A stretch of DNA of 64,000 nucleotides from an uncultured virus (IMG/VR IMGVR_UViG_3300022700_000186) (Duplodnaviria > Heunggongvirae > Uroviricota > Caudoviricetes): the IMG/VR virus record IMGVR_UViG_3300022700_000186. One strand, written 5' to 3'. The translations under genes and the position numbers were made by a program. This document shows positions 1 through 64,000 of the stretch, one piece after another; positions within the stretch are counted from its first letter, which is position 1; each line of letters opens with the position of its first letter. Below the pieces are notes generated by a model. It ran no database searches. It worked only from the letters and a program-made list of their open reading frames with translations, and had not been told where the DNA came from.

Positions 1-1
1 G

Positions 2-166
2 AAAAAATATAACAAGATAGTAAAAGAAATGGATTCTTTTGCTCGCTGGCTTGTATTTGGTTCCCAGGAAACAAAACCAAGAAAAAAATGGGATGATGAT
101 TTTTGGCTTGGTAACAAATACTGTTTTAGTCCAAGAAAACAATGGAGAGAAAAAGGAAGGTACTAA
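2..166 (+). CDS. Partial hypothetical protein (3' end) with a W-tag-like KKWDDDFWLG
   Basis: Manual translation KKYNKIVKEMDSFARWLVFGSQETKPRKKWDDDFWLG...GRY*. Confidence 0.55.
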   Translation, partial: KKYNKIVKEMDSFARWLVFGSQETKPRKKWDDDFWLGNKYCFSPRKQWREKGRY

Positions 167-250
167 ATGCAAAGATGTCCCTATTGTGGTAGATGGTTTA
201 AAAATATGAGAGCACTTTCCGTGCATAAAGCGTATTGCAAGAAAAAGTAA
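167..250 (+). CDS. 27-aa C2HC zinc-finger microprotein
   Basis: MQRCPYCGRWFKNMRALSVHKAYCKKK; CxxC-x12-HxxxC; abuts upstream stop. Confidence 0.65.
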   Translation: MQRCPYCGRWFKNMRALSVHKAYCKKK

Positions 251-359
251 ATATAGTTGGTAAAAATGAATCCATTACGTGAACCATATGGTGGCATAAA
301 TCCAAGGATTCAAAATCCAAAAAGATGAAAAAGCCAAAAGGCAAATTCTACATTATCAA

Positions 360-809
360 TTGGAAAAAGTGATAGAAGTGTACAAACCAAAATGGATAAA
401 GATAAAACCAACAAATGAAAGACTATCATTCGCTTCTGGAAAACCAGAAAAATGGACAATAAATTTAAGCAAAGAGAACTTTGGACAATCAAAAGATACT
501 GTTTTACATGAACTTGGTCATACAATAATGCATGAATATACATTTGGTTCACATTTAAAAAAAGTTTCATCAAAACCATCATTTGAAGAATCAGCAAAAT
601 ATGCTGTTACAACATATCGTTGTAGTGATACATTTGGTGAAGCACCATCAGAAGGATGGGCTGAATCCTTCCATGACTACTTTACTCGACCTCAATACCT
701 CAAAAAACATTCTCCAAAGTTACATACATTTTGGAGTGATGTTATCAAAGAAAATCCAGAAATAAGAAAAATGGTAAAATCACTAAATAAAGATGAAAAT
801 TATTACTAA
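360..809 (+). CDS. Zincin-like metallopeptidase (anthrax LF/MPTase-like)
   Basis: HELGH (HExxH) and downstream EGWAESF..YF...LK...P motif; start uncertain (TTG; frame open from 300). Confidence 0.75.
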   Translation: MEKVIEVYKPKWIKIKPTNERLSFASGKPEKWTINLSKENFGQSKDTVLHELGHTIMHEYTFGSHLKKVSSKPSFEESAKYAVTTYRCSDTFGEAPSEGWAESFHDYFTRPQYLKKHSPKLHTFWSDVIKENPEIRKMVKSLNKDENYY

Positions 810-844
810 AAATGATAGCAGGCAAAAAACACAAGAAAAAAAGA

Positions 845-858
845 TAAAACTATATAAA
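845..858 (+). promoter_or_regulatory. Archaeal BRE/TATA promoter for the ncRNA-tRNA transcript
   Basis: aaaacTATATAAA about 26 nt upstream of the structured RNA at 885. Confidence 0.6.
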
Positions 859-884
859 CCATAACTTCTATTACATTACTCAAT

Positions 885-954
885 GATTACACTATCGAGT
901 TTATCCAGTTTGCTCCTCAGTTTGTGAGGAGACTGCATTTGCCTTAGTGTAACC
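885..954 (+). ncRNA. Putative small structured RNA leading the tRNA operon
   Basis: ttacacta(887-894)/tagtgtaa(945-952), cagt/actg, ctcctca(913-919)/tgaggag(925-931); followed by a T-run. Confidence 0.5.
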
Positions 955-961
955 TTTTTTT

Positions 962-1097
962 GCCAACGTAGCCAAGTGGTCGAAGGCACCAGACTTAAGT
1001 GAATTATTTTTTTTAAGGGTGATACTCAAAAGACCACTTCGGAGAAATCTGGGAGCTGTAGAGCATAACAACGTAGGTTCGAATCCTACCGTTGGCA
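962..1097 (+). tRNA. tRNA-Leu(TAA) with a 47-nt intron at 37/38 (1000-1046)
   Basis: Acceptor gccaacg/cgttggc, anticodon stem ccaga/tctgg, TAA at 996-998, long variable arm, T-arm gtagg-ttcgaat-cctac; no CCA. Confidence 0.9.
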
Positions 1098-1099
1098 TT

Positions 1100-1181
1100 G
1101 CAGGTATACTCAAGTGGTCTAAGAGAACGGGTTTAGAACCCGTGCTTAGTGCAAACATCGGTTCGAATCCGATTACCTGCA
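1100..1181 (+). tRNA. tRNA-Leu(TAG)
   Basis: gcaggta/tacctgc, acggg-tttagaa-cccgt, atcgg-ttcgaat-ccgat, long variable arm. Confidence 0.93.
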
Positions 1182-1182
1182 T

Positions 1183-1269
1183 GGTAAGCTGGCAGAGTTT
1201 GGTTTATTGCCTTTGGGTGCTAACCAAATGGGTAGAAATACCACACAGGTTCAAATCCTGTGCTTACCG
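1183..1269 (+). tRNA. tRNA-Ser(GCT)
   Basis: ggtaagc/gcttacc, tttgg-gtgctaa-ccaaa, acagg-ttcaaat-cctgt, G73, long variable arm. Confidence 0.9.
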
Positions 1270-1272
1270 TAT

Positions 1273-1357
1273 GGAGAGTTGACCGAGTTCGGTTTAAGGT
1301 GGTTGCCTTGAGAGCATCAGTGTTAACGCACCACAGGTTCGAATCCTGTACTCTCCG
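1273..1357 (+). tRNA. tRNA-Ser(TGA)
   Basis: ggagagt/actctcc, gttgc-cttgaga-gcatc (one mismatch), T-loop ttcgaat, G73, long variable arm. Confidence 0.9.
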
Positions 1358-1392
1358 TTATCTTTAAATATCAATAAACAATACCACCGCCA

Positions 1393-1605
1393 ATGACCTT
1401 TAAAAGATACTTATTCAATAAGTGGGGAAACCCATTCAGAATTATCATTGCTATTTCATTTACCATACTCAGTACTGTATTTATAATGAGTACATCAGTG
1501 AATCCAATCTTCAACTTACTTATAATAAGTTCACTATCAATGTTCATGCTATCTTTTTTTGTCAAGAGTGAGCATGAAAACTATAAGAAACATTTAAATA
1601 AGTAA
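1393..1605 (+). CDS. Small two-TM membrane protein
   Basis: Two hydrophobic stretches, basic termini. Confidence 0.45.
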   Translation: MTFKRYLFNKWGNPFRIIIAISFTILSTVFIMSTSVNPIFNLLIISSLSMFMLSFFVKSEHENYKKHLNK

Positions 1606-1620
1606 CAATCAATTACAATT

Positions 1621-1702
1621 ATTGTGGAAGAGTGTGCTGATAATTTTGTGAAATATTTGTGAGAAAATGTTTTCTACTTTTTCAAAAAATCTCTTCCACA
1701 AT
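1621..1702. repeat. Perfect 12-bp inverted repeat
   Basis: attgtggaagag (1621-1632) / ctcttccacaat (1691-1702). Confidence 0.8.
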
Positions 1703-1758
1703 TCCCTCCCTCAAATTTTAAGAAAATCTTATAAACCCTATCCACTATACTCTATCCA

Positions 1759-1890
1759 GATGGAGGAGTAGAATATCAGGGGCAGGTCTTTCAACTCATT
1801 CATTTTTCATTCATGTTATGTGCGTTGGTTGTTCCTACTTTCATCAGGAAGACAAACCGTTTGCCTCTGACGGTTATCTCCACTCCTCTG
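1759..1890 (+). ncRNA. Putative ~130-nt structured RNA
   Basis: TATA cttataaa at 1728-1735; ggaggagt(1762-1769)/actcctct(1882-1889); tcaggggca(1776-1784)/tgcctctga(1862-1870); inner ggttgttcct/aggaagacaaacc hairpin. Confidence 0.55.
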
Positions 1891-1968
1891 TTCACCTGTT
1901 TCACCTAAATAAAATAAATTAAGTATATAATAATAACTTAATAATAAATAAAAAATAGGTAAAGAATA

Positions 1969-2088
1969 ATGATATTCGAATGCAAAAAATGTGGTATAAA
2001 AGTTGAGCGATTCTATGATTGCTACGTTCGAATTGACAAAATAGATGAATGCCCAAAATGTGGATGTAAAATGAACTATAAAGAATGA
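1969..2088 (+). CDS. 39-aa zinc-ribbon protein (FmdB-like)
   Basis: MIFECKKCG...ECPKCG. Confidence 0.65.
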   Translation: MIFECKKCGIKVERFYDCYVRIDKIDECPKCGCKMNYKE

Positions 2089-2160
2089 TTTTTTATTATC
2101 AAAGTTTAATTTTGATTATCAAAAGAAATATTAAAATAGTATCATTATCATTGTAAGTAT

Positions 2161-2237
2161 GGAAGTGCTTCTGATTGAAGTCGCTTTTCGGGGGTCAACC
2201 CGAAATGAAGATACTTGACCGTATCAAGACTTCAATC
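2161..2237 (+). ncRNA. Three-way-junction RNA with kissing loops
   Basis: P1 gattgaagtc/gacttcaatc, P2 tttcggg/cccgaaa with loop ggtcaa, P3 gatac/gtatc with loop ttgacc; loops are exact reverse complements; strand inferred. Confidence 0.65.
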
Positions 2238-2280
2238 CAAAAACAGTTAATTTAAAATATTTACTTTTCTATTACGATAT

Positions 2281-2781
2281 ATGTTTGAAATAGTTGATAA
2301 TGAACACCGAAAGTACCCAAACGTTGATATCAAACTACCAGAAAGAAAAACAAAACACTCTGCTGGCTATGATTTTTACAGCAATGAATGTAGAACATTA
2401 TACCCTAGAAGAGCTTTTTTACATTGGACAGACGTTAAAGTAAAGTTGCAACCAGATGAAGTTCTTCTTGTTCTTCCCAGGTCTTCAATAGCAATCAAGA
2501 GACATATTCGTTTAACAAACACAATTGGTGTTATTGACTCCGATTACTACTCAAATGAATCAAATGACGGGAACATTGGCATATCAATGTATAACTTCGG
2601 TTATGCTCCAAAGCGAATAAAGAAAGGGGAAAGAATTGCTCAAGGGTTGATAATCAATTACAAAGCGTTTGAAGAAGTAGCAAAAGTAAGGAATGGTGGA
2701 ATTGGTAGTACAGATTTTAATGACCCAGAATCAATTGCTAAATCAAGAAAGATATACAAAATTGGCACAGGTAAAGCTTAA
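2281..2781 (+). CDS. dut: Trimeric dUTPase
   Basis: Motifs SAGYDF, PRSS, GVIDSDY, ERIAQ, RNGGIGST. Confidence 0.95.
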   Translation: MFEIVDNEHRKYPNVDIKLPERKTKHSAGYDFYSNECRTLYPRRAFLHWTDVKVKLQPDEVLLVLPRSSIAIKRHIRLTNTIGVIDSDYYSNESNDGNIGISMYNFGYAPKRIKKGERIAQGLIINYKAFEEVAKVRNGGIGSTDFNDPESIAKSRKIYKIGTGKA

Positions 2782-2793
2782 ATTATCAGTAAT

Positions 2794-2835
2794 CTTTATA
2801 TAGTATAAAGTGTATACATTATACTAGTGATTGAA
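2794..2835 (+). promoter_or_regulatory. Conserved promoter/SD block (copy 1)
   Basis: ctttatatagtataaagtgtatacat...gtgattgaaATG; 24/26 identical to 57852-57877. Confidence 0.75.
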
Positions 2836-3720
2836 ATGGAGACCGAAGAAATAAAAAATAAAATTGAAAACAACGACTCATTTGCAATTCGTTGTTTAAT
2901 GAAGCTATACCAAAAACAAACAACAGATGAACAAGATATTGGTGCAACCGTCGAATATAACAATGTTGGATTTAATGGTGTTGATTCTGAAATTTTATCA
3001 TCATTTGCCCGACAGGTAGAGCAATGGAAAGAAGACAAAAAATATCCTACACCATTATCACCGAAACAAATGGCACTTGTTAAAAAGAAGTTACCAAAAT
3101 ATGCTGGTCAATTAGAAAACATGTTAGAACCAACTGATATCAACATACAGGATTATGAAAAGAAAGAAAGCAAATCTGGAGAAACTATCAAAGGAATTGT
3201 TGACAAAGTCAGTGAAATTAAACAGTATCGTTACGACAAACTCAAGTTCTTTGTTAAAGTAGAAAGTCAAAAACATGGTACAATTAAAACAATGATTGAA
3301 GTTGATGACATGGAAAAACCAACCCGTGATATTCCAGATGTTGGTGATACCATAGAATTCAGAGCTCGCGTGAACGAAAAAGGATGGGCTAATGTTTCTT
3401 TGAAACAACAATATGCAATCATCATCAAAGATAAGGAAACAAAAAATGCAGAAATAACAAACAAAATCAAGACTATTAGGAAGTACCTTAATGAATTAAA
3501 AAGTGATGATATCATTTCAGTATCGTTCTACAATAAGGTTTGGGATACTATGAACAAATTAGAAAACGAAGTTGTTAAGAATATCAACACAAAATCTACA
3601 GAAACGGATTCTGACAACGAAACAAAGCAGGAAACATTAGATACTACTAATGAAAGACAACAACCACCAAAGAAGCATAACAAAGGATTAGCAGAACTCT
3701 TGGATGAGTTCGAAAACTAA
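2836..3720 (+). CDS. Conserved phage-type protein: N-terminal QTxDEQ..NxxGF..LSPKQ..KYAGQL domain, possible OB-fold, acidic tail
   Basis: Motif recognition; ATG 2836 after GTGA SD. Confidence 0.6.
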   Translation: METEEIKNKIENNDSFAIRCLMKLYQKQTTDEQDIGATVEYNNVGFNGVDSEILSSFARQVEQWKEDKKYPTPLSPKQMALVKKKLPKYAGQLENMLEPTDINIQDYEKKESKSGETIKGIVDKVSEIKQYRYDKLKFFVKVESQKHGTIKTMIEVDDMEKPTRDIPDVGDTIEFRARVNEKGWANVSLKQQYAIIIKDKETKNAEITNKIKTIRKYLNELKSDDIISVSFYNKVWDTMNKLENEVVKNINTKSTETDSDNETKQETLDTTNERQQPPKKHNKGLAELLDEFEN

Positions 3721-3753
3721 TCTTTTTCTTTATAAATAAAAAGGAGGTAAAGA

Positions 3754-3900
3754 ATGTATAGAGTAAAGCGTTGTATCAAATGCAATCAAGAATTACATGC
3801 ACACAAAAAGAACGGTCGATACGTTATAAAAAATGCATGTGAACATATTGATTCAGATAAAACATACAATGAAACCCAACTAAGAGAAATATCAAGGTGA
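3754..3900 (+). CDS. Small CxxC/CxH zinc-binding protein
   Basis: MYRVKRCIKC...ACEH; GGAGGT SD. Confidence 0.6.
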   Translation: MYRVKRCIKCNQELHAHKKNGRYVIKNACEHIDSDKTYNETQLREISR

Positions 3901-3905
3901 TATCA

Positions 3906-4067
3906 ATGCCAACATTAGATAAATGGATATCAAAGGGTGATGATGTTTGTGCTTCCTGTGGCAATAAGGATGTACACATTAAGTCTGATACAGGAAAGAA
4001 ATATTGCATGTCCTGTTGGCATGAATATCCCGAAGGATTCAAGACCACTGGCTGGAACTTTATATAG
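3906..4067 (+). CDS. Small zinc-finger protein
   Basis: CASC...YCMSCW; GGTGA SD. Confidence 0.6.
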   Translation: MPTLDKWISKGDDVCASCGNKDVHIKSDTGKKYCMSCWHEYPEGFKTTGWNFI

Positions 4068-4088
4068 TTCCTTTCTATTCTTATTTTG

Positions 4089-4538
4089 ATGTCAGAACAA
4101 TTTGAGCTTACAATACCAGGAAAACCTGTTGCAAAAGGAAGACCGAAATTTACTGTTCGTAGTGGCAAACCGATTGCTTACACACCGAAGAAAACAGCAA
4201 ACTTTGAAAATCTTGTAAAACATGAAGCTTATCAAATTTTTGATACACCTATCAAAGGACCTGTTATGCTTATTGTACAGTTCTATCTTCCAAGACCGAA
4301 ACGAATTATCTGGAAAACTAAACCAATGCCTTGTATCTTTACTGAAAAGAAGCCAGACCTTACCAATTTGGTTAAGTCAGTTGAAGATGGGTTAAATGGT
4401 GTAGCATTTAATGATGATAGCCAGATTTCGATTCTAACGGTTACAAAACGATATCATGGAATGAATAACGAATACTATAAACAACAAGATGGAACACCAT
4501 TAAAACCGATGACGAAAATTATAATCCAAAAAATATAG
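4089..4538 (+). CDS. rusA: RusA-family Holliday junction resolvase
   Basis: IPGKPVAKGRPKF, KPDLTNLVKSVEDGLNG, DDSQI. Confidence 0.9.
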   Translation: MSEQFELTIPGKPVAKGRPKFTVRSGKPIAYTPKKTANFENLVKHEAYQIFDTPIKGPVMLIVQFYLPRPKRIIWKTKPMPCIFTEKKPDLTNLVKSVEDGLNGVAFNDDSQISILTVTKRYHGMNNEYYKQQDGTPLKPMTKIIIQKI

Positions 4539-4668
4539 TATTTACAAAAGTATTTATACCACATCGGACAATATATATTATGGTGTGTTTGTTGCAGTCG
4601 AGTCGTTTTTCTAGACAAATTTTATACCAGTTAATTAGTGTTAAGTATTTTTTGAAAGGTGAAATAAA

Positions 4669-7600
4669 ATGGTAAATCCATTATTAAAGAGAACGTTGGG
4701 AAGGAGCGCTTCTGGCAGGAAAGTTTTAAACATTGTAAAAAGCGCAGAGAAAAAAGCAAAATCAAGCTCAAAAAGTAGTAGTTCAGGTTTTTCATCTGGA
4801 CCTATGGCACAAGCAAAAAAATCAAGTTCATCCCGCTCAAGTTCCAGTTCATCCCGCTCTCGTTCTTCTCGTTCTCGTTCTTCTTCTCGTTCTTCTAAAA
4901 AAACAAAAACATCACCAGTTAAAACACCGAAGCCACCAGTTCCAAAAGTAGGTCCTAAAACACCAGCTGATATTTTAAAAGAACAATATGGTATTGATAA
5001 ACCATCTGGTTCTACAAAAAAAGACACTCCACCACCAAAAAGAACATCAACAAAGAAAAGTGGAGGTGGAGGTGGAAGTACACAACCGTCAGGAACTATG
5101 CCAGTTCCAGGTCAAGGAGCTCCATTAACAGTAATTGAACAGCAACTTTTACAAAGTAACAATCCAGAATTAGGAAAAATAATGTATGAAAGAAGAACAG
5201 GTGAGGATTTACCTCCACCATCTTCAGGAATGAAAACGATTAGTCCACCTGTAGGATATGGTTCTTCTGTTGATACTGCTAAAGAAGTTGGTTCAGGTAA
5301 AACTGGTTGGCAAGGTCCTATGCAAGGTGCAGAAATTCAAAAGGAACAACAAGAAGAATTTGTTGGACCACCTTCACCATCACAATTTCAAAGGGATGGA
5401 TTTCCAACTTCACAAACTGATACTCTTCCAGATAGACTGAAACCAGAAAATGTTGTTAGTGGAAAAAAACGAATTGATACTCAAACATTTAGAAATAAGA
5501 TATTAGATAGATTGCCAGATGATAGTAAAGCTGAAGAAGTTTTAACAAGTGCTTTCAACATTCAAGACATGGCTGCAGCTTCAGGAATAACACCCCAGCA
5601 ATGGCAAGAAATACAAAAAGTAAATGAACAGAACGTTCAAAACCTTGAGCAAGCAAAAGAAACATTGAATATGGTTAAATCATCTGATGTTGAAGCATGG
5701 GAAGTTGATGGCGAAGAAGTATCAAGAAGCGAACTTATTAATATGCTTGAAGGTAACGTTAATGAAATAGAGGAAGCTATCGGTTCAGGAAAAGTAAAGA
5801 TAGGCGAAGAAGAATATGTACCTGGTCAAGATACATATGGAAGATTTCTAAAAGGTTTTGAAAAAGAATATGATGAAGCAGTTTATGAGGGAAGTTTCGG
5901 CGAAGGCGGTGTAAACCAGTATTATGCTTTTGTTCCACGAGATACTTATGTAGATATTCAAAGAGAAGTAAGATTAGGTCAAATGAGCGAAGAAGAAGCT
6001 CAGGAAAGATTAAACCAAATCAACACACAAAACATGATGACAAAACCAAAACCTCAACGTGATGCATGGGCTCAGAATCAGTTGCAGTTTGAAAATCCAG
6101 AAATTACAAACTTCCGTGAAGATATTGGTGATTTAATAACTGGAACAAGAGGTCCAATTGGTTGGGGATTAACAGGTGGAGGAAGCAAAGACGTACTCAA
6201 AAAGTTAGCAAGAGAATATGATGTTGACCCGAGTCTTGTAGATGAAGGTAAGTACGATACACTTCAGGAACAGCTTGTTTCATCTTTCACTCAGAAAGCT
6301 GTTGAAGAGACAGGAGGAAAATTTGAACCAACTGTCGGATACGAAGAATTCAAAGCAGCTAACCCAGCAGTTTCAGGACTTGAATACAATCCAGAAGAAG
6401 GTTCATGGAATGTGGAAATGGATTATGAATCTGCTCAAAGAAAAGAAATGAGAAATCTTTGGGAAGAAAACCCATTAGCTGCTGTTGGAAGAGGAACAGT
6501 TGATGTTATATCTCAGTACCCAAAAGCATTAACAACTGCCGCTGGTTATGGATACCGTTCTCTTGTAGGAGAAGAACAACCATCATATCAAGACCAACTT
6601 TTTGGTGAGTTAGCAAAATCTTCTTATGGAATATCGCAATCAATGAGAAAAGGAGATGCATCTGATTATTGGAAACAAACAGTTTTTGAATCACCTGCTA
6701 TGACTGATGTTTACTTACCTGTTCTTGGTGGCGCAGCTTTTTCAGCAGCTGCTCCTACAATAGGTGCAGCTAGTGGGAGATTAGGTTCATGGGTAACATC
6801 AAAAACAGGAGGGAGATTAGTAGGTGGCGCAGGAAAATGGATAGCTGCACATCCAGGAGCTGCAAAAGCAGCTGCCTACGGATTAACTGGTGGTTTAGTA
6901 TATGGTCCAACTGCTGGTCCTGCAGCTTATCAAGAATACGTTACAGGAGAAGGGGAAACAGGTTCAACAGCAGAAGCAGCTGCTCGTTCAACATTACAAT
7001 TGGGTGGTTTTCTGACGGGTGCTGGTTCAACGCTACCAGGTTCAAAAGGTAAAAGAACAATTCAAGATTGGGGTCGAGCAAGGGCAGATTCTTACATGAC
7101 AAGTAGAGGTTATGTAAGAGACCCAAAAACAGGAAAATGGGTTCAAGACCCTTACAAAATAAGAACAAAATCACCAGCAGAATTAGAAGAAGCTCTTGCA
7201 GCTTCTAAAGAAGGTTTTACACCTGATTTCTTAAAAACAAAGTATCAAGGGGAAACATTTGCAAAAGGATGGGAATCATACGCACAACCAAAAATAGCTG
7301 GTGGAAGGTTTGCAAAATATAGAAGCGGCTTAATAGATGACGTTCCAAAGTTAACAGGAAATGTAGGAGGAACCCAAACAGGTGCAATGGTTCAATATCA
7401 ACCTTCTGTGCCACCGCGAGGAGGAAGCGGAATATTAGAAAGTGGAAGACTGGCTGGTTGGAAACCTTTTAGTACTGATATTGCAGCTTATAATCAAATT
7501 CAAACAGGAACAGGTGCGAGAATACCTCAAGAATGGGGAAGTCTACAACCAGATTTAGGTGGTAGAATACCAACAAGAGTAACCAACGTACCAACTACAA

Positions 7601-9489
7601 CACAACCAACTGGAACTTATCCAACAACTTCACCAAGGCAGTCTTTGCTCGGTGAGTATGGATTACAGTTTAGAGGAGGAACAGGAGGAGTTATAAGACA
7701 ACCAACAGCTGTCGTGGAAGGTGGAGTACGTTATCAACCTACATTAGCAAAAGCTAAGGAAATGGTTACAACACCAAGTCAAACTACACCATCAGGAAGA
7801 CAAACAGGATTGTGGGAATATGATGAAGGGTATTTTGGTAAATTTACACATAAACCAACTTATAAGTCAGAATTTGGAGAATATAGAAGATTCGACAGAG
7901 GAAGATTTCCTGACAGATTTGACAGAACCAGAGTTACAGAGAGAGGAGAAGTTATTGGTAATGAAAGATTGAAAAGGTCACGAATAGAAGATTTACAAAG
8001 GGATAGACAAAGATTTAGAGGAAAAAAAGAAACGAAACCAACTGAAACAAAAGACCTTGTTGTCGATAAAAAAGGTAACGTTATGGAATCTTATGGCAGA
8101 ATAATCGAAAACCGAAAATTCACAGATGTTATTGGTGGAACAAGAGGAAAAGGTGATAGCTGGATTCCTGTAGATATGAAAGGGAAAGGAATAATAGAAC
8201 CAACACCAAAACCAAAAAAACCAGACACTGGTTATCCATCAGAAAAAAGAGGATTTTCCAAGAGTGGACATGGTAAAATAACAGATAAGAAAGGTACTAT
8301 TCAAAAAGTAAAAGGAAAAGGTAAAATATACGAATACAAACCAAGAGATATAGGAAAAGGAACTGGTAGTGGAAGACAGCAACTTGTTCAACAACAGATA
8401 AAACCAGAAGTAAAGGCAAAAAAAACGTATAAAGTAAAAAGAATACCAAAGACAACTCAGAAATTAAAACTTAATAGAATAATCAAAAAAAGAAATCAGA
8501 TGAAGTTACAAGAATATTCTAAGAAAGAATTACGTGATATCAGAAAATCAATTCAGAAAGAGAAAGAAGCGTTGGAAAAACTTAAAAGACTAACAATAAG
8601 AGAGAAAAAACTTCTAAATCTAGATAAGAAAGTACTAAAGGATATTGATAATCAACTGAAAGTTAGCGAAGAAAAACCGCTCACCACTACAAAATATGAA
8701 AAACCTACTATAGTCAAGTCACAAACAACAGGAGAACCAATACTGGTAACAGGTAGAGAAGGGAATGTTCTTTATGGAGAATCACTCTATGAAGTTCCTG
8801 GCAGTATTTCTAACTACTGGCAAGGCGCATCTCCATTATCAAAATTCCAACAAAGAGGTCTTCGTCAACATGAACTTGGATATCAATCTCAATATCAATT
8901 ACTATCACAAAAACAAGGACAATTACAAAGAGCACTACAACAACAAGAACAAACACAAATACAAAAAGAATTACTAGCAGAAGGAGTACAAGGATTATCC
9001 GCTTACCAGGGTACACGTAGTTTGCAGGATACATATCCTATAACTTTTACAACTGAACAACAAGATGTTGAAGAACAAACAGCAGCTGTTTCACCAGCTC
9101 AACAAACAGATGTAACACAAGCTCAAGCTGCTGATGTCATCCAAGCACAAGAAACAGATACATTACCAGCTGTTGATACAAAAACTGCTCTTGATACTGA
9201 TACTGTAATTCCTTATCCAAAACCTTACCCTCCATATCAACCAACAATACGTGAACCAGTACCACAAGAACCAAAACCAACTACACCTGGATTTTTATTT
9301 CCGAAATTCCCAGGAGCTGGTTCAGCTGGCGGTGGTGGAGGAGGAAGATACTATCCACAACGTAGAGGTTACTTTGAACGTGAATATGATGTTCCAGATA
9401 TTTGGGGAAAATCAAAACTATCATGGGGAGGAAAACAAACAAGACTTGGTAGCAAAAAACCAAACACTTTCAGTTTAATTAAAAAATAA
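4669..9489 (+). CDS. 1606-aa low-complexity protein, possible internal virion/DNA-delivery protein
   Basis: S/R/K-rich N-terminus, Pro-rich linkers, Gly/Ala hydrophobic core, Lys-rich and Gln/Thr-rich C-terminal part; TATA near 4551, GGTGA SD. Confidence 0.6.
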   Translation: MVNPLLKRTLGRSASGRKVLNIVKSAEKKAKSSSKSSSSGFSSGPMAQAKKSSSSRSSSSSSRSRSSRSRSSSRSSKKTKTSPVKTPKPPVPKVGPKTPADILKEQYGIDKPSGSTKKDTPPPKRTSTKKSGGGGGSTQPSGTMPVPGQGAPLTVIEQQLLQSNNPELGKIMYERRTGEDLPPPSSGMKTISPPVGYGSSVDTAKEVGSGKTGWQGPMQGAEIQKEQQEEFVGPPSPSQFQRDGFPTSQTDTLPDRLKPENVVSGKKRIDTQTFRNKILDRLPDDSKAEEVLTSAFNIQDMAAASGITPQQWQEIQKVNEQNVQNLEQAKETLNMVKSSDVEAWEVDGEEVSRSELINMLEGNVNEIEEAIGSGKVKIGEEEYVPGQDTYGRFLKGFEKEYDEAVYEGSFGEGGVNQYYAFVPRDTYVDIQREVRLGQMSEEEAQERLNQINTQNMMTKPKPQRDAWAQNQLQFENPEITNFREDIGDLITGTRGPIGWGLTGGGSKDVLKKLAREYDVDPSLVDEGKYDTLQEQLVSSFTQKAVEETGGKFEPTVGYEEFKAANPAVSGLEYNPEEGSWNVEMDYESAQRKEMRNLWEENPLAAVGRGTVDVISQYPKALTTAAGYGYRSLVGEEQPSYQDQLFGELAKSSYGISQSMRKGDASDYWKQTVFESPAMTDVYLPVLGGAAFSAAAPTIGAASGRLGSWVTSKTGGRLVGGAGKWIAAHPGAAKAAAYGLTGGLVYGPTAGPAAYQEYVTGEGETGSTAEAAARSTLQLGGFLTGAGSTLPGSKGKRTIQDWGRARADSYMTSRGYVRDPKTGKWVQDPYKIRTKSPAELEEALAASKEGFTPDFLKTKYQGETFAKGWESYAQPKIAGGRFAKYRSGLIDDVPKLTGNVGGTQTGAMVQYQPSVPPRGGSGILESGRLAGWKPFSTDIAAYNQIQTGTGARIPQEWGSLQPDLGGRIPTRVTNVPTTTQPTGTYPTTSPRQSLLGEYGLQFRGGTGGVIRQPTAVVEGGVRYQPTLAKAKEMVTTPSQTTPSGRQTGLWEYDEGYFGKFTHKPTYKSEFGEYRRFDRGRFPDRFDRTRVTERGEVIGNERLKRSRIEDLQRDRQRFRGKKETKPTETKDLVVDKKGNVMESYGRIIENRKFTDVIGGTRGKGDSWIPVDMKGKGIIEPTPKPKKPDTGYPSEKRGFSKSGHGKITDKKGTIQKVKGKGKIYEYKPRDIGKGTGSGRQQLVQQQIKPEVKAKKTYKVKRIPKTTQKLKLNRIIKKRNQMKLQEYSKKELRDIRKSIQKEKEALEKLKRLTIREKKLLNLDKKVLKDIDNQLKVSEEKPLTTTKYEKPTIVKSQTTGEPILVTGREGNVLYGESLYEVPGSISNYWQGASPLSKFQQRGLRQHELGYQSQYQLLSQKQGQLQRALQQQEQTQIQKELLAEGVQGLSAYQGTRSLQDTYPITFTTEQQDVEEQTAAVSPAQQTDVTQAQAADVIQAQETDTLPAVDTKTALDTDTVIPYPKPYPPYQPTIREPVPQEPKPTTPGFLFPKFPGAGSAGGGGGGRYYPQRRGYFEREYDVPDIWGKSKLSWGGKQTRLGSKKPNTFSLIKK

Positions 9490-9502
9490 TGGTGGTAATA
9501 AT

Positions 9503-9973
9503 ATGTTTAGACAAGCAAAGAAAACCGACTGGTATCGAAAAGGTGGAATGGTAGGTTATCAGTGGGGAAAGGAACGATTACAAGAAATCGAGCAAATTAT
9601 CAATGACCCAAAGTTGAAAAGAACAAAGATACAAAAATTCATCATCAATAATACTATTGATTCTACGAAAGATGATTGGCATTATTTTAACAATTTCAGT
9701 AACAAAGATATATCACATTTAAAACATGCACTCAAAAAGATAAACAAGAACAACGCAGTCAGTGAACTTCATTGGGTAGAATCTCGGAGTGGTATGTTAA
9801 GAACACCACTTATCAAAACACTTCACGTTCTTGCTTATAAATTACAACCAGAAAGGTACATTGCTTATAAATCAGAAGAGTACACATTTTATGGAATGGA
9901 TAAAAGAAAAGCAAAAGATAGAGCATTATCCTTCGTAAAAAGACTTGAAAAAGATATGAGATACAAATGGTGA
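9503..9973 (+). CDS. Basic hypothetical protein
   Basis: ORF track, GGTGG SD. Confidence 0.6.
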   Translation: MFRQAKKTDWYRKGGMVGYQWGKERLQEIEQIINDPKLKRTKIQKFIINNTIDSTKDDWHYFNNFSNKDISHLKHALKKINKNNAVSELHWVESRSGMLRTPLIKTLHVLAYKLQPERYIAYKSEEYTFYGMDKRKAKDRALSFVKRLEKDMRYKW

Positions 9974-10139
9974 ATGGGAGAATGAAAAATGACAAGTGAT
10001 TATGTATATCAATTAGTAAGGCAGTATAAAACAAATAAAGGATATAATGATAGTAGAAGTAAAGCTGCAAGAGAATCTGCAAAAAATGAATTAAAGAGAT
10101 TAGGATATACCGTGACAGGGAGAAAAAGAAGGAAATAAT

Positions 10140-10298
10140 ATGAAAAAATACAAAGGGAAAAGACCTTCACCATCTTTGAGTGCAACAGAAGTAAAGGTCG
10201 GTACTCGAAGGTATGGTGGAGATGGTAAGTTGTGGGTATGCAAAACATATAAACGTGGTAATAAAAGAATCAAACATTGGGTACACTCGAAAAAATAA
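10140..10298 (+). CDS. 52-aa basic protein with RPSP..SAT..G..GxDG..W..W motif
   Basis: Manual translation MKKYKGKRPSPSLSATEVKVGTRRYGGDGKLWVCKTYKRGNKRIKHWVHSKK. Confidence 0.65.
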   Translation: MKKYKGKRPSPSLSATEVKVGTRRYGGDGKLWVCKTYKRGNKRIKHWVHSKK

Positions 10299-10329
10299 GT
10301 GGTAGGTATGAAGAAAATAGGTTGATAAA

Positions 10330-10758
10330 ATGACAAAAACAAAAAAAGAGTTTTTAAATAAATACGCAAGTAATCCAGAACTTGCCAGAAAAGTATTCAA
10401 TCAAATGTCGGCAAGTTGGAAAGAAATAATCAAATACCCAGAAGATTTTAGGGACGCAGGAGCTGGTGTTGGCGGTTTTATTTACTATAATGAAACTGTA
10501 CCATTTGCAAAACAAAATATGACATTAATCACCAGAGCATTACATGAGTTTGAGCAGGAAATTGGAATGCCACTAAAAAAACCAACCGATGATGAAACAC
10601 AATACCTAAACTGGTTAGCTTGGTTTGCTTTAGAAAACACCATTGATGATGTAATTCAATACAAAGAAAGCGACATAGATATGTATCCGAAATATGTAAC
10701 ACCAAATACTAAAACAAAGTTTAATCCAGGATGGAAGAAAAACGTTTGGGGCGTATAA
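10330..10758 (+). CDS. Phage-type protein (GFIYYxET..NWLAWFALE) with C-terminal W-tag
   Basis: Ends PGWKKNVWGV. Confidence 0.7.
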   Translation: MTKTKKEFLNKYASNPELARKVFNQMSASWKEIIKYPEDFRDAGAGVGGFIYYNETVPFAKQNMTLITRALHEFEQEIGMPLKKPTDDETQYLNWLAWFALENTIDDVIQYKESDIDMYPKYVTPNTKTKFNPGWKKNVWGV

Positions 10759-10983
10759 ATGAAGAAAGTACCAATAATTAGGGTTCAACCAGATGATGCA
10801 ACCATTGATATGCTACGAGAAATGGGAGCGCAAATGACCGAAACCGTTCCTTTCAGAACAAAAAAAGAAGCAGAAAAATATGCAGAAAAAATGATGATGA
10901 AAGGAAGGAGAGCGAGGGTATACGAAGACAAATACACCAGTATGGAAGACTTCAGATGGAATGTGGAGGTTGAAATAGAATGA
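10759..10983 (+). CDS. Small protein with N-terminal VPII tag and FxTKxxA helix
   Basis: MKKVPIIRV; PFRTKKEAEKYA. Confidence 0.7.
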   Translation: MKKVPIIRVQPDDATIDMLREMGAQMTETVPFRTKKEAEKYAEKMMMKGRRARVYEDKYTSMEDFRWNVEVEIE

Positions 10984-11282
10984 AAAAAACACCAATTATA
11001 AGAGTTGATGGAAGCAAAAGTTATGATGAATCAGAACTTACAGAAGAAGAAAAAGAATTTCTTGAAATAGCAAAAGACATTGCAGAAGGTAGAAAAAATC
11101 CATACACAAGAGAATGGAGGGATATGTTCGGAAAAGAACGTGTTAAAAGATATCAAGGTAATGTTTTTTATAGTAATATAGCACAAAGAACGAAACACTA
11201 TACAACATCTGCTAAAAGAGACAGAGCTTATGATTTTGTTTATGATTATTTAATTGAACATGGATATAACGTTCATAGTTAA
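10980..11282 (+). CDS. Hypothetical protein with N-terminal TPII tag
   Basis: MKKTPIIRVDG. Confidence 0.7.
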   Translation: MKKTPIIRVDGSKSYDESELTEEEKEFLEIAKDIAEGRKNPYTREWRDMFGKERVKRYQGNVFYSNIAQRTKHYTTSAKRDRAYDFVYDYLIEHGYNVHS

Positions 11283-11303
11283 GAAGTAAGGAGATGATGA
11301 AAA

Positions 11304-11609
11304 ATGAGTTGGGGAACGCCAATAATTGATGTGACAACAGGAAAAGTAAAAGGTTTATCAAACCGAGATTTGGTTGAACGGTTTGCCCGTGGATTTGAAC
11401 GGGGAGCTTCTAATCGAATGGAAATCAAAAGAGATGGTAATGAAACTATTATCGTAGGATACGGTCACGCTGTTTATGCTCGAAGGAAACCAAATGGAAC
11501 TGTCATTCTTTATGATGGTTGGTATGGTTACTCACCGACAACAAGCACACACTTGAACATGATAAGACCGTATGCTGAAGTTGTAAACAAAAGAAAACCA
11601 AGTTGGTAA
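11304..11609 (+). CDS. Phage-type YSxTTSxH family protein with TPII tag
   Basis: MSWGTPIIDVTTG; GYSPTTSTH. Confidence 0.7.
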   Translation: MSWGTPIIDVTTGKVKGLSNRDLVERFARGFERGASNRMEIKRDGNETIIVGYGHAVYARRKPNGTVILYDGWYGYSPTTSTHLNMIRPYAEVVNKRKPSW

Positions 11610-11610
11610 T

Positions 11611-11868
11611 ATGAGTTGGAAAGACAATTACTGGGAGAAAGATTCGGTTTATTTGAGAGAAAAATTTAATGATGTTGTCAAACCATTAAGAAAATCTGGT
11701 TCTTGTATCATGTCAAAGAAATGGAAGGAGATGAAAAGAAAACCAAAAAATATTGAGAGCATCTTATCCTTTGATGATGTAGAATACTTTAGAAAGAAAG
11801 ATAATTTAGACATTATCTATGCATTTTTCCCAAAAGAGAAAAGTTGGTTCAAATTGACAAAAAGGTGA
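11611..11868 (+). CDS. Hypothetical protein with N-terminal W-tag
   Basis: MSWKDNYWEK. Confidence 0.65.
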   Translation: MSWKDNYWEKDSVYLREKFNDVVKPLRKSGSCIMSKKWKEMKRKPKNIESILSFDDVEYFRKKDNLDIIYAFFPKEKSWFKLTKR

Positions 11869-11873
11869 ATTTA

Positions 11874-12113
11874 ATGGCAAGATGGAAACATAATATTTGG
11901 GGAGTAAAAAACTTCGAATCTGGATTTGACTTAACACCAATTAGAGTAGGTGATACTGTTGTTATTACAAAACCAAAGAATGAAAGAGAAATGACAAATG
12001 AAGGAAAGAAAGCAACAGTAATAAAGGTATGGAACAGAACAAAAGAGCTAACAATAGAGTTTGCTGATGGTGAAGAACTTGATGTTAGTAGAAACATTGT
12101 GAAAAGAGTTTAG
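11874..12113 (+). CDS. KOW/SH3-like beta-barrel protein with N-terminal W-tag
   Basis: MARWKHNIWGV; IRVGDTVVIT..GKKATVIKV..IEFADG. Confidence 0.65.
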   Translation: MARWKHNIWGVKNFESGFDLTPIRVGDTVVITKPKNEREMTNEGKKATVIKVWNRTKELTIEFADGEELDVSRNIVKRV

Positions 12114-12120
12114 TGATAAG

Positions 12121-12351
12121 ATGGTAAGATTATTCAATCCTGTAACAAACCGATTTGAAGAAGTGGATGATTACGAGTACTTTGATGTAAAGGGTACCTT
12201 TCCACAAACAGAAGATAAACCAATATGTTTACGGTGTGGTAAAAAGTTAGAAACTGAAATTGATTTAGAAACAGGAATTTGTGCTGATTGTTGGGAAGAA
12301 AAAGACTATAAAAATAAATCTGAAAAATTAAGATGGAATAGGAATTGGTAA
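12121..12351 (+). CDS. Zinc-finger protein
   Basis: CLRCGKKL...GICADC. Confidence 0.7.
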   Translation: MVRLFNPVTNRFEEVDDYEYFDVKGTFPQTEDKPICLRCGKKLETEIDLETGICADCWEEKDYKNKSEKLRWNRNW

Positions 12352-12797
12352 TGTTTAATCCACCAGAAGTACCAGTAATATACGATATAAATGAACTTCC
12401 TCCACCAAAGAGGGGTAAGATTCGTTTATATCATGCTGTAAGCAACGCCAGAACCAATCAAATCTTAAGGGAAGGGTTATTGCTTAACAAGATAAAATCA
12501 ACCGATGCTGGTGGTATATGGTGTTCTACAAGTCCTTATTACAATATGAAAAGAGATACAATAGTACTTGATGTTCCATTGAAAGATACATGGAGAGCAA
12601 ATCGTGATGAGTATGTTGTTTACCGTGATATCAAACCGAGTGATATGAAAGGAGTATTGAAGGTTTACCGATTTGGCAATCAAGGAAGAGCGTTACAGCG
12701 TTCTGATGAACTTCCGAAGTTTATTGATAAACATGGGTTAGATTTTGTCCTTAAAAAATCATACGGAAAAGAACTAAAAAAAGATTTTGGGAATTGA
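12351..12797 (+). CDS. ADP-ribosyltransferase-fold protein (ART 1)
   Basis: RLYHAV..ILREGL..GIWCST..EYVVYRDIKP pattern of H-type ART/Tpt1-like enzymes. Confidence 0.65.
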   Translation: MFNPPEVPVIYDINELPPPKRGKIRLYHAVSNARTNQILREGLLLNKIKSTDAGGIWCSTSPYYNMKRDTIVLDVPLKDTWRANRDEYVVYRDIKPSDMKGVLKVYRFGNQGRALQRSDELPKFIDKHGLDFVLKKSYGKELKKDFGN

Positions 12798-12800
12798 AAA

Positions 12801-13022
12801 ATGAATTGGAAAACTGATTATTGGGGAGTAAAACCAAAAGGGTATACAATCGTAGTTGATGCCGGAAAACCATATGAAATCAGAGTTGACTCTAAAAGAG
12901 AGCTGAAAAGAGAACTTAGAAAGTTAGAAAAGGAAGCAAATAAGGATAATCCACATTTCGATATTTTCATCTATAATAAGTATGGTGTTGACGTAACAGA
13001 TGAGGAGATGATGTTTACTTAA
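12801..13022 (+). CDS. Hypothetical protein with N-terminal W-tag
   Basis: MNWKTDYWGV. Confidence 0.7.
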   Translation: MNWKTDYWGVKPKGYTIVVDAGKPYEIRVDSKRELKRELRKLEKEANKDNPHFDIFIYNKYGVDVTDEEMMFT

Positions 13023-13028
13023 TTCACT

Positions 13029-13113
13029 CTCACCTATATCATAGGTGGGGCAACAAACCACCAAAATTTTACCACCTTAGGGAAGCTCACCCCTTCCCTC
13101 TTATAGGTGGTAA
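13029..13113 (+). other. Intergenic structured element with alternative hairpins
   Basis: cacctat/ataggtg; ttaccacct(13069-13077)/aggtggtaa(13105-13113) enclosing agggaag/cttccct. Confidence 0.55.
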
Positions 13114-13139
13114 TCAAGAGAAAAAAGGATATTGATAAT

Positions 13140-13349
13140 ATGATTAAAAAAGTACCAATAATTAATATAAATACAATCAGTAGCAGAAGATACAATAAGA
13201 AATTTTGGGATGACTTCATTGATTCGTTTGAACACATCCACCAAGTAATACATGATGTTGAAAAAAACGGTTCTGACCTTGATAAAGAATATCTTAATGG
13301 ATTAATATCTAATTATGGCGGACCGAAGCGTTGGAAGGTGAGATTGTAA
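13140..13349 (+). CDS. Hypothetical protein with VPII tag
   Basis: MIKKVPIININ. Confidence 0.6.
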   Translation: MIKKVPIININTISSRRYNKKFWDDFIDSFEHIHQVIHDVEKNGSDLDKEYLNGLISNYGGPKRWKVRL

Positions 13350-13350
13350 C

Positions 13351-13524
13351 ATGGTCAGAGTGAAACAAAGTAAGAAAGGGTGGGTTAGCGTTACTAAGCT
13401 TCCTTGTGGGAAGTATATGACAGCTGCATTCATTGAGGATAGGGTGAATCCTATTCAGAAAATCAGTAATAAAAAAAGTACTGCTAATAAAAAAGCCAAA
13501 AAAATGATTAAAAAATATTTATGA
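13351..13524 (+). CDS. 57-aa basic protein
   Basis: Manual translation; GGTGA SD; fills the gap between neighbours. Confidence 0.55.
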   Translation: MVRVKQSKKGWVSVTKLPCGKYMTAAFIEDRVNPIQKISNKKSTANKKAKKMIKKYL

Positions 13525-13539
13525 AAAAGGTGAAAAAAA

Positions 13540-13914
13540 ATGAGTAAAGATTGGAAATTCGGAAAGAATGCTTTTGATAAACATAAATACTATCATAAAT
13601 CAAGAAAGGTAGTTCTGATACCTCATTCAACAGTTACTACACATGGAGGAAAATTGAAGGAACCTGTTTCTTCTGGTTATAGTATAGAAATAGAAACTCC
13701 ATATGAACCAAAGGAAGTTCAATATTATCTTAAGGATACAACAAGAAGTTTTCCTAACTATATCAACAACCATAAACATTACAAAACAATCAAGGATGTA
13801 AGAAAAGCAATGGTAAAGTGGACGAAGAACAACAATGAAAATGTTGACAGAATGGTTATGGAAATGCAAACAACAGAAGCACCAGGATGGAAAAAGAACG
13901 TTTGGGGAGTCTAA
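13540..13914 (+). CDS. Hypothetical protein with C-terminal W-tag
   Basis: Ends PGWKKNVWGV. Confidence 0.7.
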   Translation: MSKDWKFGKNAFDKHKYYHKSRKVVLIPHSTVTTHGGKLKEPVSSGYSIEIETPYEPKEVQYYLKDTTRSFPNYINNHKHYKTIKDVRKAMVKWTKNNNENVDRMVMEMQTTEAPGWKKNVWGV

Positions 13915-13915
13915 A

Positions 13916-14122
13916 ATGAAAAGAGTACCAATAATTACCGTTGACGGCAGACGGATAAATGGAGCAGTTGAACCTTATATAAATACGATTTCAGGAAGGG
14001 CAAGATACAAAGGAACCGAAGTCGAAGATGAGTATGGTAGATGGAACGATAGATACAGCACAAACAGAGGAGAGTTTGTTATCCACAAAGGAAAAAGACA
14101 TCATATATATGAGGTCGATTAA
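13916..14122 (+). CDS. Hypothetical protein with VPII tag
   Basis: MKRVPIITVDG. Confidence 0.65.
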   Translation: MKRVPIITVDGRRINGAVEPYINTISGRARYKGTEVEDEYGRWNDRYSTNRGEFVIHKGKRHHIYEVD

Positions 14123-14123
14123 A

Positions 14124-14411
14124 GTGAGAAGAGTACCAATTATTGACCCAGTCACAGGTCAAAGAGTAAAAGACCCATTAGAAGAAGCTGCTGAAGAGAT
14201 ATTCGATAAATATCAATCAAAATTCGGTGATGATGCAATTTATGACTACAGAACTGAAGATGGTTTTATTGTGTTTGATTATCCCATGTTTTTTGATAGA
14301 ACAGAATTTGCTGATGATATAGAAAAACAAACTAATTATTTAATAAAAGAAGCGAAGAAGAAACCAAACTTCAATATCTACGTTGCAAATTACTTTGTGG
14401 GGAGAGGATAA
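14124..14411 (+). CDS. Hypothetical protein with VPII tag; paralog of 14416-15051
   Basis: GTG start RRVPIIDPVTG; IFDKYQSKFG..AIYDYR..KQTNYLIKEA. Confidence 0.65.
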   Translation: MRRVPIIDPVTGQRVKDPLEEAAEEIFDKYQSKFGDDAIYDYRTEDGFIVFDYPMFFDRTEFADDIEKQTNYLIKEAKKKPNFNIYVANYFVGRG

Positions 14412-14415
14412 AAAA

Positions 14416-15051
14416 ATGCAAGACAAAAAACACGTAGTTGGTAAAAGAATATTCGATAAATATAAACAGAAGTTTGGTGAAAAAGCCATCTTTGATTGGA
14501 GAGTTGACAGTGGAACTCTCGATTTTAAACAACCAAAAGGATTTGGAACTTACAATACAAAAACAAAACTTTCTGACACACCATGGTCTTCGATAGAAGA
14601 ACTTGAGAAATACGAGGACAAAAATTTATGGAAACAACAGAATTATATTGAGAAGGAAGCTATAAAGGAAAAAGCATCATTCCGTATCAATGTTGGACAT
14701 GTGTCTGTTCCAAGAACAATGAAGAAATATAGTAGAAGTAAATTGAGGGAAATAGCTAGAACAGTATATAGAAAGTACAAGAAAAAATATGATAGTTCAT
14801 GTGCAGGTAATTATTATAATCATCCTTATTGGTACTGGAAAATTACAAATTTCGGTGGTGATGTTATTTATTGGTATACAGAACCTTGGCTGATTCCAAG
14901 TTCAAGTGATGTGTCATTAAGAAAACAAATGGACGAACAAAGAAAATACTTATTTAGAGAACTTGAGAAGTATGACGCTGTAATTGAAAATTTACCACCA
15001 GGAGGAAATACCAAGCCTGGTATATGGAATTCATTTTTAGTAAAGTTTTAG
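14416..15051 (+). CDS. Two-repeat paralog of the upstream protein
   Basis: IFDKYKQKFG..AIFDWR..KQQNYIEKEA, then VYRKYKKKY..EQRKYLFREL. Confidence 0.65.
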   Translation: MQDKKHVVGKRIFDKYKQKFGEKAIFDWRVDSGTLDFKQPKGFGTYNTKTKLSDTPWSSIEELEKYEDKNLWKQQNYIEKEAIKEKASFRINVGHVSVPRTMKKYSRSKLREIARTVYRKYKKKYDSSCAGNYYNHPYWYWKITNFGGDVIYWYTEPWLIPSSSDVSLRKQMDEQRKYLFRELEKYDAVIENLPPGGNTKPGIWNSFLVKF

Positions 15052-15081
15052 ACAATGAAAAAGATAAGAGATGATTAAAAA

Positions 15082-15330
15082 ATGCCAAAAATAAAGAACA
15101 CAAAATATGCAGGTTCAATAGAAGCTGTTATGGAATATCAACCAGACTTTATGCTGTTAACAGATAGTCAGGATGTTGAAGCAATTAAAGATTACTTTGG
15201 TAACGATGAACTAATTAATGAATATGATGGGTTCTTCGTAAAAATCAGAGATGGTGACTACTCAAGAATTTATGCTTTTTACGGAAACGTACCATTCAAT
15301 TGGAAAGAACTTTACGAAATAATTTGGTAA
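15082..15330 (+). CDS. Acidic hypothetical protein
   Basis: ORF track. Confidence 0.6.
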   Translation: MPKIKNTKYAGSIEAVMEYQPDFMLLTDSQDVEAIKDYFGNDELINEYDGFFVKIRDGDYSRIYAFYGNVPFNWKELYEIIW

Positions 15331-15355
15331 AAATAATAAAATGTCGTGATGAAGA

Positions 15356-15442
15356 ATGCCAGATAGAGATGGAAAAGGACCAAGAAAAAGAAGTAGATAT
15401 CCAAGTAAGAAGAAAGGTGGAAGAAAGAAAGGAAAATGTTAA
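15356..15442 (+). CDS. 28-aa basic microprotein (MPxxDGxGP...C, DUF5320-like)
   Basis: MPDRDGKGPRKRSRYPSKKKGGRKKGKC. Confidence 0.5.
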   Translation: MPDRDGKGPRKRSRYPSKKKGGRKKGKC

Positions 15443-15451
15443 GGTGAAAAA

Positions 15452-15667
15452 ATGGGATATAGAAAAAAATATAATTCTGGAAGTCTAAAAGTTGTACAAT
15501 TTGAAAACAGACATGGCAAAAAGAAATGGGGAGTAGTAAATGGTTCTAAATTAGTTAGTGCTGTTAAAGGATATGACACAAAAAAATTTGCAAATGAAGT
15601 AAGGGATAGATTATACAAAGAAAAAATATATGTGTTTAGTCCAGGTAAAAAAAGGATAAAGAAATGA
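15452..15667 (+). CDS. Small basic protein
   Basis: GGTGA SD; GYDTKKFANEV. Confidence 0.6.
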   Translation: MGYRKKYNSGSLKVVQFENRHGKKKWGVVNGSKLVSAVKGYDTKKFANEVRDRLYKEKIYVFSPGKKRIKK

Positions 15668-15704
15668 GATGGATAGTTTTTGGTAATGAAAAAGGTGAAA
15701 AAAA

Positions 15705-16172
15705 ATGAGCACAAGATGTATAATAGCAAAGAAAATGCAAGGTGGAAAATACAAAGCAGTTTACTCACATTGGGATGGATACCCAGAAAAACCTGGTGCT
15801 GGTTGGACTTTAAGAAACAATTACACAACAACACAAAGTGTAAACAAACTGTTATCAAAAGGAGACATAAGTTCTCTTCGAGGAAAAATCGGAAGGAAAC
15901 ATGACTTTGATGATTATCAAACTGCAAAAATAAATGACTGGTCGACTTTCTATTATAGAGATAGAGGGGAATCATGGTCAGAAACAAAACCAAAGATGTT
16001 TAGCAGTCTTAAAAATCTTATAGATTATGCTTCTGGCTCATGGGCTGAGTATCTCTACATTTTCGAAAATGGAGAATGGCATTATATAGATTTGGAACAA
16101 CCAGGTACAATGATGTCAGCAGGTGGAGCATCACCAACTCCAGGATGGCAAACCAATTATTGGGGTGTGTAA
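15705..16172 (+). CDS. Widespread phage family protein (MSTR..YxHWDGYP..EYLY) with C-terminal W-tag
   Basis: Ends TPGWQTNYWGV after a Gly/Ser/Ala linker. Confidence 0.75.
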   Translation: MSTRCIIAKKMQGGKYKAVYSHWDGYPEKPGAGWTLRNNYTTTQSVNKLLSKGDISSLRGKIGRKHDFDDYQTAKINDWSTFYYRDRGESWSETKPKMFSSLKNLIDYASGSWAEYLYIFENGEWHYIDLEQPGTMMSAGGASPTPGWQTNYWGV

Positions 16173-16543
16173 TGAGTATCACAGAATTGAACCGTGTGAT
16201 TAAACAATTTGCCAAAACACATGGTACTGATATCTACCGTTACGGATTGTGTAGTGAGTTTGCAGTTGCTTTAAAACGATTTCTCGGTGGTGGTGAACTG
16301 TATAAACACGGTTTATTTCATGTTTGCCTAAAATATAAAGGATATTACTGTGATATTAGAGGATGCCAAACAGAATCACAACTTCTAATGGATGACCCAA
16401 TGGCATTATCAAAAGATGCTAACCGTAAAGCAAAACCAGAAGAAGTTCAACATTTAATGAATCTTCTTAAAAATGACCAAGTTCAAAAAATAATTAAAGG
16501 ATTAAAAGACGCAAAAAAAATGGTGGTGAAAAAATTAGATTAA
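16172..16543 (+). CDS. Papain/transglutaminase-like Cys-His-Asp protein
   Basis: YGLCSEFAVAL..FHVCL..YCDIRG. Confidence 0.6.
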   Translation: MSITELNRVIKQFAKTHGTDIYRYGLCSEFAVALKRFLGGGELYKHGLFHVCLKYKGYYCDIRGCQTESQLLMDDPMALSKDANRKAKPEEVQHLMNLLKNDQVQKIIKGLKDAKKMVVKKLD

Positions 16544-16575
16544 TACTCGATTCAACAGGACCTGTTAAGAAAAGA

Positions 16576-17319
16576 ATGAGCTTACCAACATGGGGACCTA
16601 AAACCAACAGTATATTAGATGAAAGAAATGAAAGAGATGACAGAGATTCTTTTTCGTTTGGAATAACACCAAAAAAACAAGTTCTTCCCGATGCTGGCAA
16701 TCAACCAGATGCTACACAAAAACATTTAGATTACTACAGAAGAAACAAACAAAACATCATTCCGCCAATCGTTAAATCTTCGTTAAAGAAACATCCAAGT
16801 GATGTTCTTCATGGTTCACGTTCTTTAAAGATGTTGATACCGAATTACCCTCGTGACCCAGGAGATTGGGATGTACTTTCTCCAGAAGAAAAAAGACGAG
16901 CTCTTGCTTACGAAAGAGCAATTGATGAGCGAGTTGGAGCTGATATTGCTCAAACACATTATATTCAAATTCCAAAAACATCAATCGGACCAGATGACCC
17001 AGGAACTTCCAAACATTTGTATCGAGTAGTTACACCAAGAATATCAAACGATGCTGAAATTGATGTTATGGATAGACCAGATGATTTGAAAACAGAAAGA
17101 CATAAGGGAATAACACATGAAGCTCTGACGGAGCAATACAAGAAAGCAGTTACTCGACAGAGTAGGCAACCTTTAAAAGCTCAAAAAGCATTGGCTGACC
17201 AAAGAGCAATTGAATCATACTGGGAACGACAAGGAAAAATGCCACCTGTCGTAGAAGAACAAAGGAAAGGTTTTGGAATGACCGGCAGTATTCGATTACG
17301 AAAAAATATAAAAATTTAG
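16576..17319 (+). CDS. Pol-beta-superfamily nucleotidyltransferase
   Basis: LHGSRS..PGDWDV..EIDV (GS, DxD, third Asp). Confidence 0.7.
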   Translation: MSLPTWGPKTNSILDERNERDDRDSFSFGITPKKQVLPDAGNQPDATQKHLDYYRRNKQNIIPPIVKSSLKKHPSDVLHGSRSLKMLIPNYPRDPGDWDVLSPEEKRRALAYERAIDERVGADIAQTHYIQIPKTSIGPDDPGTSKHLYRVVTPRISNDAEIDVMDRPDDLKTERHKGITHEALTEQYKKAVTRQSRQPLKAQKALADQRAIESYWERQGKMPPVVEEQRKGFGMTGSIRLRKNIKI

Positions 17320-17330
17320 AGGAAAAATAA

Positions 17331-17552
17331 ATGGACTTTATACCAGCTTTCTACTTTATAACATCGCTAGTAATATTTGGATTACTCATGTATGTCTTTA
17401 ATCCAATCATAGATTACCTACAAGTTATGTTTAGTGTATCTGGTCCCTGGGCTGAAGCGATGATGTTCTTCTGGTCTTTGCTAGCTTTAATCAACTTATT
17501 TGGAAGTGGAATAAAGTTCATTATGAACATGCAAAAGAAAAGTCGTTACTAA
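17331..17552 (+). CDS. Two-TM small membrane/virion protein
   Basis: Two hydrophobic helices, basic tail. Confidence 0.7.
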   Translation: MDFIPAFYFITSLVIFGLLMYVFNPIIDYLQVMFSVSGPWAEAMMFFWSLLALINLFGSGIKFIMNMQKKSRY

Positions 17553-17619
17553 AATCTTTTTAGTAACTTATATATAAAAAGAACGCCATATATAATATGG
17601 ACAAAGGTGGTGAGAAGTC

Positions 17620-17904
17620 TTGTCAGATATGTCAAACTGGACCAGAACATCCGTAGGATTAGCTGTATTTGGATTTATCAATATGATATTATTCCTAACG
17701 CTGTCAAGTCCTGTTGGTACTGTATTTAATATTGTAGAGGAACAATCAAACGAAACACTGAATGGAACAGGATATGATAGCCAGGTAAGTGGTTTTATTG
17801 GTAATTTAAGAACCATATTTGGTTTGGTTTTTGTTTTTTCAATGTTTGGTCTTGCTCTGTGGTTCTTCTTAGGTAGTCATAAACAGGAATATGAAGATTA
17901 TTAG
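17620..17904 (+). CDS. Two-TM hairpin membrane/virion protein
   Basis: Two hydrophobic helices, loop with NET/NGT sequons; TATA near 17568. Confidence 0.7.
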   Translation: MSDMSNWTRTSVGLAVFGFINMILFLTLSSPVGTVFNIVEEQSNETLNGTGYDSQVSGFIGNLRTIFGLVFVFSMFGLALWFFLGSHKQEYEDY

Positions 17905-17912
17905 GTGTAAAA

Positions 17913-20900
17913 ATGAATAAAGAATTTACTCTGTTTGTTGTAATAACTTTACTGTTATCTTCTCTTTCAGTATCAATATTACTTAATGATAGTACTGTTT
18001 CCGCTTCTCCAAATTCTCTTTATGTTTGGGGAGACGCACCTGCTGGATGGTACAATGAAACAAAAGTAAGAACGATTCAGGAAGGTATTGATAACGCTTC
18101 TTCTGGAGATACAGTATATGTCTGGGAAGGGAACTGGTATGAACCTGATTCTATTTCTATAGACAAATCAGTAAATATCATAGGGAATTCATCTTCAGAT
18201 GTTGTTATATCAATGGCTTCTGCTCAATCCCTTGATATAGATAGTGATGGAGTTAACATTTCAAATATCAACATCACTTCAGGAGGAAGTTGTATAGAAT
18301 CAATTTATGACAACATCAACATATCAAACTGCTTAGTTGGTTACAATTCATCAGGAACTTTTGATTTTATCAGTGATAATATCACTTTGTATAATAATTC
18401 ATTCTATAGTGGATGTGGAACTATTGAAATGGATTTACAAGGAGATAACCACACTATAGAAAAAAATTATTTTTACATCAATCAAACAAGTTTTCCTTCT
18501 CCTCAAATGGATTTTTCAACTGAAAATTTGACTGTACGAAATAACACGTTTACATTTACAGGAGACAATTATGCTATATGTAGTATTCAAGAAAATAACT
18601 CATTAATATACAATAACAATTTTACTAACGTCTCATTATCCTTAAGGTTAGACCATCGTCTTAATGGTTACAATATCACAAATAACAAATTTATGTACTC
18701 AGGTATTATTTTTTATCCAATTGAGTATCATAATGAATTTCAAAAAGTAAACATTATAAATAATACAATCAATAACACTGAAATCATTTTTGTTAACGAC
18801 ACGTCTTCGTATTCTCTTTCAGATAATGATTCAGTCGCTCAAGTTATTTGCTTGAATGTTTCAGATGTATCTATTAGTAATATCGGAAAGATTAATGAAA
18901 CAGCGAATACTATTATGCTCACATTTATCAATTGTGGAAATGTAACATTAGACGGATTTACAGATGAAACAAAGAATGTTGTTCTTACTCTTTCCTTAAA
19001 CACAAAAAATACGACTATACAAAACGTATCCATTTCAAATAATTTAACTCACGTTTTTCAATATGGATTTTTTAATTTAATTGTAACAAATATAACAATG
19101 AATAACGTTACTGTACAAAATGACTATAAGATAGATAATACATGCTTTTTATATCAATCTGGTAACGCAACATTCACAAACATTAACATTACTCATTTCG
19201 ATGCTGGTTTTGCAATTTTTGATGGATATCTAAATATTAACAACACCGAATCATATAATGTATCAAGTTTTATCTCTTCTCCTAATTCTATATCTCCAAT
19301 TCTAACAAATTCCAGTATAAATAAGGTAGAAACATTATCTTCTACAACAGCGGAATCGTTTTTTATCAAAAATGTTACTGTAAACGCATCATCTGGAACG
19401 TCTTTAGTAAACACAACAGGAAACTTAACGATAATTGACTCTTACTTTAGCGGGACAGATTATAACAACTTGATATACTCAAAAGGAAACAATAACACAA
19501 TCCGAAACACAACATTAACAATAACATCAAATTTTGGTGTTAGAATTGGCAGTCATTCAAGAAACACAAATATTGTCAATCTTTCTGTTATTACATCTTC
19601 AGACGCTGATGCTCTTTGGATTAGTAATGGTTCAAGTAATGTACTTGTTAAGGATTGTTCAATAGAAAATAGTAGTATTACAATTGATTCAATAAGAAAT
19701 GTAAGTGTTGAAAATTTAGATATAAAACATGCAAACCTATGTGATTTTTCATCATTAAAATTCATAAACGTTACTAACAGTAGTTTTATGGATTGCACAT
19801 CAATTAGGGTATGTAACTCAGATGAAATTAACTTTTCAAATAATAACATAACCGATTTGGAAAATGGTGAAGATTATTTAGTAGACTTTTCTTACTCAAA
19901 TAACTCATTTGTAAGTAATAATAAAATGGAAAGTTTAGGAGGAGAAACAACAAGTACAGCGTTTAAATTTTCTCAACAAGCGCTCCCAGTTGCTCGCAGT
20001 AATCATGTAATCAAAAATAATACTATAGCAAATTTCAGTTGTGGTGTTTTTGTTTCATATGAAGATAACGTTAGTATCTTGAATAATAGTATTACAAATT
20101 GCTTAGAAGCAGGCTTATATCATATGTGTACTAACGACACTTTAATATCTGGTAACTATATATCTGGGGATTATTGTATATATATTGAGGGTATTGAGAC
20201 AAATCAGAAGTTGTTCAGAAATTGTACTATCAGAGATAATACTCTTTCAGCATCTGATAATGAGTTTGCAGTTTACGCTGAATCATTTAGTTTTCTAAAC
20301 ATTACAAATAATACAATTAATAGTAATGGTGATGGGGTTTATATTTATGACTGTTTTGGAACAAACACAAGTTATAACACAATAACTGCTTCATATAGCA
20401 TATATATAGAAGCCAATTCAGGTCCAAGTCCACTATCAAACCATACTATTTATAATAATTATCTTTCTGGTGATGTTAGTGATATTTGTATGTTGTTTGA
20501 AGACAATATAACTATTGACCGTAACACATTAACTGGTAGTAATGGATGTTTTTTAGGTACATGTAGAAATATTACTATTACAAATAACTCAGTAAGGAGT
20601 TCGGGAACAGGTATTAATTTGGACTCTGTTACTAATTTTACTCTTTATACAAATTACATTATAGATAATAAATATGGCTTGAATATAACCAGTGTGACAA
20701 GTACAAGCAACCAAGGACTGATATATAATAACTGGTTTGAAAATGAAGTTACAAATGCATGTACCTGTGATGTTGGTTCTGATATAAGGTGGAATGTAAC
20801 CAAACGTGAAGGAGTAAATATTGTAGATGGACCTTATATTTTTGGTAACTACTGGCATGATTATACTGGTGTAGACACGGATGGTGATTGGATTGGTAAT

Positions 20901-20948
20901 TCGGTGTATAATTTACCAGAATGCTGTGGAGGCGGTTTAATTGATTGA
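17913..20948 (+). CDS. Secreted parallel beta-helix (NosD/PbH1) glycoprotein
   Basis: Signal peptide, TIQEGIDNASSGDTVYV, many IxNNxI repeats, GNYWHDYTGVDTDGD cap, many NxS/T sequons. Confidence 0.88.
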   Translation: MNKEFTLFVVITLLLSSLSVSILLNDSTVSASPNSLYVWGDAPAGWYNETKVRTIQEGIDNASSGDTVYVWEGNWYEPDSISIDKSVNIIGNSSSDVVISMASAQSLDIDSDGVNISNINITSGGSCIESIYDNINISNCLVGYNSSGTFDFISDNITLYNNSFYSGCGTIEMDLQGDNHTIEKNYFYINQTSFPSPQMDFSTENLTVRNNTFTFTGDNYAICSIQENNSLIYNNNFTNVSLSLRLDHRLNGYNITNNKFMYSGIIFYPIEYHNEFQKVNIINNTINNTEIIFVNDTSSYSLSDNDSVAQVICLNVSDVSISNIGKINETANTIMLTFINCGNVTLDGFTDETKNVVLTLSLNTKNTTIQNVSISNNLTHVFQYGFFNLIVTNITMNNVTVQNDYKIDNTCFLYQSGNATFTNINITHFDAGFAIFDGYLNINNTESYNVSSFISSPNSISPILTNSSINKVETLSSTTAESFFIKNVTVNASSGTSLVNTTGNLTIIDSYFSGTDYNNLIYSKGNNNTIRNTTLTITSNFGVRIGSHSRNTNIVNLSVITSSDADALWISNGSSNVLVKDCSIENSSITIDSIRNVSVENLDIKHANLCDFSSLKFINVTNSSFMDCTSIRVCNSDEINFSNNNITDLENGEDYLVDFSYSNNSFVSNNKMESLGGETTSTAFKFSQQALPVARSNHVIKNNTIANFSCGVFVSYEDNVSILNNSITNCLEAGLYHMCTNDTLISGNYISGDYCIYIEGIETNQKLFRNCTIRDNTLSASDNEFAVYAESFSFLNITNNTINSNGDGVYIYDCFGTNTSYNTITASYSIYIEANSGPSPLSNHTIYNNYLSGDVSDICMLFEDNITIDRNTLTGSNGCFLGTCRNITITNNSVRSSGTGINLDSVTNFTLYTNYIIDNKYGLNITSVTSTSNQGLIYNNWFENEVTNACTCDVGSDIRWNVTKREGVNIVDGPYIFGNYWHDYTGVDTDGDWIGNSVYNLPECCGGGLID

Positions 20949-23883
20949 AAATCAATACAATTTTGTTGACACTATTCTTTCTTATACTAAAAAAAGAAAG
21001 AGAAACATAAGATTATTACTACTTACATTTATGATGCTTGCATCATCTTTCACAGCATTTACTCCTTCTGTGTCTTCAATACCAGATTCGTATCCTATAT
21101 CAAGCGTAGATGATTTGGAAAGTATGTCAAGTGACTCTTGGTATTATCTTACAGATGATATTGATTTTGCTGATGAGTATACAGAAGGTTCATGGTCAGA
21201 CTGGAATTCAGGTTTAGGATGGATGCCAATTGATTCTTTTTCAGGTGCTCTTAATGGAAATGGATATACAATAAAGAATCTATACATCAATCGTACTGGA
21301 AGAGATTACGTTGGCTTTTTCGGTTCAATAAGTGGAAACTCAGATAATTTATTTGGAGATGTTTACTCTATTAATTTTGAGGATGCTGACATTACAGGAA
21401 GCAACTATGTCGGAGTTGTTACTGGTAGTACAGATGATGATATATATTGCTGTAACATAACAGGAACAGTGACAGGTTCTAATAACGTTGGAGGAGTAGC
21501 TGGAGCAGCAGGTTCAACAAGTTCATACATAAGAAAGGTTTATTCAGGTTGTGATGTAACAGGAAACACAAACGTTGGTGGTCTTGCTGGATTATTTTCT
21601 TCTGGTTCATTGTATTACTGTTTTGGTAATGGAACTATAGATGGTTCTGGTTCAGTCGGTGGTCTAGTTGGTTCACTTGAAGAAGGAGATATACAAAACT
21701 GTTATTCGATGTCACCGACAACTGGTTCAACAGAAGCTGGCGGTTTGATAGGTTATTATAATTCTGTTACAACCGATGCTGAGGTGCGTTATTGTTGGTG
21801 TAATGGAAGTGCAACTGGTTTTTTTGGTAATGTTAGCATTGAGAATATTGAGTATACAGCAAATTTTATTGATGAAGACACATCTGGTTGTACACAAGAT
21901 TGGGGGGCATTATCAAGAACAACAGCACAGATGCATGACATTGACACATACACTAACCTAAATGGTGATAGTTGGGATATTGCACTATATGATGATTATA
22001 CGGATGAAACATGGTATATTAATAATCCACATGATTATCCACACTTAGGATGGGAATACATCAGTCCTGGAAACGGAACCGATTACGGTCCACTTTTACC
22101 TGCTGGTAATATTACAACCTGTGTTTATAACGAATCAAATATGTCACAGCAGATTCCTTTTTCTATTTTTATCACAAATCAAGATGGCACAGAAACCTAC
22201 GAAGCAACAACACAAACAGCAAATTGTATTGTTCTACCCACGTCTCAACTTCCAAGAGGGGACGATACAATATTCATTATAGAAAGTCCTGGTTACAAAT
22301 TAAGAGAGTACTTAAGAGATGTTGAGCTAGGAACAGAATATGACTTTACATTTTATCTTCCACCATTAGAAACAACAAATAACGAAGATGGAGACGGTGA
22401 TGGTGAAGGTGATGGTGAACAGGAGTGCTACTTACGGAGCAAAACAGATTTAGCAGAAGTTTCAGGAACAGGAGACCAAACAGTAACACTTACTTATCCT
22501 TACGAATCAATTACAGCAGTATCTATTTATGATAACGGTGAAGAAACAACCGAAGCAACAAAAAGCGACATAAAAACAGTATCAAATCCAAGTACCGATG
22601 AAACAATAACATTACAGGAAAATCCGACGGAAATAACTGCTGTTTATCAATATAATGATACCTTATATGTAGGATGGGAATCTGTCGCAAATGATAAGTA
22701 TTCTGTTAGTGGTAGTGATGTAACTGTTGATAGTTCTGCTCTTGATGATAACTCTAAACAGATTAGAGTTGACTACAAATATGAAGAAGTAGATTACGGA
22801 TATGGAGAGTGGATATCTGTATCAAATGATTATTGGAGTGCAACATCTGATACGGAAATAACCATTGATTCTTCTGTTTACGACAGTGATGCTTACACCA
22901 TGTCAAGGGTAGAATATCAATATGAACATTGTGATGGTGTAACACAGGAAACATTACTTTATCAAGTAGAAGTAGTCGGTCCTCAAGGTGAGTATAGTTC
23001 TGCTCCTATATCTGGAGTAAAACTAATATTCAAAAGATATAATCCGAATTTGGATGAATTCGTAGAAGTATCTTCATCCCGCTCTGATGCAAACGGTCAA
23101 GTTGGTGTTTATCTTATTCCTGGTGTTTACTATCGAGTTCATTTGTCAAAAGATAACTATGTTTCTGATATAGCAAATTTTATTCCTAATCCAGTAATAC
23201 AGACAAAAACGTTTAGAATTGTCCCAGATTTGTCAGACCTTGTGGATAGCTATAACTTTTACGACCTCATAGATTTGGAAGTAGGATGGTATTCTGATGG
23301 TTTCTACGTTAATTATACAGATACTACCAATAGTACAGTAATTGTGAACTTTACAGTACGTAACTATTCTAGTAGAGAAATTGTTCACACTGAATTGGAA
23401 ACAAATAGCACACAGAATTTTACGTTTACTACAGCAGAAGGATGTAATCTTTCAAAACCATATATTTGGTCAATTAATTGTACGTTATCTAATGAAACAT
23501 ATGGTGGAACTTACTACATGGGACCACCTATATTTCCAGCAGAAGAAGGAACGGTTGATATCAATCGTAGCGAAATAGATGACATATTTGATGTTATATT
23601 TGGAGACAGTCCGCTTTATAATTCAGATTCAGGAATATCTGTTCCTTGGTCTTATATTATTGTTTTTGCGATTGCTTTTATTATCTTTACAACTGTTGGC
23701 AAGTTGAATGGTTTTCTTGGATTCCTTGGTGCTGGTCTTGTTTTAGTAATGGCTGGCGGTTTAATTTCAGGAATGGAAATTATCGGAGATGGTTTAGGGT
23801 GGCAAGGTCCTGTTACAATGGTTATTGGATTCTTCATGATAGCGGTTTCATTTATAGGATTAATAGGAGGTGTTGAAAAGTGA
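20941..23883 (+). CDS. Membrane-anchored adhesin: GLUG repeats, beta domains, three C-terminal TMs
   Basis: YYLTDDIDF, GWMPI..FSGALNGNGYTIKNLYINR, VGGLAG repeats; hydrophobic C-terminus. Confidence 0.85.
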   Translation: MIENQYNFVDTILSYTKKRKRNIRLLLLTFMMLASSFTAFTPSVSSIPDSYPISSVDDLESMSSDSWYYLTDDIDFADEYTEGSWSDWNSGLGWMPIDSFSGALNGNGYTIKNLYINRTGRDYVGFFGSISGNSDNLFGDVYSINFEDADITGSNYVGVVTGSTDDDIYCCNITGTVTGSNNVGGVAGAAGSTSSYIRKVYSGCDVTGNTNVGGLAGLFSSGSLYYCFGNGTIDGSGSVGGLVGSLEEGDIQNCYSMSPTTGSTEAGGLIGYYNSVTTDAEVRYCWCNGSATGFFGNVSIENIEYTANFIDEDTSGCTQDWGALSRTTAQMHDIDTYTNLNGDSWDIALYDDYTDETWYINNPHDYPHLGWEYISPGNGTDYGPLLPAGNITTCVYNESNMSQQIPFSIFITNQDGTETYEATTQTANCIVLPTSQLPRGDDTIFIIESPGYKLREYLRDVELGTEYDFTFYLPPLETTNNEDGDGDGEGDGEQECYLRSKTDLAEVSGTGDQTVTLTYPYESITAVSIYDNGEETTEATKSDIKTVSNPSTDETITLQENPTEITAVYQYNDTLYVGWESVANDKYSVSGSDVTVDSSALDDNSKQIRVDYKYEEVDYGYGEWISVSNDYWSATSDTEITIDSSVYDSDAYTMSRVEYQYEHCDGVTQETLLYQVEVVGPQGEYSSAPISGVKLIFKRYNPNLDEFVEVSSSRSDANGQVGVYLIPGVYYRVHLSKDNYVSDIANFIPNPVIQTKTFRIVPDLSDLVDSYNFYDLIDLEVGWYSDGFYVNYTDTTNSTVIVNFTVRNYSSREIVHTELETNSTQNFTFTTAEGCNLSKPYIWSINCTLSNETYGGTYYMGPPIFPAEEGTVDINRSEIDDIFDVIFGDSPLYNSDSGISVPWSYIIVFAIAFIIFTTVGKLNGFLGFLGAGLVLVMAGGLISGMEIIGDGLGWQGPVTMVIGFFMIAVSFIGLIGGVEK

Positions 23884-24344
23884 AGGCAATAGACATTATG
23901 TTATTTCTTTTATTGTTCAACGTAATGATTTCAATTGTAGGAGCAGCTGGGTTGAACATTTATAGATTAGGTGTTGAACCAGAAGATTCAAGATATGATG
24001 CTGAAAATTTAGCAGAAGGTAACACAGGAAATAAAGCATATTACTACTTTATAGGTGGTTTCGGTGCAGCTTTACTTGGTGTTGGAGCTGGTATAGGAGC
24101 GGTAGTAGGATTGGTAAGTGGAAGACCGACAGCTGAGTATGCAGCTTATGGTTTTTTTGCAGCTTTAGTGACAGCAATCTTTGTCAGCTCTTACAGTATC
24201 CTATCAAGCATTGCAATGGTTATTCCAGAAAATGCACGATTTGGTGTTCAAATCGTAATAGGTCTGTTTATTGGTATTAGTGGAATTATGGTTGCTCTTG
24301 GATTCATGCAGCTTATACGAGGTGGTGTATCATCACATATGTAG
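23880..24344 (+). CDS. Multi-TM membrane protein
   Basis: Four hydrophobic Gly/Ala-rich segments. Confidence 0.75.
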   Translation: MKAIDIMLFLLLFNVMISIVGAAGLNIYRLGVEPEDSRYDAENLAEGNTGNKAYYYFIGGFGAALLGVGAGIGAVVGLVSGRPTAEYAAYGFFAALVTAIFVSSYSILSSIAMVIPENARFGVQIVIGLFIGISGIMVALGFMQLIRGGVSSHM

Positions 24345-24418
24345 GAAAAATAATATTCCTAATAGTTATATTATTCGTATTTATATCTCCTGTTGTTTTC
24401 GGGGATTCATTAAATAGC

Positions 24419-25693
24419 GTGGAACTAGCATATCAACAGTCTGGTTCATATGATTTTGAAGCCCTTTCAACAAATGGTGAAGGTATTATATTTGCTGGAG
24501 GAGGTATTGAACCTTTAACAGTAGCGGCATTTTCATCAACATCTAATTCTATGGAATATAAATCTCAGTCAGGAGGTGACGATTTGGGTATAGGAAGTAT
24601 TAATGATGTTGGTTGGGTCGGTAATGCAATAGTAGAAATAGGAGAAATAAGTTGTTTTGTTGCTTGTGGTGATGGTGGTGCGCAATTCTTTGCATACGCA
24701 GACGCAGAAGAACCAGTTCTTTATGAAGGAGATACTACTATGGAAATATCTGTAATAACAAGTATGGCTCACGATGGAACGTATACTTATTTTTATACAT
24801 CAATTATAGATGCCGCAGAATCAGATGAACTTCATGCTTATAGTATTAATCTTGAGACAAGTGAATTTACTGAACTTGATACTATTGTGACATCTGGTGC
24901 GACAGGAGAAATAGCTTGTAGTGAGAATTACATATGGGTTCCAGTATCAGAAGGTGTAGAAGTATATTCGTTCGATGGCGAATCATTATCACTTGCTTGT
25001 TCATTAGAAAATTCAGATTTTGAAGATGGATTAGGTATTGTGGGTAGTGTATCTTCAGATTATGTTATTGGATATTATAGTGGTGGTGGAATTTGGGCAT
25101 TAAGTTGTGACGGTGAAAGTATTACTGTAGAGGATTATTATGAGACGAGCGTATCTGACTTGAGTACGTATGAATCTGGAAATACCATATATATTCAGAG
25201 TTTATATATTCAGGACCTAAACCTTGATATTTTTAGATTTCACAAAGGTAATGAAACAATACAACACGATTATACATTAGATGTATCAGAATATATAGAG
25301 TCGTTTAGTTACGGAGACATGTTATATGAACCGACAACAGGTTATCTTATCGCGTGGGATGATTGGATTGCTTTTGATATTGATTATATAAATGCTGTTC
25401 CACCGATTGACATTAGTTTTGACGATTTCATAGACGATGGTATCTTTAAAATATCATTTTCGCCATATGTTGCTATTCTCGGAAACTTTACATGGGGAAT
25501 CATTTTCGGTTTTATCGGTGCTGGTTTGTATGCTAACGAAAGAAGTATAGCAGTAATATCTGCATACCTAATTCTTGTTGGAACGTTTTTCAGTATCATT
25601 CTACCGTATTCTGTGGTATATCTATTCGGTCTGGTGCTCGCATTTGTATTAACTGTAATATTCTTTGTAGCATTCATACGAAAAAAGACGTAG
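24419..25693 (+). CDS. Acidic beta-propeller-like surface protein with three C-terminal TMs (true start probably upstream)
   Basis: Repeating beta blades; in-frame signal-like segment at 24341-24410. Confidence 0.7.
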   Translation: MELAYQQSGSYDFEALSTNGEGIIFAGGGIEPLTVAAFSSTSNSMEYKSQSGGDDLGIGSINDVGWVGNAIVEIGEISCFVACGDGGAQFFAYADAEEPVLYEGDTTMEISVITSMAHDGTYTYFYTSIIDAAESDELHAYSINLETSEFTELDTIVTSGATGEIACSENYIWVPVSEGVEVYSFDGESLSLACSLENSDFEDGLGIVGSVSSDYVIGYYSGGGIWALSCDGESITVEDYYETSVSDLSTYESGNTIYIQSLYIQDLNLDIFRFHKGNETIQHDYTLDVSEYIESFSYGDMLYEPTTGYLIAWDDWIAFDIDYINAVPPIDISFDDFIDDGIFKISFSPYVAILGNFTWGIIFGFIGAGLYANERSIAVISAYLILVGTFFSIILPYSVVYLFGLVLAFVLTVIFFVAFIRKKT

Positions 25694-25703
25694 GTGGTGT
25701 TGC

Positions 25704-25991
25704 TTGAATAAGATAATAAGAATCAATGTTTGGAATACAGATAAAGAAGTAAGAGACGCAATGAAGCGTATTGTAGACCAAATCGAGAAACACAACTACG
25801 CTATCTGTGGAAACCGTCTAGCAGTAAGATTGTTTTCCCGAAGTGTTCCAGAAACGTACCGACGCAATAATACAATTATGTTTACTAGAAATCCGACAAA
25901 TGTAAATTACCTTGGTGTTATAACAGTTCAACCAAACTATCATGTAGAAAGAAAAGGAAAATGGAATTTTAGAATAAGGATAAGAAAATGA
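25704..25991 (+). CDS. Basic hypothetical protein
   Basis: TTG start after GGTGGTG SD. Confidence 0.55.
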   Translation: MNKIIRINVWNTDKEVRDAMKRIVDQIEKHNYAICGNRLAVRLFSRSVPETYRRNNTIMFTRNPTNVNYLGVITVQPNYHVERKGKWNFRIRIRK

Positions 25992-26188
25992 AAAAAATTA
26001 ATAAATTTGTAATACTCATTGCAATTTCATTGCTTGCATCTTATATTTTAGCTTCTAATCTAGAATTAAAAAATGATGATTCCCATATCGAAACAGTCCA
26101 GTACAAAACAAAAGACGACTCCTCAGTAGAATCTTCAATTACTTCAATAAAAATAATCACCAATTTTGGTTTTAAAAAACATTCCTAG
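25988..26188 (+). CDS. Small secreted/membrane protein
   Basis: N-terminal hydrophobic segment. Confidence 0.5.
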   Translation: MKKINKFVILIAISLLASYILASNLELKNDDSHIETVQYKTKDDSSVESSITSIKIITNFGFKKHS

Positions 26189-26193
26189 ATTAT

Positions 26194-29100
26194 GTGATAA
26201 AAATGTATAATAAAAAAATAAAAATAAAAGCATCAGTTATGGTATTATTCTTAATCATCCAGATATTAGGATTCACTATGGTGATACCTGTCATCACCAA
26301 GCAGGAACCAGTATCAGCGGCGAGTTCTACAGTTATATATTATTTCGATGATTATTTATCTTCAGATTGGAATAATCCCGATAATCTTGTAGATGGAGAC
26401 GATGATAGATATAGTGATTCCGGTGAAGACGGTGATGAGTTTGCTTTAGATGAAAATAGTTATCCAGGTGTAGGAGAAGGAGATGATATTACAAAAGTAG
26501 AGTTTAGAGCATGTGGTAAGCAGATTGATGGCGCTAAAGTGGATTTAGTTCCTATATTCAGTAGTGGTAATCCTGGAGACACTCGGACATTTTTACCAGA
26601 CAGTGTTAAATCATACTCCGATTGGTATGATATCACAAATGATAAAGCGGCTCCTAGAGATTGGGCTTGGGATGATATTGCACTGTTAAACTTAGAAGGG
26701 ACATCTGATTTGAGTTCTGGTAGAAAAGTCGAATTATCCATAATCGAAATTCGTGTTACATACACCGTAGAGGAAGAAGAACCAGAACCCCCAACCAGTT
26801 TTTCTGCCGATGCCTATAATTATACACAAATTAATCTTACGTGGACTAAAGGCATTAATGCAACCCATACATATATAGAATGGAATTCAACTTCAACGTG
26901 GACAAGAGGTCAAGGAACTGAAATCTACAATAACACAGGTAACAACTATAATCATGGTAGTCTAGACTCTAATACAACCTACTATTATCAAGCATGGAGT
27001 TATAACAGCACATCAGGATTATGGAACGATACATATGTAAGTGCAAGTAATACTACTACTACAGTTGAATCACCGACAATAATAATTAATTTTGCTGGAA
27101 ATCTTTCAGATAGTGGTGGACCTTACTGGAGACCACCAGGAGAAACCATAGCACTCTCTGGAGATTGGTTGGATGGATATTATACCAATAGTTCACATCA
27201 ACAAGAAGATTGGATTTATATAAATTGTTCAATCACTAATGCAACAACTGTCTATCTTGATTGGTTGAATGAAACAACTTGGACAAATGGAAGTTATGCA
27301 TTATCTAATCCTGTTGGTAATTATTGGGAGATAAATACTTCTGGTAATATTACAAACATTGCTGAAGGATATAATTATAGTTTCAATATTAATGCGACAG
27401 GTAATGGTGGTAATACTATCGGTGAATGGAACAAAACTGCACTTGGTGGCAATTATAGAAGACGTTTCATTCAGTTAAATTGTACAACAGTTAATATAGA
27501 ATATACTCCTTTCTATTTTTACAATGCGGCATATTCTTCGGGTGACCAGTCAAAGAATGATAGACTTATTAGAGACCAAGGTCCAGACGGTTCTACAACT
27601 GATACAGGATTTTTTGAAACCAGAATTCCTGATAACTCAGTAAGTCTACGAAGCTGTACATCTTTTGTTGGATATAAATTCAATCCAAATTTTTGTATAG
27701 AATCTGGAACCATTAGTAATATCTACTACCATTTTTGGACAACAGCAGATGAAGTAGATTTTCATTCTGTTAGTTTTGGTAAAGGTAGACAGGCATTTCC
27801 AAATGATGACAGTGGTGGTGGTAATACTTGGGTTCAGAGTGAACCAGAAGATAGAGTAACATTATCATATGATGGTGATACATACTATCTTTATACTAGA
27901 AAGTATGATATAAATACACTAAATATAGATGAGGATTTTACAGATAATGATATTTTTGAATATCATCTACGAATTGTTTCAGAAGATGCATTGAAAACAA
28001 TATCAAATAGAAGTTTTTCAAGTTTTATAGTCATCAATTTAGATAATGATTTTATTTTAGATGATATGGATACTGATAATGATGGCTTGAATGATTATGA
28101 TGAATTATTTGTTTACTATACAAATCCATTTGTGAATGATACTGATAATGATGGAGTAACTGATTGGGAAGAAGTTCAAACAGGAAGTGACCCAAATGTC
28201 TATACTAATACAACAATTTATGTTGCACCACCAGAACCGCCAACTTTATTTAATGCAGTAAAATATAACGGTACTAGAATTGATTTAAGTTGGTCTAATG
28301 GAATAAATTCAACTTCAACATATATAGAGTATAATCAAACTATGAGTTGGTGTGAATTTGATACAGCCGAAGGTTGGACTGACCCAGAAAATTCAATTGA
28401 TGGAGATACTGAAACCCGTGCAAAAACTGTGACACAAGACAATTATCTATATGTAAATTTAACTAATCCAATTTATTCAAACAAAATAAGGGTTAATTCA
28501 GCAAGAGTTGCAAAACTAGATAGTGAGTGGAATGATAGTCTAGTTATTGATGTTTATTATGAGAATGATTGGCATAATTTACATAATGGAGAAATAGAAA
28601 AATTTACATACGTTGAATTTGAAATTGGTGATTTTAAAAAAATAAGTTCTGTCAGAATTATTTCTTTAGTTGCTGAAATAGGAAATGCTTCCCACATATA
28701 TTCAGTTCAGTATAACGGTAGTATGTGGGAAAGAGGAAATGGTACGGAAATCTACAATAATACTGGGGAAAGTTTTAGTCATACTGGGTTAGTTGCAAAT
28801 TCTTTATATTATTATCAAGCTTGGAGTTATCGAGCCACTGGAAACCCAATTCGTTGGAGTGGATATGTTGAAGGGAGTAATACTACTACAGAAATAGGTA
28901 ATCCAGAAGACCCAACCAATTTCGATGTTAGTGCTTACAATTCTACACAAATAAATCTTACGTGGACAAAGGGAGCGAATGCTACTCATACCTATATTGA
29001 ATGGCATAACTTTTTTTTCGATTGGGACAGAGGAGATGGAAATTTTATATATAACGATACTGGAGAGTCATATTATCATACAAGCTTAGACCCAAACACT

Positions 29101-31017
29101 ATGTATTATTATATTGCATGGAGTTATAACAATGAAACTAACCTTTGGAGTACTACTGGAATTGGAAATGCTGATGGTACTAGTCAGAATGAAACAGACC
29201 CAGTTACAGAACTCACATTACCTTCAGTTTATCCAACATCTGGTGTTGCTTCTTACACTAATTTCTATTTTAATGTCACATGGAAAGATACTACTTATAC
29301 TCCTGAAGATGGTTACTTAAAGGTCAATATTTCTAAAGATGGATGGTATACAAACCAGTCGATGTCTTTATACGAAGGGAAACATACTATATCAGATAGT
29401 GTTATAGATAATTATACATGGGGATTAAGTTGGAATGGTAATATGCATACAAAAGATTGTTTTTATCGCCTTAATTCTTCTAACTATTTTGTTTCTGCTG
29501 GTTATGGTTGGCTTTCAACATTAGAAATAAATGACAATGGTTCAATTGTTAATAGTATTATTGACCAATGGGAGTTTGATGCGACATACGGTAAATTTTC
29601 TGGTATTCTACATATATCTGATGACATATATTTAGTTTATAGTCAAGCTGAATCAAATAGTTATTTGTTTACTACTCGTATCTGGAGCACAAATGGCACC
29701 CTTCAAAAAACGATGATAGATAGTGAGACATATACAAAAGCAATTAAACATGATGTTATTCATGTTACTGATGATATTTATGCTTTGACATATCAGGAAT
29801 ATAGTGGTGATTATGACAACTTCCTTGAAACCTATGAAGTAACTTCTACTGGTGAAATAAGTTCTCGTATAGATTATGTGGAATATGATGAAAGTTCAAT
29901 ATCAGGAACAGGCACTTGCCCAATGATGTGTTCTGTTGATTCTGATACAATAGCAATAGTATATAATTGTAACCCAAGTGAGGATGGTAATGCAATTACT
30001 TATAACATAAGTGATTCTGGTGAAATAACAAACACGTATGCCGACTTTTGGGAATATGATGTAGTAGAAAGTAATGATGCTTTCATTAAGAAAATATCTG
30101 GCACTACCTATGCAATAGCATATAGTGACACTTCAGGTGATGGACAAATAAAAACTTTAACAATATCGGATGAAGGTGCTATTACTGAATCATTTATTGA
30201 TACACTTGAATTTGATACTGGTGACTGTGAGTGTCCTATTATATTTACTATAGAAGATGGGAGTGTTTATGGCATATCATATATGAATAGCAATGAGAGA
30301 TTTGTATGCTCTATTAATATTAGTTCTGATGGTACGATAGAAGATTCAATTTTAGATTCTCTATCATATGATTCAACTTATAACCATTATTATGCACCTA
30401 TTTGTTATCTTTCAGATGGTTATTATGTATTGTGTTATAGCGGTGATGGAGGTAGTAAAAATGGCAAGTTGGCTACGATAAATATAGCAGAGGGTCTTGT
30501 TTATCAATATTCAACGACATTAACAACAGGTTCATATAATTATACATTTCATGCTAATAATAGTATAAGATACAATTCATCAGGTCCACATTCTGGTCCT
30601 ACGGTAGAATCACAATCATTATCATTCACAATTACAACATCAAGTGACGGAGACCTTTTCTTTAAAGATTGGACGTTAGATTTAACAGGTGTGGGTTTAA
30701 CAACACAGTACAATGTTACCGAAGATAATCAAACAGGTTCATTACCCGCTCTTAACATTACGAATACAGGAAACATACCGTTAAACTTCTCTATTAATTG
30801 GAGTTCAGACCCAGGAAGCGGCATTATAATGAAATGGAGTTCTACGAATAGTTCACCAAACCACGGGACAAATACGGTAGCAGAAGACCCATCTTCCACT
30901 CAAATAATTACTGATTTACAACAAATGTCTTCAGAAGAGATATGGTTATGGATGGACTTTACAAATGTCCAATCTCATGAATCAAGTGCAAACATACAAA
31001 TAGTATCGGGGACATAA
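26194..31017 (+). CDS. 1607-aa secreted adhesin: FN3 repeats, TSP3-like Ca-binding motifs, beta-propeller, C-terminal subunit-like domain
   Basis: Repeats PxxF.A..YNxTQINLTWTKG..ATHTYIEW..YYYQAWSY; DTDNDGLND/DTDNDGVTD; C-terminus aligns by eye with 31074 and 32677. Confidence 0.85.
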   Translation: MIKMYNKKIKIKASVMVLFLIIQILGFTMVIPVITKQEPVSAASSTVIYYFDDYLSSDWNNPDNLVDGDDDRYSDSGEDGDEFALDENSYPGVGEGDDITKVEFRACGKQIDGAKVDLVPIFSSGNPGDTRTFLPDSVKSYSDWYDITNDKAAPRDWAWDDIALLNLEGTSDLSSGRKVELSIIEIRVTYTVEEEEPEPPTSFSADAYNYTQINLTWTKGINATHTYIEWNSTSTWTRGQGTEIYNNTGNNYNHGSLDSNTTYYYQAWSYNSTSGLWNDTYVSASNTTTTVESPTIIINFAGNLSDSGGPYWRPPGETIALSGDWLDGYYTNSSHQQEDWIYINCSITNATTVYLDWLNETTWTNGSYALSNPVGNYWEINTSGNITNIAEGYNYSFNINATGNGGNTIGEWNKTALGGNYRRRFIQLNCTTVNIEYTPFYFYNAAYSSGDQSKNDRLIRDQGPDGSTTDTGFFETRIPDNSVSLRSCTSFVGYKFNPNFCIESGTISNIYYHFWTTADEVDFHSVSFGKGRQAFPNDDSGGGNTWVQSEPEDRVTLSYDGDTYYLYTRKYDINTLNIDEDFTDNDIFEYHLRIVSEDALKTISNRSFSSFIVINLDNDFILDDMDTDNDGLNDYDELFVYYTNPFVNDTDNDGVTDWEEVQTGSDPNVYTNTTIYVAPPEPPTLFNAVKYNGTRIDLSWSNGINSTSTYIEYNQTMSWCEFDTAEGWTDPENSIDGDTETRAKTVTQDNYLYVNLTNPIYSNKIRVNSARVAKLDSEWNDSLVIDVYYENDWHNLHNGEIEKFTYVEFEIGDFKKISSVRIISLVAEIGNASHIYSVQYNGSMWERGNGTEIYNNTGESFSHTGLVANSLYYYQAWSYRATGNPIRWSGYVEGSNTTTEIGNPEDPTNFDVSAYNSTQINLTWTKGANATHTYIEWHNFFFDWDRGDGNFIYNDTGESYYHTSLDPNTMYYYIAWSYNNETNLWSTTGIGNADGTSQNETDPVTELTLPSVYPTSGVASYTNFYFNVTWKDTTYTPEDGYLKVNISKDGWYTNQSMSLYEGKHTISDSVIDNYTWGLSWNGNMHTKDCFYRLNSSNYFVSAGYGWLSTLEINDNGSIVNSIIDQWEFDATYGKFSGILHISDDIYLVYSQAESNSYLFTTRIWSTNGTLQKTMIDSETYTKAIKHDVIHVTDDIYALTYQEYSGDYDNFLETYEVTSTGEISSRIDYVEYDESSISGTGTCPMMCSVDSDTIAIVYNCNPSEDGNAITYNISDSGEITNTYADFWEYDVVESNDAFIKKISGTTYAIAYSDTSGDGQIKTLTISDEGAITESFIDTLEFDTGDCECPIIFTIEDGSVYGISYMNSNERFVCSINISSDGTIEDSILDSLSYDSTYNHYYAPICYLSDGYYVLCYSGDGGSKNGKLATINIAEGLVYQYSTTLTTGSYNYTFHANNSIRYNSSGPHSGPTVESQSLSFTITTSSDGDLFFKDWTLDLTGVGLTTQYNVTEDNQTGSLPALNITNTGNIPLNFSINWSSDPGSGIIMKWSSTNSSPNHGTNTVAEDPSSTQIITDLQQMSSEEIWLWMDFTNVQSHESSANIQIVSGT

Positions 31018-31073
31018 TAGTTAAATAATATCGGTCATTATAATCAATGACAACCTCGAGGTGAAAAAGAAAA

Positions 31074-31625
31074 ATGAGAAAATATAAAATGAAAAAAGTG
31101 TACACAATAGGGATAATGTTATCCTTTGTTGTCGTATTTTTAGGGGCTGGTGCGTTAGCTGACAACGAAAATGTTACAGTATCTTGGGTCGTTCCCGCAG
31201 ATACAAGTTTTTCCTTGGCATTTGCTGGTGCTGAAACAGAAATAGATTTCGATGATAATGTAGATGGAACGGACTTTACACACGCCGCTCCAGATAGTCA
31301 AGCATCTGGAACACCAATGTTGACCTTAACAAATAATGGAAATACTCCCGTAGATGTTAAAATGGCATTTGATTCTGTGTTTGATGATGATGGAATAGCA
31401 TTTTTTAATGCTAGCATTGATAATATTGATAACTCTTCATTATTCTTTTGGGAAGGACAAGCTATGGGTGGTACCGACAATGCTACTAACAACCAAACTG
31501 TAAAGGAAGATTTAGCAATAGGAGCAAATCTACAAATTTGGATTTGGTCCACTGGTCGTAGCGTCGAGCAAAGTGAAGTTGATACTGATACGGAAACGTT
31601 AGCAATAACAACAATAGATTCCTAG
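31074..31625 (+). CDS. Secreted beta-sandwich glycoprotein, family A copy 1
   Basis: Signal peptide; VTVSWVVPADTSF..SQASGTP.LTLTNNGN..IWIWSTG. Confidence 0.75.
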   Translation: MRKYKMKKVYTIGIMLSFVVVFLGAGALADNENVTVSWVVPADTSFSLAFAGAETEIDFDDNVDGTDFTHAAPDSQASGTPMLTLTNNGNTPVDVKMAFDSVFDDDGIAFFNASIDNIDNSSLFFWEGQAMGGTDNATNNQTVKEDLAIGANLQIWIWSTGRSVEQSEVDTDTETLAITTIDS

Positions 31626-31640
31626 ACAGGTTGAATTTCT

Positions 31641-32672
31641 ATGAAAAAGAAGGTTAAGGTAGTAATATCTCTGGTAGCAATAATTTCCGTTTCGGTGACA
31701 GCGATAGCATTGTACACAACAAACAATTCCGAAAATAAGAACCCTTTCAGTATATTTGACTTGATTCATGATGTTGGTAATCCAAAATACAATTATACAG
31801 ATGATGTTCAAATCCAAAAGTCAAACTATCTTCCTTCTATTAAAAACAACATAACTGGAGATTATAGACCAAAGTACGATATTAGAGATGAAGAATATGA
31901 GTGGATTTTCGGCGAATTACCACCGTTCCCATCTGATTTCTTTCAAGTATTAGAGCTTGTAGAAGATGGAAAGATTACAGATTATGCTAGAATATCTCCT
32001 TCATATTGGAAACAACCAGAATTTTATGTTGGATGGTTTTCTTCCTTAGACTTATACAATGATAACAATCCTAATACTTGGATTCATTCTGGATATGGTT
32101 GCTACCCTCTCATAAAACAAGTCAGTGCAAATGCAGGAAATGACATAGTTGTAAACACCTATTTTAAGAGTAGTTACGCTGTTGAAGCATATCAAGGATT
32201 GATTGTAAGTCCATATTTACCAGAGTCTGCTCTTTCAATGACTGGAGTTAGTCTTTATGATAATCCAGAAGATGTTGAAAAATATATCTCTGTTGAAATT
32301 ACAAATGAAAATAATCAACTATATGAATCCTTTAAGAATGATATAGAAAAAACGAATGTTAATAGTAGTGATTGGTTCACTGTACTTGAGCCGACCTATA
32401 ATCCACATTTGAATTATAAAGGAGAAATTACTTCTTATTCAGGATTTCCCGAAAGCTGGGTAAGATTGTTAAACCTTTCCGTTTCTATATCGGATGATTG
32501 CCCTCCAGGAGATTATGTTGTTGCAATAGAAACATTAACACCATGTTTTGATATAAATCAGGAATTTTATTATTCTTTAGAACATGAATATTATGGAAAG
32601 AAATATGTTCCTGGTGGAAAAATATACAAAAGAACAATACCACATTTTCAATTAATATTAGAGGTGAATTAG
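31641..32672 (+). CDS. Membrane-anchored protein, family B copy 1
   Basis: NNITGDYRP..LPPFPSDF..YWKQPEFY..GYGCYP..DCPPG..PHFQLIL. Confidence 0.75.
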   Translation: MKKKVKVVISLVAIISVSVTAIALYTTNNSENKNPFSIFDLIHDVGNPKYNYTDDVQIQKSNYLPSIKNNITGDYRPKYDIRDEEYEWIFGELPPFPSDFFQVLELVEDGKITDYARISPSYWKQPEFYVGWFSSLDLYNDNNPNTWIHSGYGCYPLIKQVSANAGNDIVVNTYFKSSYAVEAYQGLIVSPYLPESALSMTGVSLYDNPEDVEKYISVEITNENNQLYESFKNDIEKTNVNSSDWFTVLEPTYNPHLNYKGEITSYSGFPESWVRLLNLSVSISDDCPPGDYVVAIETLTPCFDINQEFYYSLEHEYYGKKYVPGGKIYKRTIPHFQLILEVN

Positions 32673-32676
32673 AAAA

Positions 32677-33222
32677 ATGGAAAAAAAGATAAAAATGGAA
32701 AAAAAGACAAAAACAAAGATATTTGGAATTGCCATAGCTTTTTGCTTGGTTGTAGTATTTGGAGCAGCTGCTACAGTTACAGCTTCAAATCAGAATATTG
32801 TAGTTACTTGGATTGTTCCAGGTGATACAAGTTTTTCTTATGATTTGGCTGGTGATGAAACTGAAATTGTATTTGATTGCGACGGAATGAACTTTTCTGA
32901 AGTAGGAATGCGAAGTCAAGCATCTGGAACACCAGGTTTAACTATCACAAATGGAGGTAATAAGGCATTACAAATCAATATGACTTTCAGTAGTGCTTGG
33001 TATGACGAAGGTATTGATTTCTTTAATGTAAGTGTCAATACAAACGATAATACAACTGCGTTTTGGTGGACAAACGCAAATGAAACTGATAATCAAACTG
33101 TTGTTGATTCATTACCAATTTCAAACAGCGAAGATTTCTGGTTTTGGTCTACTGGAACAGAAGTAGGTGAAACCGCAGAAGGTAGTGCTGACACAGAAAC
33201 GCTTGAAATTTGGGCGACATAA
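32677..33222 (+). CDS. Secreted beta-sandwich glycoprotein, family A copy 2
   Basis: IVVTWIVPGDTSF..SQASGTPGLTITNGGN..FWFWSTG. Confidence 0.75.
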   Translation: MEKKIKMEKKTKTKIFGIAIAFCLVVVFGAAATVTASNQNIVVTWIVPGDTSFSYDLAGDETEIVFDCDGMNFSEVGMRSQASGTPGLTITNGGNKALQINMTFSSAWYDEGIDFFNVSVNTNDNTTAFWWTNANETDNQTVVDSLPISNSEDFWFWSTGTEVGETAEGSADTETLEIWAT

Positions 33223-33234
33223 GAGGAAAATTTT

Positions 33235-34242
33235 ATGAAAAGGAAATACCTCTTCCTTTTTATAATTATCATCATTACAACAACGATATCACTAGCTGGA
33301 TGTAATGATAATAATACATATGAAGAAGATGAAACAGAAGGACCAAGATACGATTATATTGGTGCAGGAGAAGTTTTTCCTGTAAGAGACATTAAAACAT
33401 CATACAATAACATAACTGGTGACTACAGACCAACATATGACAATATGTCTGATGAAGAATACGAATGGATTTTTGGTAATCTTCCGTCATTTCCTGACGA
33501 TTTCTACTCCCTTGTAACACTTGTTTATGAAGGAAAGGTAACTGATTTTGGCAGAATAGGTAAAGAGTATTGGATTCAACCAGAATTCTACACTTCATGG
33601 TACGGACTTTATGAAAAGTACTATCTGAACAATTCAAAAGAAAGTTGGTGTCCGGAAGGTTACGGGTGTTTCCCTCTATTAAAAGAAGCAAATGCTGAGA
33701 AAGGAACAACAATAGTTGCTGACACATATTTTAGAACAGGAGTAGGTGTTGAAGCATATCAAGGAATGGTTATTAGACCAAAAATTCCAAACACAGCAAA
33801 AAACATATTAGGAGAAACTATTTTTGAGCAAAATCCCAAAGAAATATCAAAATATTTCAATATTAAAATAAACAACCCAGACAATGAAATCTTCAACTCC
33901 TTCAAGGATAACTTATTTTCTCATAACGTTGAGGAAGGTGATTGGTTTGTTATTTTAAAACCAACATACAGCGAAATAACCGATAAATATGGAAATTACA
34001 TAAGATACGAAGGATTTCCAGATGATTGGGTACGATTATTAAACTACGAAATAGAAATTTCACCAGATTGTCCCCCAGGAAATTATGCTTTTTCAATAGA
34101 TATCGTTGAACCATGTTTTTCTATAAATCAGGAGTTCTACTTCTCAACAGAACATGAAAAATACGGAAGACTTTACAATCCTGCGGGAAGATTGTTCCAA
34201 TCAAATTTACCTCACTTTCAGTTGATATTACATGTATCATAA
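33235..34242 (+). CDS. Lipoprotein, family B copy 2
   Basis: Lipobox LAGC; same motifs as 31641. Confidence 0.75.
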   Translation: MKRKYLFLFIIIIITTTISLAGCNDNNTYEEDETEGPRYDYIGAGEVFPVRDIKTSYNNITGDYRPTYDNMSDEEYEWIFGNLPSFPDDFYSLVTLVYEGKVTDFGRIGKEYWIQPEFYTSWYGLYEKYYLNNSKESWCPEGYGCFPLLKEANAEKGTTIVADTYFRTGVGVEAYQGMVIRPKIPNTAKNILGETIFEQNPKEISKYFNIKINNPDNEIFNSFKDNLFSHNVEEGDWFVILKPTYSEITDKYGNYIRYEGFPDDWVRLLNYEIEISPDCPPGNYAFSIDIVEPCFSINQEFYFSTEHEKYGRLYNPAGRLFQSNLPHFQLILHVS

Positions 34243-35068
34243 AATCATTTCAGCAGTGTTAGTCATTATTCTGTTATTATTACCTAGTTTTAACGCCAGT
34301 GAATTAAATGAAGAAACAAATGATTATAGACCAGAATACTCGTTTGGTTATTCAGCATTTGAAAAACTAAAATCATTTCCAAAAGATTTCTTTGAAGTAA
34401 AATCACTTGTTGCAACACAGGATGTTTTAGTATCTCAATTAAATGATAGTTACTATCAACCAGAATTATTACCAAACTGGGAGTATTGGTCTGAAAAAGC
34501 ATATTCCGAAGACAGCTTATCATTTGGTAGTTATGGTGTATTTATCTATCCTTCAAGATATGATGTATACAACGTAAAAGAAGGCATGATATTCAACATA
34601 TCTGCACTTGTTTACTCACACTTTGGAATACAAAAATATCAAGGAGTTAAGCTAATAGCATCACATAACGATTCAATAGACGTAACATTCACAACACCAA
34701 CAGAAATTCTTTTAAAACCTACATATCCATATTTTCATAATGGATGGATGCAACTCATAGAGATGGAAGTATATGTAAAAGAAAATGCAAGTTCAGTTAT
34801 TAAAATAAAAGAAAGAAAACCAGACAATGATAATCAATGGAAGCAAACTTACGGTAATAATTACACTTCTGGAAGTAGTCTGTTTAGTCAAATCACACCT
34901 AAGTGTACTATTAACCTTTACCGTGTTCCACCTCCAGTAGAGGAAGACAATGAAGAATCTATCTTTGGTTTTACATTAATAATGATTTTCGCTTCTATAA
35001 TGATTTTCGCTTCTATTATATTATCAATCAAGAACGGTTATGACAGAACAAAAAAGAAGGAAAGATAA
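34232..35068 (+). CDS. Divergent family B copy with C-terminal TM
   Basis: DYRPEY..SFPKDFF..YYQPEL..YQG..LKPTY; hydrophobic tail. Confidence 0.7.
   Translation: MYHKIISAVLVIILLLLPSFNASELNEETNDYRPEYSFGYSAFEKLKSFPKDFFEVKSLVATQDVLVSQLNDSYYQPELLPNWEYWSEKAYSEDSLSFGSYGVFIYPSRYDVYNVKEGMIFNISALVYSHFGIQKYQGVKLIASHNDSIDVTFTTPTEILLKPTYPYFHNGWMQLIEMEVYVKENASSVIKIKERKPDNDNQWKQTYGNNYTSGSSLFSQITPKCTINLYRVPPPVEEDNEESIFGFTLIMIFASIMIFASIILSIKNGYDRTKKKER
34979..35014 (+). repeat. 18-bp in-frame tandem duplication (IMIFAS x2)
   Basis: ataatgattttcgcttct x2. Confidence 0.85.
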
Positions 35069-35073
35069 TTATT

Positions 35074-36579
35074 ATGGCAGAGAGAAGGAGAAGGAAAGAT
35101 AATTGTTTTTCCAAAAAAAGAAAAAGAAAAGTAATAGTTGCTATTACATTGTTAGTTTTAATTAGTATAATATCATATGGTGCATACGTCTTTATTACAG
35201 TAACATGGATAGTTACTATACCAACACCGTCTGTAAATCTTATAAGTCCAACTGATAACACAGAGCTAGCTGTAAATACAACAGAATTTAATTGGACTGG
35301 TTCAGGCGGTTCAGGAACTCTTACATACGTGTGGTATGCAGATACCGACCCAACATTTACAAGTCCAAATGTCCGGTCTATTTTTATGGATACAACAACT
35401 AACGTAACACCATCACCCTTTGTCGATGGTGATTGGTATTGGCGGGTTGAAGTTACCGATGGAGAAAACATCAATGTATCAGAAACATGGCATTTCAAAG
35501 TACAAACGGTACCAGATAATTATTTCCCTTATCTTGAAAACGCTTCGCTATCACCAACAGATGGAACAACAGGAACAACATTCCATTATAACATAACATT
35601 TTACGATTTAGATAATGACACAGCAGAATACGTTAACGTATCAATTGATGGAAGTCAATATATGATGAGTGAAGTCGATGCAAGTGATATCAACACTACA
35701 AACGGAAAGAATTATACATACACAACAACCCTACCTGTTGGAGTACATAACTATAGTTTTGTTTGCTCAGACGGTAATGCTACCAACTCGACCATTCTTT
35801 ATGTTGGTCCTACTGTTATTCAAGCTCAAGCACCTGTAATATCAAATCATTCGCCAGCAAATGAATCGGTTGATATAGATTTAAACCCAGGATTTAGTAT
35901 AACGGTTTCTGACGCAAATGGTGACTTAATGAATATTACATGGTATGATAACTCAAGCGGAGCATGGACGGTATTTGCAACCAATACAAACGTGAATAAC
36001 GGAACGTACAATCAGGACAACACCAATATCACTGATTACAATACAGTATATTGGTGGAAAGTTGTAGTTGCTGATGAGTCAAATAGTACTACAGCAATTT
36101 ACCACTTTCGAACAATAACAGCAATTTCCATATATGATATTTATCCTTCAAATAGTGATATTGATATTTGTCCTTGTGCTTTGCTACAAGCGGAAAGTGG
36201 TATATATATGCTGAGAACTCCTTTGTTCTTTGGTGTAAGAAATGATAATGGAAGTCTTATGAATGTAACAGTTTTTATGAAAGATATTTCTGGTAGTTAT
36301 GAAAGTGTATACAGAGAAAATAATACAGGAAATGGTACTGTTTGGTTTTATCTTGATGTTGCGACAAATGAAACATATTATTGGTATGTAAATATAACCG
36401 ACACAACTAACAATGATACATTTACTTCTGATGTGTATAATTTTACAACAATAGATGATATTCTGGATTGCAACGTAACTTTAGGTAAAGGTAGTAGTTA
36501 TGCATGGGTAGTCGGTGTTGCTTTGGCTCTTATGTGTGTACCTTTGGTTTTTGTTTTAAGGAAAAAGGAGGAAAGATAG
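35074..36579 (+). CDS. Ig/FN3-like repeat glycoprotein with N- and C-terminal TMs
   Basis: LISPxDN, WYWRVEV, PVISNHSPAN..YWWKV repeats. Confidence 0.8.
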   Translation: MAERRRRKDNCFSKKRKRKVIVAITLLVLISIISYGAYVFITVTWIVTIPTPSVNLISPTDNTELAVNTTEFNWTGSGGSGTLTYVWYADTDPTFTSPNVRSIFMDTTTNVTPSPFVDGDWYWRVEVTDGENINVSETWHFKVQTVPDNYFPYLENASLSPTDGTTGTTFHYNITFYDLDNDTAEYVNVSIDGSQYMMSEVDASDINTTNGKNYTYTTTLPVGVHNYSFVCSDGNATNSTILYVGPTVIQAQAPVISNHSPANESVDIDLNPGFSITVSDANGDLMNITWYDNSSGAWTVFATNTNVNNGTYNQDNTNITDYNTVYWWKVVVADESNSTTAIYHFRTITAISIYDIYPSNSDIDICPCALLQAESGIYMLRTPLFFGVRNDNGSLMNVTVFMKDISGSYESVYRENNTGNGTVWFYLDVATNETYYWYVNITDTTNNDTFTSDVYNFTTIDDILDCNVTLGKGSSYAWVVGVALALMCVPLVFVLRKKEER

Positions 36580-36861
36580 ATGCTAGAAAGTGTATTTATA
36601 ATGTTTATAGCAATGGGGTTTGTGTTATTTATATTGGGGATAGAAAGATACAGTATAACATATTCAATCACAAGCATATTGATGTGGATAGTAATACTTG
36701 CGGGACAACTTTATATTGAAGTTCCTAATGATGTCGCTTACAGTGAACCAGCATTCTATGGTGTGGGACTTGGCTTTATTATTGTAAACATCATATGGAT
36801 AGTAATACAACAAATGGGAACTGTAAATGAAGGAAGAAATAGACCTCCACATTTGAGGTAA
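36580..36861 (+). CDS. Three-TM membrane protein
   Basis: Hydrophobicity pattern. Confidence 0.7.
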   Translation: MLESVFIMFIAMGFVLFILGIERYSITYSITSILMWIVILAGQLYIEVPNDVAYSEPAFYGVGLGFIIVNIIWIVIQQMGTVNEGRNRPPHLR

Positions 36862-36984
36862 TTTCCACCTTTTTAAACCTTTTTGAATTTTTAATACGGA
36901 CATAAGATATAGACAACGGTTATTATACACTTTTATATGTTCTGTCCAACAGTTATGACATACATTATCAATTAATATTTTAGG

Positions 36985-36992
36985 TTTATAAA
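36985..36992 (+). promoter_or_regulatory. TATA box upstream of the putative major capsid gene
   Basis: TTTATAAA; strong SD AAGGAGGTG before 37050. Confidence 0.55.
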
Positions 36993-37049
36993 GGACCTCC
37001 GCCCATAGTATTTAATAGAATGTTTAAAAAATTAAAGGAGGTGTAGATA

Positions 37050-37301
37050 GTGAAAGCTGAATTTGGCTTTATCGACCCTGGAGCAATAATGGGTGTAGTA
37101 GTATCCCTAATTATTCTCGCTGTCGGTGTATTCGCATTTTTCGTTACTATTAGCGAAATTCCAACAAGCGACGCAACGACAACAGAAGCTGTCAATAACG
37201 TAGCTTCCACAGGTAACTCAGTGTTCAATATCATTGGTATTGTTCTGATTATCGGTGCGATTATGTCTATTGTGGGTCTAGTCTACAACTATGTACGATA
37301 A
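37050..37301 (+). CDS. Putative major capsid protein, spindle-shaped virus type
   Basis: 83 aa, two hydrophobic helices with a polar S/T/N linker as in SSV1 VP1/His1 MCP; own promoter, strong SD, 3' hairpins. Confidence 0.72.
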   Translation: MKAEFGFIDPGAIMGVVVSLIILAVGVFAFFVTISEIPTSDATTTEAVNNVASTGNSVFNIIGIVLIIGAIMSIVGLVYNYVR

Positions 37302-37304
37302 TGA

Positions 37305-37346
37305 TGCCTAATTAGGCAGAATGAGGTATAGAGTTCCTATACCTCA
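37305..37346 (+). terminator. Hairpins after the MCP gene (terminator/stabiliser)
   Basis: Palindrome tgcctaattaggca; tgaggtatag-agttc-ctatacctca. Confidence 0.55.
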
Positions 37347-37544
37347 CCCCTTATATTTATTTAAAAAACTATGGAGGAAGACATAAGTGAGAACTGTTTT
37401 TGAATTATTACATTATTATTATTTTCCGTTTTATCAGATTTATTTGTCTATTTACTCAATACTAAGTGGTAGAAAAAAGGTGGTTTGTTGTAAAGGAGGG
37501 GTATGTCTTCCTCCCTTCTCCTTTACAAAAAGGATGTTATGATT

Positions 37545-38987
37545 ATGGAAAAAATTAGAGAAAAACCAAGAAAGAAAAACATAGGAATAAAGACTAAACC
37601 ATTGAGACTTGGAAAACCAACAAACCTATTTGGTGGAAGAGGGAAAAAACCATCCTGGTTTAACGATAAAGTTTGGGGAACAGAAAATCCAAGAGTTGTC
37701 ACAAAAGAAGGTGAAAGAAGAGGTCCACCAACAATTGGTAGAACAATGAATGTATCAAAAAAAGTAGATTTGTTTGGTGGAAGAGGAAGGAGACCATCTT
37801 GGTTTAATGATAATATTTGGACACAAAGTAGAGATTCAGATTTTGATGGTGTACCAGATAGCAAAGATTGCAATCCAAGAAACCCTTGGTTACAAGATGA
37901 AGATAAAGGTAGAGTGAACTTTGAACCAGCAACCAGAGTTCCAACAGGAGAAAACTTTGAAGAAGCAACTGGAGATGAACAGTTTGATGAAGGTATGGAA
38001 GATAGTAATAATCTTCCTGTTATATATGAACCACAAAACGTAGAAGAAGTACAACAACAATCAATTCAAAACGTAGGAGAAACAGGATTACAAGAACAAA
38101 AAGAAATCATATCATACGATGATATAGAGCCAGCAGATAGTGAACCAGAAATGAAATTTGTTGGTGGTGATTCTGTATCTCAAGAACCTACTAAACCAGA
38201 TTTTATTGATAATGATGACGTTGAGCTTTCAGAAAATGAACCCATGTGGTATCTATACTACAGATTAGAAGATGGTAAATGGTACCTTGATGACGCTTAT
38301 GAAGAAAGTGAACTTCAAGCTGCATTTCAAAGATTAGATAACTACCCAGGAATTGTTGAAACTCGAGTATCAAAAGAAGATATTTTAAAACAACTGAACA
38401 GACAACTTGGATTAAAAAATGTTGGAGATACATTATCAAAAGCAGCTAGCAAAGTCGGTGATTATACAGAAAGACAGCAATTTAAAGGAAACTTACAGCA
38501 ACAATTACAAGGAGCAAAACAGAACTATCAAAGACCTCAAAGAAGAAGACCTCAAAGAATACCTCAAAGAACAAGAAGACCGAGTGTACCGACGCAATCA
38601 ATGATTAGAACGCGACAACCAACGCAACAACCGAACATTAATATCTATCAACAAGAAAGAGTATTACCACCGAATGGGAACGGTGTTGGAAGGGTTCAAC
38701 AGTACTCTCCAGTTACCGCTCAACAATCAACTGTACCACGAGTTACAAGACAATATCAACCATTTGGTGCAAATAACCAATATCAAAATCCAAATTATGA
38801 CATGGGTGTTAAAAGAAAATTTACACCAGGAATACATAAACCTAATCCTATGAGCATTAATTTATCAAATACAAGCTCTGGTACAGGTTTAGGAAAAAGA
38901 AGAGAAGGTTCTCCTGTTACAAGACCGAAGTTTATGATTCCGATGGGAGATATAAAATTCCTTCGTTTTGGGAGAAGATTAGAATGA
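37545..38987 (+). CDS. Low-complexity protein with two W-tag repeats and a D-rich tag
   Basis: LFGGRGxxPSWFNDxxW x2; RDSDFDGVPDSKDCNPRNPWLQD; upstream IR ttgtaaaggag/ctcctttacaa. Confidence 0.7.
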   Translation: MEKIREKPRKKNIGIKTKPLRLGKPTNLFGGRGKKPSWFNDKVWGTENPRVVTKEGERRGPPTIGRTMNVSKKVDLFGGRGRRPSWFNDNIWTQSRDSDFDGVPDSKDCNPRNPWLQDEDKGRVNFEPATRVPTGENFEEATGDEQFDEGMEDSNNLPVIYEPQNVEEVQQQSIQNVGETGLQEQKEIISYDDIEPADSEPEMKFVGGDSVSQEPTKPDFIDNDDVELSENEPMWYLYYRLEDGKWYLDDAYEESELQAAFQRLDNYPGIVETRVSKEDILKQLNRQLGLKNVGDTLSKAASKVGDYTERQQFKGNLQQQLQGAKQNYQRPQRRRPQRIPQRTRRPSVPTQSMIRTRQPTQQPNINIYQQERVLPPNGNGVGRVQQYSPVTAQQSTVPRVTRQYQPFGANNQYQNPNYDMGVKRKFTPGIHKPNPMSINLSNTSSGTGLGKRREGSPVTRPKFMIPMGDIKFLRFGRRLE

Positions 38988-39304
38988 AGAAAAGTGAGTT
39001 TAGATTAAGTAGTAAAGAAGCAGAAAAAGGAATTTTCAAACTAAAGAAAGACATTCCTGTAGCTGCAAATTGGATACGAGAAAAAGTGGCAAAAAAACAA
39101 TTAGACACAGAATCTAAACCATTAGGTTTTCCTGATACAAAGTACTTCGACGGACATAAATACACGTTCTACGGAATGGTGAGTGACAAGGCAAAAGCTC
39201 GTGAACTTTCCAATAAGGTAAGAAAAACTGGTAGGTATGCACGAATTGAGCCAATGTTTAACAATAAATGGATTGTCTGGAAAGGTACTTGGTATAAGAA
39301 ATAA
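38984..39304 (+). CDS. Basic protein
   Basis: KAKARELSNKVRKTGRYARI. Confidence 0.65.
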   Translation: MKKSEFRLSSKEAEKGIFKLKKDIPVAANWIREKVAKKQLDTESKPLGFPDTKYFDGHKYTFYGMVSDKAKARELSNKVRKTGRYARIEPMFNNKWIVWKGTWYKK

Positions 39305-39318
39305 AAGGAGGTGAAAAA

Positions 39319-39465
39319 ATGGCAGAACATGGACCGTTTAAAAACAAAGAAAACGCAAGAAAATTCGCAACTAAAATGCGAAAGAAAGGGTTTAACGCAA
39401 CTCTCTATCAAGCAAAGGGTACAACCCCTAGAAAGCAATGGAAAGTAAGCGTAACAAGAAATTAA
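39319..39465 (+). CDS. 48-aa basic SPOR-like microprotein
   Basis: MAEHGPFKNKENARKFATKMRKKGFNA..WKVSV; SD GGAGGTGA. Confidence 0.7.
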   Translation: MAEHGPFKNKENARKFATKMRKKGFNATLYQAKGTTPRKQWKVSVTRN

Positions 39466-39469
39466 GGAG

Positions 39470-40381
39470 ATGAATAAAATGAAAAGAAAAGCTAGGTTTG
39501 GTTTCATGGACCCAAAGGTGATAATGTCAGTAGTGGTATCGCTCATTATACTTGTAGTGGGTGTACTTGCTGTGGCAACGGTGACAACCCAAACAGATGA
39601 TTTCTCGGAAACAGTGAATATCGAAACATCAACAGAAAGTTACAATGAAAGGTACGTTGACGATGACAATGATACGAATCCAAGTCAAGATTGGTATTCA
39701 TATTATGAATCTGGACTTCCTTACGCAAATGTAACGAATCTGACAACAGAAAACAGCTTCCGTATGAACACAACAGTCGGTTCTGATACAACAGGAGGAG
39801 TTATGTATAACTTCACCACAGCAGATGATTATGAAACAATTGAAACTGTTGTACGAATCAATGCTTCGTTGCACAATCATACAATTGTAACGATTGGTTC
39901 TTGGATTTCTCCATTAGGAACAGATGGTGCTATTGCATATTGGGAAATCAACACGTCATACATAGCGTTCTTTGTGCTAACAACAGGAACAGATGTATAC
40001 ACTGAAGTTTGGAATAATACCATTGATAATATGACATGGTATCAACTTACAGCAACACTTGATTACGACACCTACAATATCAACGGTAAACTCTATAATG
40101 TATCTTCATCAACTACTATGAACAACAGTGGAGCAACTTGTGTTTACGAGTTTACTAATGTAACACAATCATTCTGGGCTATTAACGAAGCTAACGGTGA
40201 TGATAGTTGTCATATCTGGTTCAACTCGTTCACGTTAACCGACACTGATAGAACAAGTGGAGAAGCACCAGTTGATGTTATGGCAACAGCAAACAGTGTT
40301 TTCGGTATCATAGGTATTGTTTTGATAGTATCCGCTATCATGGCGATAATCGGACTGATGTATCCATACCTTCGGTCGTAA
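39470..40381 (+). CDS. MCP paralog with an inserted glycosylated beta domain (minor capsid/spike)
   Basis: FGFMDP..VVVSLIIL.VGV and NSVFGIIGIVLI match the 37050 termini. Confidence 0.75.
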   Translation: MNKMKRKARFGFMDPKVIMSVVVSLIILVVGVLAVATVTTQTDDFSETVNIETSTESYNERYVDDDNDTNPSQDWYSYYESGLPYANVTNLTTENSFRMNTTVGSDTTGGVMYNFTTADDYETIETVVRINASLHNHTIVTIGSWISPLGTDGAIAYWEINTSYIAFFVLTTGTDVYTEVWNNTIDNMTWYQLTATLDYDTYNINGKLYNVSSSTTMNNSGATCVYEFTNVTQSFWAINEANGDDSCHIWFNSFTLTDTDRTSGEAPVDVMATANSVFGIIGIVLIVSAIMAIIGLMYPYLRS

Positions 40382-40511
40382 TGAGACCTAAAAAACGGAA
40401 TTAGTTGAATCAGAATTTTTTCTGATTCTTCTTCATATTCCAAACAAAACAAAGATGATAATATGATATTTGGATTAATTGAAGATGAATTCTTAAGTTC
40501 AATCAAAGGAG

Positions 40512-40757
40512 TTGGTCAAATTGAATGCAAGTAGTATTGGCAGTTCAGTTGGTAGTATATTAGGCTGGGGAATCGGTTTAGGATTACTTGCTCATACAGC
40601 TAAGAATGTAGCAAGAACAACAGATGAAATGTATCAACCTGCTCGAAACAAAGTTAGGATGAAAAGGAGAGGTAATGTAAGAACCAGACATCGAATGCAC
40701 AGAACAACCAGAATGAAAACTAACCAACCTAGATTGAACATACCAAATTACTGGTGA
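40512..40757 (+). CDS. Protein with Gly-rich hydrophobic N-terminus and Arg-rich tail
   Basis: ORF track. Confidence 0.6.
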   Translation: MVKLNASSIGSSVGSILGWGIGLGLLAHTAKNVARTTDEMYQPARNKVRMKRRGNVRTRHRMHRTTRMKTNQPRLNIPNYW

Positions 40758-40763
40758 TATTAA

Positions 40764-41045
40764 ATGTACAAAACAAGAGTACCTAAAGACTTGCATAGAT
40801 TGAAAGTAGACGAAGTGAAACCTTTCTATGTTGTGGAATATCCAACAAGGGATGCGCAACTTATTGATATTTTATTTGAGTGTGACCCGCTGGGTTTAAT
40901 GCTCCAACATCAAGGTGGATTAGAAATAAATCATGTCGCTGGATTTTTCACAAACAAGGCAAGAGCAAAGAAATTTGCTGAAAAACTGCTAAAAGAAAAG
41001 TTCGCAGGAAAAAGAAAATATGAATATAAATTCCCAAAATGGTGA
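40764..41045 (+). CDS. Hypothetical protein
   Basis: GGTGA SD; FFTNKARAKKFA. Confidence 0.65.
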   Translation: MYKTRVPKDLHRLKVDEVKPFYVVEYPTRDAQLIDILFECDPLGLMLQHQGGLEINHVAGFFTNKARAKKFAEKLLKEKFAGKRKYEYKFPKW

Positions 41046-41051
41046 TTAAAA

Positions 41052-41234
41052 ATGGTAGGACCAGATATGTTACATAAAGGATGGGGTTATTACAAAAACA
41101 AGAAAAGTCTTGAAAAAACAAAAAAAGCGATTAAGATAGGAAGAAAATTTGGTGGATTTAAAGGTCAGAGATTGAAAGTGCTTAAATCTGATGATTCAGA
41201 TTATAAGTATCGTGTAAGAATGGTGGAAAGATGA
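41052..41234 (+). CDS. Small basic protein
   Basis: GGTGA SD. Confidence 0.55.
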   Translation: MVGPDMLHKGWGYYKNKKSLEKTKKAIKIGRKFGGFKGQRLKVLKSDDSDYKYRVRMVER

Positions 41235-41650
41235 ATTGGAAAGATGATGTATGGGGAGTAAGTAAATCCTTTAAACTTGGAACTGGTGAAATAGAAAAAG
41301 GAAAAAGTAAAAAAATATACTTTGAGTTTTCGTTAAAAATGAAACCAGAATGGTTTACTTGGCACCCTAACGCAAAAGACAAATTTGTAGAACATTTTCA
41401 AAAAAATCATGCTTCAGATACATATCAAGGAAACATTGATTTTAATGTTTATGCAACAGATTGGGACAGAAAAGGTGTATTTGGTGAGGGAACGTTTGTT
41501 ATTCCAGCTTCTTATGTAGAAGATATCAAAACGAAATCAGATTACAAAGAAGTAGCTATGGATGCATTATCAAGTATCATGTCTTTTGATTTAAGTTCAC
41601 AAGAAAGATATATGATTGAAGATTATAAAGTTGATAACATTACAACATAA
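41231..41650 (+). CDS. Hypothetical protein with N-terminal W-tag
   Basis: MNWKDDVWGV. Confidence 0.7.
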   Translation: MNWKDDVWGVSKSFKLGTGEIEKGKSKKIYFEFSLKMKPEWFTWHPNAKDKFVEHFQKNHASDTYQGNIDFNVYATDWDRKGVFGEGTFVIPASYVEDIKTKSDYKEVAMDALSSIMSFDLSSQERYMIEDYKVDNITT

Positions 41651-41665
41651 TAAGGAGGTATGAAA

Positions 41666-41743
41666 ATGGCAAAAAAAAGAAAGTACTACTATCGAAAAGT
41701 AAATGGAAAAAGAAAACGCTGTAAAATGCCAAAGAGACGTTAG
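41666..41743 (+). CDS. 25-aa protamine-like microprotein
   Basis: MAKKRKYYYRKVNGKRKRCKMPKRR; SD AAGGAGGT. Confidence 0.55.
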   Translation: MAKKRKYYYRKVNGKRKRCKMPKRR

Positions 41744-41879
41744 TATGGGAAAGGTTATTTATCCTAAAAAAAGAGCATTCAAAGGTCGCGTTAAAGTAAT
41801 TGATGTTGAACCAGTGAAATTCAAACTTTCCTGCGGTGATAAATTCATACATGTTGGAAGTACAGATTATATAAGGTGA

Positions 41880-42158
41880 ATGATGATGAGCGAATTACCA
41901 ATTGAAAGAAGATACAAACCAGAAAAATACAAAGGTAGATTGGTAAGATTTAAAAAATATGTCAATCCACCACATCTTGGTTTGAAAAAACCTGTTATTG
42001 CATATTGGAAAGATAAAGAACCAGTCTTTAATTTTTATGGTACAAGTAATCATTTTGATGGTTTTAAAAAAGTTGATTTGCATAGGGCAGGAAGAACAAA
42101 ATCAGAAGCATTTAAAGAAGCAAAGAAAGAAATTAATATATTATCAAGATGGGAATAA
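41880..42158 (+). CDS. Basic hypothetical protein
   Basis: GRTKSEAFKEAKK. Confidence 0.6.
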   Translation: MMMSELPIERRYKPEKYKGRLVRFKKYVNPPHLGLKKPVIAYWKDKEPVFNFYGTSNHFDGFKKVDLHRAGRTKSEAFKEAKKEINILSRWE

Positions 42159-42159
42159 A

Positions 42160-42234
42160 ATGAGAAGAAGAAAACCTAAAAGAAGTAGCAGAATAAGAAC
42201 TCCTAAGTGGAAAAGAATAAAGATGAAAAGGTGA
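42160..42234 (+). CDS. 24-aa protamine-like microprotein
   Basis: MRRRKPKRSSRIRTPKWKRIKMKR. Confidence 0.45.
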   Translation: MRRRKPKRSSRIRTPKWKRIKMKR

Positions 42235-42238
42235 AAAA

Positions 42239-42388
42239 ATGGCATATGCACTTTATAGGAAAGGAGAAAAAGCAAAAAATTATAAAAAAATAGCTGTCTT
42301 CAAACGGAAACGTGATGCAAAGGAATTTGCAATATCCGAGATACCATTGAAAGATAACTATCGAATTCGAAAAGTTAAGGATTTATAA
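42239..42388 (+). CDS. 49-aa basic microprotein
   Basis: AVFKRKRDAKEFA; GGTGA SD. Confidence 0.6.
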   Translation: MAYALYRKGEKAKNYKKIAVFKRKRDAKEFAISEIPLKDNYRIRKVKDL

Positions 42389-42392
42389 TTTT

Positions 42393-42782
42393 ATGAAATT
42401 AAGTAAGGTAAAAGGTTATTTTTATCATCAGACCAACAGCTGGTCAGCAAAGAACATAATGGAAGAAGGGTTCTTTGTTGAAAGTGGTGGAAATCAACGT
42501 TTTACCGAGGGAATTTATTTACTTTCACACCCCGAAGGTGACTTTGGGGATACAACATTAAAGGTTCTTGTTAAAGGTAAATTTATTGATTTATCGGATG
42601 ATTTATACGGTAATGATTGGGTTGATTTCAAAAGACAATATTGGAAAGGTAACTATACAGATTTAACCGAAGATATCAAAAAAGATTACCCGAAAGCTGA
42701 TGGTATACTATTCAATGGAATGTTAGTTGTTTGGTACCCAAATAAGATAAAAGAAATACAGTATCATAAGAGATTGTTGTAA
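42393..42782 (+). CDS. ADP-ribosyltransferase-fold protein (ART 2)
   Basis: FYHQT..AKNIMEEGF..GIYL..DGI..LVVW. Confidence 0.65.
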   Translation: MKLSKVKGYFYHQTNSWSAKNIMEEGFFVESGGNQRFTEGIYLLSHPEGDFGDTTLKVLVKGKFIDLSDDLYGNDWVDFKRQYWKGNYTDLTEDIKKDYPKADGILFNGMLVVWYPNKIKEIQYHKRLL

Positions 42783-42791
42783 ATTAGAGGT

Positions 42792-43340
42792 ATGTTTATG
42801 AATTGGAAAGATGACTATTGGAGTAAAAAAAGAAGAAAAAGAATTACTTCTTTCAAACCAATTAATATACATTTTAACTTAGACACCGACAGAGATGGTG
42901 TTCCTGATTGGAAGGATTGTCAACCATTCAACCCTTTGAGACAAGACAAAAGAGTTCTTGATATAGGAGCAGGTTCAAGTCCAAATACATATGCGACACA
43001 TGCAATAGACCTCAGAGAACCAGAAATGAACTTTCCAGACATTGAATATAAATGGGGATATGATTTTAACAAAGAAACAACAAATTTACCATACCCATCA
43101 AATTATTTCGATATGGTTATAAGTACAGGAGGACTTGCAAGAAACTTTGAATCAAAAAATATTTTCAAAGAGATATTTCGAGTTCTTGTTCCTGGTGGTG
43201 TTTTAAAATTTAATGGAGATGTTATTTTTAAAGAAGCAAAAATTAGTCTTGAAAAATTTGGTTTTAGAACTGTGGAAGAAGAAGATATTTATGAACCTTA
43301 TTTAAACGAGTATGTTACATATATTGTTGCTTATAAATAG
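42792..43340 (+). CDS. Class I SAM-dependent methyltransferase with W-tag and D-rich tag
   Basis: VLDIGAG, LPYPSNYFDMV, EIFRVLVPGG. Confidence 0.85.
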   Translation: MFMNWKDDYWSKKRRKRITSFKPINIHFNLDTDRDGVPDWKDCQPFNPLRQDKRVLDIGAGSSPNTYATHAIDLREPEMNFPDIEYKWGYDFNKETTNLPYPSNYFDMVISTGGLARNFESKNIFKEIFRVLVPGGVLKFNGDVIFKEAKISLEKFGFRTVEEEDIYEPYLNEYVTYIVAYK

Positions 43341-43351
43341 GAGATAATAAT

Positions 43352-43777
43352 ATGAAATTTCCAGATTATTGGGGAGTAGGAAAAAACAGGACACATTTCA
43401 ACTTAGACACCGACAGAGATGGTGTACGAGATTTTGTAGATTGTAAACCTTTTAATCGGAGAAGACAAGGACATATAGAATTTGAAACGATGAATTCTTT
43501 ATACAGACTTATCTATGCGACACCAGAAGAATACCAACATTTACCAGTAGATGCAGAACCAGAATTTGTTCTTCAGAAGTTGGAAGGTGAAGGTCGTTTA
43601 GGAACAGTTGCATCAGCTCCCGAATCAGACCCTCCCTATATAAGTAGAGGTGTGTTAACTATGCCAGGATATCATACATCACTATTAGCAGACCCAGATT
43701 ATGTACAATCATTTCTGGATTCTTGTTGGAGCAGACCACCATCTGTTCAAGATAATTATAGGGTAGAAAGGATATGA
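43352..43777 (+). CDS. Hypothetical protein with W-tag and D-rich tag
   Basis: MKFPDYWGV..HFNLDTDRDGVRDFVDCKPFN. Confidence 0.7.
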   Translation: MKFPDYWGVGKNRTHFNLDTDRDGVRDFVDCKPFNRRRQGHIEFETMNSLYRLIYATPEEYQHLPVDAEPEFVLQKLEGEGRLGTVASAPESDPPYISRGVLTMPGYHTSLLADPDYVQSFLDSCWSRPPSVQDNYRVERI

Positions 43778-44214
43778 AATACTGGTATGTAAAAGAAGCA
43801 CAAGACATTAAAGTTCCTGTAAAAAATATAGGAGATTATGTATATCATTCAACATTAAAAACAAATTTCATTAGTATATCAAATGACATGATTTTATACC
43901 CTTCAGAAAAAACAAATTGGGGTGGTTCTTTAGGTGATAAATCAATAGGTAAGATATACTTTTCGAGAACAAAAAATGGTGCTGAATATTATGGAAACAT
44001 GCTTGAAGATACATTAACTTTAAAGATACCAGTAAATAATTTAAAAAATGCTTTCTATGATAAAGAATCAAAAAGTTATTTGTCAAAGGAAGATATTTAC
44101 ACAACAAAACCTGTCAGTTTAAAAAACTCATTTGTTTGGAATGGTGAAGAATGGAGAAAACTAAACAAAGATATGTGTGAAGCAATCGGATATGGTGAAT
44201 GGAATGAATATTAA
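43774..44214 (+). CDS. ADP-ribosyltransferase-fold protein (ART 3)
   Basis: VYHST..NFISI..KIYFS..AEYY..LKIP. Confidence 0.6.
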   Translation: MKYWYVKEAQDIKVPVKNIGDYVYHSTLKTNFISISNDMILYPSEKTNWGGSLGDKSIGKIYFSRTKNGAEYYGNMLEDTLTLKIPVNNLKNAFYDKESKSYLSKEDIYTTKPVSLKNSFVWNGEEWRKLNKDMCEAIGYGEWNEY

Positions 44215-44611
44215 CTGGACACTTGCATATGATAATCCGAGGTGGTGCAAAACAGTTTACATGTCACCATCTAAGTTCTTATCGTTAGCAATTCCCACAC
44301 CAAGCTATGATATGGGTAGTATTCAACACTTAAGTGGTACGAATGATTGGTCAACTCCTTATCTACGAGTTGATATAGATACAGGTAGAGTATTAGAACA
44401 TGAGGGAAGACATCGATGTCATATTTTGGAGCAAAAAGGTGTAAAGAAAATACCAGTTCAGTTATGCTTCTACAAACGAGAAGATGAACCATCGATGATG
44501 TGGGGAGTAGAAAAAAGAAGATTAAGACCGATTGATGCTATTAATTATCCAATTAGTAAATGTAATATTAAAGTAAGTCAACTAAAACCAGAACAACCTC
44601 ATAATTGGTGA
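44204..44611 (+). CDS. ParB/Srx-like domain protein
   Basis: MSPSKFL..PYL..EHEGRHR..GVKKIPV. Confidence 0.7.
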   Translation: MNINWTLAYDNPRWCKTVYMSPSKFLSLAIPTPSYDMGSIQHLSGTNDWSTPYLRVDIDTGRVLEHEGRHRCHILEQKGVKKIPVQLCFYKREDEPSMMWGVEKRRLRPIDAINYPISKCNIKVSQLKPEQPHNW

Positions 44612-44615
44612 AAAG

Positions 44616-45173
44616 ATGAAATGGAAAAAGAATAATGTTTGGAAAGTAAAACCTATTAAAATGAGATTTAACTTAGACACCGACAGAGATGGTGTTCCTG
44701 ATTGGAAGGATTGTCGACCTTTTGATTATTGGAGACAGCACGTAGACCCAGGAGATTGGTTAGATACTGAAGAACCTAAACCAACTTTGTTTAATGGAGA
44801 ATGGATGTCTACTAATAGGTATAAACGGAAGCCAAAAATATATAAACCTACAAGAGAGAATATAATTAGAAATGCTGAAAAAAGATATGAAGAAAAAGGA
44901 GAATATATGGATGACCTTGCTCTGTACATAGCACAAGTATATTTGGCTTCTTTATTAGGTATAAAGGATAGATTTACCAAAGAACTTCTTTCAAGAGCAG
45001 AAATATCTTATTATAATGAAGAAATTCTCGAATTGTTTGATAAAGATACAGGAGTGCATCATTTCGTTTATGTTGGTGATACTCAGAGTAATTTCCCATC
45101 ACTAATGTTATCAATAACAAGCGAAGATATGCGTACTTATGGAAGACGTAATGCTATTTCATTAATGCAATAG
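44616..45173 (+). CDS. Hypothetical protein with W-tag and D-rich tag
   Basis: MKWKKNNVWKV..RFNLDTDRDGVPDWKDCRPF. Confidence 0.7.
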   Translation: MKWKKNNVWKVKPIKMRFNLDTDRDGVPDWKDCRPFDYWRQHVDPGDWLDTEEPKPTLFNGEWMSTNRYKRKPKIYKPTRENIIRNAEKRYEEKGEYMDDLALYIAQVYLASLLGIKDRFTKELLSRAEISYYNEEILELFDKDTGVHHFVYVGDTQSNFPSLMLSITSEDMRTYGRRNAISLMQ

Positions 45174-45373
45174 TAAAGAAATCCAAGATAGAATAAATAG
45201 ATACTCATTTAAGTCGGGTGAAAATAGACAAGAATATGGAAAATTCTACGACCGACAAATAGGTATACTAAAAAAGAAATTAAAAATAGCAAAATCAAGA
45301 GAAAGCTTAAAAAGGAGAATATAAAAAATATTAGCCGAACTTATTTATAGTAGAAACATAATATATACACTTT

Positions 45374-45676
45374 ATGAATACAAAACGAGTGTTAAGAGAA
45401 ATAAAAAATATTAGAGAAAGTAACCTTACACACAGAGAAAAGGAGATTGCTCTACATAATTTAGAAAGAAAACATCAAGATGAACTATTTATCAAAACTG
45501 ACCTTTGCCCGAATTGTGGGCATTTAACAGTTGATGTATGGTTCAAAAAGGAGAGATTCTCAATGGAAACTGAAAAAGTTGATAGTAATGGATTATCAAA
45601 GAATCATCATCCTCCTAAAAAGAATTTGGGAAGTTTTGATGATAACGTTGATGAAAAAGGAAACATCAACCCGTAG
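45374..45676 (+). CDS. Hypothetical protein (CPNC), probably leaderless
   Basis: TATA-like tttatagt about 25 nt upstream. Confidence 0.55.
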   Translation: MNTKRVLREIKNIRESNLTHREKEIALHNLERKHQDELFIKTDLCPNCGHLTVDVWFKKERFSMETEKVDSNGLSKNHHPPKKNLGSFDDNVDEKGNINP

Positions 45677-45833
45677 GTTGATGAGGAAAGGTGAGAAGAT
45701 GAATAAAGAGGAAAAAACAAAAGTTAAAGACGCAGTTGAATTACTGGATGAAGCGTACGATGTATCAAAATTTTTACCTACACAAATATTAGAAGCAAAA
45801 CATGTTCTATTAAGCTTGTTGTGAGGTTGGAAT

Positions 45834-46046
45834 ATGAAAGAAATTTACAAATCTGGAAAGATGGTTCGGTACGAAACTGATAAAGGCAACAAAGTTGAGG
45901 TATACAAAGAACGGATTGGAGGTAAAACGTTTTGGTTTGTCGGGTTTGTTACAAAGGACAAAATCATCAATGCCAACAAAGATTTTGATTACAAAAAAGA
46001 TGCTATTGCATACGCAAAAAAAGTAGTTAAGAAGAAAGGGTGGTGA
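45834..46046 (+). CDS. Small basic protein
   Basis: FDYKKDAIAYAKK. Confidence 0.6.
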   Translation: MKEIYKSGKMVRYETDKGNKVEVYKERIGGKTFWFVGFVTKDKIINANKDFDYKKDAIAYAKKVVKKKGW

Positions 46047-46062
46047 ATGAGGGAGATTCAAA

Positions 46063-46275
46063 ATGTATGAAATAAGTGTTGGACCAAAGGGTAAACGCAT
46101 CACAGTGGAAACATGTGATACAAAAGCAGAAGCCAACAAAATCTTACGAGAATTAAAAAAACAAAGGAAATCAAAATTTAACTATAATCCCCGAATCAAA
46201 AAAGTATCAACAGAAAGAGAAAAGGAAATAAGAAAGCGAATAAAACAACTTATTGAAAGAACAAAATCCCGATGA
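46063..46275 (+). CDS. Small basic protein
   Basis: CDTKAEANKIL. Confidence 0.6.
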   Translation: MYEISVGPKGKRITVETCDTKAEANKILRELKKQRKSKFNYNPRIKKVSTEREKEIRKRIKQLIERTKSR

Positions 46276-46385
46276 TTTATGGAAAGATTGATTTATGGAA
46301 AGATTGGGGAGTAGACTATCGAAATTATGGTTTTGTACCTAATGATGTTACAGATAGAGCAGAATTCTTAAAAAAATGTGATTGA
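46272..46385 (+). CDS. 37-aa microprotein containing WKDWGV
   Basis: Manual translation; overlaps a 16-bp tandem duplication. Confidence 0.4.
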   Translation: MIYGKIDLWKDWGVDYRNYGFVPNDVTDRAEFLKKCD

Positions 46386-46386
46386 T

Positions 46387-46950
46387 ATGCAAATTCGAAA
46401 TCCAAAAAAGAGTGAAATGAAAGAACTGAAAAAGTTAATGTTAAAGTATGGTGATGTTCCTTCGGAAGAGGCGGTTGCAGCTACAAAAGAAAGCAAACGA
46501 AAACAATGGTTAGTAGTAGTATCAAAAGGTAGGATTTTGGGAGCAGGAAGAACGTTCAAGACAGATTGGTATGAATGGACTTTGAAGAATGCTTTTGTTG
46601 TACCTGCATCGCGTGGTTTAGGAATAGCAAGTATTCTTTATGAAAAATTAACAGACAAAGCAAAAGCAGAAGGAGCAAAAGTTTGTGAAGCAGATATCAC
46701 TGCAACAAATATTCCTTCAAAGATAGCTGCAACCCGAGCTGGTATGCTACCAGTAAACAGTTTCAAATGGGATAAAGACGAAACTCATGCAGATATTTAT
46801 CAAGAGGTCTTCACACCACCGACTAGGAATGAAGTATTAAAGATAAATACACATATTGATTCGCAATTCATGTTAAGAAAAAAGAAAGCACCAGTAGGTG
46901 TTCACTCACCTTTTTCAGTAACAAAGAAGCGAAGAAGAAAGTTAAAATAA
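46387..46950 (+). CDS. GNAT acetyltransferase
   Basis: MQIRN.., FVVPASRGLGIASIL (motif A), NIPS..GM. Confidence 0.85.
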   Translation: MQIRNPKKSEMKELKKLMLKYGDVPSEEAVAATKESKRKQWLVVVSKGRILGAGRTFKTDWYEWTLKNAFVVPASRGLGIASILYEKLTDKAKAEGAKVCEADITATNIPSKIAATRAGMLPVNSFKWDKDETHADIYQEVFTPPTRNEVLKINTHIDSQFMLRKKKAPVGVHSPFSVTKKRRRKLK

Positions 46951-47237
46951 ACATTGCAAGTAGTATATTATATCTTATAGAACTTTTTTATCTTCTTCTT
47001 TTTATCCGTTTTTTTACTAATTGTATAACTACCTATTTTTGTTAATCATCAATGTGGTATAGATATTATAAGATTATACAGTTTGTTATATACGAGCATA
47101 CTATGTAAGATACTACTTTTATGTATATCAATCGTCCCTTGTTTGGGGAAACGTTTCGTTTTCCCCCTATAACGAGAAGTGCAAAGGTGTCCTTAAATCT
47201 TCCAAACATATAAATACTAAGACTGGCATATATAGAT

Positions 47238-47267
47238 TGTATAATGGTTACATAATAACATTATACA
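47238..47267. promoter_or_regulatory. Inverted-repeat operator upstream of the RHH gene
   Basis: tgtataatg-N12-cattataca just downstream of TATA atataaata (~47208). Confidence 0.6.
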
Positions 47268-47282
47268 GTTAGGTGGTGAGTA

Positions 47283-47609
47283 ATGAGCAATAATGATGGA
47301 AAACAAATTTCAATTGTTATTCCAAAAGAAATGTATAAATGGTTAGACGAACATCGAAATATCAACCGTAGTGAACTTTTTAGACAATCTGTGCAATCTT
47401 TGATGACTGACGAAAAACAAAAAGTTGACCCGCTTTTATTCTTGGCATCAGTTATGGGAATTGTATTCTCAATTGCGTTGATAGGGATTGCAATAACTCC
47501 GACACCAATTCATGTAATCACTCGTGGTTTACTTGCTTTACTTGGTGGTGTTCTTGCGTTAGCAACTTCTTACATGTACTTTAAGGAAGTAAACAACAAA
47601 GCAAGATAA
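47283..47609 (+). CDS. Ribbon-helix-helix protein with two C-terminal TMs
   Basis: QISIVIPKEMYKWLD..INRSELFRQ plus hydrophobic hairpin. Confidence 0.75.
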   Translation: MSNNDGKQISIVIPKEMYKWLDEHRNINRSELFRQSVQSLMTDEKQKVDPLLFLASVMGIVFSIALIGIAITPTPIHVITRGLLALLGGVLALATSYMYFKEVNNKAR

Positions 47610-47638
47610 ACACAGAAAATTTAGGAGTGAATTGTTAA

Positions 47639-48073
47639 GTGCAATACAGACCAGATTTAGAAACAGATACAGCTTTAACTGTAACACAGTTTATGCTGTC
47701 ACCAGATATTCCACCAACAGAAAGAAGACATTTTGAAAAGTTTTATTTAATGTTTTCAAAGATTATGGCATTAGGTAACATTCGTAGAGAGGATGTTTTT
47801 GCTATAATGATTGCTTTTGAAGAAATCTGTATGTTATTAGAAATGGGATTATATAATGAAGCAAGGCAAATGATGGGCAAGGAACTGATGAAGATTCAGG
47901 TATCACGTTCAGTTGACGGTTTCCAAATCTTATACGGTCAATCTGGTATACAGAAAACAGAACATATCGAAAGAGTTATGGCAAGACGAAGAAACAAATC
48001 TTGGACACAACGAGTAACAGGAGCTTTCGGTAAAGGAAACAAAAATGAAGGTAATTGGGAGCAGATAAGATGA
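47639..48073 (+). CDS. Helical hypothetical protein (assembly module)
   Basis: ORF track. Confidence 0.65.
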   Translation: MQYRPDLETDTALTVTQFMLSPDIPPTERRHFEKFYLMFSKIMALGNIRREDVFAIMIAFEEICMLLEMGLYNEARQMMGKELMKIQVSRSVDGFQILYGQSGIQKTEHIERVMARRRNKSWTQRVTGAFGKGNKNEGNWEQIR

Positions 48074-48651
48074 GCATAGTTTTTTCATTAAGCTACATAC
48101 TCGTAGCATTTGGTATTCTTATTAACGGTTTGATTGTTATGTTACCTGCTCATATGCAAGCGTTAATTCCTGCATGGATGAGACTTGCATTTATGGGTGT
48201 TGGTTTGATGCTTGGAGTATTCGGTGTTTGTTTACCACACACCAGAGCAAAGAAAACAGGAGCAGAACATTTAATCGACTTTGCAAGACCAAGTACGTTA
48301 ATTTGGTTTTATGTTTACCGTGATGGAACAGTAAAAATCACACCAGCTGTTCGTGAAGTTGAAGGACAACTTTATTCGAAAGATTTAGATGCACAAATAC
48401 ATGATTTAAAATCATACCGACTTTTCGACCATTCAATCAGATTTGTACCCGAAGGAATTGGACATGCTGTTGATTTAGATGTAGTTCTATACACAACGCT
48501 ATTACGAAACAAATATGGTTTTACGAATATCAAAGAAGCAAGGGAAGCTGGATTTAAAGGTTTGATAAACCCACCGAAAGAACAAACCAGTGACGAAAAG
48601 GTAGGGGTACCAGACGAAGAAGGCAATATCAAAACATTTAGTGAGGATTAA
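48070..48651 (+). CDS. Two-TM membrane protein with soluble C-terminal domain
   Basis: Hydrophobic N-terminus. Confidence 0.7.
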   Translation: MSIVFSLSYILVAFGILINGLIVMLPAHMQALIPAWMRLAFMGVGLMLGVFGVCLPHTRAKKTGAEHLIDFARPSTLIWFYVYRDGTVKITPAVREVEGQLYSKDLDAQIHDLKSYRLFDHSIRFVPEGIGHAVDLDVVLYTTLLRNKYGFTNIKEAREAGFKGLINPPKEQTSDEKVGVPDEEGNIKTFSED

Positions 48652-48653
48652 TC

Positions 48654-49292
48654 ATGGGACGTATGAATAAAAGAACAAAGAAATTTACACAAGATGAGGT
48701 TTACGAACCAGAGGAGTTCACACAAGAAGAATACTATCAACCACAACAAGAACAGCAGGAATACTATCAACCAGAAACCTACCCACAACAAGTTCCCGAG
48801 CAAATACAACCAAATCCACAACAGGTTATTCAGGAACAACTTAGACAAGCACAAATGCAAAGACAACAAATACCTCAACAACAACAGCCTCCACCAAGAT
48901 TCACAAATGAAGAAAGTCCATATCCAGCACAATACGACGATGAAGATGATGAAGAAAGCAATGTTGGAGGACCACTTTCTATTCTCGATGAAATCAAAAG
49001 GAAACCAACACCGAAAGGTGTATTCACACAACGCATAGGTGGAAGACCTGTTGATTTACACGTTCTTGAAGATTATATTACTAAAATCAGTCCTTTTGCT
49101 TTGAAAACCCTTCTACGTTATCACAACGCTAAAACAATGGAGGAAATCAAAAGTTACAGTCAGGGTAGCAAACTCAACATCAACGGTGGAACAATAATAC
49201 TCATTTTAGCCGCTGTTGGAATGGCAATTCTCGGACTCGTTATGGTATTCTTCATGCCCGACATTATGAACATGTTTAAAAGTGGTATCTGA
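48654..49292 (+). CDS. Q/P/E-rich protein with C-terminal TM
   Basis: QEEYYQP-type repeats; hydrophobic tail. Confidence 0.7.
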   Translation: MGRMNKRTKKFTQDEVYEPEEFTQEEYYQPQQEQQEYYQPETYPQQVPEQIQPNPQQVIQEQLRQAQMQRQQIPQQQQPPPRFTNEESPYPAQYDDEDDEESNVGGPLSILDEIKRKPTPKGVFTQRIGGRPVDLHVLEDYITKISPFALKTLLRYHNAKTMEEIKSYSQGSKLNINGGTIILILAAVGMAILGLVMVFFMPDIMNMFKSGI

Positions 49293-49445
49293 TGGGATTA
49301 AAAGAACGCATTAAAAAAATAAAAGAAGAACTTGCTTTCCAAAAAGAACAATCTAAAGTTATTCTAAAATCAAAATGGGATGTCGGTGCCGAGCAAGGTA
49401 AAAAACTAAAAGAACAACACAAAGAAAAAATAAAGAGGAAGAAAA

Positions 49446-50003
49446 ATGAGAGGTAAAGGAAAAGGTAGTTTTGCACTGTTAGTTACAGCACTTATCATTT
49501 TACTGGTCGCGTACGGAATATTCATGAGTATAACGCACTCAATTGATGGCACAAACAGTTACAACAATCTAACAGCATCAACTACAAACACCGTTTATGG
49601 AATAGTACCACTATTCCTTGTAATCGGAGCTATAGTAGCATTCATAGGCATGTGCAGCTTTTACACATCAAACACAGAACGTTTTCGTAGAATCAACGCA
49701 AGATTCAGATGGATTCTGGATTTTCTTGACGCAGCGACTTATTATTTTGCTTACGGATTATTTGCTTACGCTATTTTTGGAACAGTCGGAGGAGGAGCTT
49801 ATCTATCATACCGAATTTTCACAATGCCAGGAGCTGGTGGTGTATCTCTTGAAGTCGGTAAATGGATACTGATTATCTTAGCATTCTTCTTCACGACAGC
49901 AATTGTTGGTTATCTATTCGAAAGATACCCATGGCGAAAATGGAAAGAACGCAAACGTGAATCTCAAGCAATTAAAGAATTACCACAGGTTGGGATAGAG
50001 TGA
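49446..50003 (+). CDS. MCP-like hairpin fused to additional TMs
   Basis: LVTALIILLVAYGIF..NNLT..TVYGIVPLFLVIGAIV resembles the MCP hairpin. Confidence 0.6.
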   Translation: MRGKGKGSFALLVTALIILLVAYGIFMSITHSIDGTNSYNNLTASTTNTVYGIVPLFLVIGAIVAFIGMCSFYTSNTERFRRINARFRWILDFLDAATYYFAYGLFAYAIFGTVGGGAYLSYRIFTMPGAGGVSLEVGKWILIILAFFFTTAIVGYLFERYPWRKWKERKRESQAIKELPQVGIE

Positions 50004-50115
50004 CCACTGATGAAAAACTTGAGAAAGCAATAGAAACAGACCCAAAACGATACGTTGCATATCGAAACAAAGACAAATCACTAAACAAGGTCATGGATAC
50101 CGCCACAGGTAGATT

Positions 50116-50430
50116 ATGGCTAAAAGTACAAAACCAATTAACAAAAGAATCAAAATGGAGTTGGATAGAATGAAACAAGTCTATGAAATAACAGGTACCC
50201 GAAGAATTGGAGAAAAAGTAAATCTTCGTATCAAAGAACACAAAGCAGTTAAAGAAAAACCATCAACACAGGATATGGTAAGTAACGCACTCGGTTTTGT
50301 TGAACAAATGAAACTTGATGCTATCAACACTAACAATCCAGAAATGATTTCCATACCATACGATGAATGGAAAGGTTACAAATGGAATATCGGAGACCTT
50401 ATATCAATCACCGTTGAACCATATGAATAA
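50116..50430 (+). CDS. Hypothetical protein
   Basis: ORF track. Confidence 0.6.
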   Translation: MAKSTKPINKRIKMELDRMKQVYEITGTRRIGEKVNLRIKEHKAVKEKPSTQDMVSNALGFVEQMKLDAINTNNPEMISIPYDEWKGYKWNIGDLISITVEPYE

Positions 50431-50586
50431 ACTACATCACATACCAGGAGTATTAGGTATCGCATCTCTCATCTTCCACACCTACCTCTTCTTAGAAACA
50501 GGTTGGAGATTAGACACCGTTTCCTTTCTTCTGGTTGGATTAGTATTATCATTCCTTCAGATAGGTATTTATGGAAGGTGTAAAAA

Positions 50587-50997
50587 ATGAAAACATTTGA
50601 TGAATTAACCGAAAAAGAAAAAGAAAGGCAGTTGTGTTACGAAACAAGTAGAAGCAGATTAGAGAATATCATAAACAGTGATATTGTAACTCTATTCATT
50701 TTTCTTGCTATTCTCATGACTATGGTATTTGTCATATTTGGTTATGGTGTAACAACTGTAGTAACTGCCGAAACAGATTCTCTTTTTAATCTAGGTATAA
50801 CCATGCTTCAAGCATCAATCTTAACAGGAATTGTAGGAACAATGTTTTTTGTAATCCTGTTTGCTGTCATAATCTACAAAAGAGAACAGTTTAGAAAGCA
50901 ATTATTTGCTATCTATGAAATGGATGAAAACATACACAACGTATCAAGAAAAGACTTAAGAAAAATCAAAAGAACTTGGAAAAAGGAGGATAATTAA
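50587..50997 (+). CDS. Two-TM membrane protein
   Basis: Hydrophobicity pattern. Confidence 0.65.
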   Translation: MKTFDELTEKEKERQLCYETSRSRLENIINSDIVTLFIFLAILMTMVFVIFGYGVTTVVTAETDSLFNLGITMLQASILTGIVGTMFFVILFAVIIYKREQFRKQLFAIYEMDENIHNVSRKDLRKIKRTWKKEDN

Positions 50998-51584
50998 TGG
51001 TACTCGCAAAAGAACAAGAAGGAAAAATTAGAGGCGCAACCGCCGAAGAATTTATTTGGCATAAGGTAAACTACCTTCAGGAAGCACGTGAATCTGGAGA
51101 TGGAGCAATATTCGATGAAGTAATGAACTCGGTCGAAAAACTATTCCGAGCTTTCCCAAAAGCACACCAGGAACTAATGGCAATCAAACAACAACTTGAT
51201 GCCGTCTACTTCCGAGAAAAAGAAAACATCATCCGTGAAGCTGACCGCTCCCGAGATGTTATCAACCGACAGAACTACATTGAAAACGAATCAAACGATT
51301 TAGATTGGGAATACCGTAACATGTACGAGGAAGCAATCATTGATGTTATGCAAAAACAAAATCTCATACCAATGAGCAGACCACACTATACCGAAATGCA
51401 ATCAACCCATGAAAGTCAAATGAACAGTCAACCAAAACCACAACCACAAGTAAAACCCCAGCCACAACCCCAGCAACAACCTCAACCTCAATATCAACCA
51501 CAATACACTGAAGGAGAAAAGATAGAACCGCAGCCAAAGAAAAAGAAGAAAAAACCAAAACTATCAATCCGTCGTAAGAAATAA
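50997..51584 (+). CDS. Coiled-coil protein with PQ-rich and basic tail
   Basis: ORF track. Confidence 0.65.
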   Translation: MVLAKEQEGKIRGATAEEFIWHKVNYLQEARESGDGAIFDEVMNSVEKLFRAFPKAHQELMAIKQQLDAVYFREKENIIREADRSRDVINRQNYIENESNDLDWEYRNMYEEAIIDVMQKQNLIPMSRPHYTEMQSTHESQMNSQPKPQPQVKPQPQPQQQPQPQYQPQYTEGEKIEPQPKKKKKKPKLSIRRKK

Positions 51585-51586
51585 TT

Positions 51587-52570
51587 ATGGCATCAAAACC
51601 AGAAATTCTCGGTCAAGAAATCCTCGAGCAATTGCTAGCTCAAACTGATGAATACGGTGGAGCATTCGTATACATAACAGGTGCAATGGGAGGTGGAAAG
51701 ACATCAGCCATGCTCTCTTGGTTAGTCTACCACCTAAAACATCACCCAGACCAAAAAATCTTCTTCAGTGAAACCTACGATGCACCTCTACAAACTTTCA
51801 AGGTAGGATTAGATTACATACACTTTATGATAAAAGAAGGAGCAGGTGTTGAATTCCGAGACAGAAATCAAAAACTCAAAGATGTAACAAAAGATTGGAA
51901 ACCCACCTACTTCACAACCTATGCCGACCTTTACGAGAAAGCAAAACCAGGAATGGTTAACACCGTATTTTTTGGAAACAGAACAAAATGGATGGATTTT
52001 ATCGCATACATGCGCCACACCACTGCTTGGGACCACATTTTCATTGATGAAATCGGTGAAGTCATTCCTTCCAACACCAGCGGAAAACTCCACAAACGTA
52101 TCGGACAATTCGCAATCTTTGCTAAAGATATCCGTAAGTGCCGAATGAAAGTAATCGCCAACACCCAATCTGTACGTGATATGGATTGGCGAGTTATCGA
52201 CAAATTCATGTACCGTGTATTTCTCCCAGGTGCAATGGCAGATAGAAAACACTCCCGAGTTACCCAGAAAGCAATCGACAACCTTCAAGGTGATATGAAC
52301 CACGGCAACGATGCTTACATCGACCGTTTAGGTAAATTCGGTAAAATATCATTCCTTGACATCTTCGTACCCAATCACGGAATAAGTATAGAAGCTCATA
52401 ACAGCAATCTTGAAGAATACACAGCAATCAACGAGGAGAACGATGAAGAAATGACCAGACAGCAACGATACCACGCTCGGCAAAAGAAAGCAAAAGAACA
52501 GGGAAAAACCGACGACGAAGAAGACAGCATTCTTGCAAAAGCTGAAAAACAAACACTAAGTGGAACATGA
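51587..52570 (+). CDS. P-loop ATPase, probable morphogenesis/genome-extrusion ATPase (FtsK-HerA/Zot-like)
   Basis: Walker A GAMGGGKT, Walker B IFIDE, RK..IANTQ..D sensor. Confidence 0.85.
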   Translation: MASKPEILGQEILEQLLAQTDEYGGAFVYITGAMGGGKTSAMLSWLVYHLKHHPDQKIFFSETYDAPLQTFKVGLDYIHFMIKEGAGVEFRDRNQKLKDVTKDWKPTYFTTYADLYEKAKPGMVNTVFFGNRTKWMDFIAYMRHTTAWDHIFIDEIGEVIPSNTSGKLHKRIGQFAIFAKDIRKCRMKVIANTQSVRDMDWRVIDKFMYRVFLPGAMADRKHSRVTQKAIDNLQGDMNHGNDAYIDRLGKFGKISFLDIFVPNHGISIEAHNSNLEEYTAINEENDEEMTRQQRYHARQKKAKEQGKTDDEEDSILAKAEKQTLSGT

Positions 52571-52767
52571 TACCGAAATCTTGCAAAACCTGTCCCCATA
52601 ATTGCAAAGGAATAAGTCGCGGTAGCAAGAAATGCAAAATCAAATTAGGTATTATCAAACCAAAGAAAAAATTATCAACATCTCAAATGATGAACGCGAT
52701 TCTTTGGTATTATTACAATAGTTCAAAAGGATTATACGATGGCAAAGAAAAACAAACAAAAACATAA
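52567..52767 (+). CDS. Small Cys-rich protein
   Basis: CKTCPHNC..C. Confidence 0.55.
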   Translation: MIPKSCKTCPHNCKGISRGSKKCKIKLGIIKPKKKLSTSQMMNAILWYYYNSSKGLYDGKEKQTKT

Positions 52768-53209
52768 ACCCCAACAAGTCCGTAAAACATTCGAAGATAC
52801 ATTCAACTTCCAGAATGAACTCCTTGAACTTATTGATAGAAAGAAGAAACGCAATACTCCATTCAATCAACAACAACGTGAACGAGCTAACTACCTATAC
52901 CCCCGAGCAATCCTTTCTCATGGTATCGTAAAATTCAGCTTCAGACACAACGGTCGCGTATCTCTCTTCCGTCATATATCTTCTTTTTTCTCAAAACTAT
53001 CCAGAATCGCATCATCAACCGTCGTCTTAACCGATTCAGAAAGCGGAGAACAATACGAAGTACAAATCAAAGACCTCTGGTCTGCACTCGAGGAAGAACT
53101 CGAATACCTCTTCCCATATGCTCGTGAAGAAGCAATCCACATGAGCAGCGAAGCACCAGTCTACGAACAAGCAACATCATATGCTTTCAGCATGGATAAA
53201 AAGATATAA
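52739..53209 (+). CDS. Hypothetical protein
   Basis: ORF track. Confidence 0.6.
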   Translation: MAKKNKQKHKPQQVRKTFEDTFNFQNELLELIDRKKKRNTPFNQQQRERANYLYPRAILSHGIVKFSFRHNGRVSLFRHISSFFSKLSRIASSTVVLTDSESGEQYEVQIKDLWSALEEELEYLFPYAREEAIHMSSEAPVYEQATSYAFSMDKKI

Positions 53210-53236
53210 ATATTATAAAATGTATATACATTATTC

Positions 53237-54079
53237 ATGGAAACGGTAATTTGCTATTATCATAATGATGATTTAGACGGTGTAACATCAGCATCAATCA
53301 TAAAAAAGAAATATCCTCAAGCTAATTTTTTTGGTTGGAACTACGGAGAAAAAGTCGCAGTTCAATCTAACTATGATATCGTGTTTATTGTAGATATCAC
53401 CCTTCCAGAAAGTGTAATGAAAGAACTCATTGCGAACAATAAAAAAGTAATCTGGATAGACCACCACGGTCGAAAAATCAAAGATATGGAAAAGAAAATC
53501 AAAAATATAGATGGTTTCCGTGATACCAAAAACAACCATTCCGCTTGCGTTCTTACATGGAAATATGTCTATCCTTGCGAACCAACACCAACGTTACTCC
53601 GATACGTCGAAGACATAGACCTTTGGAAATGGGAATATCCAAACACCGACCCTATCACAACATCACTTTGGATTACCTATGGAAATAACCCACAATCATA
53701 CGTCAACTTATTAAATGAAACAGTATGGAACATGCAACAAACAAATCACCTAACAAAAGGAAATCTTTTTATCAAACAACGTAACGCAATTATTGATAAG
53801 ACACTCACCAAAACAAAAATCGGTACATTCAAAGGACACAGAACAGCATTTATCAACACATCTGTTTTTCAAAGTTCTATTGGAAACGAAGCATTAAAAC
53901 GATTCGATATCGACGTTGCACTCATTTGGAACCTTGATACCGACTTCGTCCGTTGTAGTCTTCGAAGCAACAAGAACGTAGATGTATCAAAAATTGCAAA
54001 ACAACTCAACGGTGGAGGTCACCCTCGAGCTTCAGGATTCCAGTGTAGTTTAGAAGAAATCTTAAAAATCATTCAGTGA
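53237..54079 (+). CDS. DHH/DHHA1 phosphoesterase (NrnB-like)
   Basis: YH..DLDG, IVDI, WIDHH, DLW, SLRS..DVSKIA..GGGHPRASG. Confidence 0.93.
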   Translation: METVICYYHNDDLDGVTSASIIKKKYPQANFFGWNYGEKVAVQSNYDIVFIVDITLPESVMKELIANNKKVIWIDHHGRKIKDMEKKIKNIDGFRDTKNNHSACVLTWKYVYPCEPTPTLLRYVEDIDLWKWEYPNTDPITTSLWITYGNNPQSYVNLLNETVWNMQQTNHLTKGNLFIKQRNAIIDKTLTKTKIGTFKGHRTAFINTSVFQSSIGNEALKRFDIDVALIWNLDTDFVRCSLRSNKNVDVSKIAKQLNGGGHPRASGFQCSLEEILKIIQ

Positions 54080-54462
54080 ATACTATGGGAATTAAGTCTG
54101 TAATTGGTTTTCTAATTGCCGTTTTTCTGGTATTTGCAATACCTAATATTTTTCCAAACTGCAACGGCGAAAAAGAATGGAACATATACACAGGCAAACT
54201 TGCAGGGATTTATGTAGATGCTGAAACATGTTGCCATTGTGATACTCGTATCAAGTTTTATAATCAATCATGGATTTACACGTTTGATTGCGACGAATCA
54301 TTAGTAGATATACTACAGATTAATCAAACATATACAATTCATACTGAACCCTTTGCTGAACAGTACGCAGTTACATCCGACGATATATTCGAACCGAATT
54401 GCTTTTGGGTCGAGGTCATTGATTATATTGAAGATGATAGTGGGAACGTTATTTATAATTAG
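54076..54462 (+). CDS. Membrane-anchored hypothetical protein
   Basis: N-terminal TM. Confidence 0.55.
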   Translation: MNTMGIKSVIGFLIAVFLVFAIPNIFPNCNGEKEWNIYTGKLAGIYVDAETCCHCDTRIKFYNQSWIYTFDCDESLVDILQINQTYTIHTEPFAEQYAVTSDDIFEPNCFWVEVIDYIEDDSGNVIYN

Positions 54463-54660
54463 TGAGTTTCAGGAAACAGATAAAGAAAGGTAGTATCATT
54501 ACGTTTGGTTTACTACTTTCGGCAAAAAAGAAAAAATGGACGTTTTGATACTGAGATGCACCCAGTAAAACTTTATCTGCCTGATAAAACTCACTAATAA
54601 CACTTAATTTTAGAGAAAACTTTATATACCTGTAATCCTATTATTACTATGATGATTGAA

Positions 54661-54786
54661 ATGGAAACGCAACAAAAAATATCAAATGAAGCAGATAATG
54701 AACGAGCATGGTTAAAAGCCATGGGTTTCTCTGATGAAGCAACTGAATCCTGTTTGGAAGACCTCGATGATTTGGAGGATTTCTAA
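54661..54786 (+). CDS. 41-aa acidic microprotein
   Basis: METQQK..LEDLDDLEDF; TATA at 54621. Confidence 0.55.
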   Translation: METQQKISNEADNERAWLKAMGFSDEATESCLEDLDDLEDF

Positions 54787-54900
54787 ATGGATTATGATAC
54801 CGTTGAATTCTGTCCACATTGTTTAACTAACCAAGTTATCAACCGAAGCGGTTCAGGTAAGAAAGGTACTTGCCTAACCTGTGGTAAGGAGGTTTTCTAA
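54787..54900 (+). CDS. 37-aa zinc-ribbon protein
   Basis: FCPHC..TCLTCG. Confidence 0.6.
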   Translation: MDYDTVEFCPHCLTNQVINRSGSGKKGTCLTCGKEVF

Positions 54901-55373
54901 TGAGTGTAAAAACTGAACTATACATATCTAATCGTTTTTCAATCTATGATATCAAGAATGTCATAGAATCACACCTTGATGCTGAAGTTAAAATCGACCA
55001 AACTGGCATACCAGATTTACTTGAATTTTATTTTACACTAAAAGGTGATACCCGACTTATGTCAGTTCATATCAATGCTGATGCAATAATCGGTAAAGCA
55101 ACATTGCTTCGATTAGGTTCTAATGAAGAGGGAAAAGAAATCATGCTAACAATCGCAAAAGTAACTGGTGGATTATACGTTCCCGAAGATACATCAGATG
55201 ATTGCCAAATGATACGTGGTATGTTATCAGATGAAGACGGTTTACCTTACTTCATTAAGGACGCAATCATACACAACAACATGACAGATAATCATGATTT
55301 ACGTGGATTAAACGAATCAATCAAAAAATGGCAAGCGAAAATGAACAGAGTATCAGTTGATACATACGAGTAA
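54900..55373 (+). CDS. Hypothetical protein
   Basis: ORF track. Confidence 0.6.
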   Translation: MSVKTELYISNRFSIYDIKNVIESHLDAEVKIDQTGIPDLLEFYFTLKGDTRLMSVHINADAIIGKATLLRLGSNEEGKEIMLTIAKVTGGLYVPEDTSDDCQMIRGMLSDEDGLPYFIKDAIIHNNMTDNHDLRGLNESIKKWQAKMNRVSVDTYE

Positions 55374-55587
55374 AAGAGGTTGAATAATGAATAAAGAACG
55401 TTTGGTAGCATTCACTACAAACAGGAGCTATTAATATGTTTACGAAAGTAGGAACAGTAACATACGCTGGTGCAAACAAAATCATAGTCAAGAACACAGA
55501 CCAACTCTTTTTAGAAGCTGAATCAAAGAAACATGATATGAGCAAATTTCATAAACAGAAAGTAAAAATCACAATCGAGGTAATCTA

Positions 55588-56280
55588 ATGGATGTAGGAT
55601 TTGAAAAAACAGACAGTTTAGAAAATACAGATTGGTATGTAATAACGCTTGATGGAAGAAAAACAAATCTTGAATTCGAATTGTCTATGATTGATAAAAC
55701 AGCAAAAATTCATTTAATGTCCTCTGATTTCGGTTTAACATATGATATTCCTGTAGAAAAGCTATCTCGTAAAATCACTGTTGATGTAGTGAAAAAATTT
55801 GTGACAGAAAATATCGATGTAATCATCAAATGGTACAATAAATCAAAAAGAAATATCTTAAACGAAGTCCCGCCACTAATCAGAACGAATAGAAAAGTAG
55901 TATGGATAGAAATTGATGGTGTTGTTAATTGGCAACTAAAGATAGCATTTCATACCTTAAAAGCAGGATTTAAAAATTTTTCGTATTCACAAAAACCTCT
56001 GAGCAGGAATATGATATATGATAAGGCAATCAAAATGGCTGAAATAAATCATCCATTATGTTTCTGGACAAAAGAAGAAATCATCAATCTAAAACATAAA
56101 GGACCTGATGAGAAATCATCAGCAGACGTTCTTGCTTTAAGAATAAATACTGATATAAAAAACAATCCAAACACACCTTTCTTCAGATATGATAAGAATC
56201 CAGAACTATTCGGTTTAATCGAAGACAGAAAATTATATGAACACACAATTCCAAACTTAAGAAAATGGTTCAGTGATTAA
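55588..56280 (+). CDS. Protein with C-terminal HARE-HTH-like winged helix
   Basis: EEII..LALRINTDIK..FFRY..PELFGL. Confidence 0.55.
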   Translation: MDVGFEKTDSLENTDWYVITLDGRKTNLEFELSMIDKTAKIHLMSSDFGLTYDIPVEKLSRKITVDVVKKFVTENIDVIIKWYNKSKRNILNEVPPLIRTNRKVVWIEIDGVVNWQLKIAFHTLKAGFKNFSYSQKPLSRNMIYDKAIKMAEINHPLCFWTKEEIINLKHKGPDEKSSADVLALRINTDIKNNPNTPFFRYDKNPELFGLIEDRKLYEHTIPNLRKWFSD

Positions 56281-56716
56281 AATGGGTCATGCTTACGTTA
56301 AAAACCTAAACGATATCCTAATGAGAAAAATCTACGCACATGGTAAGATATCAATCAATGAACTTATAGAATGGTGTATCAAACACAAAGAATGGTTACA
56401 TGCTTCTGAAGGTGATTACAAAGATAAATCAATGCTATCATATGCATTCGAGGAACTCGTACTCTTCCATTCTCACAAATGGTGTGAAAACAACCACCGA
56501 CCCAACATTGAACCGATACCAGAAAACGAAGAACAAATCGAAATGATAAAAGAATTTATGAAAAACGGTATGAGTGAAAAACTTTCCGATTCATATGATG
56601 AGGATGAAGATTGCTATATCCGAAAATTCGATGATATCAAATGGAAGTTCACCCCAGGAACACGGAAAATGTACATAGATAAAACCATACCAGCAATGCA
56701 TCAATTGGAGAATTGA
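56273..56716 (+). CDS. Hypothetical protein
   Basis: ORF track. Confidence 0.55.
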   Translation: MIKMGHAYVKNLNDILMRKIYAHGKISINELIEWCIKHKEWLHASEGDYKDKSMLSYAFEELVLFHSHKWCENNHRPNIEPIPENEEQIEMIKEFMKNGMSEKLSDSYDEDEDCYIRKFDDIKWKFTPGTRKMYIDKTIPAMHQLEN

Positions 56717-57135
56717 AAATGGAATTAGTAGAAGAAATAAAAGAAATCAAAGATAAAAATGAATTCTATGATGTCTTAATGAAGCTAGCGAATAGAAAAG
56801 AAATACTAGTAACAGGAGTACCAGGTACAGTATCTCGCGTGATGAGTTTACATTACATGTTAGATAATAGTTCCAACGCAATACTATATCACTACAAAAA
56901 AACCATAAGTTTTTTCCTTATTAAAAAAACCAAAACGCTTGAAAAGATACTTCAGATTAATGATATCTGGGAAACAATCGCAGTCATATTCTCACAGGAA
57001 ATAGAAGATGGATGTGCTGTTGCTCAACTCAAATTCCAAGATGGTAAAACACCAGAATATTCAGTAAATGGTCTTGCTGAACAAATGATAAAATCTATAG
57101 ACAATTATAAACCAAAAGCGAAGATGGATGATTAA
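56713..57135 (+). CDS. Hypothetical protein
   Basis: ORF track. Confidence 0.55.
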   Translation: MKMELVEEIKEIKDKNEFYDVLMKLANRKEILVTGVPGTVSRVMSLHYMLDNSSNAILYHYKKTISFFLIKKTKTLEKILQINDIWETIAVIFSQEIEDGCAVAQLKFQDGKTPEYSVNGLAEQMIKSIDNYKPKAKMDD

Positions 57136-57607
57136 AATGGGAGACTTTTATGATGGTAGTCCAAATTGTAGTGGTTGTATTATAACACTTATCGTTATTC
57201 TTATCATAGGTGGTTTTATCTGGGCATATATATTCGAACCTTACACAACAGGTAGTGGTTGGTTAGATGTATCAACAGGTGAAGTTGACCCCATAGTAGA
57301 ACATGATTCTCGTTTCTCACATTGGGCAGCTAAATCAAACGGTATGGTAGTAAATATCAACATAGGATTACTTGTACTTTCTTCTATTACATTCCTAGCA
57401 AGTCTATTCAAATCGAGAAAACAAGAAACATTACAAAGTATTTCTTTCTATAGTTTCTTTTTTGCTATCTGTATATTCATTATACATGCATGTTATTGTG
57501 TCTCAGGAATTGGAGCATTAGTTTTAGGATTCTTAGGTTTTATACTATTAATTTCATTGTTATGTGGTGTGGATGCAGAAAAAATAAAAAGAATGGAAAA
57601 TTTATAA
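57128..57607 (+). CDS. Four-TM membrane protein
   Basis: Hydrophobicity pattern. Confidence 0.6.
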   Translation: MIKMGDFYDGSPNCSGCIITLIVILIIGGFIWAYIFEPYTTGSGWLDVSTGEVDPIVEHDSRFSHWAAKSNGMVVNINIGLLVLSSITFLASLFKSRKQETLQSISFYSFFFAICIFIIHACYCVSGIGALVLGFLGFILLISLLCGVDAEKIKRMENL

Positions 57608-57745
57608 TCCAGCTTTCTTTCTCCATTGCCAGACAGTAGACCGAGGGATATTATGAATCCTGGCTACCTTCCGAATGGACTTTCCATTCTTCATTTTTTT
57701 AATTACTTTTTTCTTACGCTCTTCCGTGTAGCTTTTTCTTTTCAT
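57602..57745 (-). CDS. 47-aa helix-turn-helix DNA-binding protein, leaderless
   Basis: MKRKSYTEERKKKVIKKMKNGKSIRKVARIHNIPRSTVWQWRKKAGL; minus-strand TATA 24 nt upstream. Confidence 0.8.
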   Translation of the reverse strand: MKRKSYTEERKKKVIKKMKNGKSIRKVARIHNIPRSTVWQWRKKAGL

Positions 57746-57851
57746 ACTTATTACTATATTTACTGTACTATAAATACTTTCTCCGCCTAAACCATTATTT
57801 TGTAGGTATTTCGAAGTCCTAACCTTTAATGAATGATAATTTTAACGCAAC

Positions 57852-57895
57852 CTTTATATACTACAAAGTGTATACATATTATTGAAGTGATTGAA
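57852..57895 (+). promoter_or_regulatory. Conserved promoter/SD block (copy 2) driving the Ku-ligase operon
   Basis: ctttatatactacaaagtgtatacat...gtgattgaaATG. Confidence 0.75.
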
Positions 57896-58063
57896 ATGGA
57901 AAACAACAAAAAGACCCAAAAACAAACAACCCTCCCAGATGATGAATATCTGGCAAGGAAAGACGCAGTTGAACAACTCGAAGCAGAAAAAGAAGTAATG
58001 GAAAAAGAACTCTTTGGTTGCAAAGAACCCTACTTTGATGAGCAATACGAGGAGGTTTTCTAA
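57896..58063 (+). CDS. 55-aa acidic protein
   Basis: ATG after GTGA SD. Confidence 0.6.
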   Translation: MENNKKTQKQTTLPDDEYLARKDAVEQLEAEKEVMEKELFGCKEPYFDEQYEEVF

Positions 58064-58849
58064 ATGCATAACTTTATTTGGAAACATGGAAAATCAACCG
58101 TGCAAGTCCCAGTAAAAATAAAAAACGCAACTTCATACGGTTCACACCGAAATGGTAAATTAGTTTGCCCTGATTGCAACTCCCCAGTAACTCAACTATA
58201 TCGTTGTGAACATGAATTAAAAGATGAAGACGGTAAAACAATTCGTTACAAATCTGGTAACAAAAAAGGTCAAGCTAAAACAGGTGGTTGTGGAAAAGAA
58301 TACAAACTCCGAGATATCAACACCCGATATGATAAAGAATTCGATGTTGTTTATGATAAGTCAGAATACAGCAATTTCGTAAAAGGTGAAATCGACACAA
58401 AAATAACCGTTGAAAAAGAAATCAACACATCAGATGTATTACTTAATATCGAACTTCTAAGTGCTTTTAAAGAAATGTACACCAATGAAGATGATGTTGG
58501 AATAGCAACCATGCAAAAGGTTTACAAATGGTTATCAAAACACAACAAAGCATTATTGGTTACATTCGGTTACAGAAACAAACAACGTAGTGGTGTTATC
58601 ATGGCATCAGCAAATCGTATTGTAATTGCTGAACTCCGTGATTATCGAACTCTTAAAGAAACCTATCAAGAAGGTTTAGAAGAAGCATCAAATCCTAATG
58701 AAGAAACAATCAACGCAGTTTCTGAAGATAAGGAAAACGACCTTTACATGAAATTCATGGAAGCAAAAGCAAACGGTGAAGAAATCAAAAAACCAAAAAC
58801 CAAAAAAACAGAAAAGAAAATTGAGGTAGCTTCATTCTTGGATGAGTAA
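58064..58849 (+). CDS. ku: Ku-like DNA end-binding protein with zinc-ribbon bridge
   Basis: VQVPVKIKNAT, CPDC..YRCE..GCGKE..DI, ITVEKEI, KALLVTFGYRNKQR..IVIAELR follows the prokaryotic Ku layout. Confidence 0.72.
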   Translation: MHNFIWKHGKSTVQVPVKIKNATSYGSHRNGKLVCPDCNSPVTQLYRCEHELKDEDGKTIRYKSGNKKGQAKTGGCGKEYKLRDINTRYDKEFDVVYDKSEYSNFVKGEIDTKITVEKEINTSDVLLNIELLSAFKEMYTNEDDVGIATMQKVYKWLSKHNKALLVTFGYRNKQRSGVIMASANRIVIAELRDYRTLKETYQEGLEEASNPNEETINAVSEDKENDLYMKFMEAKANGEEIKKPKTKKTEKKIEVASFLDE

Positions 58850-58881
58850 TCATCCAATATTTTATTTTATGGTGATTTAAA

Positions 58882-59022
58882 ATGGGATACATGAAAAATC
58901 TTTACATTCATTTGATGAATAGCAAACCAACCAAATGCCCAGAATGTGGTAATGAAACATTAAGAAACCATGAAGATGTTTACTACTGCACAGAATGTGG
59001 GCATAGTAACATGAAGGTGTAA
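58882..59022 (+). CDS. 46-aa zinc-ribbon protein
   Basis: KCPECG..YYCTECG; GGTGA SD. Confidence 0.65.
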   Translation: MGYMKNLYIHLMNSKPTKCPECGNETLRNHEDVYYCTECGHSNMKV

Positions 59023-59025
59023 ATA

Positions 59026-59820
59026 ATGAAAGCAATCCAAATGAAACCACAAAAAACCGATACAATCCCCGATGGGGATTACATATACGAATTAAAGTAC
59101 GATGGTGGTTCTGCTTTCATTGTAAAAGAAGATGCAAAGGTATCAATCTATCATAGCAATAACGGAACTAATCAAGCTTGGAAATACCCAGAATTAAAAA
59201 AAGAATTACTATCACTTAAAAATGGTGTTTATGTTGCTGAAATCTGTTGTCAATCACAAGAGGACATTGGTGGAAATTTCACCAATTTCCTCAAACGACA
59301 ATGCGAAAACAAATTCATTATATCAAACCGAGCAAAGAAATTCCCAGTTACCGCTATGATATACGATATAACAGAACTGAATGGAGAAGATTTAACCTAT
59401 AAAACAATACTGGAACGTAAAAAAATCTTGTCAGAATCCGTTTCTGTAAGTCCTCATGTAAACTTAGTGCAATTCTACAACTCACCTGAACCAATCCTTG
59501 AATTAGCAGAAAAACAACAAATCGAGGGTGTCGTAGCAAAACATATTAATTCAGTATACACATTCAACAAACGAGTCGGTTGGTACAAAGTAAGATTCAA
59601 TAAAGAAATCACCACCACTTGCACATCATATGAAGAATGGGAAGACAGCAAAGGAAAACTAAAAGGTATTGTATTAATCGATGAAAATCAAAACGACCGA
59701 TACAACTTGCCTGGAAACCGACGGAAAAAAGCAATGCAATCAATTGATAAAAACGGAAAAGTAACCGTCGAGGTATCAATCTACGGTCGAAGATTTCCTG
59801 TTGTTAAGAGGGTGTTATAA
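59026..59820 (+). CDS. Minimal ATP-dependent DNA ligase (LigD/LigC-like adenylation domain)
   Basis: YELKYDG, AEI, IYDI, ERKKIL, IEGVVAK, WYKVR. Confidence 0.88.
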   Translation: MKAIQMKPQKTDTIPDGDYIYELKYDGGSAFIVKEDAKVSIYHSNNGTNQAWKYPELKKELLSLKNGVYVAEICCQSQEDIGGNFTNFLKRQCENKFIISNRAKKFPVTAMIYDITELNGEDLTYKTILERKKILSESVSVSPHVNLVQFYNSPEPILELAEKQQIEGVVAKHINSVYTFNKRVGWYKVRFNKEITTTCTSYEEWEDSKGKLKGIVLIDENQNDRYNLPGNRRKKAMQSIDKNGKVTVEVSIYGRRFPVVKRVL

Positions 59821-60347
59821 TGAAAATAACCTGCCCAGAATGTAACAGAAGAATACGAATTCGAAAGAACAAACGCATCAATACTTGTAAATGTGGTTAT
59901 GGTTTCTCACACAATCGTTATTTTGGAAATGGAAGAAATGTTTTTCTAGTAGATGCAAACGTTTTCATATACGCAATAAACAACGATAGATTCAGAGGAA
60001 AGCATTGCATCAATGTGTTAAACAGTGGTCATTCATTAGCAACAACTAAATCTGTTATCAAAGAAGTCAAACAATGGAACAAGTACAGAGTTAAAATATA
60101 TCATGTTAAAAAAATATCAAAGGATGTTGATGAACTTCAATACAACAGTCTAAAACAACCATCAAAAGCAGATAAAACACTTATTCAGTGCGCAATAGAT
60201 AACCCAGAAATTTCAGGTATAATAACAAACGACCCAGATATCAAAAATGTTGTGCCAAGCAGATTGATACAAAGCGAAAAGAAATTCTTTATTGGTAGAC
60301 CAAATGAATTCTTAAAAAAATATGATAGTTTGAAAAACTTAAAATAA
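59820..60347 (+). CDS. Zinc ribbon plus PIN-domain nuclease
   Basis: CPEC..CKC; FLVDANVF, E, SKAD, IITND. Confidence 0.85.
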   Translation: MKITCPECNRRIRIRKNKRINTCKCGYGFSHNRYFGNGRNVFLVDANVFIYAINNDRFRGKHCINVLNSGHSLATTKSVIKEVKQWNKYRVKIYHVKKISKDVDELQYNSLKQPSKADKTLIQCAIDNPEISGIITNDPDIKNVVPSRLIQSEKKFFIGRPNEFLKKYDSLKNLK

Positions 60348-60380
60348 TCGAATTGAATACTATAACAGGAAAGTATTAAA

Positions 60381-60809
60381 ATGAACCTAACCGATAAAGC
60401 ATTAAGCATAATGCACAAATCACATGGTGGTCATCCGAACCACTATTTCACTATTCGAGGGTACAAAATCTGTGCTCGATGTAGTGGAATGTTACTCGCT
60501 TTATTTGTTGTTTACCCTGTATTTACATTTCTTTATAGTCAGGGAATCAAATTTCCATTTCTTGTTGCATTGCTTATTGCTCTATCATTAGGCACTATCA
60601 ACCTACTCAATTGGATTATCGGACAATACAAAGACATATCAAACGAATCCAGATTTATATCTGGAGCTTTCTTTTCTTTAGGATTAGCAATATATCTGTT
60701 TATGTTACCCGAGCAACCTATCAAATACATAATCCTTCCCGCTTATTTTATTTTAGCAATGATAATCATATCAAACATACGAAGAAAGAGGTGTTGTAAA
60801 CATGAGTAA
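60381..60809 (+). CDS. DUF2085-like membrane protein
   Basis: ICARCSG, N..RFISG, multiple TMs. Confidence 0.7.
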   Translation: MNLTDKALSIMHKSHGGHPNHYFTIRGYKICARCSGMLLALFVVYPVFTFLYSQGIKFPFLVALLIALSLGTINLLNWIIGQYKDISNESRFISGAFFSLGLAIYLFMLPEQPIKYIILPAYFILAMIIISNIRRKRCCKHE

Positions 60810-60928
60810 CATAGATGAAATACTAGCTGATAATATCACAAAGTACGGAACTCTATTGTTGATTGTAGCAGGGTGTTGTTATACTGCATATAAGATTGCT
60901 CATTTATTTGTATAAGAGTTGATAAAGA

Positions 60929-61216
60929 ATGTGTAAACCGCTAAAAGGAAAAGGAACTACAAACGAATTCTTGGAACGTGATTCTATTGTATATAGAAAA
61001 GAAGACATCAAATCTGCAATGGAATGGATGATTCAATTTCATGAAGAACAAATTGAATTTCTAATATCAACATTACAAGAAAATTTTTGGTATCCAGAAG
61101 ATTCACATAAATACGGAAAACAAGAAGCAGTTTTAATGAGAATTCTACTGAGAAATATAGTATCACAGTATCAAGCAATCATGGTCATAGAAGAAGGATT
61201 AGAGGATGTAATATGA
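60929..61216 (+). CDS. Hypothetical protein
   Basis: ORF track. Confidence 0.55.
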   Translation: MCKPLKGKGTTNEFLERDSIVYRKEDIKSAMEWMIQFHEEQIEFLISTLQENFWYPEDSHKYGKQEAVLMRILLRNIVSQYQAIMVIEEGLEDVI

Positions 61217-61506
61217 AATATATGTATTTAACAAAAGATTGGAAATGGAAGGAACACAACAAACCATTAAAAGGAAAACAATTCGGTTTCTTTGGTACAA
61301 GGAAAGACGGTTCGTATGGTGAACTTCATTGGAACAAAAACACAGAAGTAAGAAGATGTTATAGTCGTTCTTGTTTATTCGGTTGGTTTCATGAACATGT
61401 TCTAATTCCATGTTGGGGTGACACTGGAATTTTCGAAATTTCTGACAAAGGAGAACCATTGAAAGATGGGAAAGTATACTGGAAATATAAGGATTTGATA
61501 GAATGA
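61213..61506 (+). CDS. Hypothetical protein
   Basis: ORF track. Confidence 0.55.
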   Translation: MKYMYLTKDWKWKEHNKPLKGKQFGFFGTRKDGSYGELHWNKNTEVRRCYSRSCLFGWFHEHVLIPCWGDTGIFEISDKGEPLKDGKVYWKYKDLIE

Positions 61507-61693
61507 TTACTGATGAAATTAGAAAATCCAAAATCGACATATATGATTGGTATTTCTGGAATCATCTTCTCTTTCATATTATTTATAATCCTAACAATCA
61601 TCCATCCATTCATAGCATTAATCGTATCAATATTCTTCCTTATACTTATCGTATCATATGTAATCTATAGGATAGAAGAAATAGAGTGATAAA

Positions 61694-61954
61694 ATGAAAT
61701 TCAAAACCAAAGAAGATTTAATGAAAGAATTTGATTATTTCAATGGTGAATCTGTACAAACAGGAATTGAAATATCTTTCAACTCCTTCAAAGAACGTAT
61801 TGACTTCTATAACAAATACAAAGATAAACCATATAAAGATTATATAAGAGATTATGCACTCACAGAAAAAGTACATAACATAGAAAGAACAGGAAATATT
61901 AAAGATGATTGGAAAGATTGGCTCTTCGACTTCTGCTTCGGTGATATAGAATGA
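61694..61954 (+). CDS. Hypothetical protein
   Basis: ORF track. Confidence 0.55.
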   Translation: MKFKTKEDLMKEFDYFNGESVQTGIEISFNSFKERIDFYNKYKDKPYKDYIRDYALTEKVHNIERTGNIKDDWKDWLFDFCFGDIE

Positions 61955-62059
61955 AAAGAAAAATGAGAAAGGTTTATGGAGAAATAAAAAATGACAAGTA
62001 GAGACGATACATTCTGGTATGTAACTATCATAACACTAAAAGTATTTGAATTGATATAA

Positions 62060-62374
62060 ATGGAGAACGAAATTATGAATAGAAACGACAAAGAAACATT
62101 AATACTTGGAGGCTGGCTTATATTCGCAATCATACTTGTTTGGTTTGCCTTCTTCACACGTTTTTATGATGGAGAAGCATACTTTGGTGCAATTCTTTTA
62201 ACTGGCATACTATCACTCTGTATTGCAGTCCTTCTCTGCATCTGGATAGAAGAAAGAGAAAAATCAGACATCAAAAAACTTAGGGAAAGACTTTCAAACG
62301 AAAGAAGGAAAATTAGACAGTATGAAAGTGAAATTCGAAAATACAAAAGAAAATTATCTGAACAGGAGAAATAA
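62060..62374 (+). CDS. Two-TM protein with coiled-coil tail
   Basis: Hydrophobicity pattern. Confidence 0.6.
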   Translation: MENEIMNRNDKETLILGGWLIFAIILVWFAFFTRFYDGEAYFGAILLTGILSLCIAVLLCIWIEEREKSDIKKLRERLSNERRKIRQYESEIRKYKRKLSEQEK

Positions 62375-62375
62375 A

Positions 62376-62708
62376 ATGAGAGAAGTAAAACATGGAGGTC
62401 CAACAGTACATGGAGCTTTCCAAAAACTCTATGAAGAAGCAAGAAAGAACAAAGAAATTCTTTACATGAAAGTTAATGGAAACGTCTTTATGGTTTTCCC
62501 AGAAGATAGCTTACGATTTCCTGTGATGAAAAATGTTGAGGATTCAGCATTAAAAGATGAAGCTGACAAACGTGGATTTGAGATGATTCCAAAAAAAGAT
62601 ATTGATGTTGATTATCTATACGATGAAGAACTAAAAGACATTATCAGAAAACAACAATATGAATTGGAAGTATGGGCGAAAAACAAAAAGAAGATATCTA
62701 AAAAATGA
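62376..62708 (+). CDS. Hypothetical protein
   Basis: ATG immediately after the upstream stop. Confidence 0.55.
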   Translation: MREVKHGGPTVHGAFQKLYEEARKNKEILYMKVNGNVFMVFPEDSLRFPVMKNVEDSALKDEADKRGFEMIPKKDIDVDYLYDEELKDIIRKQQYELEVWAKNKKKISKK

Positions 62709-63048
62709 GAGAAAGATTATGCAAAGAAAATGTCCAAGTTGCAATCAAGAAATGGAAATGAAGGGTAGTTGTGGTTATTGCAGAAATAAAAAATGCCATA
62801 TATTCAATGTGTTTTTTGCAGGTACTACTGGATTTAAATCAACAAAAACGAGTAGTAAATTCTTGAATCCTATAACTACAGAGTTTATTAGGTGACATGA
62901 TGGTAGATATTGAAGCATTGCAGAAACAAGCAGATGAATATCAAGAGCTAATGGATTTGGTGTATGAGTATTTGGATGATTTGAGTAAAGGTGGATACAA
63001 TTCAAACAGTTATATTGATGCTCTTTGTAAAAAGGTTGGATTCATAAA

Positions 63049-63546
63049 ATGAATAAAGAAGAATTATTAGAAAAAATCCAAAGTCACAACTTCATAGTAA
63101 TAACAGGTACATCTGATGGAAGAAAACAAGTAAGACAGATAGTAAACAGAAATATCCCTAAAAAACGCATAATCGAAACACGAAAATATCCCGAATACAT
63201 CAAAAATCGAAAATCGGTTGATTCTTATAACCTCAGTACAGAATCTCCACAACCATACGAAGCATTAATGTCTCTCTTAAAAATACTCGAGAAAAAACGA
63301 TTACCAGTAATCGTAGATTCTTTCACAGATATAAAATCAATATTACGTACTCATGTTCATGGAACAACAAAAAATTGGGTTCACTATAATTTCCTCATTA
63401 AAAACTCAATCACTACACTTCAAAAATACAACACAAAACTAATATTATTCGTTGATGACGAAGTCATCCACCAACACCTACTATACCTTTCAGATTTAAT
63501 AATTATAGCCAATGATAATGAAACTAAAATCCTAAAGGAGAAATAA
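63049..63546 (+). CDS. Degenerate RecA/KaiC-like P-loop fold protein
   Basis: IVITGTSDGRK (no GK[ST]), VIVDS, LLYLSDLII. Confidence 0.45.
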   Translation: MNKEELLEKIQSHNFIVITGTSDGRKQVRQIVNRNIPKKRIIETRKYPEYIKNRKSVDSYNLSTESPQPYEALMSLLKILEKKRLPVIVDSFTDIKSILRTHVHGTTKNWVHYNFLIKNSITTLQKYNTKLILFVDDEVIHQHLLYLSDLIIIANDNETKILKEK

Positions 63547-63548
63547 AA

Positions 63549-63917
63549 ATGTCACATTACGATTCCTCAAGATATGGGTATGATAAATACTGCAAATCAT
63601 GTGGAAAATATCTCGGTATGGGTGTATCAAGAGACATCTGCACCACCTGTGAATATTTCAAATTAAAAGAAGATACATTACAAGAAGCAACCATCTATCT
63701 AATTTCTGAAATAAGATTATGGATATCGGCACACGGGGACGATGTAGAAGAGATAAAGGAAGAATTCAAAGAACCGATTGCTGATTCCCACATTGATGTC
63801 TACAAAGTAATCGAAGACTACAACGACGAAAAACTACAAGAAAAACGAAACAATGACCCAATGTACAGAATCGAACAACTCGAAAAAAGAATCAAAAAAC
63901 TCGATGAATCACAATGA
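63549..63917 (+). CDS. Zinc-finger protein with coiled-coil tail
   Basis: CKSCG..ICTTC. Confidence 0.6.
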   Translation: MSHYDSSRYGYDKYCKSCGKYLGMGVSRDICTTCEYFKLKEDTLQEATIYLISEIRLWISAHGDDVEEIKEEFKEPIADSHIDVYKVIEDYNDEKLQEKRNNDPMYRIEQLEKRIKKLDESQ

Positions 63918-64000
63918 AAAAATTAACAGAAGCAAGGGCATTCAAAGATAAATCACTCATTCCTGATAACCTCAACACTCAATTTAGAGAACCTCTAAAC

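Follow-up and report, generated by a model that had tools for sequence, protein, structure and literature searches.

A single-copy three-way-junction element with mutually complementary hairpin loops in an apparently novel, probably archaeal virus: a candidate self-associating RNA

The locus and its genomic context

The DNA analysed is a stretch of 64,000 nt of viral sequence, referred to here as the window. The element described in this study lies in an AT-rich intergenic gap of 192 nt (2089–2280), between a small zinc-ribbon-like ORF and a dUTPase gene. The stop codon of the small ORF is directly followed by a T6 run (2089–2094), 79 nt before the element, that might serve as an archaeal termination signal. 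The element lies 44 nt 5′ of the dUTPase ATG, which no Shine–Dalgarno sequence precedes, and ends 14 nt before a promoter-like box at 2252. The features of the locus are as follows:

1969–2088, plus strand: 39-aa zinc-ribbon-like ORF containing two CxxC pairs, without a match in Pfam or PHROGs
2131–2138, plus strand: TTAAAATA box, putative archaeal-type promoter of the element, 22 nt before 2161
2161–2172, plus strand: presumed 5′ leader, in which the minimum free energy (MFE) fold has a weak 4-bp hairpin; the start at about 2161 is suggested by the box spacing
2173–2182, plus strand: 5′ arm of P1, GATTGAAGTC (sequence, fold and junction scan)
2183–2185, plus strand: J1/2, GCT (sequence); 2184 is the sole base of the element that differs in a 97%-identical strain
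2186–2205, plus strand: P2 hairpin, 7-bp stem with loop L2, GGTCAA (sequence and fold)
2206–2209, plus strand: J2/3, TGAA (sequence)
2210–2225, plus strand: P3 hairpin, 5-bp stem with loop L3, TTGACC (sequence and fold)
2226–2227, plus strand: J3/1, AA (sequence)
2228–2237, plus strand: 3′ arm of P1, GACTTCAATC (sequence and fold)
2252–2259, plus strand: second TTAAAATA box, which may act as the promoter for a leaderless mRNA of the dUTPase gene, 21 nt upstream of its ATG
2281–2781, plus strand: dUTPase (Pfam PF00692, E 3.9e-19; phrog_135), with the N-terminus MFEIV common to its relatives

The window has a GC content of 33%, and 56 of its 63 ORFs of at least 120 aa are on the plus strand, the seven listed on the minus strand all overlapping plus-strand ORFs. 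The families recognised by Pfam or PHROGs comprise dUTPase, RusA, a NosD/beta-helix protein, TSP3 repeats, GNAT, a methyltransferase, a DHH phosphoesterase, an ATP-dependent ligase, DUF7222 and DUF2085. Positions 1900–2800 had no blastn match among 50,697 phage records. Given so few protein families and no DNA similarity to phage records, the genome looks like that of a novel virus. Four tRNAs were detected at 962–1358 using ARAGORN and Rfam; one of them (962–1097, 53.1 bits), missed by ARAGORN, carries an insertion of about 50 nt in the anticodon loop. The nearest dUTPase in the genome collection, 50% identical to the relative used as the query of that scan (P0004), belongs to an archaeal metagenome-assembled genome (MAG). 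Together with the promoter pattern described below, the tRNA insertion and the archaeal dUTPase are several weak signs of an archaeal host, and we regard the virus as probably archaeal.

Architecture and fold of the element

The element spans 65 nt (2173–2237) and is built of three nested perfect helices. P1 pairs GATTGAAGTC with GACTTCAATC at 10 of 10 positions, and its arms appear in the inverted-repeat listing as 10 nt with 100% complementarity; P2 pairs TTTCGGG (2186–2192) with CCCGAAA (2199–2205), 7 of 7, and P3 pairs GATAC (2210–2214) with GTATC (2221–2225), 5 of 5. The two hairpin loops, L2 (2193–2198) and L3 (2215–2220), are exact reverse complements over all six positions, and the junction strands, GCT, TGAA and AA, have only 3, 4 and 2 nt. 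All 22 stem pairs and all six possible loop pairs are Watson–Crick, with no G–U pair among them, a pattern expected more of a palindrome acting at the DNA level or of a structure of very recent origin than of a long-established RNA. No reading frame across the element is longer than 31 codons from stop to stop. A preliminary description of this DNA had given three perfect helices of 10, 7 and 5 bp, exactly complementary loops joined by GCU, UGAA and AA, and an AT-rich intergenic location just upstream of dUTPase: the helices proved correct to the base, the loops and junctions were confirmed by reading the sequence, and both parts of the location are right (gap 2089–2280, ORF 2281–2781).

Using RNAfold, the three-way junction was obtained as both the MFE and the centroid structure on either strand. 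On the plus strand, the fold has −27.9 kcal/mol (z −4.11), and on the minus strand −31.8 kcal/mol (z −4.97), P1 being extendable there by eight pairs via two G–U pairs; none of 200 shuffles was as good in either case. The element is pseudo-symmetric, the topology and the loop order being identical on both strands. Considering that the minus-strand fold is the better one, and that a covariance model built from the element also scores 30.1 bits on the minus strand, the strand cannot be assigned from structure alone. The three-way junction (−26.4 kcal/mol) is favoured by 8.7 kcal/mol over an alternative intramolecular fold with L2 paired to L3 (−17.7 kcal/mol), and the L2:L3 loop duplex on its own has −6.4 kcal/mol. 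Folded as single-stranded DNA, the element has −14.5 kcal/mol.

Chance expectation

We scanned the window with a descriptor for perfect three-way junctions, requiring seven or more base pairs in P1, five or more in each of two hairpins and no more than 6 nt per junction strand. This element alone was found, reported four times in shifted junction registers. When the 64-kb window was shuffled 100 times with its dinucleotide content preserved, a junction of 22 bp never arose and one of at least 19 bp arose in four shuffles; by simple arithmetic, the six-of-six loop match adds a factor of about 1/4096, giving a joint expectation far below 1e-5 per window. The preliminary description had judged such nesting very unlikely to arise by chance, and the shuffles, none of which held a junction this good, bear this out.

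The individual ingredients are more ordinary. By GC-corrected MFE alone, the element ranks only seventh among the 80-nt regions, with 12,786 windows scanned (z −3.74), six other regions scoring as well or better on folding energy alone, and several coding regions fold about as well. The loop pair alone (GGTCAA and TTGACC separated by 5–30 nt) occurs at least once in 12 of 100 shuffles, and neither loop sequence is enriched in the window (GGTCAA, 15 occurrences against 14.0 expected; TTGACC, 9 against 8.3). No further copy of the P2 or P3 hairpin was found within the window, so the element is single-copy. What is exceptional is the combined architecture, not the folding energy.

Promoter-like boxes and the transcription unit

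The box pattern TT[TA]A[TA]ATA occurs 23 times on the plus strand and 15 times on the minus strand of the window; six of the 23 plus-strand boxes are within the first 4.1 kb, and no minus-strand box lies between 859 and 4970. Considering ORFs of at least 60 aa, three plus-strand boxes stand at a nearly constant distance from a start codon:

box at 1363, plus strand: ATG at 1393 of a 70-aa ORF, gap 21–22 nt
box at 2252, plus strand: ATG at 2281 of the dUTPase, gap 21 nt
box at 4059, plus strand: ATG at 4089 of RusA, gap 21–22 nt

No ORF start of this size class was found at gaps of 0–19 or 25–29 nt, and none on the minus strand. The three box-preceded genes have no Shine–Dalgarno sequence, whereas most other genes in the window carry AGGTGA- or GGAGG-like sites. 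TATA boxes 5′ of leaderless mRNAs are an archaeal signature, and from their sequence and spacing the boxes may be archaeal TATA boxes driving leaderless genes. Another box, at 1593, lies about 22 nt before a second structured element (1621–1702) with a 12-bp closing stem and a z of −3.68.

The box at 2131–2138 precedes position 2161 by 22 nt, and a separate box for the dUTPase follows the element. A small plus-strand transcription unit of its own is therefore the likelier reading of the element, compared with a dUTPase riboswitch. With this downstream box and no Shine–Dalgarno sequence, the dUTPase could be expressed from an mRNA to which the element need not belong. At the other end, there is no clear termination signal 3′ of P1, the first T4 run being at 2266–2269, so read-through into the dUTPase gene is possible.

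TTGACC was considered as the −35 element of a sigma-70 promoter and rejected, as it has no −10 box at a suitable spacing; nor do sigma-70-like sites show enrichment in the window (19 against 17.6 ± 4.3 in shuffles). An intrinsic terminator was likewise rejected, with no T run after P1 and none listed at the element. The idea that the P1 arm mimics the recurrent GTGATTGAAATG translation start was rejected as well, GATTGAA not being enriched (11 occurrences against 9.8 expected).

A near-identical strain and homologue searches

None of the 12 runs listed is an RNA run, which bears neither way on expression. Contigs of two sequencing runs (X1 and X2) cover positions 1900–2800 with 97.4% identity (23 differences in 901 nt). 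Only one difference falls in the 65-nt element, a C to A change at 2184 in the unpaired J1/2, and there is none in the stems, the loops or the two TATA-like boxes. In the same strain, the upstream small ORF has three changes in 120 nt and the dUTPase 17 in 501 nt (2.5–3.4%). For the 56 stem and loop bases, zero changes against about 1.4 expected in one strain is not a significant difference, but would be compatible with constraint. Searches with the two 18–19-mers shared with a 593-nt contig of X1 and X2 gave 17 and 12 matches in IMG/VR, all with unrelated flanks.

Relatives of the dUTPase in the protein collection are 98%, 75% (P0002), 73% (P0003) and 59% (P0004) identical. As a single query, the dUTPase had no close relative in IMG/VR and the JGI metagenomes, and the neighbouring protein (2827–3720) had no relative in IMG/VR. 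In two distant loci that were read (L041 and L348), the dUTPase follows the preceding ORF almost without a gap; the 192-nt gap is thus lineage-specific. An apparent synteny in L348, where a small CxxC ORF directly precedes the dUTPase, was rejected since the small proteins are not significantly alike; the 1606-aa protein had no match in the record of this locus.

The element itself was searched for by sequence and by structure. The exact 20-mer of the P2 hairpin had two matches in IMG/VR, both in unrelated GC-rich sequence. A loop-plus-junction pattern matched 38 times in IMG/VR, about the number expected by chance, and the stems were present in none of the 38, the best having P2 at 6 of 7 together with P3 at 3 of 5. 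A relaxed loop pattern matched at least 118 IMG/VR loci, with both hairpins in none of the 118 matches listed. The covariance model, built from the single sequence, found only two self-matches, the minus-strand one being that of 30.1 bits, when run against the window and 81 dUTPase loci. It gave no match in 80 IMG/VR dUTPase loci, in 151 genomes from the same class as the archaeal MAG with the nearest genome-collection dUTPase, or in four whole viral records, and in 29 further loci nothing above noise (10.7 bits at most). No homologue thus came from any of these collections.

Proposed working and alternative readings

The element is real as a sequence feature, and its status as an RNA is unproven. 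Our favoured but tentative reading, possible rather than probable, is a small stand-alone plus-strand RNA of a novel, probably archaeal virus that associates with itself through L2 and L3. A plus-strand transcript would run from about 2161 to somewhere in 2245–2270 and would fold into a rigid three-way junction displaying the two complementary 6-nt hairpin loops. L2 of one copy could then pair with L3 of the next, hand in hand, and closed dimers or small rings might result, as in phi29 pRNA; downstream, the assembly might act as a scaffold or a decoy, for example. From the spacing of the box, the fold and the loop match, we infer transcription, its strand, the ends of the RNA and the intermolecular pairing.

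The loops had been described as kissing loops. When two 6-nt hairpin loops are fully paired, the loop helix is stacked between the two stems in a continuous rod of about 18 bp, in which the open ends of P2 and P3 would lie about 50 Å apart. As no more than 4 nt connect P2 with P3 at their bases and the stacking is end to end, complete intramolecular L2:L3 pairing looks sterically impossible on geometric reasoning, and all six pairs within one molecule are unlikely; a partial contact of 2–3 bp may form. Since the loops are complementary throughout, intermolecular pairing fits better. The suggestion of a new non-coding or dimerising RNA still counts among the best readings; the structure is non-random and matches no Rfam family.

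A role in cis is a further reading. The element could be part of a long dUTPase 5′ leader starting at the box at 2131, with riboswitch-like or translational control, or it could form the protective 3′ end of the upstream transcript. Its position, 44 nt before the dUTPase ATG with no strong T run between element and gene, would suit a leader; several aptamers are built as three-way junctions whose loops interact; and stable structures at transcript ends can block exonucleases. The T6 run right after the stop of the upstream ORF, 79 nt before the element, argues against a role in cis. The riboswitch-like function proposed in the preliminary description is weakened by the dUTPase box at 2252–2259, which stands downstream of the element at leaderless spacing from the ATG, 21 nt away. 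Moreover, junction strands of 3, 4 and 2 nt would leave little room for a ligand pocket, no riboswitch family was matched at E ≤ 10, and the element is present in none of 161 loci (81 + 80) with dUTPases 36–56% identical, the dUTPase of L041 and L348 following its preceding ORF almost gap-free. Pairing of P2 with dUTPase codons 7–11 (10 of 12 positions complementary) was rejected, as this complementarity is lost in the 97% strain. A cis-acting mRNA structure thus seems decidedly unlikely to us.

The same sequence might also work as DNA, as protein-binding palindromes or as a replication or recombination site, in double-stranded or transiently extruded form; operators for a viral regulator beside the BRE/TATA region, just upstream of the dUTPase promoter, would be one example. 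All 28 possible pairs being Watson–Crick without G–U, the pseudo-symmetry of the two strands, the end of the element 14 nt before the TATA-like box at 2252 and the stability of the single-stranded DNA fold (−14.5 kcal/mol) would agree with such a site, as would P2 and P3, whose 7-bp and 5-bp arms around 6-bp spacers have the size of typical dimer operators. Binding palindromes, however, need neither be nested in a 10-bp repeat nor have mutually complementary spacers, and this nesting together with the loop match is what a folded single strand predicts, which argues against a DNA site. Nor are the loop sequences enriched or either hairpin repeated within the window, and the asymmetric spacing of the outer and inner repeats (10 against 7 nt) is not that of one simple palindrome; we consider a DNA-level site unlikely. 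Finally, the element could be a functionless by-product, left by the recent insertion of a palindrome or by template switching, that is neither expressed nor bound. Its perfect stems suggest youth, it is seen in one viral species only, the intergenic gap is missing in more distant dUTPase loci, and several coding regions of the window fold about equally well. The stems of P2 and P3 are, however, mutually unrelated, so that the loop match does not come from an inverted duplication, and the number expected by chance, with the loop factor of 1/4096 included, is far less than one per window. The promoter-like spacing from a TATA-like box also speaks against a relic, as does the intact state of the element in the 97% strain against 2.5–3.4% change in the neighbouring genes, small as these numbers are, and we hold this origin to be quite improbable.

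If the self-associating RNA is real, it would be a very small and easily tested model for RNA self-assembly. As a DNA site or a relic, the element would be of smaller value, while the archaeal-type promoters and leaderless genes would still help in reading the virus.

Comparison with known RNA families and systems

At the Rfam 15 gathering thresholds, the whole window yielded the four tRNAs and nothing else, and the covariance models of SRP, CRISPR-DR, ROOL, GOLLD and sRNAs gave nothing at gathering score for the element. At E ≤ 10, cmscan of 1900–2500 returned five weak matches, none of them pRNA, and the region 1350–2300 gave weak noise matches only. The sole match touching the element was AbsR25 (2212–2293, minus strand, E 9.2), with 14.2 bits against a gathering score of 47. 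The Rfam comparison that the preliminary description had suggested thus assigned the element to no family, either at the gathering threshold or at E ≤ 10, and the absence of both the hammerhead CUGANGA and the purine-aptamer core, which it had claimed, was confirmed by reading both strands. ARAGORN called nothing at the element; a tRNA or tRNA-like gene was rejected, as the ARAGORN and RF00005 calls fall only at 962–1358 and, in place of a cloverleaf with 7-nt anticodon and T loops, the element shows three helices and a pair of 6-nt loops. By eye, the CUGA at 2171 and the AUGAAGA at 2205 have the wrong order and spacing for a box C/D sRNA, and a mimic of an integron attC site or a CRISPR repeat was discarded because no core motifs were seen and CRISPR-DR gave no match.

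With the hammerhead, whose distal loops interact in natural forms, the element shares a three-helix junction. It differs in that CUGANGA is absent on both strands, the nearest string being CTGATTG at 2171, and in having no 7-nt junction strand and no Rfam match. The likeness to the purine riboswitches is broader, extending to the P1–P2–P3 topology, to two hairpin loops able to touch and to a position upstream of a nucleotide-metabolism gene. In purine riboswitches, however, much longer conserved junctions form the purine pocket, compared with 3, 4 and 2 nt here, and the loops are joined by two Watson–Crick pairs plus other contacts, against six full pairs here. The element also has no covariance-model match and no conserved core in its GCU, UGAA and AA junctions, its P2 and P3 are unequal in length, and a promoter-like box stands between it and the gene.

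Searches of the open-access literature for phage or archaeal-virus RNAs with three-way junctions and kissing loops gave papers on pRNA and ROOL/GOLLD beside unrelated ones, with no archaeal-virus case among the matches listed. Phage phi29 has a small genome of about 19 kb. Its pRNA has 174 nt and is encoded at bp 147–320 of that genome; its multimerisation domain is a three-way junction of about 75 nt with two mutually complementary loops, and 2–5 intermolecular loop pairs give rise to dimers to hexamers (PMC4201828, PMC5066667). Like pRNA, the element is virus-encoded and has a three-way junction, the 5′ and 3′ parts closing its first helix, and each molecule would carry two loops that are mutually Watson–Crick complementary; those of pRNA pair between molecules, giving dimers and rings. 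Unlike the element, in which both partners are hairpin loops, pRNA has a bulge loop, the CE loop, as one partner, and 2–5 kissing pairs in pRNA stand against six possible ones here. No Rfam match was obtained for the element at E ≤ 10, Pfam and PHROGs scans of 78 ORFs revealed no phi29-type gene, and the genome, at more than 64 kb and with its genes on one strand only, does not provide the context of a small phi29-like phage. By covariance model and genome context, the element would thus be pRNA-like at most in its mode of working, and is not a member of this or any other family.

ROOL and GOLLD, RNAs of phages or prophages, often lie beside tRNA islands; they self-assemble into homo-oligomers, kissing loops being one of the contacts used, and many GOLLD members exceed 800 nt (PMC12286853). 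The element similarly follows the four-tRNA cluster by about 815 nt; whereas ROOL and GOLLD are both large, with many helices, it has 65 nt and no Rfam match. What is new here is an orphan candidate without a known family, and what is already known is the kind to which it would belong, the self-pairing structured viral RNA, a membership that is unproven; ROOL and GOLLD were added only in 2025. The boldest form of our reading, a self-assembling archaeal-virus RNA of about 65–85 nt that serves as a scaffold in the viral cycle and represents an independent invention of the principle of pRNA and, on a larger scale, of ROOL/GOLLD, is rather unlikely. If it is true, a 65-nt element would follow the same logic in a very different, probably archaeal virus, and the principle of pRNA and ROOL/GOLLD would be more widespread.

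Gene order and sequence flanks upstream of the dUTPase gene

The dUTPase encoded in the window (2281–2781) is 166 aa long, compared with 145 aa in its closest diverged relatives (P0002–P0004). Beyond the conserved GGIGST motif, both this protein and its 98% twin extend by a C-terminal tail of approximately 21 aa. In L348 (region 1377–1500), a dUTPase locus on a 73,890 bp IMG/VR contig, the gene for a 51% identical dUTPase is preceded, at a distance of a few bases, by the end of a 38-aa ORF carrying two CxxC pairs. The order of a small CxxC ORF followed by the dUTPase is common to L348 and the window, while the 192-nt gap between the two genes is missing in L348. The small CxxC proteins of the two loci showed no significant similarity when compared.

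A 593-nt contig from the sequencing runs X1/X2, of low depth (~4x vs 40x), matches the window exactly at 2135–2152 and 2255–2273, the two stretches that flank the segment containing the predicted three-way-junction element. In the contig, these stretches occur in swapped order, ~480 nt apart. For AT-rich strings of this kind, an isolated match is no more than chance would give, though here both fall in one 593-nt contig.

A second candidate small RNA

A second candidate small RNA lies in 1593–1702, a region with the following features:

1593–1600, TTTAAATA box, ~22 nt before the structure
1621–1632/1691–1702, 12-bp stem closing an 82-nt structure

The structure has a predicted energy of -22.8 kcal/mol (z -3.68), and equally good folds were found in 0 of 200 shuffles. 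No Rfam family matched this region.

Duplicated and apparently paralogous genes

Several repeat families were detected within the window. Between 10726 and 16173, four ORFs have a conserved 3' end encoding ...GW(K/Q).N.WGV (D3), and several adjacent small genes have their starts in common (D6, D9 and D14); this region appears to encode small proteins that are paralogues arranged in tandem. The gene pair 31074–31625/31641–32672 is duplicated as 32677–33222/33235–34242 (D4, D13 and D16). Additionally, three ORFs (42792, 43352 and 44616; region 42792–45173) have an N-terminal module in common (D2), which encodes a TSP3-like DTDRDGVPDW motif.

tRNA cluster and promoter-like boxes

A fourth tRNA was identified with Rfam (53.1 bits), adjoining the other three:

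962–1097, tRNA with a ~50-nt insertion in the anticodon loop
1099–1358, tRNAs Leu-TAG, Ser-GCT and Ser-TGA

This tRNA was not detected by ARAGORN. By our own reading of the sequence, its anticodon would be UAA (Leu), with the insert after position 37. A short insert at this place points to a putative tRNA intron of archaeal type within a virus-encoded tRNA gene.

TATA-like boxes at 1363, 2252 and 4059 precede the ATGs at 1393, 2281 and 4089 by exactly 21–22 nt, and the three genes have no Shine-Dalgarno sequence. This spacing, together with the missing Shine-Dalgarno sequence, suggests that their mRNAs are leaderless. The boxes at 2795, 54621 and 57853 are instead located upstream of a common leader, GTGATTGAAATGG or GATGATTGAAATGG. 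For the genes starting at 1393, 2281 and 4089, boxes and starts together constitute a putative archaeal-style promoter architecture.

Follow-up and report, generated by a model that had tools for sequence, protein, structure and literature searches.

A coat protein in the form of a hydrophobic alpha-helical hairpin is a feature of spindle-shaped viruses, according to the available portions of two reports (PMC9351363, PMC12934983). In SSV19, the first of these describes VP1 as a protein of 84 aa with two helices and a short outer loop between them. A conserved P-loop ATPase, termed AAA+, has been found alongside the spindle major capsid protein (bioRxiv 2025.02.15.638363). The families proposed for PAV1 and TPV1 share a core gene set that includes two ConA-lectin proteins (accessible text of PMC12934983). 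Two coat genes have been reported for the Itzamnaviridae (PMC9894754, available portion) and the Eurekaviridae, and the largest genome given there for the Itzamnaviridae and the candidate Tepeuviridae is 72.6 kb (PMC9894754).

In the present study, we analyzed a 64-kb stretch of DNA (hereafter, the window) from a 77-kb contig of an uncultured virus. We give a probability of about 0.7 to the reading that it represents most of the genome of a spindle-type archaeal dsDNA virus, whose family is undescribed and known from genes alone. Most likely, it carries the particle-building gene block of a family related to the lemon-shaped viruses, and the lineage is probably a new, large one, whose particles would be spindle-shaped. 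The first-pass annotation had proposed a large, non-tailed, archaeal, spindle-type virus of an undescribed lineage, and that part stands, through the ATPase link to PAV1 ORF375 and, weakly, through TPV1 gp15; the link does not extend to SSV1, His1 or SMV1, whose coat proteins score at the level of pattern-keeping shuffles. The features are listed in Table 1.

Table 1. Features of the window, with the evidence for each
Feature	Coordinates	Strand	Evidence
Four tandem tRNA genes: Leu(TAA), Leu(TAG), Ser(GCT), Ser(TGA)	962..1358	+	ARAGORN, Rfam
Two small two-helix membrane proteins, start of morphogenesis block	17331..17904	+	Homologues: 3/81 and 6/81 loci; also the 26.7-kb circle
Large surface proteins 17913, 20941 and 24419, with 4-TM protein 23880	17913..25693	+	Pfam, hydropathy
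Small basic conserved protein	25704..25991	+	46/81 loci; directly upstream of the hairpin gene in relatives
Block of secreted or membrane-anchored proteins	26194..36579	+	26194 in 21/81 loci, 35074 in 35/81
Core gene next to the hairpin gene, encoding a multi-TM protein of 93 aa	36580..36861	+	47/81 loci
Signals upstream of the hairpin gene: TATA-like box, 36985-36992; Shine-Dalgarno site, 37037-37043	36985..37043	+	Read from sequence; conserved upstream of homologues
83-aa hydrophobic helical hairpin, candidate major capsid protein	37050..37301	+	Fold model, homologues, profile searches
Two RNA hairpins 3' of the hairpin-gene stop codon	~37305-37318 and ~37322-37346	+	Folding z = -3.3
303-aa paralogue, both hairpin helices and a ~220-aa loop insert	39470..40381	+	Profile E 5.5e-23
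Conserved operon that precedes the ATPase gene: 47283, 47639, 48055, 48654, 49446, 50997	47283..51584	+	Same order in related loci L073, L085, L086
P-loop ATPase, PAV1 ORF375 homologue, FtsK/HerA-A32-like fold	51587..52570	+	Profile match, fold search, alignment
Conserved 156-aa protein after the ATPase in relatives	52739..53209	+	L073; similar ORFs behind the ATPase in L085, L086
ATP-dependent DNA ligase	59026..59820	+	E 1.7e-20

The hairpin protein and its gene

The hairpin ORF starts with GTG. In the AlphaFold2 model (mean pLDDT 89), residues 10-35 and 42-82 form two helices, both hydrophobic, as the first-pass annotation had read from the letters, and the model agrees with the description of SSV19 VP1 in the available part of PMC9351363. 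Homologous clusters number 671, at least two full copies of the hairpin occur in 53 of 81 loci, and an alignment of 57 sequences has 34 invariant columns. The loop carries N-x-S/T in 115 of the 120 top homologues; the site is absent from the window's own protein.

The promoter and ribosome-binding signals noticed earlier are conserved. The TATA-like box is TTTATAAA and the Shine-Dalgarno site is GGAGGTG. Among 68 distinct upstream regions of homologues, 34 have a TATA-like box 45-85 nt upstream (shuffles: mean 5.8, maximum 13, n = 200) and 61 have a Shine-Dalgarno-like word. The 3' RNA hairpins also held up, since 0 of 200 shuffles were equally stable; a terminator scan did not list them. Two paralogues in the window had been overlooked: the 303-aa protein, a candidate decorated minor capsid protein, and the N-terminal start of 49446 (E 2.9e-8).

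We searched 641 ORFs of five spindle viruses with the hairpin family profile. TPV1 gp15 was the top match, a weak one (E 0.002, 13.6 bits), and its score was reached by 0 of 1000 full shuffles and 1 of 1000 pattern-keeping shuffles. We take gp15 to be the TPV1 coat protein; a literature search did not bear this out, and the record annotation is just 'membrane protein'. In the case of His1 ORF21, SSV1 VP1/VP3, PAV1 ORF121 and two SMV1 virion proteins, 232-1000 of 1000 pattern-keeping shuffles scored equally high (244 for His1 ORF21). No proven spindle coat protein gave a significant sequence or fold match to the hairpin. Searches of PDB, Pfam and PHROGs returned generic membrane matches only, and fold searches were non-discriminating. 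The nearest named ESM Atlas clusters, VP1_VP3 (0.88; 29% of its members carry the family) and His1_capsid (0.84), are leads only. We infer from the fold, the conservation and the gene context that the protein is the capsid protein.

An exclusive match to cellular pilins or membrane proteins, which the first-pass annotation had named as counting against its reading, was not seen: two exact peptide patterns did not find the hairpin in the 185,579 species genomes of the GTDB collection. On a rival reading, the window comes from an extrachromosomal element, such as a large archaeal plasmid; the hairpin would then be a pilin-like component of a filament for transfer, and the ATPase would drive conjugation or partition. 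Ahead of G-F, the protein has a short, basic N-terminus that ends in G before F-I/V-D-P in 90 of 120 homologues, and Pilin_N is touched by 10 of 74 members (best E 1.2e-5). A class III signal has a basic residue (K/R), then G/A, then the cleavage site, and archaeal type IV pilins have a single N-terminal helix. However, at the second position ahead of the putative cleavage site, 120 of the 120 top homologues have F/Y, followed by G/N/S, and not K/R, and the protein ends in a second hydrophobic helix. We therefore rejected an archaeal type IV pilin.

The ATPase operon and other genes of the window

The first-pass annotation had placed a P-loop ATPase in a membrane-protein operon, and our analysis agrees. 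G35/K38 of Walker A, D154 of Walker B and T193-Q194 are invariant in 46 of 46 aligned sequences. The ATPase matched PAV1 ORF375 (99.4%, E 5e-21, 259 columns), and both belong to phrog_22963. SSV1 B251 and His1 ORF16 aligned weakly (11.6% and 2%); TPV1 gp20 (E 2.7) and SMV1 ORF307 (E 1.6), also ATPases, did not match. The fold resembles FtsK/HerA-type packaging motors, with STIV2 B204, Zot and the PH1 ATPase as top matches and HerA and the TcpA coupling protein among the others. The ATPase is a candidate packaging or extrusion motor. In L073, the hairpin and the ATPase operon are linked. Through its relation to ORF375, a type of ATPase recorded so far on plasmids and in small viruses becomes tied to a conserved operon of membrane-protein genes.

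The Zot/pI proteins of inoviruses among the top folds would suit a non-tailed virus with the same kind of hairpin and another shape, either bacilliform or rod-like (APBV1-like) or an enveloped or extruded filament with a Zot-like extrusion motor. Hydrophobic hairpin coats are common to bacilliform and spindle viruses (available text of PMC12934983 and PMC9351363), and paralogues with bulky loop inserts are unusual. Nevertheless, the specific sequence relatives, PAV1 and TPV1, are spindle viruses, and a simple rod holding 180 kb would presumably be very long. Another shape is thus unlikely.

The plasmid reading also draws on the ATPase, with HerA and TcpA among its fold matches and ORF375-type homologues on pTN2-type plasmids and in the plasmid-like half of PAV1 (PMC3543421). 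Against it, neither relaxase nor VirB4 families were matched in the window (Pfam, PHROGs), and several features are typical of a virus, namely the dense arrays of small ORFs, the tRNAs, dUTPase and RusA. Together with the pilin evidence, this makes a plasmid rather improbable.

The 91 ORFs of the window were searched against Pfam (E<=0.01) and PHROGs (E<=0.001), and 39 of them against NCBIfam. As the first-pass annotation had stated, no terminase, portal or HK97 family was found in these searches; the ATPase touched Terminase_6N at E 0.042, short of the cut-off. The window could still belong to a head-tailed archaeal virus whose structural genes lie in the 13 kb of the contig outside it, the membrane block being accessory, and in the ESM Atlas its neighbours bear the label Uroviricota, which rests on very few members. 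However, 13 kb would leave little room for a head-tail module, a closed 19.3-kb circle without a terminase match carries the same block, and in one relative (G001) the DNA downstream of the shared PIN gene contains replication genes. We regard a head-tailed virus as very improbable.

Protein 17913 is a beta-helix protein (Pfam NosD/Beta_helix). In both surface proteins 20941-23883 and 24419-25693, the C-terminal part contains three hydrophobic segments, in line with the multi-TM anchoring proposed earlier, and homologues of the two occur in 17 and 20 of the 81 loci, respectively; the surface proteins of 17913-25693 are candidate adhesins or tail-end parts. The block at 26194-36579 includes a 1607-aa protein with TSP3 repeats, two sets of paralogues (31074/32677 and 31641/33235/34232) and 35074.

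The tRNA genes expected from the earlier reading were found, three by ARAGORN and the fourth by Rfam. The Leu(TAA) gene has an intron-like insert of 47 nt in the anticodon loop, after position 37 (1000-1046). By eye, it has a bulge-helix-bulge-like arrangement with three of four central pairs; the MFE fold did not recover this. Judged from the conserved TATA-like box, the intron-like 37/38 insert of this tRNA, and AglB and MCM in a relative, the host is archaeal. The ligase of the proposed Ku-ligase pair was recovered; for the supposed Ku (58064-58849), searches of Pfam, PHROGs, NCBIfam, PDB sequences and phage records gave no match. The so-called 'effector arrays' consist of small ORFs in series, and no replicative polymerase was identified in the 64-kb window.

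Relatives, genome size and a model of the particle

Three markers, namely the hairpin, the ATPase and a divergent MCM, were each found again on contigs of 135-183 kb that agree exactly in length, and we read their linkage from these matching lengths. We infer that these long contigs are whole viral genomes; some members' genomes then appear to be two to three times that of the largest described lemon-shaped virus found. A 44.7-kb virus record of a relative has MCM-like, AglB/STT3, ThyX, helicase and nuclease genes.

The particle-building block is also present on circles of 19.3 kb and 26.7 kb. A second assembly reads across the junction of the 19.3-kb circle, and a 19,456-bp record, which has a terminal repeat of 127 bp, contains the whole block. 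Terminase_6N had no match in this record or in the two related virus records searched, and the ORF375-type ATPase is absent from the ~19.5-kb circle. The family is abundant in public metagenomes. IMG/VR holds one locus per marker; therefore, standard virus finders seem to miss the family.

In the proposed model, the hairpin, expressed from its own promoter, would insert in the host membrane and polymerize laterally; the resulting multi-start helical strands would enclose the genome, in the manner of SSV19 VP1. Particles of the spindle morphotype are lemon-shaped, with seven helical strands. The size of the shell would change by strand sliding; therefore, one protein family could wrap genomes of 19 kb and 180 kb. 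The paralogues 39470 (loop insert) and 49446 (C-terminal extension) may join as minor or decorated subunits, and the attachment end would be built of large membrane-anchored proteins. The ATPase, as a putative motor, and its membrane-protein operon would feed DNA into the particle at the membrane.

Tentatively, and at somewhat less than even odds, we suggest a wider picture of widespread giant spindle-type archaeal viruses of ~100-230 kb that encode an MCM and tRNAs of their own and, in one member or more, an oligosaccharyltransferase for N-glycosylation. Their shells would be decorated by insert-bearing hairpin subunits, and the 19-27-kb circles, which have an 80%-identical coat and in one case lack the ATPase, would be reduced forms or satellites. 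If so, one coat family would span a roughly tenfold range of genome size. The long contigs would test whether a sliding helical shell scales with genome size, and near-identical coats on 19-kb circles and contigs of more than 100 kb allow direct comparison.

Comparison with described spindle-shaped viruses

Fuselloviridae (SSV1, SSV19) and Halspiviridae (His1) resemble the window in the small hydrophobic hairpin, the P-loop ATPase and the membrane proteins. They differ in the ATPase family (phrog_5484 versus phrog_22963), the lack of a significant coat sequence link and genomes of 14.5-15.5 kb. Membership in the Fuselloviridae was rejected on VP1/VP3 (PF06281), which do not rise above shuffles, on the B251 value and on a contig of at least 64 kb versus a small genome. 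Halspiviridae (capsid PF25665, protein-primed PolB, linear genome of ~14.5 kb) were rejected on ORF21 and ORF16, with no PolB family in the window. Bicaudavirus genomes are ~60-76 kb; SMV1, the only member compared, did not fit either (best ORF versus the hairpin profile, E 0.3; ORF307 as above).

Among the viruses compared, the Thermococcales spindle viruses PAV1 and TPV1 show the best links to the window, ahead of SSV1, His1 and SMV1. PAV1 (proposed 'Osirisviridae', EF071488) has a clear homologue of the ATPase and, like the window, many membrane proteins and large anchored surface proteins. Unlike the window, it has an 18-kb genome, and the hairpin family had no match in ORF121, its structural protein. 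None of the PAV1 genes tested other than ORF375 matched a window protein better than E 0.02, and ORF676/678 gave no match. In TPV1 (proposed 'Sethviridae', JQ010983; 21.6 kb), gp15 is followed by a small multi-TM gene, and the MCM aligns with the divergent MCM of the window's relatives (95.5%). Membership in either family was rejected, as just the ATPase (PAV1) and, weakly, gp15 (TPV1) match; the two lectin genes of TPV1 were outside the test set.

The Itzamnaviridae and the candidate Tepeuviridae, spindle viruses of ANME-1, were compared by description. According to the available text of PMC9894754, they carry two coat genes, and small circles with the structural arm only occur beside larger genomes with replication and metabolic genes, including ThyX. 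The contigs here are 135-183 kb with all three markers, and would more than double the spindle-virus maximum given in that text.

Gene content of the window

Judged from its genes, the element probably functions as spindle-shaped viruses do. Nearly all long ORFs in the window are on the plus strand, and the G+C content is about 34%. We searched 91 ORFs against Pfam and PHROGs, and 39 of those against NCBIfam. The families named by Pfam and PHROGs included dUTPase, RusA, a beta-helix protein, TSP3 repeats, methyltransferase, GNAT, DHH phosphoesterase, and ATP-dependent ligase. These two libraries found no terminase, portal, HK97, tail, or polymerase family among the 91 ORFs, in agreement with the first-pass annotation, which had described the window as lacking terminase, portal, and HK97 genes; NCBIfam added no structural family for the 39 ORFs. 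The contig recorded for the 37050 protein measures 77,211 bp, which leaves about 13 kb beyond the window. A Ku gene had been proposed to pair with the ligase gene; the adjoining protein looks Ku-like by eye, and no library confirmed it.

A soluble 247-aa protein that borders the morphogenesis block had no family match and is kept in five of the 81 loci that carry relatives, as well as in the virus record G001. In two regions of the window and in the loci L085 and L094, many small ORFs start or end with one short tryptophan-rich peptide motif, and several ORFs of these arrays start with a second common motif. The motifs suggest possible cassette-like gene arrays on a repeated DNA element. Around the ATPase gene, the GC skew becomes negative, and C-ending codons peak in this gene and its two neighbours; this segment may have been acquired separately or may be expressed differently.

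Coordinates of the features in the window and in loci of relatives
Sequence	Coordinates	Feature
Window	962-1097	tRNA-Leu(TAA)
Window	10330-16172	small-ORF array
Window	16576-17319	247-aa soluble protein
Window	37050-37301	hairpin, candidate major capsid protein
Window	41231-45173	small-ORF array
Window	47283-51584	membrane-protein operon
Window	50001-54000	skew and codon shift
Window	51587-52570	P-loop ATPase
Window	58064-58849	Ku-like reading
L001	4833-10346	apparently split hairpin
L038	8979-9530	peptidyl-tRNA hydrolase
L085	1728-3355	small-ORF array
L086	1547-5611	glycosyltransferase and methyltransferase genes
L093	1-19456	virus record G003
L094	6111-6889	small-ORF array
L095	3615-4400	PCNA-like reading
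L095	6781-10032	AglB/STT3 region

The hairpin protein and known coat proteins

The candidate coat protein, an 83-aa hydrophobic protein (hereafter, the hairpin), was modeled by AlphaFold2 from a 74-row alignment as two helices, at residues 10-35 and 42-82 (pLDDT 89). Its gene had been described as having a TATA box, a strong SD, and 3' hairpins; a TATA-like box, a strong SD, and two stable 3' hairpins are indeed present. Of 68 upstream regions of homologues, 34 have the TATA-like box equally far from the gene (5.8 in shuffles), and 61 have an SD. The codon bias of the gene (9/15 versus 33% overall, rank 4 of 91) is too weak for use.

The family comprises 671 clusters among 681 candidates, or 113 representatives at 50% identity. 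Variation is confined to the loop, and both helices are nearly invariant. The loop contains N-x-S/T in 115 of the 120 top homologues; the window's own copy does not contain it. Many relatives have loop inserts of 20-220 aa or charged C-terminal tails; the window paralogues 39470 and 49446 are of this type. At least two full copies are present in 53 of the 81 loci. In the locus L001, the hairpin looks split: one ORF has the first helix only, and the second helix alone forms the end of two large proteins, of 1160 and 568 aa. In one relative, a peptidyl-tRNA hydrolase gene (TIGR00447, above the cut-off) is inserted just upstream of the hairpin genes.

The sequences link this family weakly to known coat proteins. 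A hairpin profile trimmed to the query columns was compared with 641 six-frame ORFs of His1, SSV1, SMV1, TPV1, and PAV1. The product of the 15th gene of TPV1 (gp15), which we take to be the TPV1 coat protein and which the TPV1 record annotates as a membrane protein, ranked first (E 0.002); His1 ORF21 and SSV1 VP1 ranked fourth and sixth. Against shuffles that preserve the hydrophobic pattern, gp15 alone stood out (1 of 1000 as high). Among proteins of the three viruses that had been named for comparison (SSV1, His1, and SMV1), His1 ORF21 (244 per 1000), SSV1 VP1 (232) and VP3 (812), and two SMV1 virion proteins (370 and 1000) did not rise above these shuffles. In the case of PAV1 ORF121, 984 of 1000 shuffles were as high.

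In the ESM Atlas, unnamed clusters (0.92) were followed by VP1_VP3 (0.88) and His1_capsid (0.84), which are leads only. The family phrog_16261 ('virion structural protein'), matched by 18 of 74 hairpin members (best E 1.6e-6), did not lead to any virus. PDB sequences and phage records gave nothing useful. In BFVD there was no match at E 0.001; AMDV2_8 and an 81-aa Nitrosopumilus spindle-virus protein were at the non-significant ranks 3 and 38. The structures listed by fold searches were helical hairpins of a generic kind (best Z 9.9), with no spindle coat among them, which excludes nothing; a bare hairpin cannot be discriminated by fold search. A report on the fusellovirus SSV19 describes VP1 as a curved hydrophobic hairpin of 84 aa with the loop outside (PMC9351363).

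The ATPase, relatives, and host

The P-loop ATPase at the end of the membrane-protein operon has 48 homologues among 846 candidates. Invariant positions are the Walker A and B residues, R224, and a T-Q pair that follows the Walker B helix. It matched phrog_22963 (E 1.9e-22), which is PAV1 ORF375 (E 8.7e-196), and the direct comparison with ORF375 gave 99.4% (E 5e-21). It does not belong to the family of the SSV1/His1 ATPases. As a single sequence, it matched nothing among PDB sequences and phage records. In the PDB, the model of the ATPase (pLDDT 90) best matched STIV2 B204, Zot, and HerA; in BFVD, its best matches were inovirus Zot proteins and the PH1 ATPase. The ATPase is thus predicted to have the FtsK/HerA-A32 fold, as in DNA-packaging and extrusion motors. 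PMC3543421 places further ORF375 homologues on plasmids of the pTN2 type and in the A3 VLP provirus of Methanococcus voltae; thus, the ATPase alone is no proof of a virus.

In a metagenome scan, 498 pattern matches gave 149 encoding stretches, from which 80 loci were kept; L001 was added to make the 81 loci, two of which are the same DNA. The gene order of the window is kept for 36580 in 47 of the 81 loci, 25704 in 46, 35074 in 35, 26194 in 21, 24419 in 20, and 20941 in 17. The locus L073 has both the hairpin and the ATPase operon. A search of GTDB genomes with two exact peptide patterns gave no hairpin, and the ATPase was found there on one contig (L086). This contig has a 5.2-kb terminal repeat and a unit of 26,657 bp, on which the ATPase operon is accompanied by the membrane block, an integrase, and a hairpin of divergent sequence (E 6e-7). 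On this 26.7-kb circle, glycosyltransferase and methyltransferase genes are located where relatives carry tandem hairpin genes.

IMG/VR gave two related records. G003 (19,456 bp with a 127-bp terminal repeat) is a closed 19.3-kb circle, whose junction is spanned by L036 from a separate assembly. The membrane block is complete on it, and it encodes a serine recombinase and two hairpins (75-80% identity); an ATPase, a Terminase_6N match, and a recognised replication gene were not found in it. It is possibly a reduced form or a satellite. On G001, a 44,655-bp fragment, the genes that come after the ATPase operon encode a 5'-3' exonuclease, helicases of the UvrD and SNF2 types, ERCC4, ThyX, an archaeal AglB/STT3 (E 1e-52, under the cut-off), and a protein from a family that aligns with TPV1 MCM (95.5%). 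In L095, a relative's virus record, the archaeal oligosaccharyltransferase AglB/STT3 is beside a GHMP kinase and ThyX; the searches confirmed neither a PCNA-like reading of one L095 gene nor primase or RPA readings of the genes next to it.

Four features point to an archaeal host: the TATA-like box is conserved, a relative carries AglB and MCM, the element is related to PAV1 and TPV1, and its tRNA-Leu(TAA) has a 47-nt insert. The gene for this tRNA is the fourth in the window and was overlooked by ARAGORN. The insert follows position 37, where archaeal tRNA introns canonically lie; its bulge-helix-bulge was read by eye and was not recovered by folding. Among 301 genomes of the phylum of G002, the GTDB metagenome-assembled genome that includes L086, a strong ATPase match was found in G002 itself only; a second match (E 3e-4) was a fragment of a long ORF. 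We discounted the G002 bin as evidence of a Heimdallarchaeota host because the contig is a closed element that ends in repeats and has no chromosomal sequence on either side. In 13 of 16 sequencing runs the shares were small (at most 0.17); therefore, we claim no habitat. No RNA run carrying the element was listed.

Genome size and placement

The lengths 182,915, 182,603, 135,095, and 40,866 bp returned in separate searches with the hairpin, the ATPase, and MCM; 100,995 and 97,921 bp in the ATPase and MCM searches; and 142,397 bp in the hairpin and MCM searches. The hairpin search alone gave 200,158 bp, and the MCM search alone gave 232,221 bp; the latter gave no match with the length of the window's own contig (77,211 bp). 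The ATPases of the two contigs of about 183 kb are 63% identical, and thus the two contigs represent separate elements that happen to be almost equally long. Assigning the markers to one contig by identical lengths across searches, we infer that the long contigs are large genomes; they may instead be host contigs with an integrated element.

We place the element as a new spindle-type variant with a large genome (probability about 0.7). The first-pass annotation had proposed a large spindle-type virus of a new lineage; a large-genome spindle-type variant remains probable, and sequence kinship to the SSV1, His1, and SMV1 coats is not supported. We found no description of this hairpin/ATPase family in the literature searched, whose coverage left out most subscription papers. 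The element did not qualify as a member of Fuselloviridae or Halspiviridae, as a relative of SMV1, or as a member of the families of PAV1 and TPV1. In PMC9894754, Itzamnaviridae include small circles that carry structural genes only, alongside larger genomes that replicate, and the largest spindle-virus genome reported there has 72.6 kb; the spindle-virus satellites described in bioRxiv 2025.02.15.638363 measure 2.7-9 kb.
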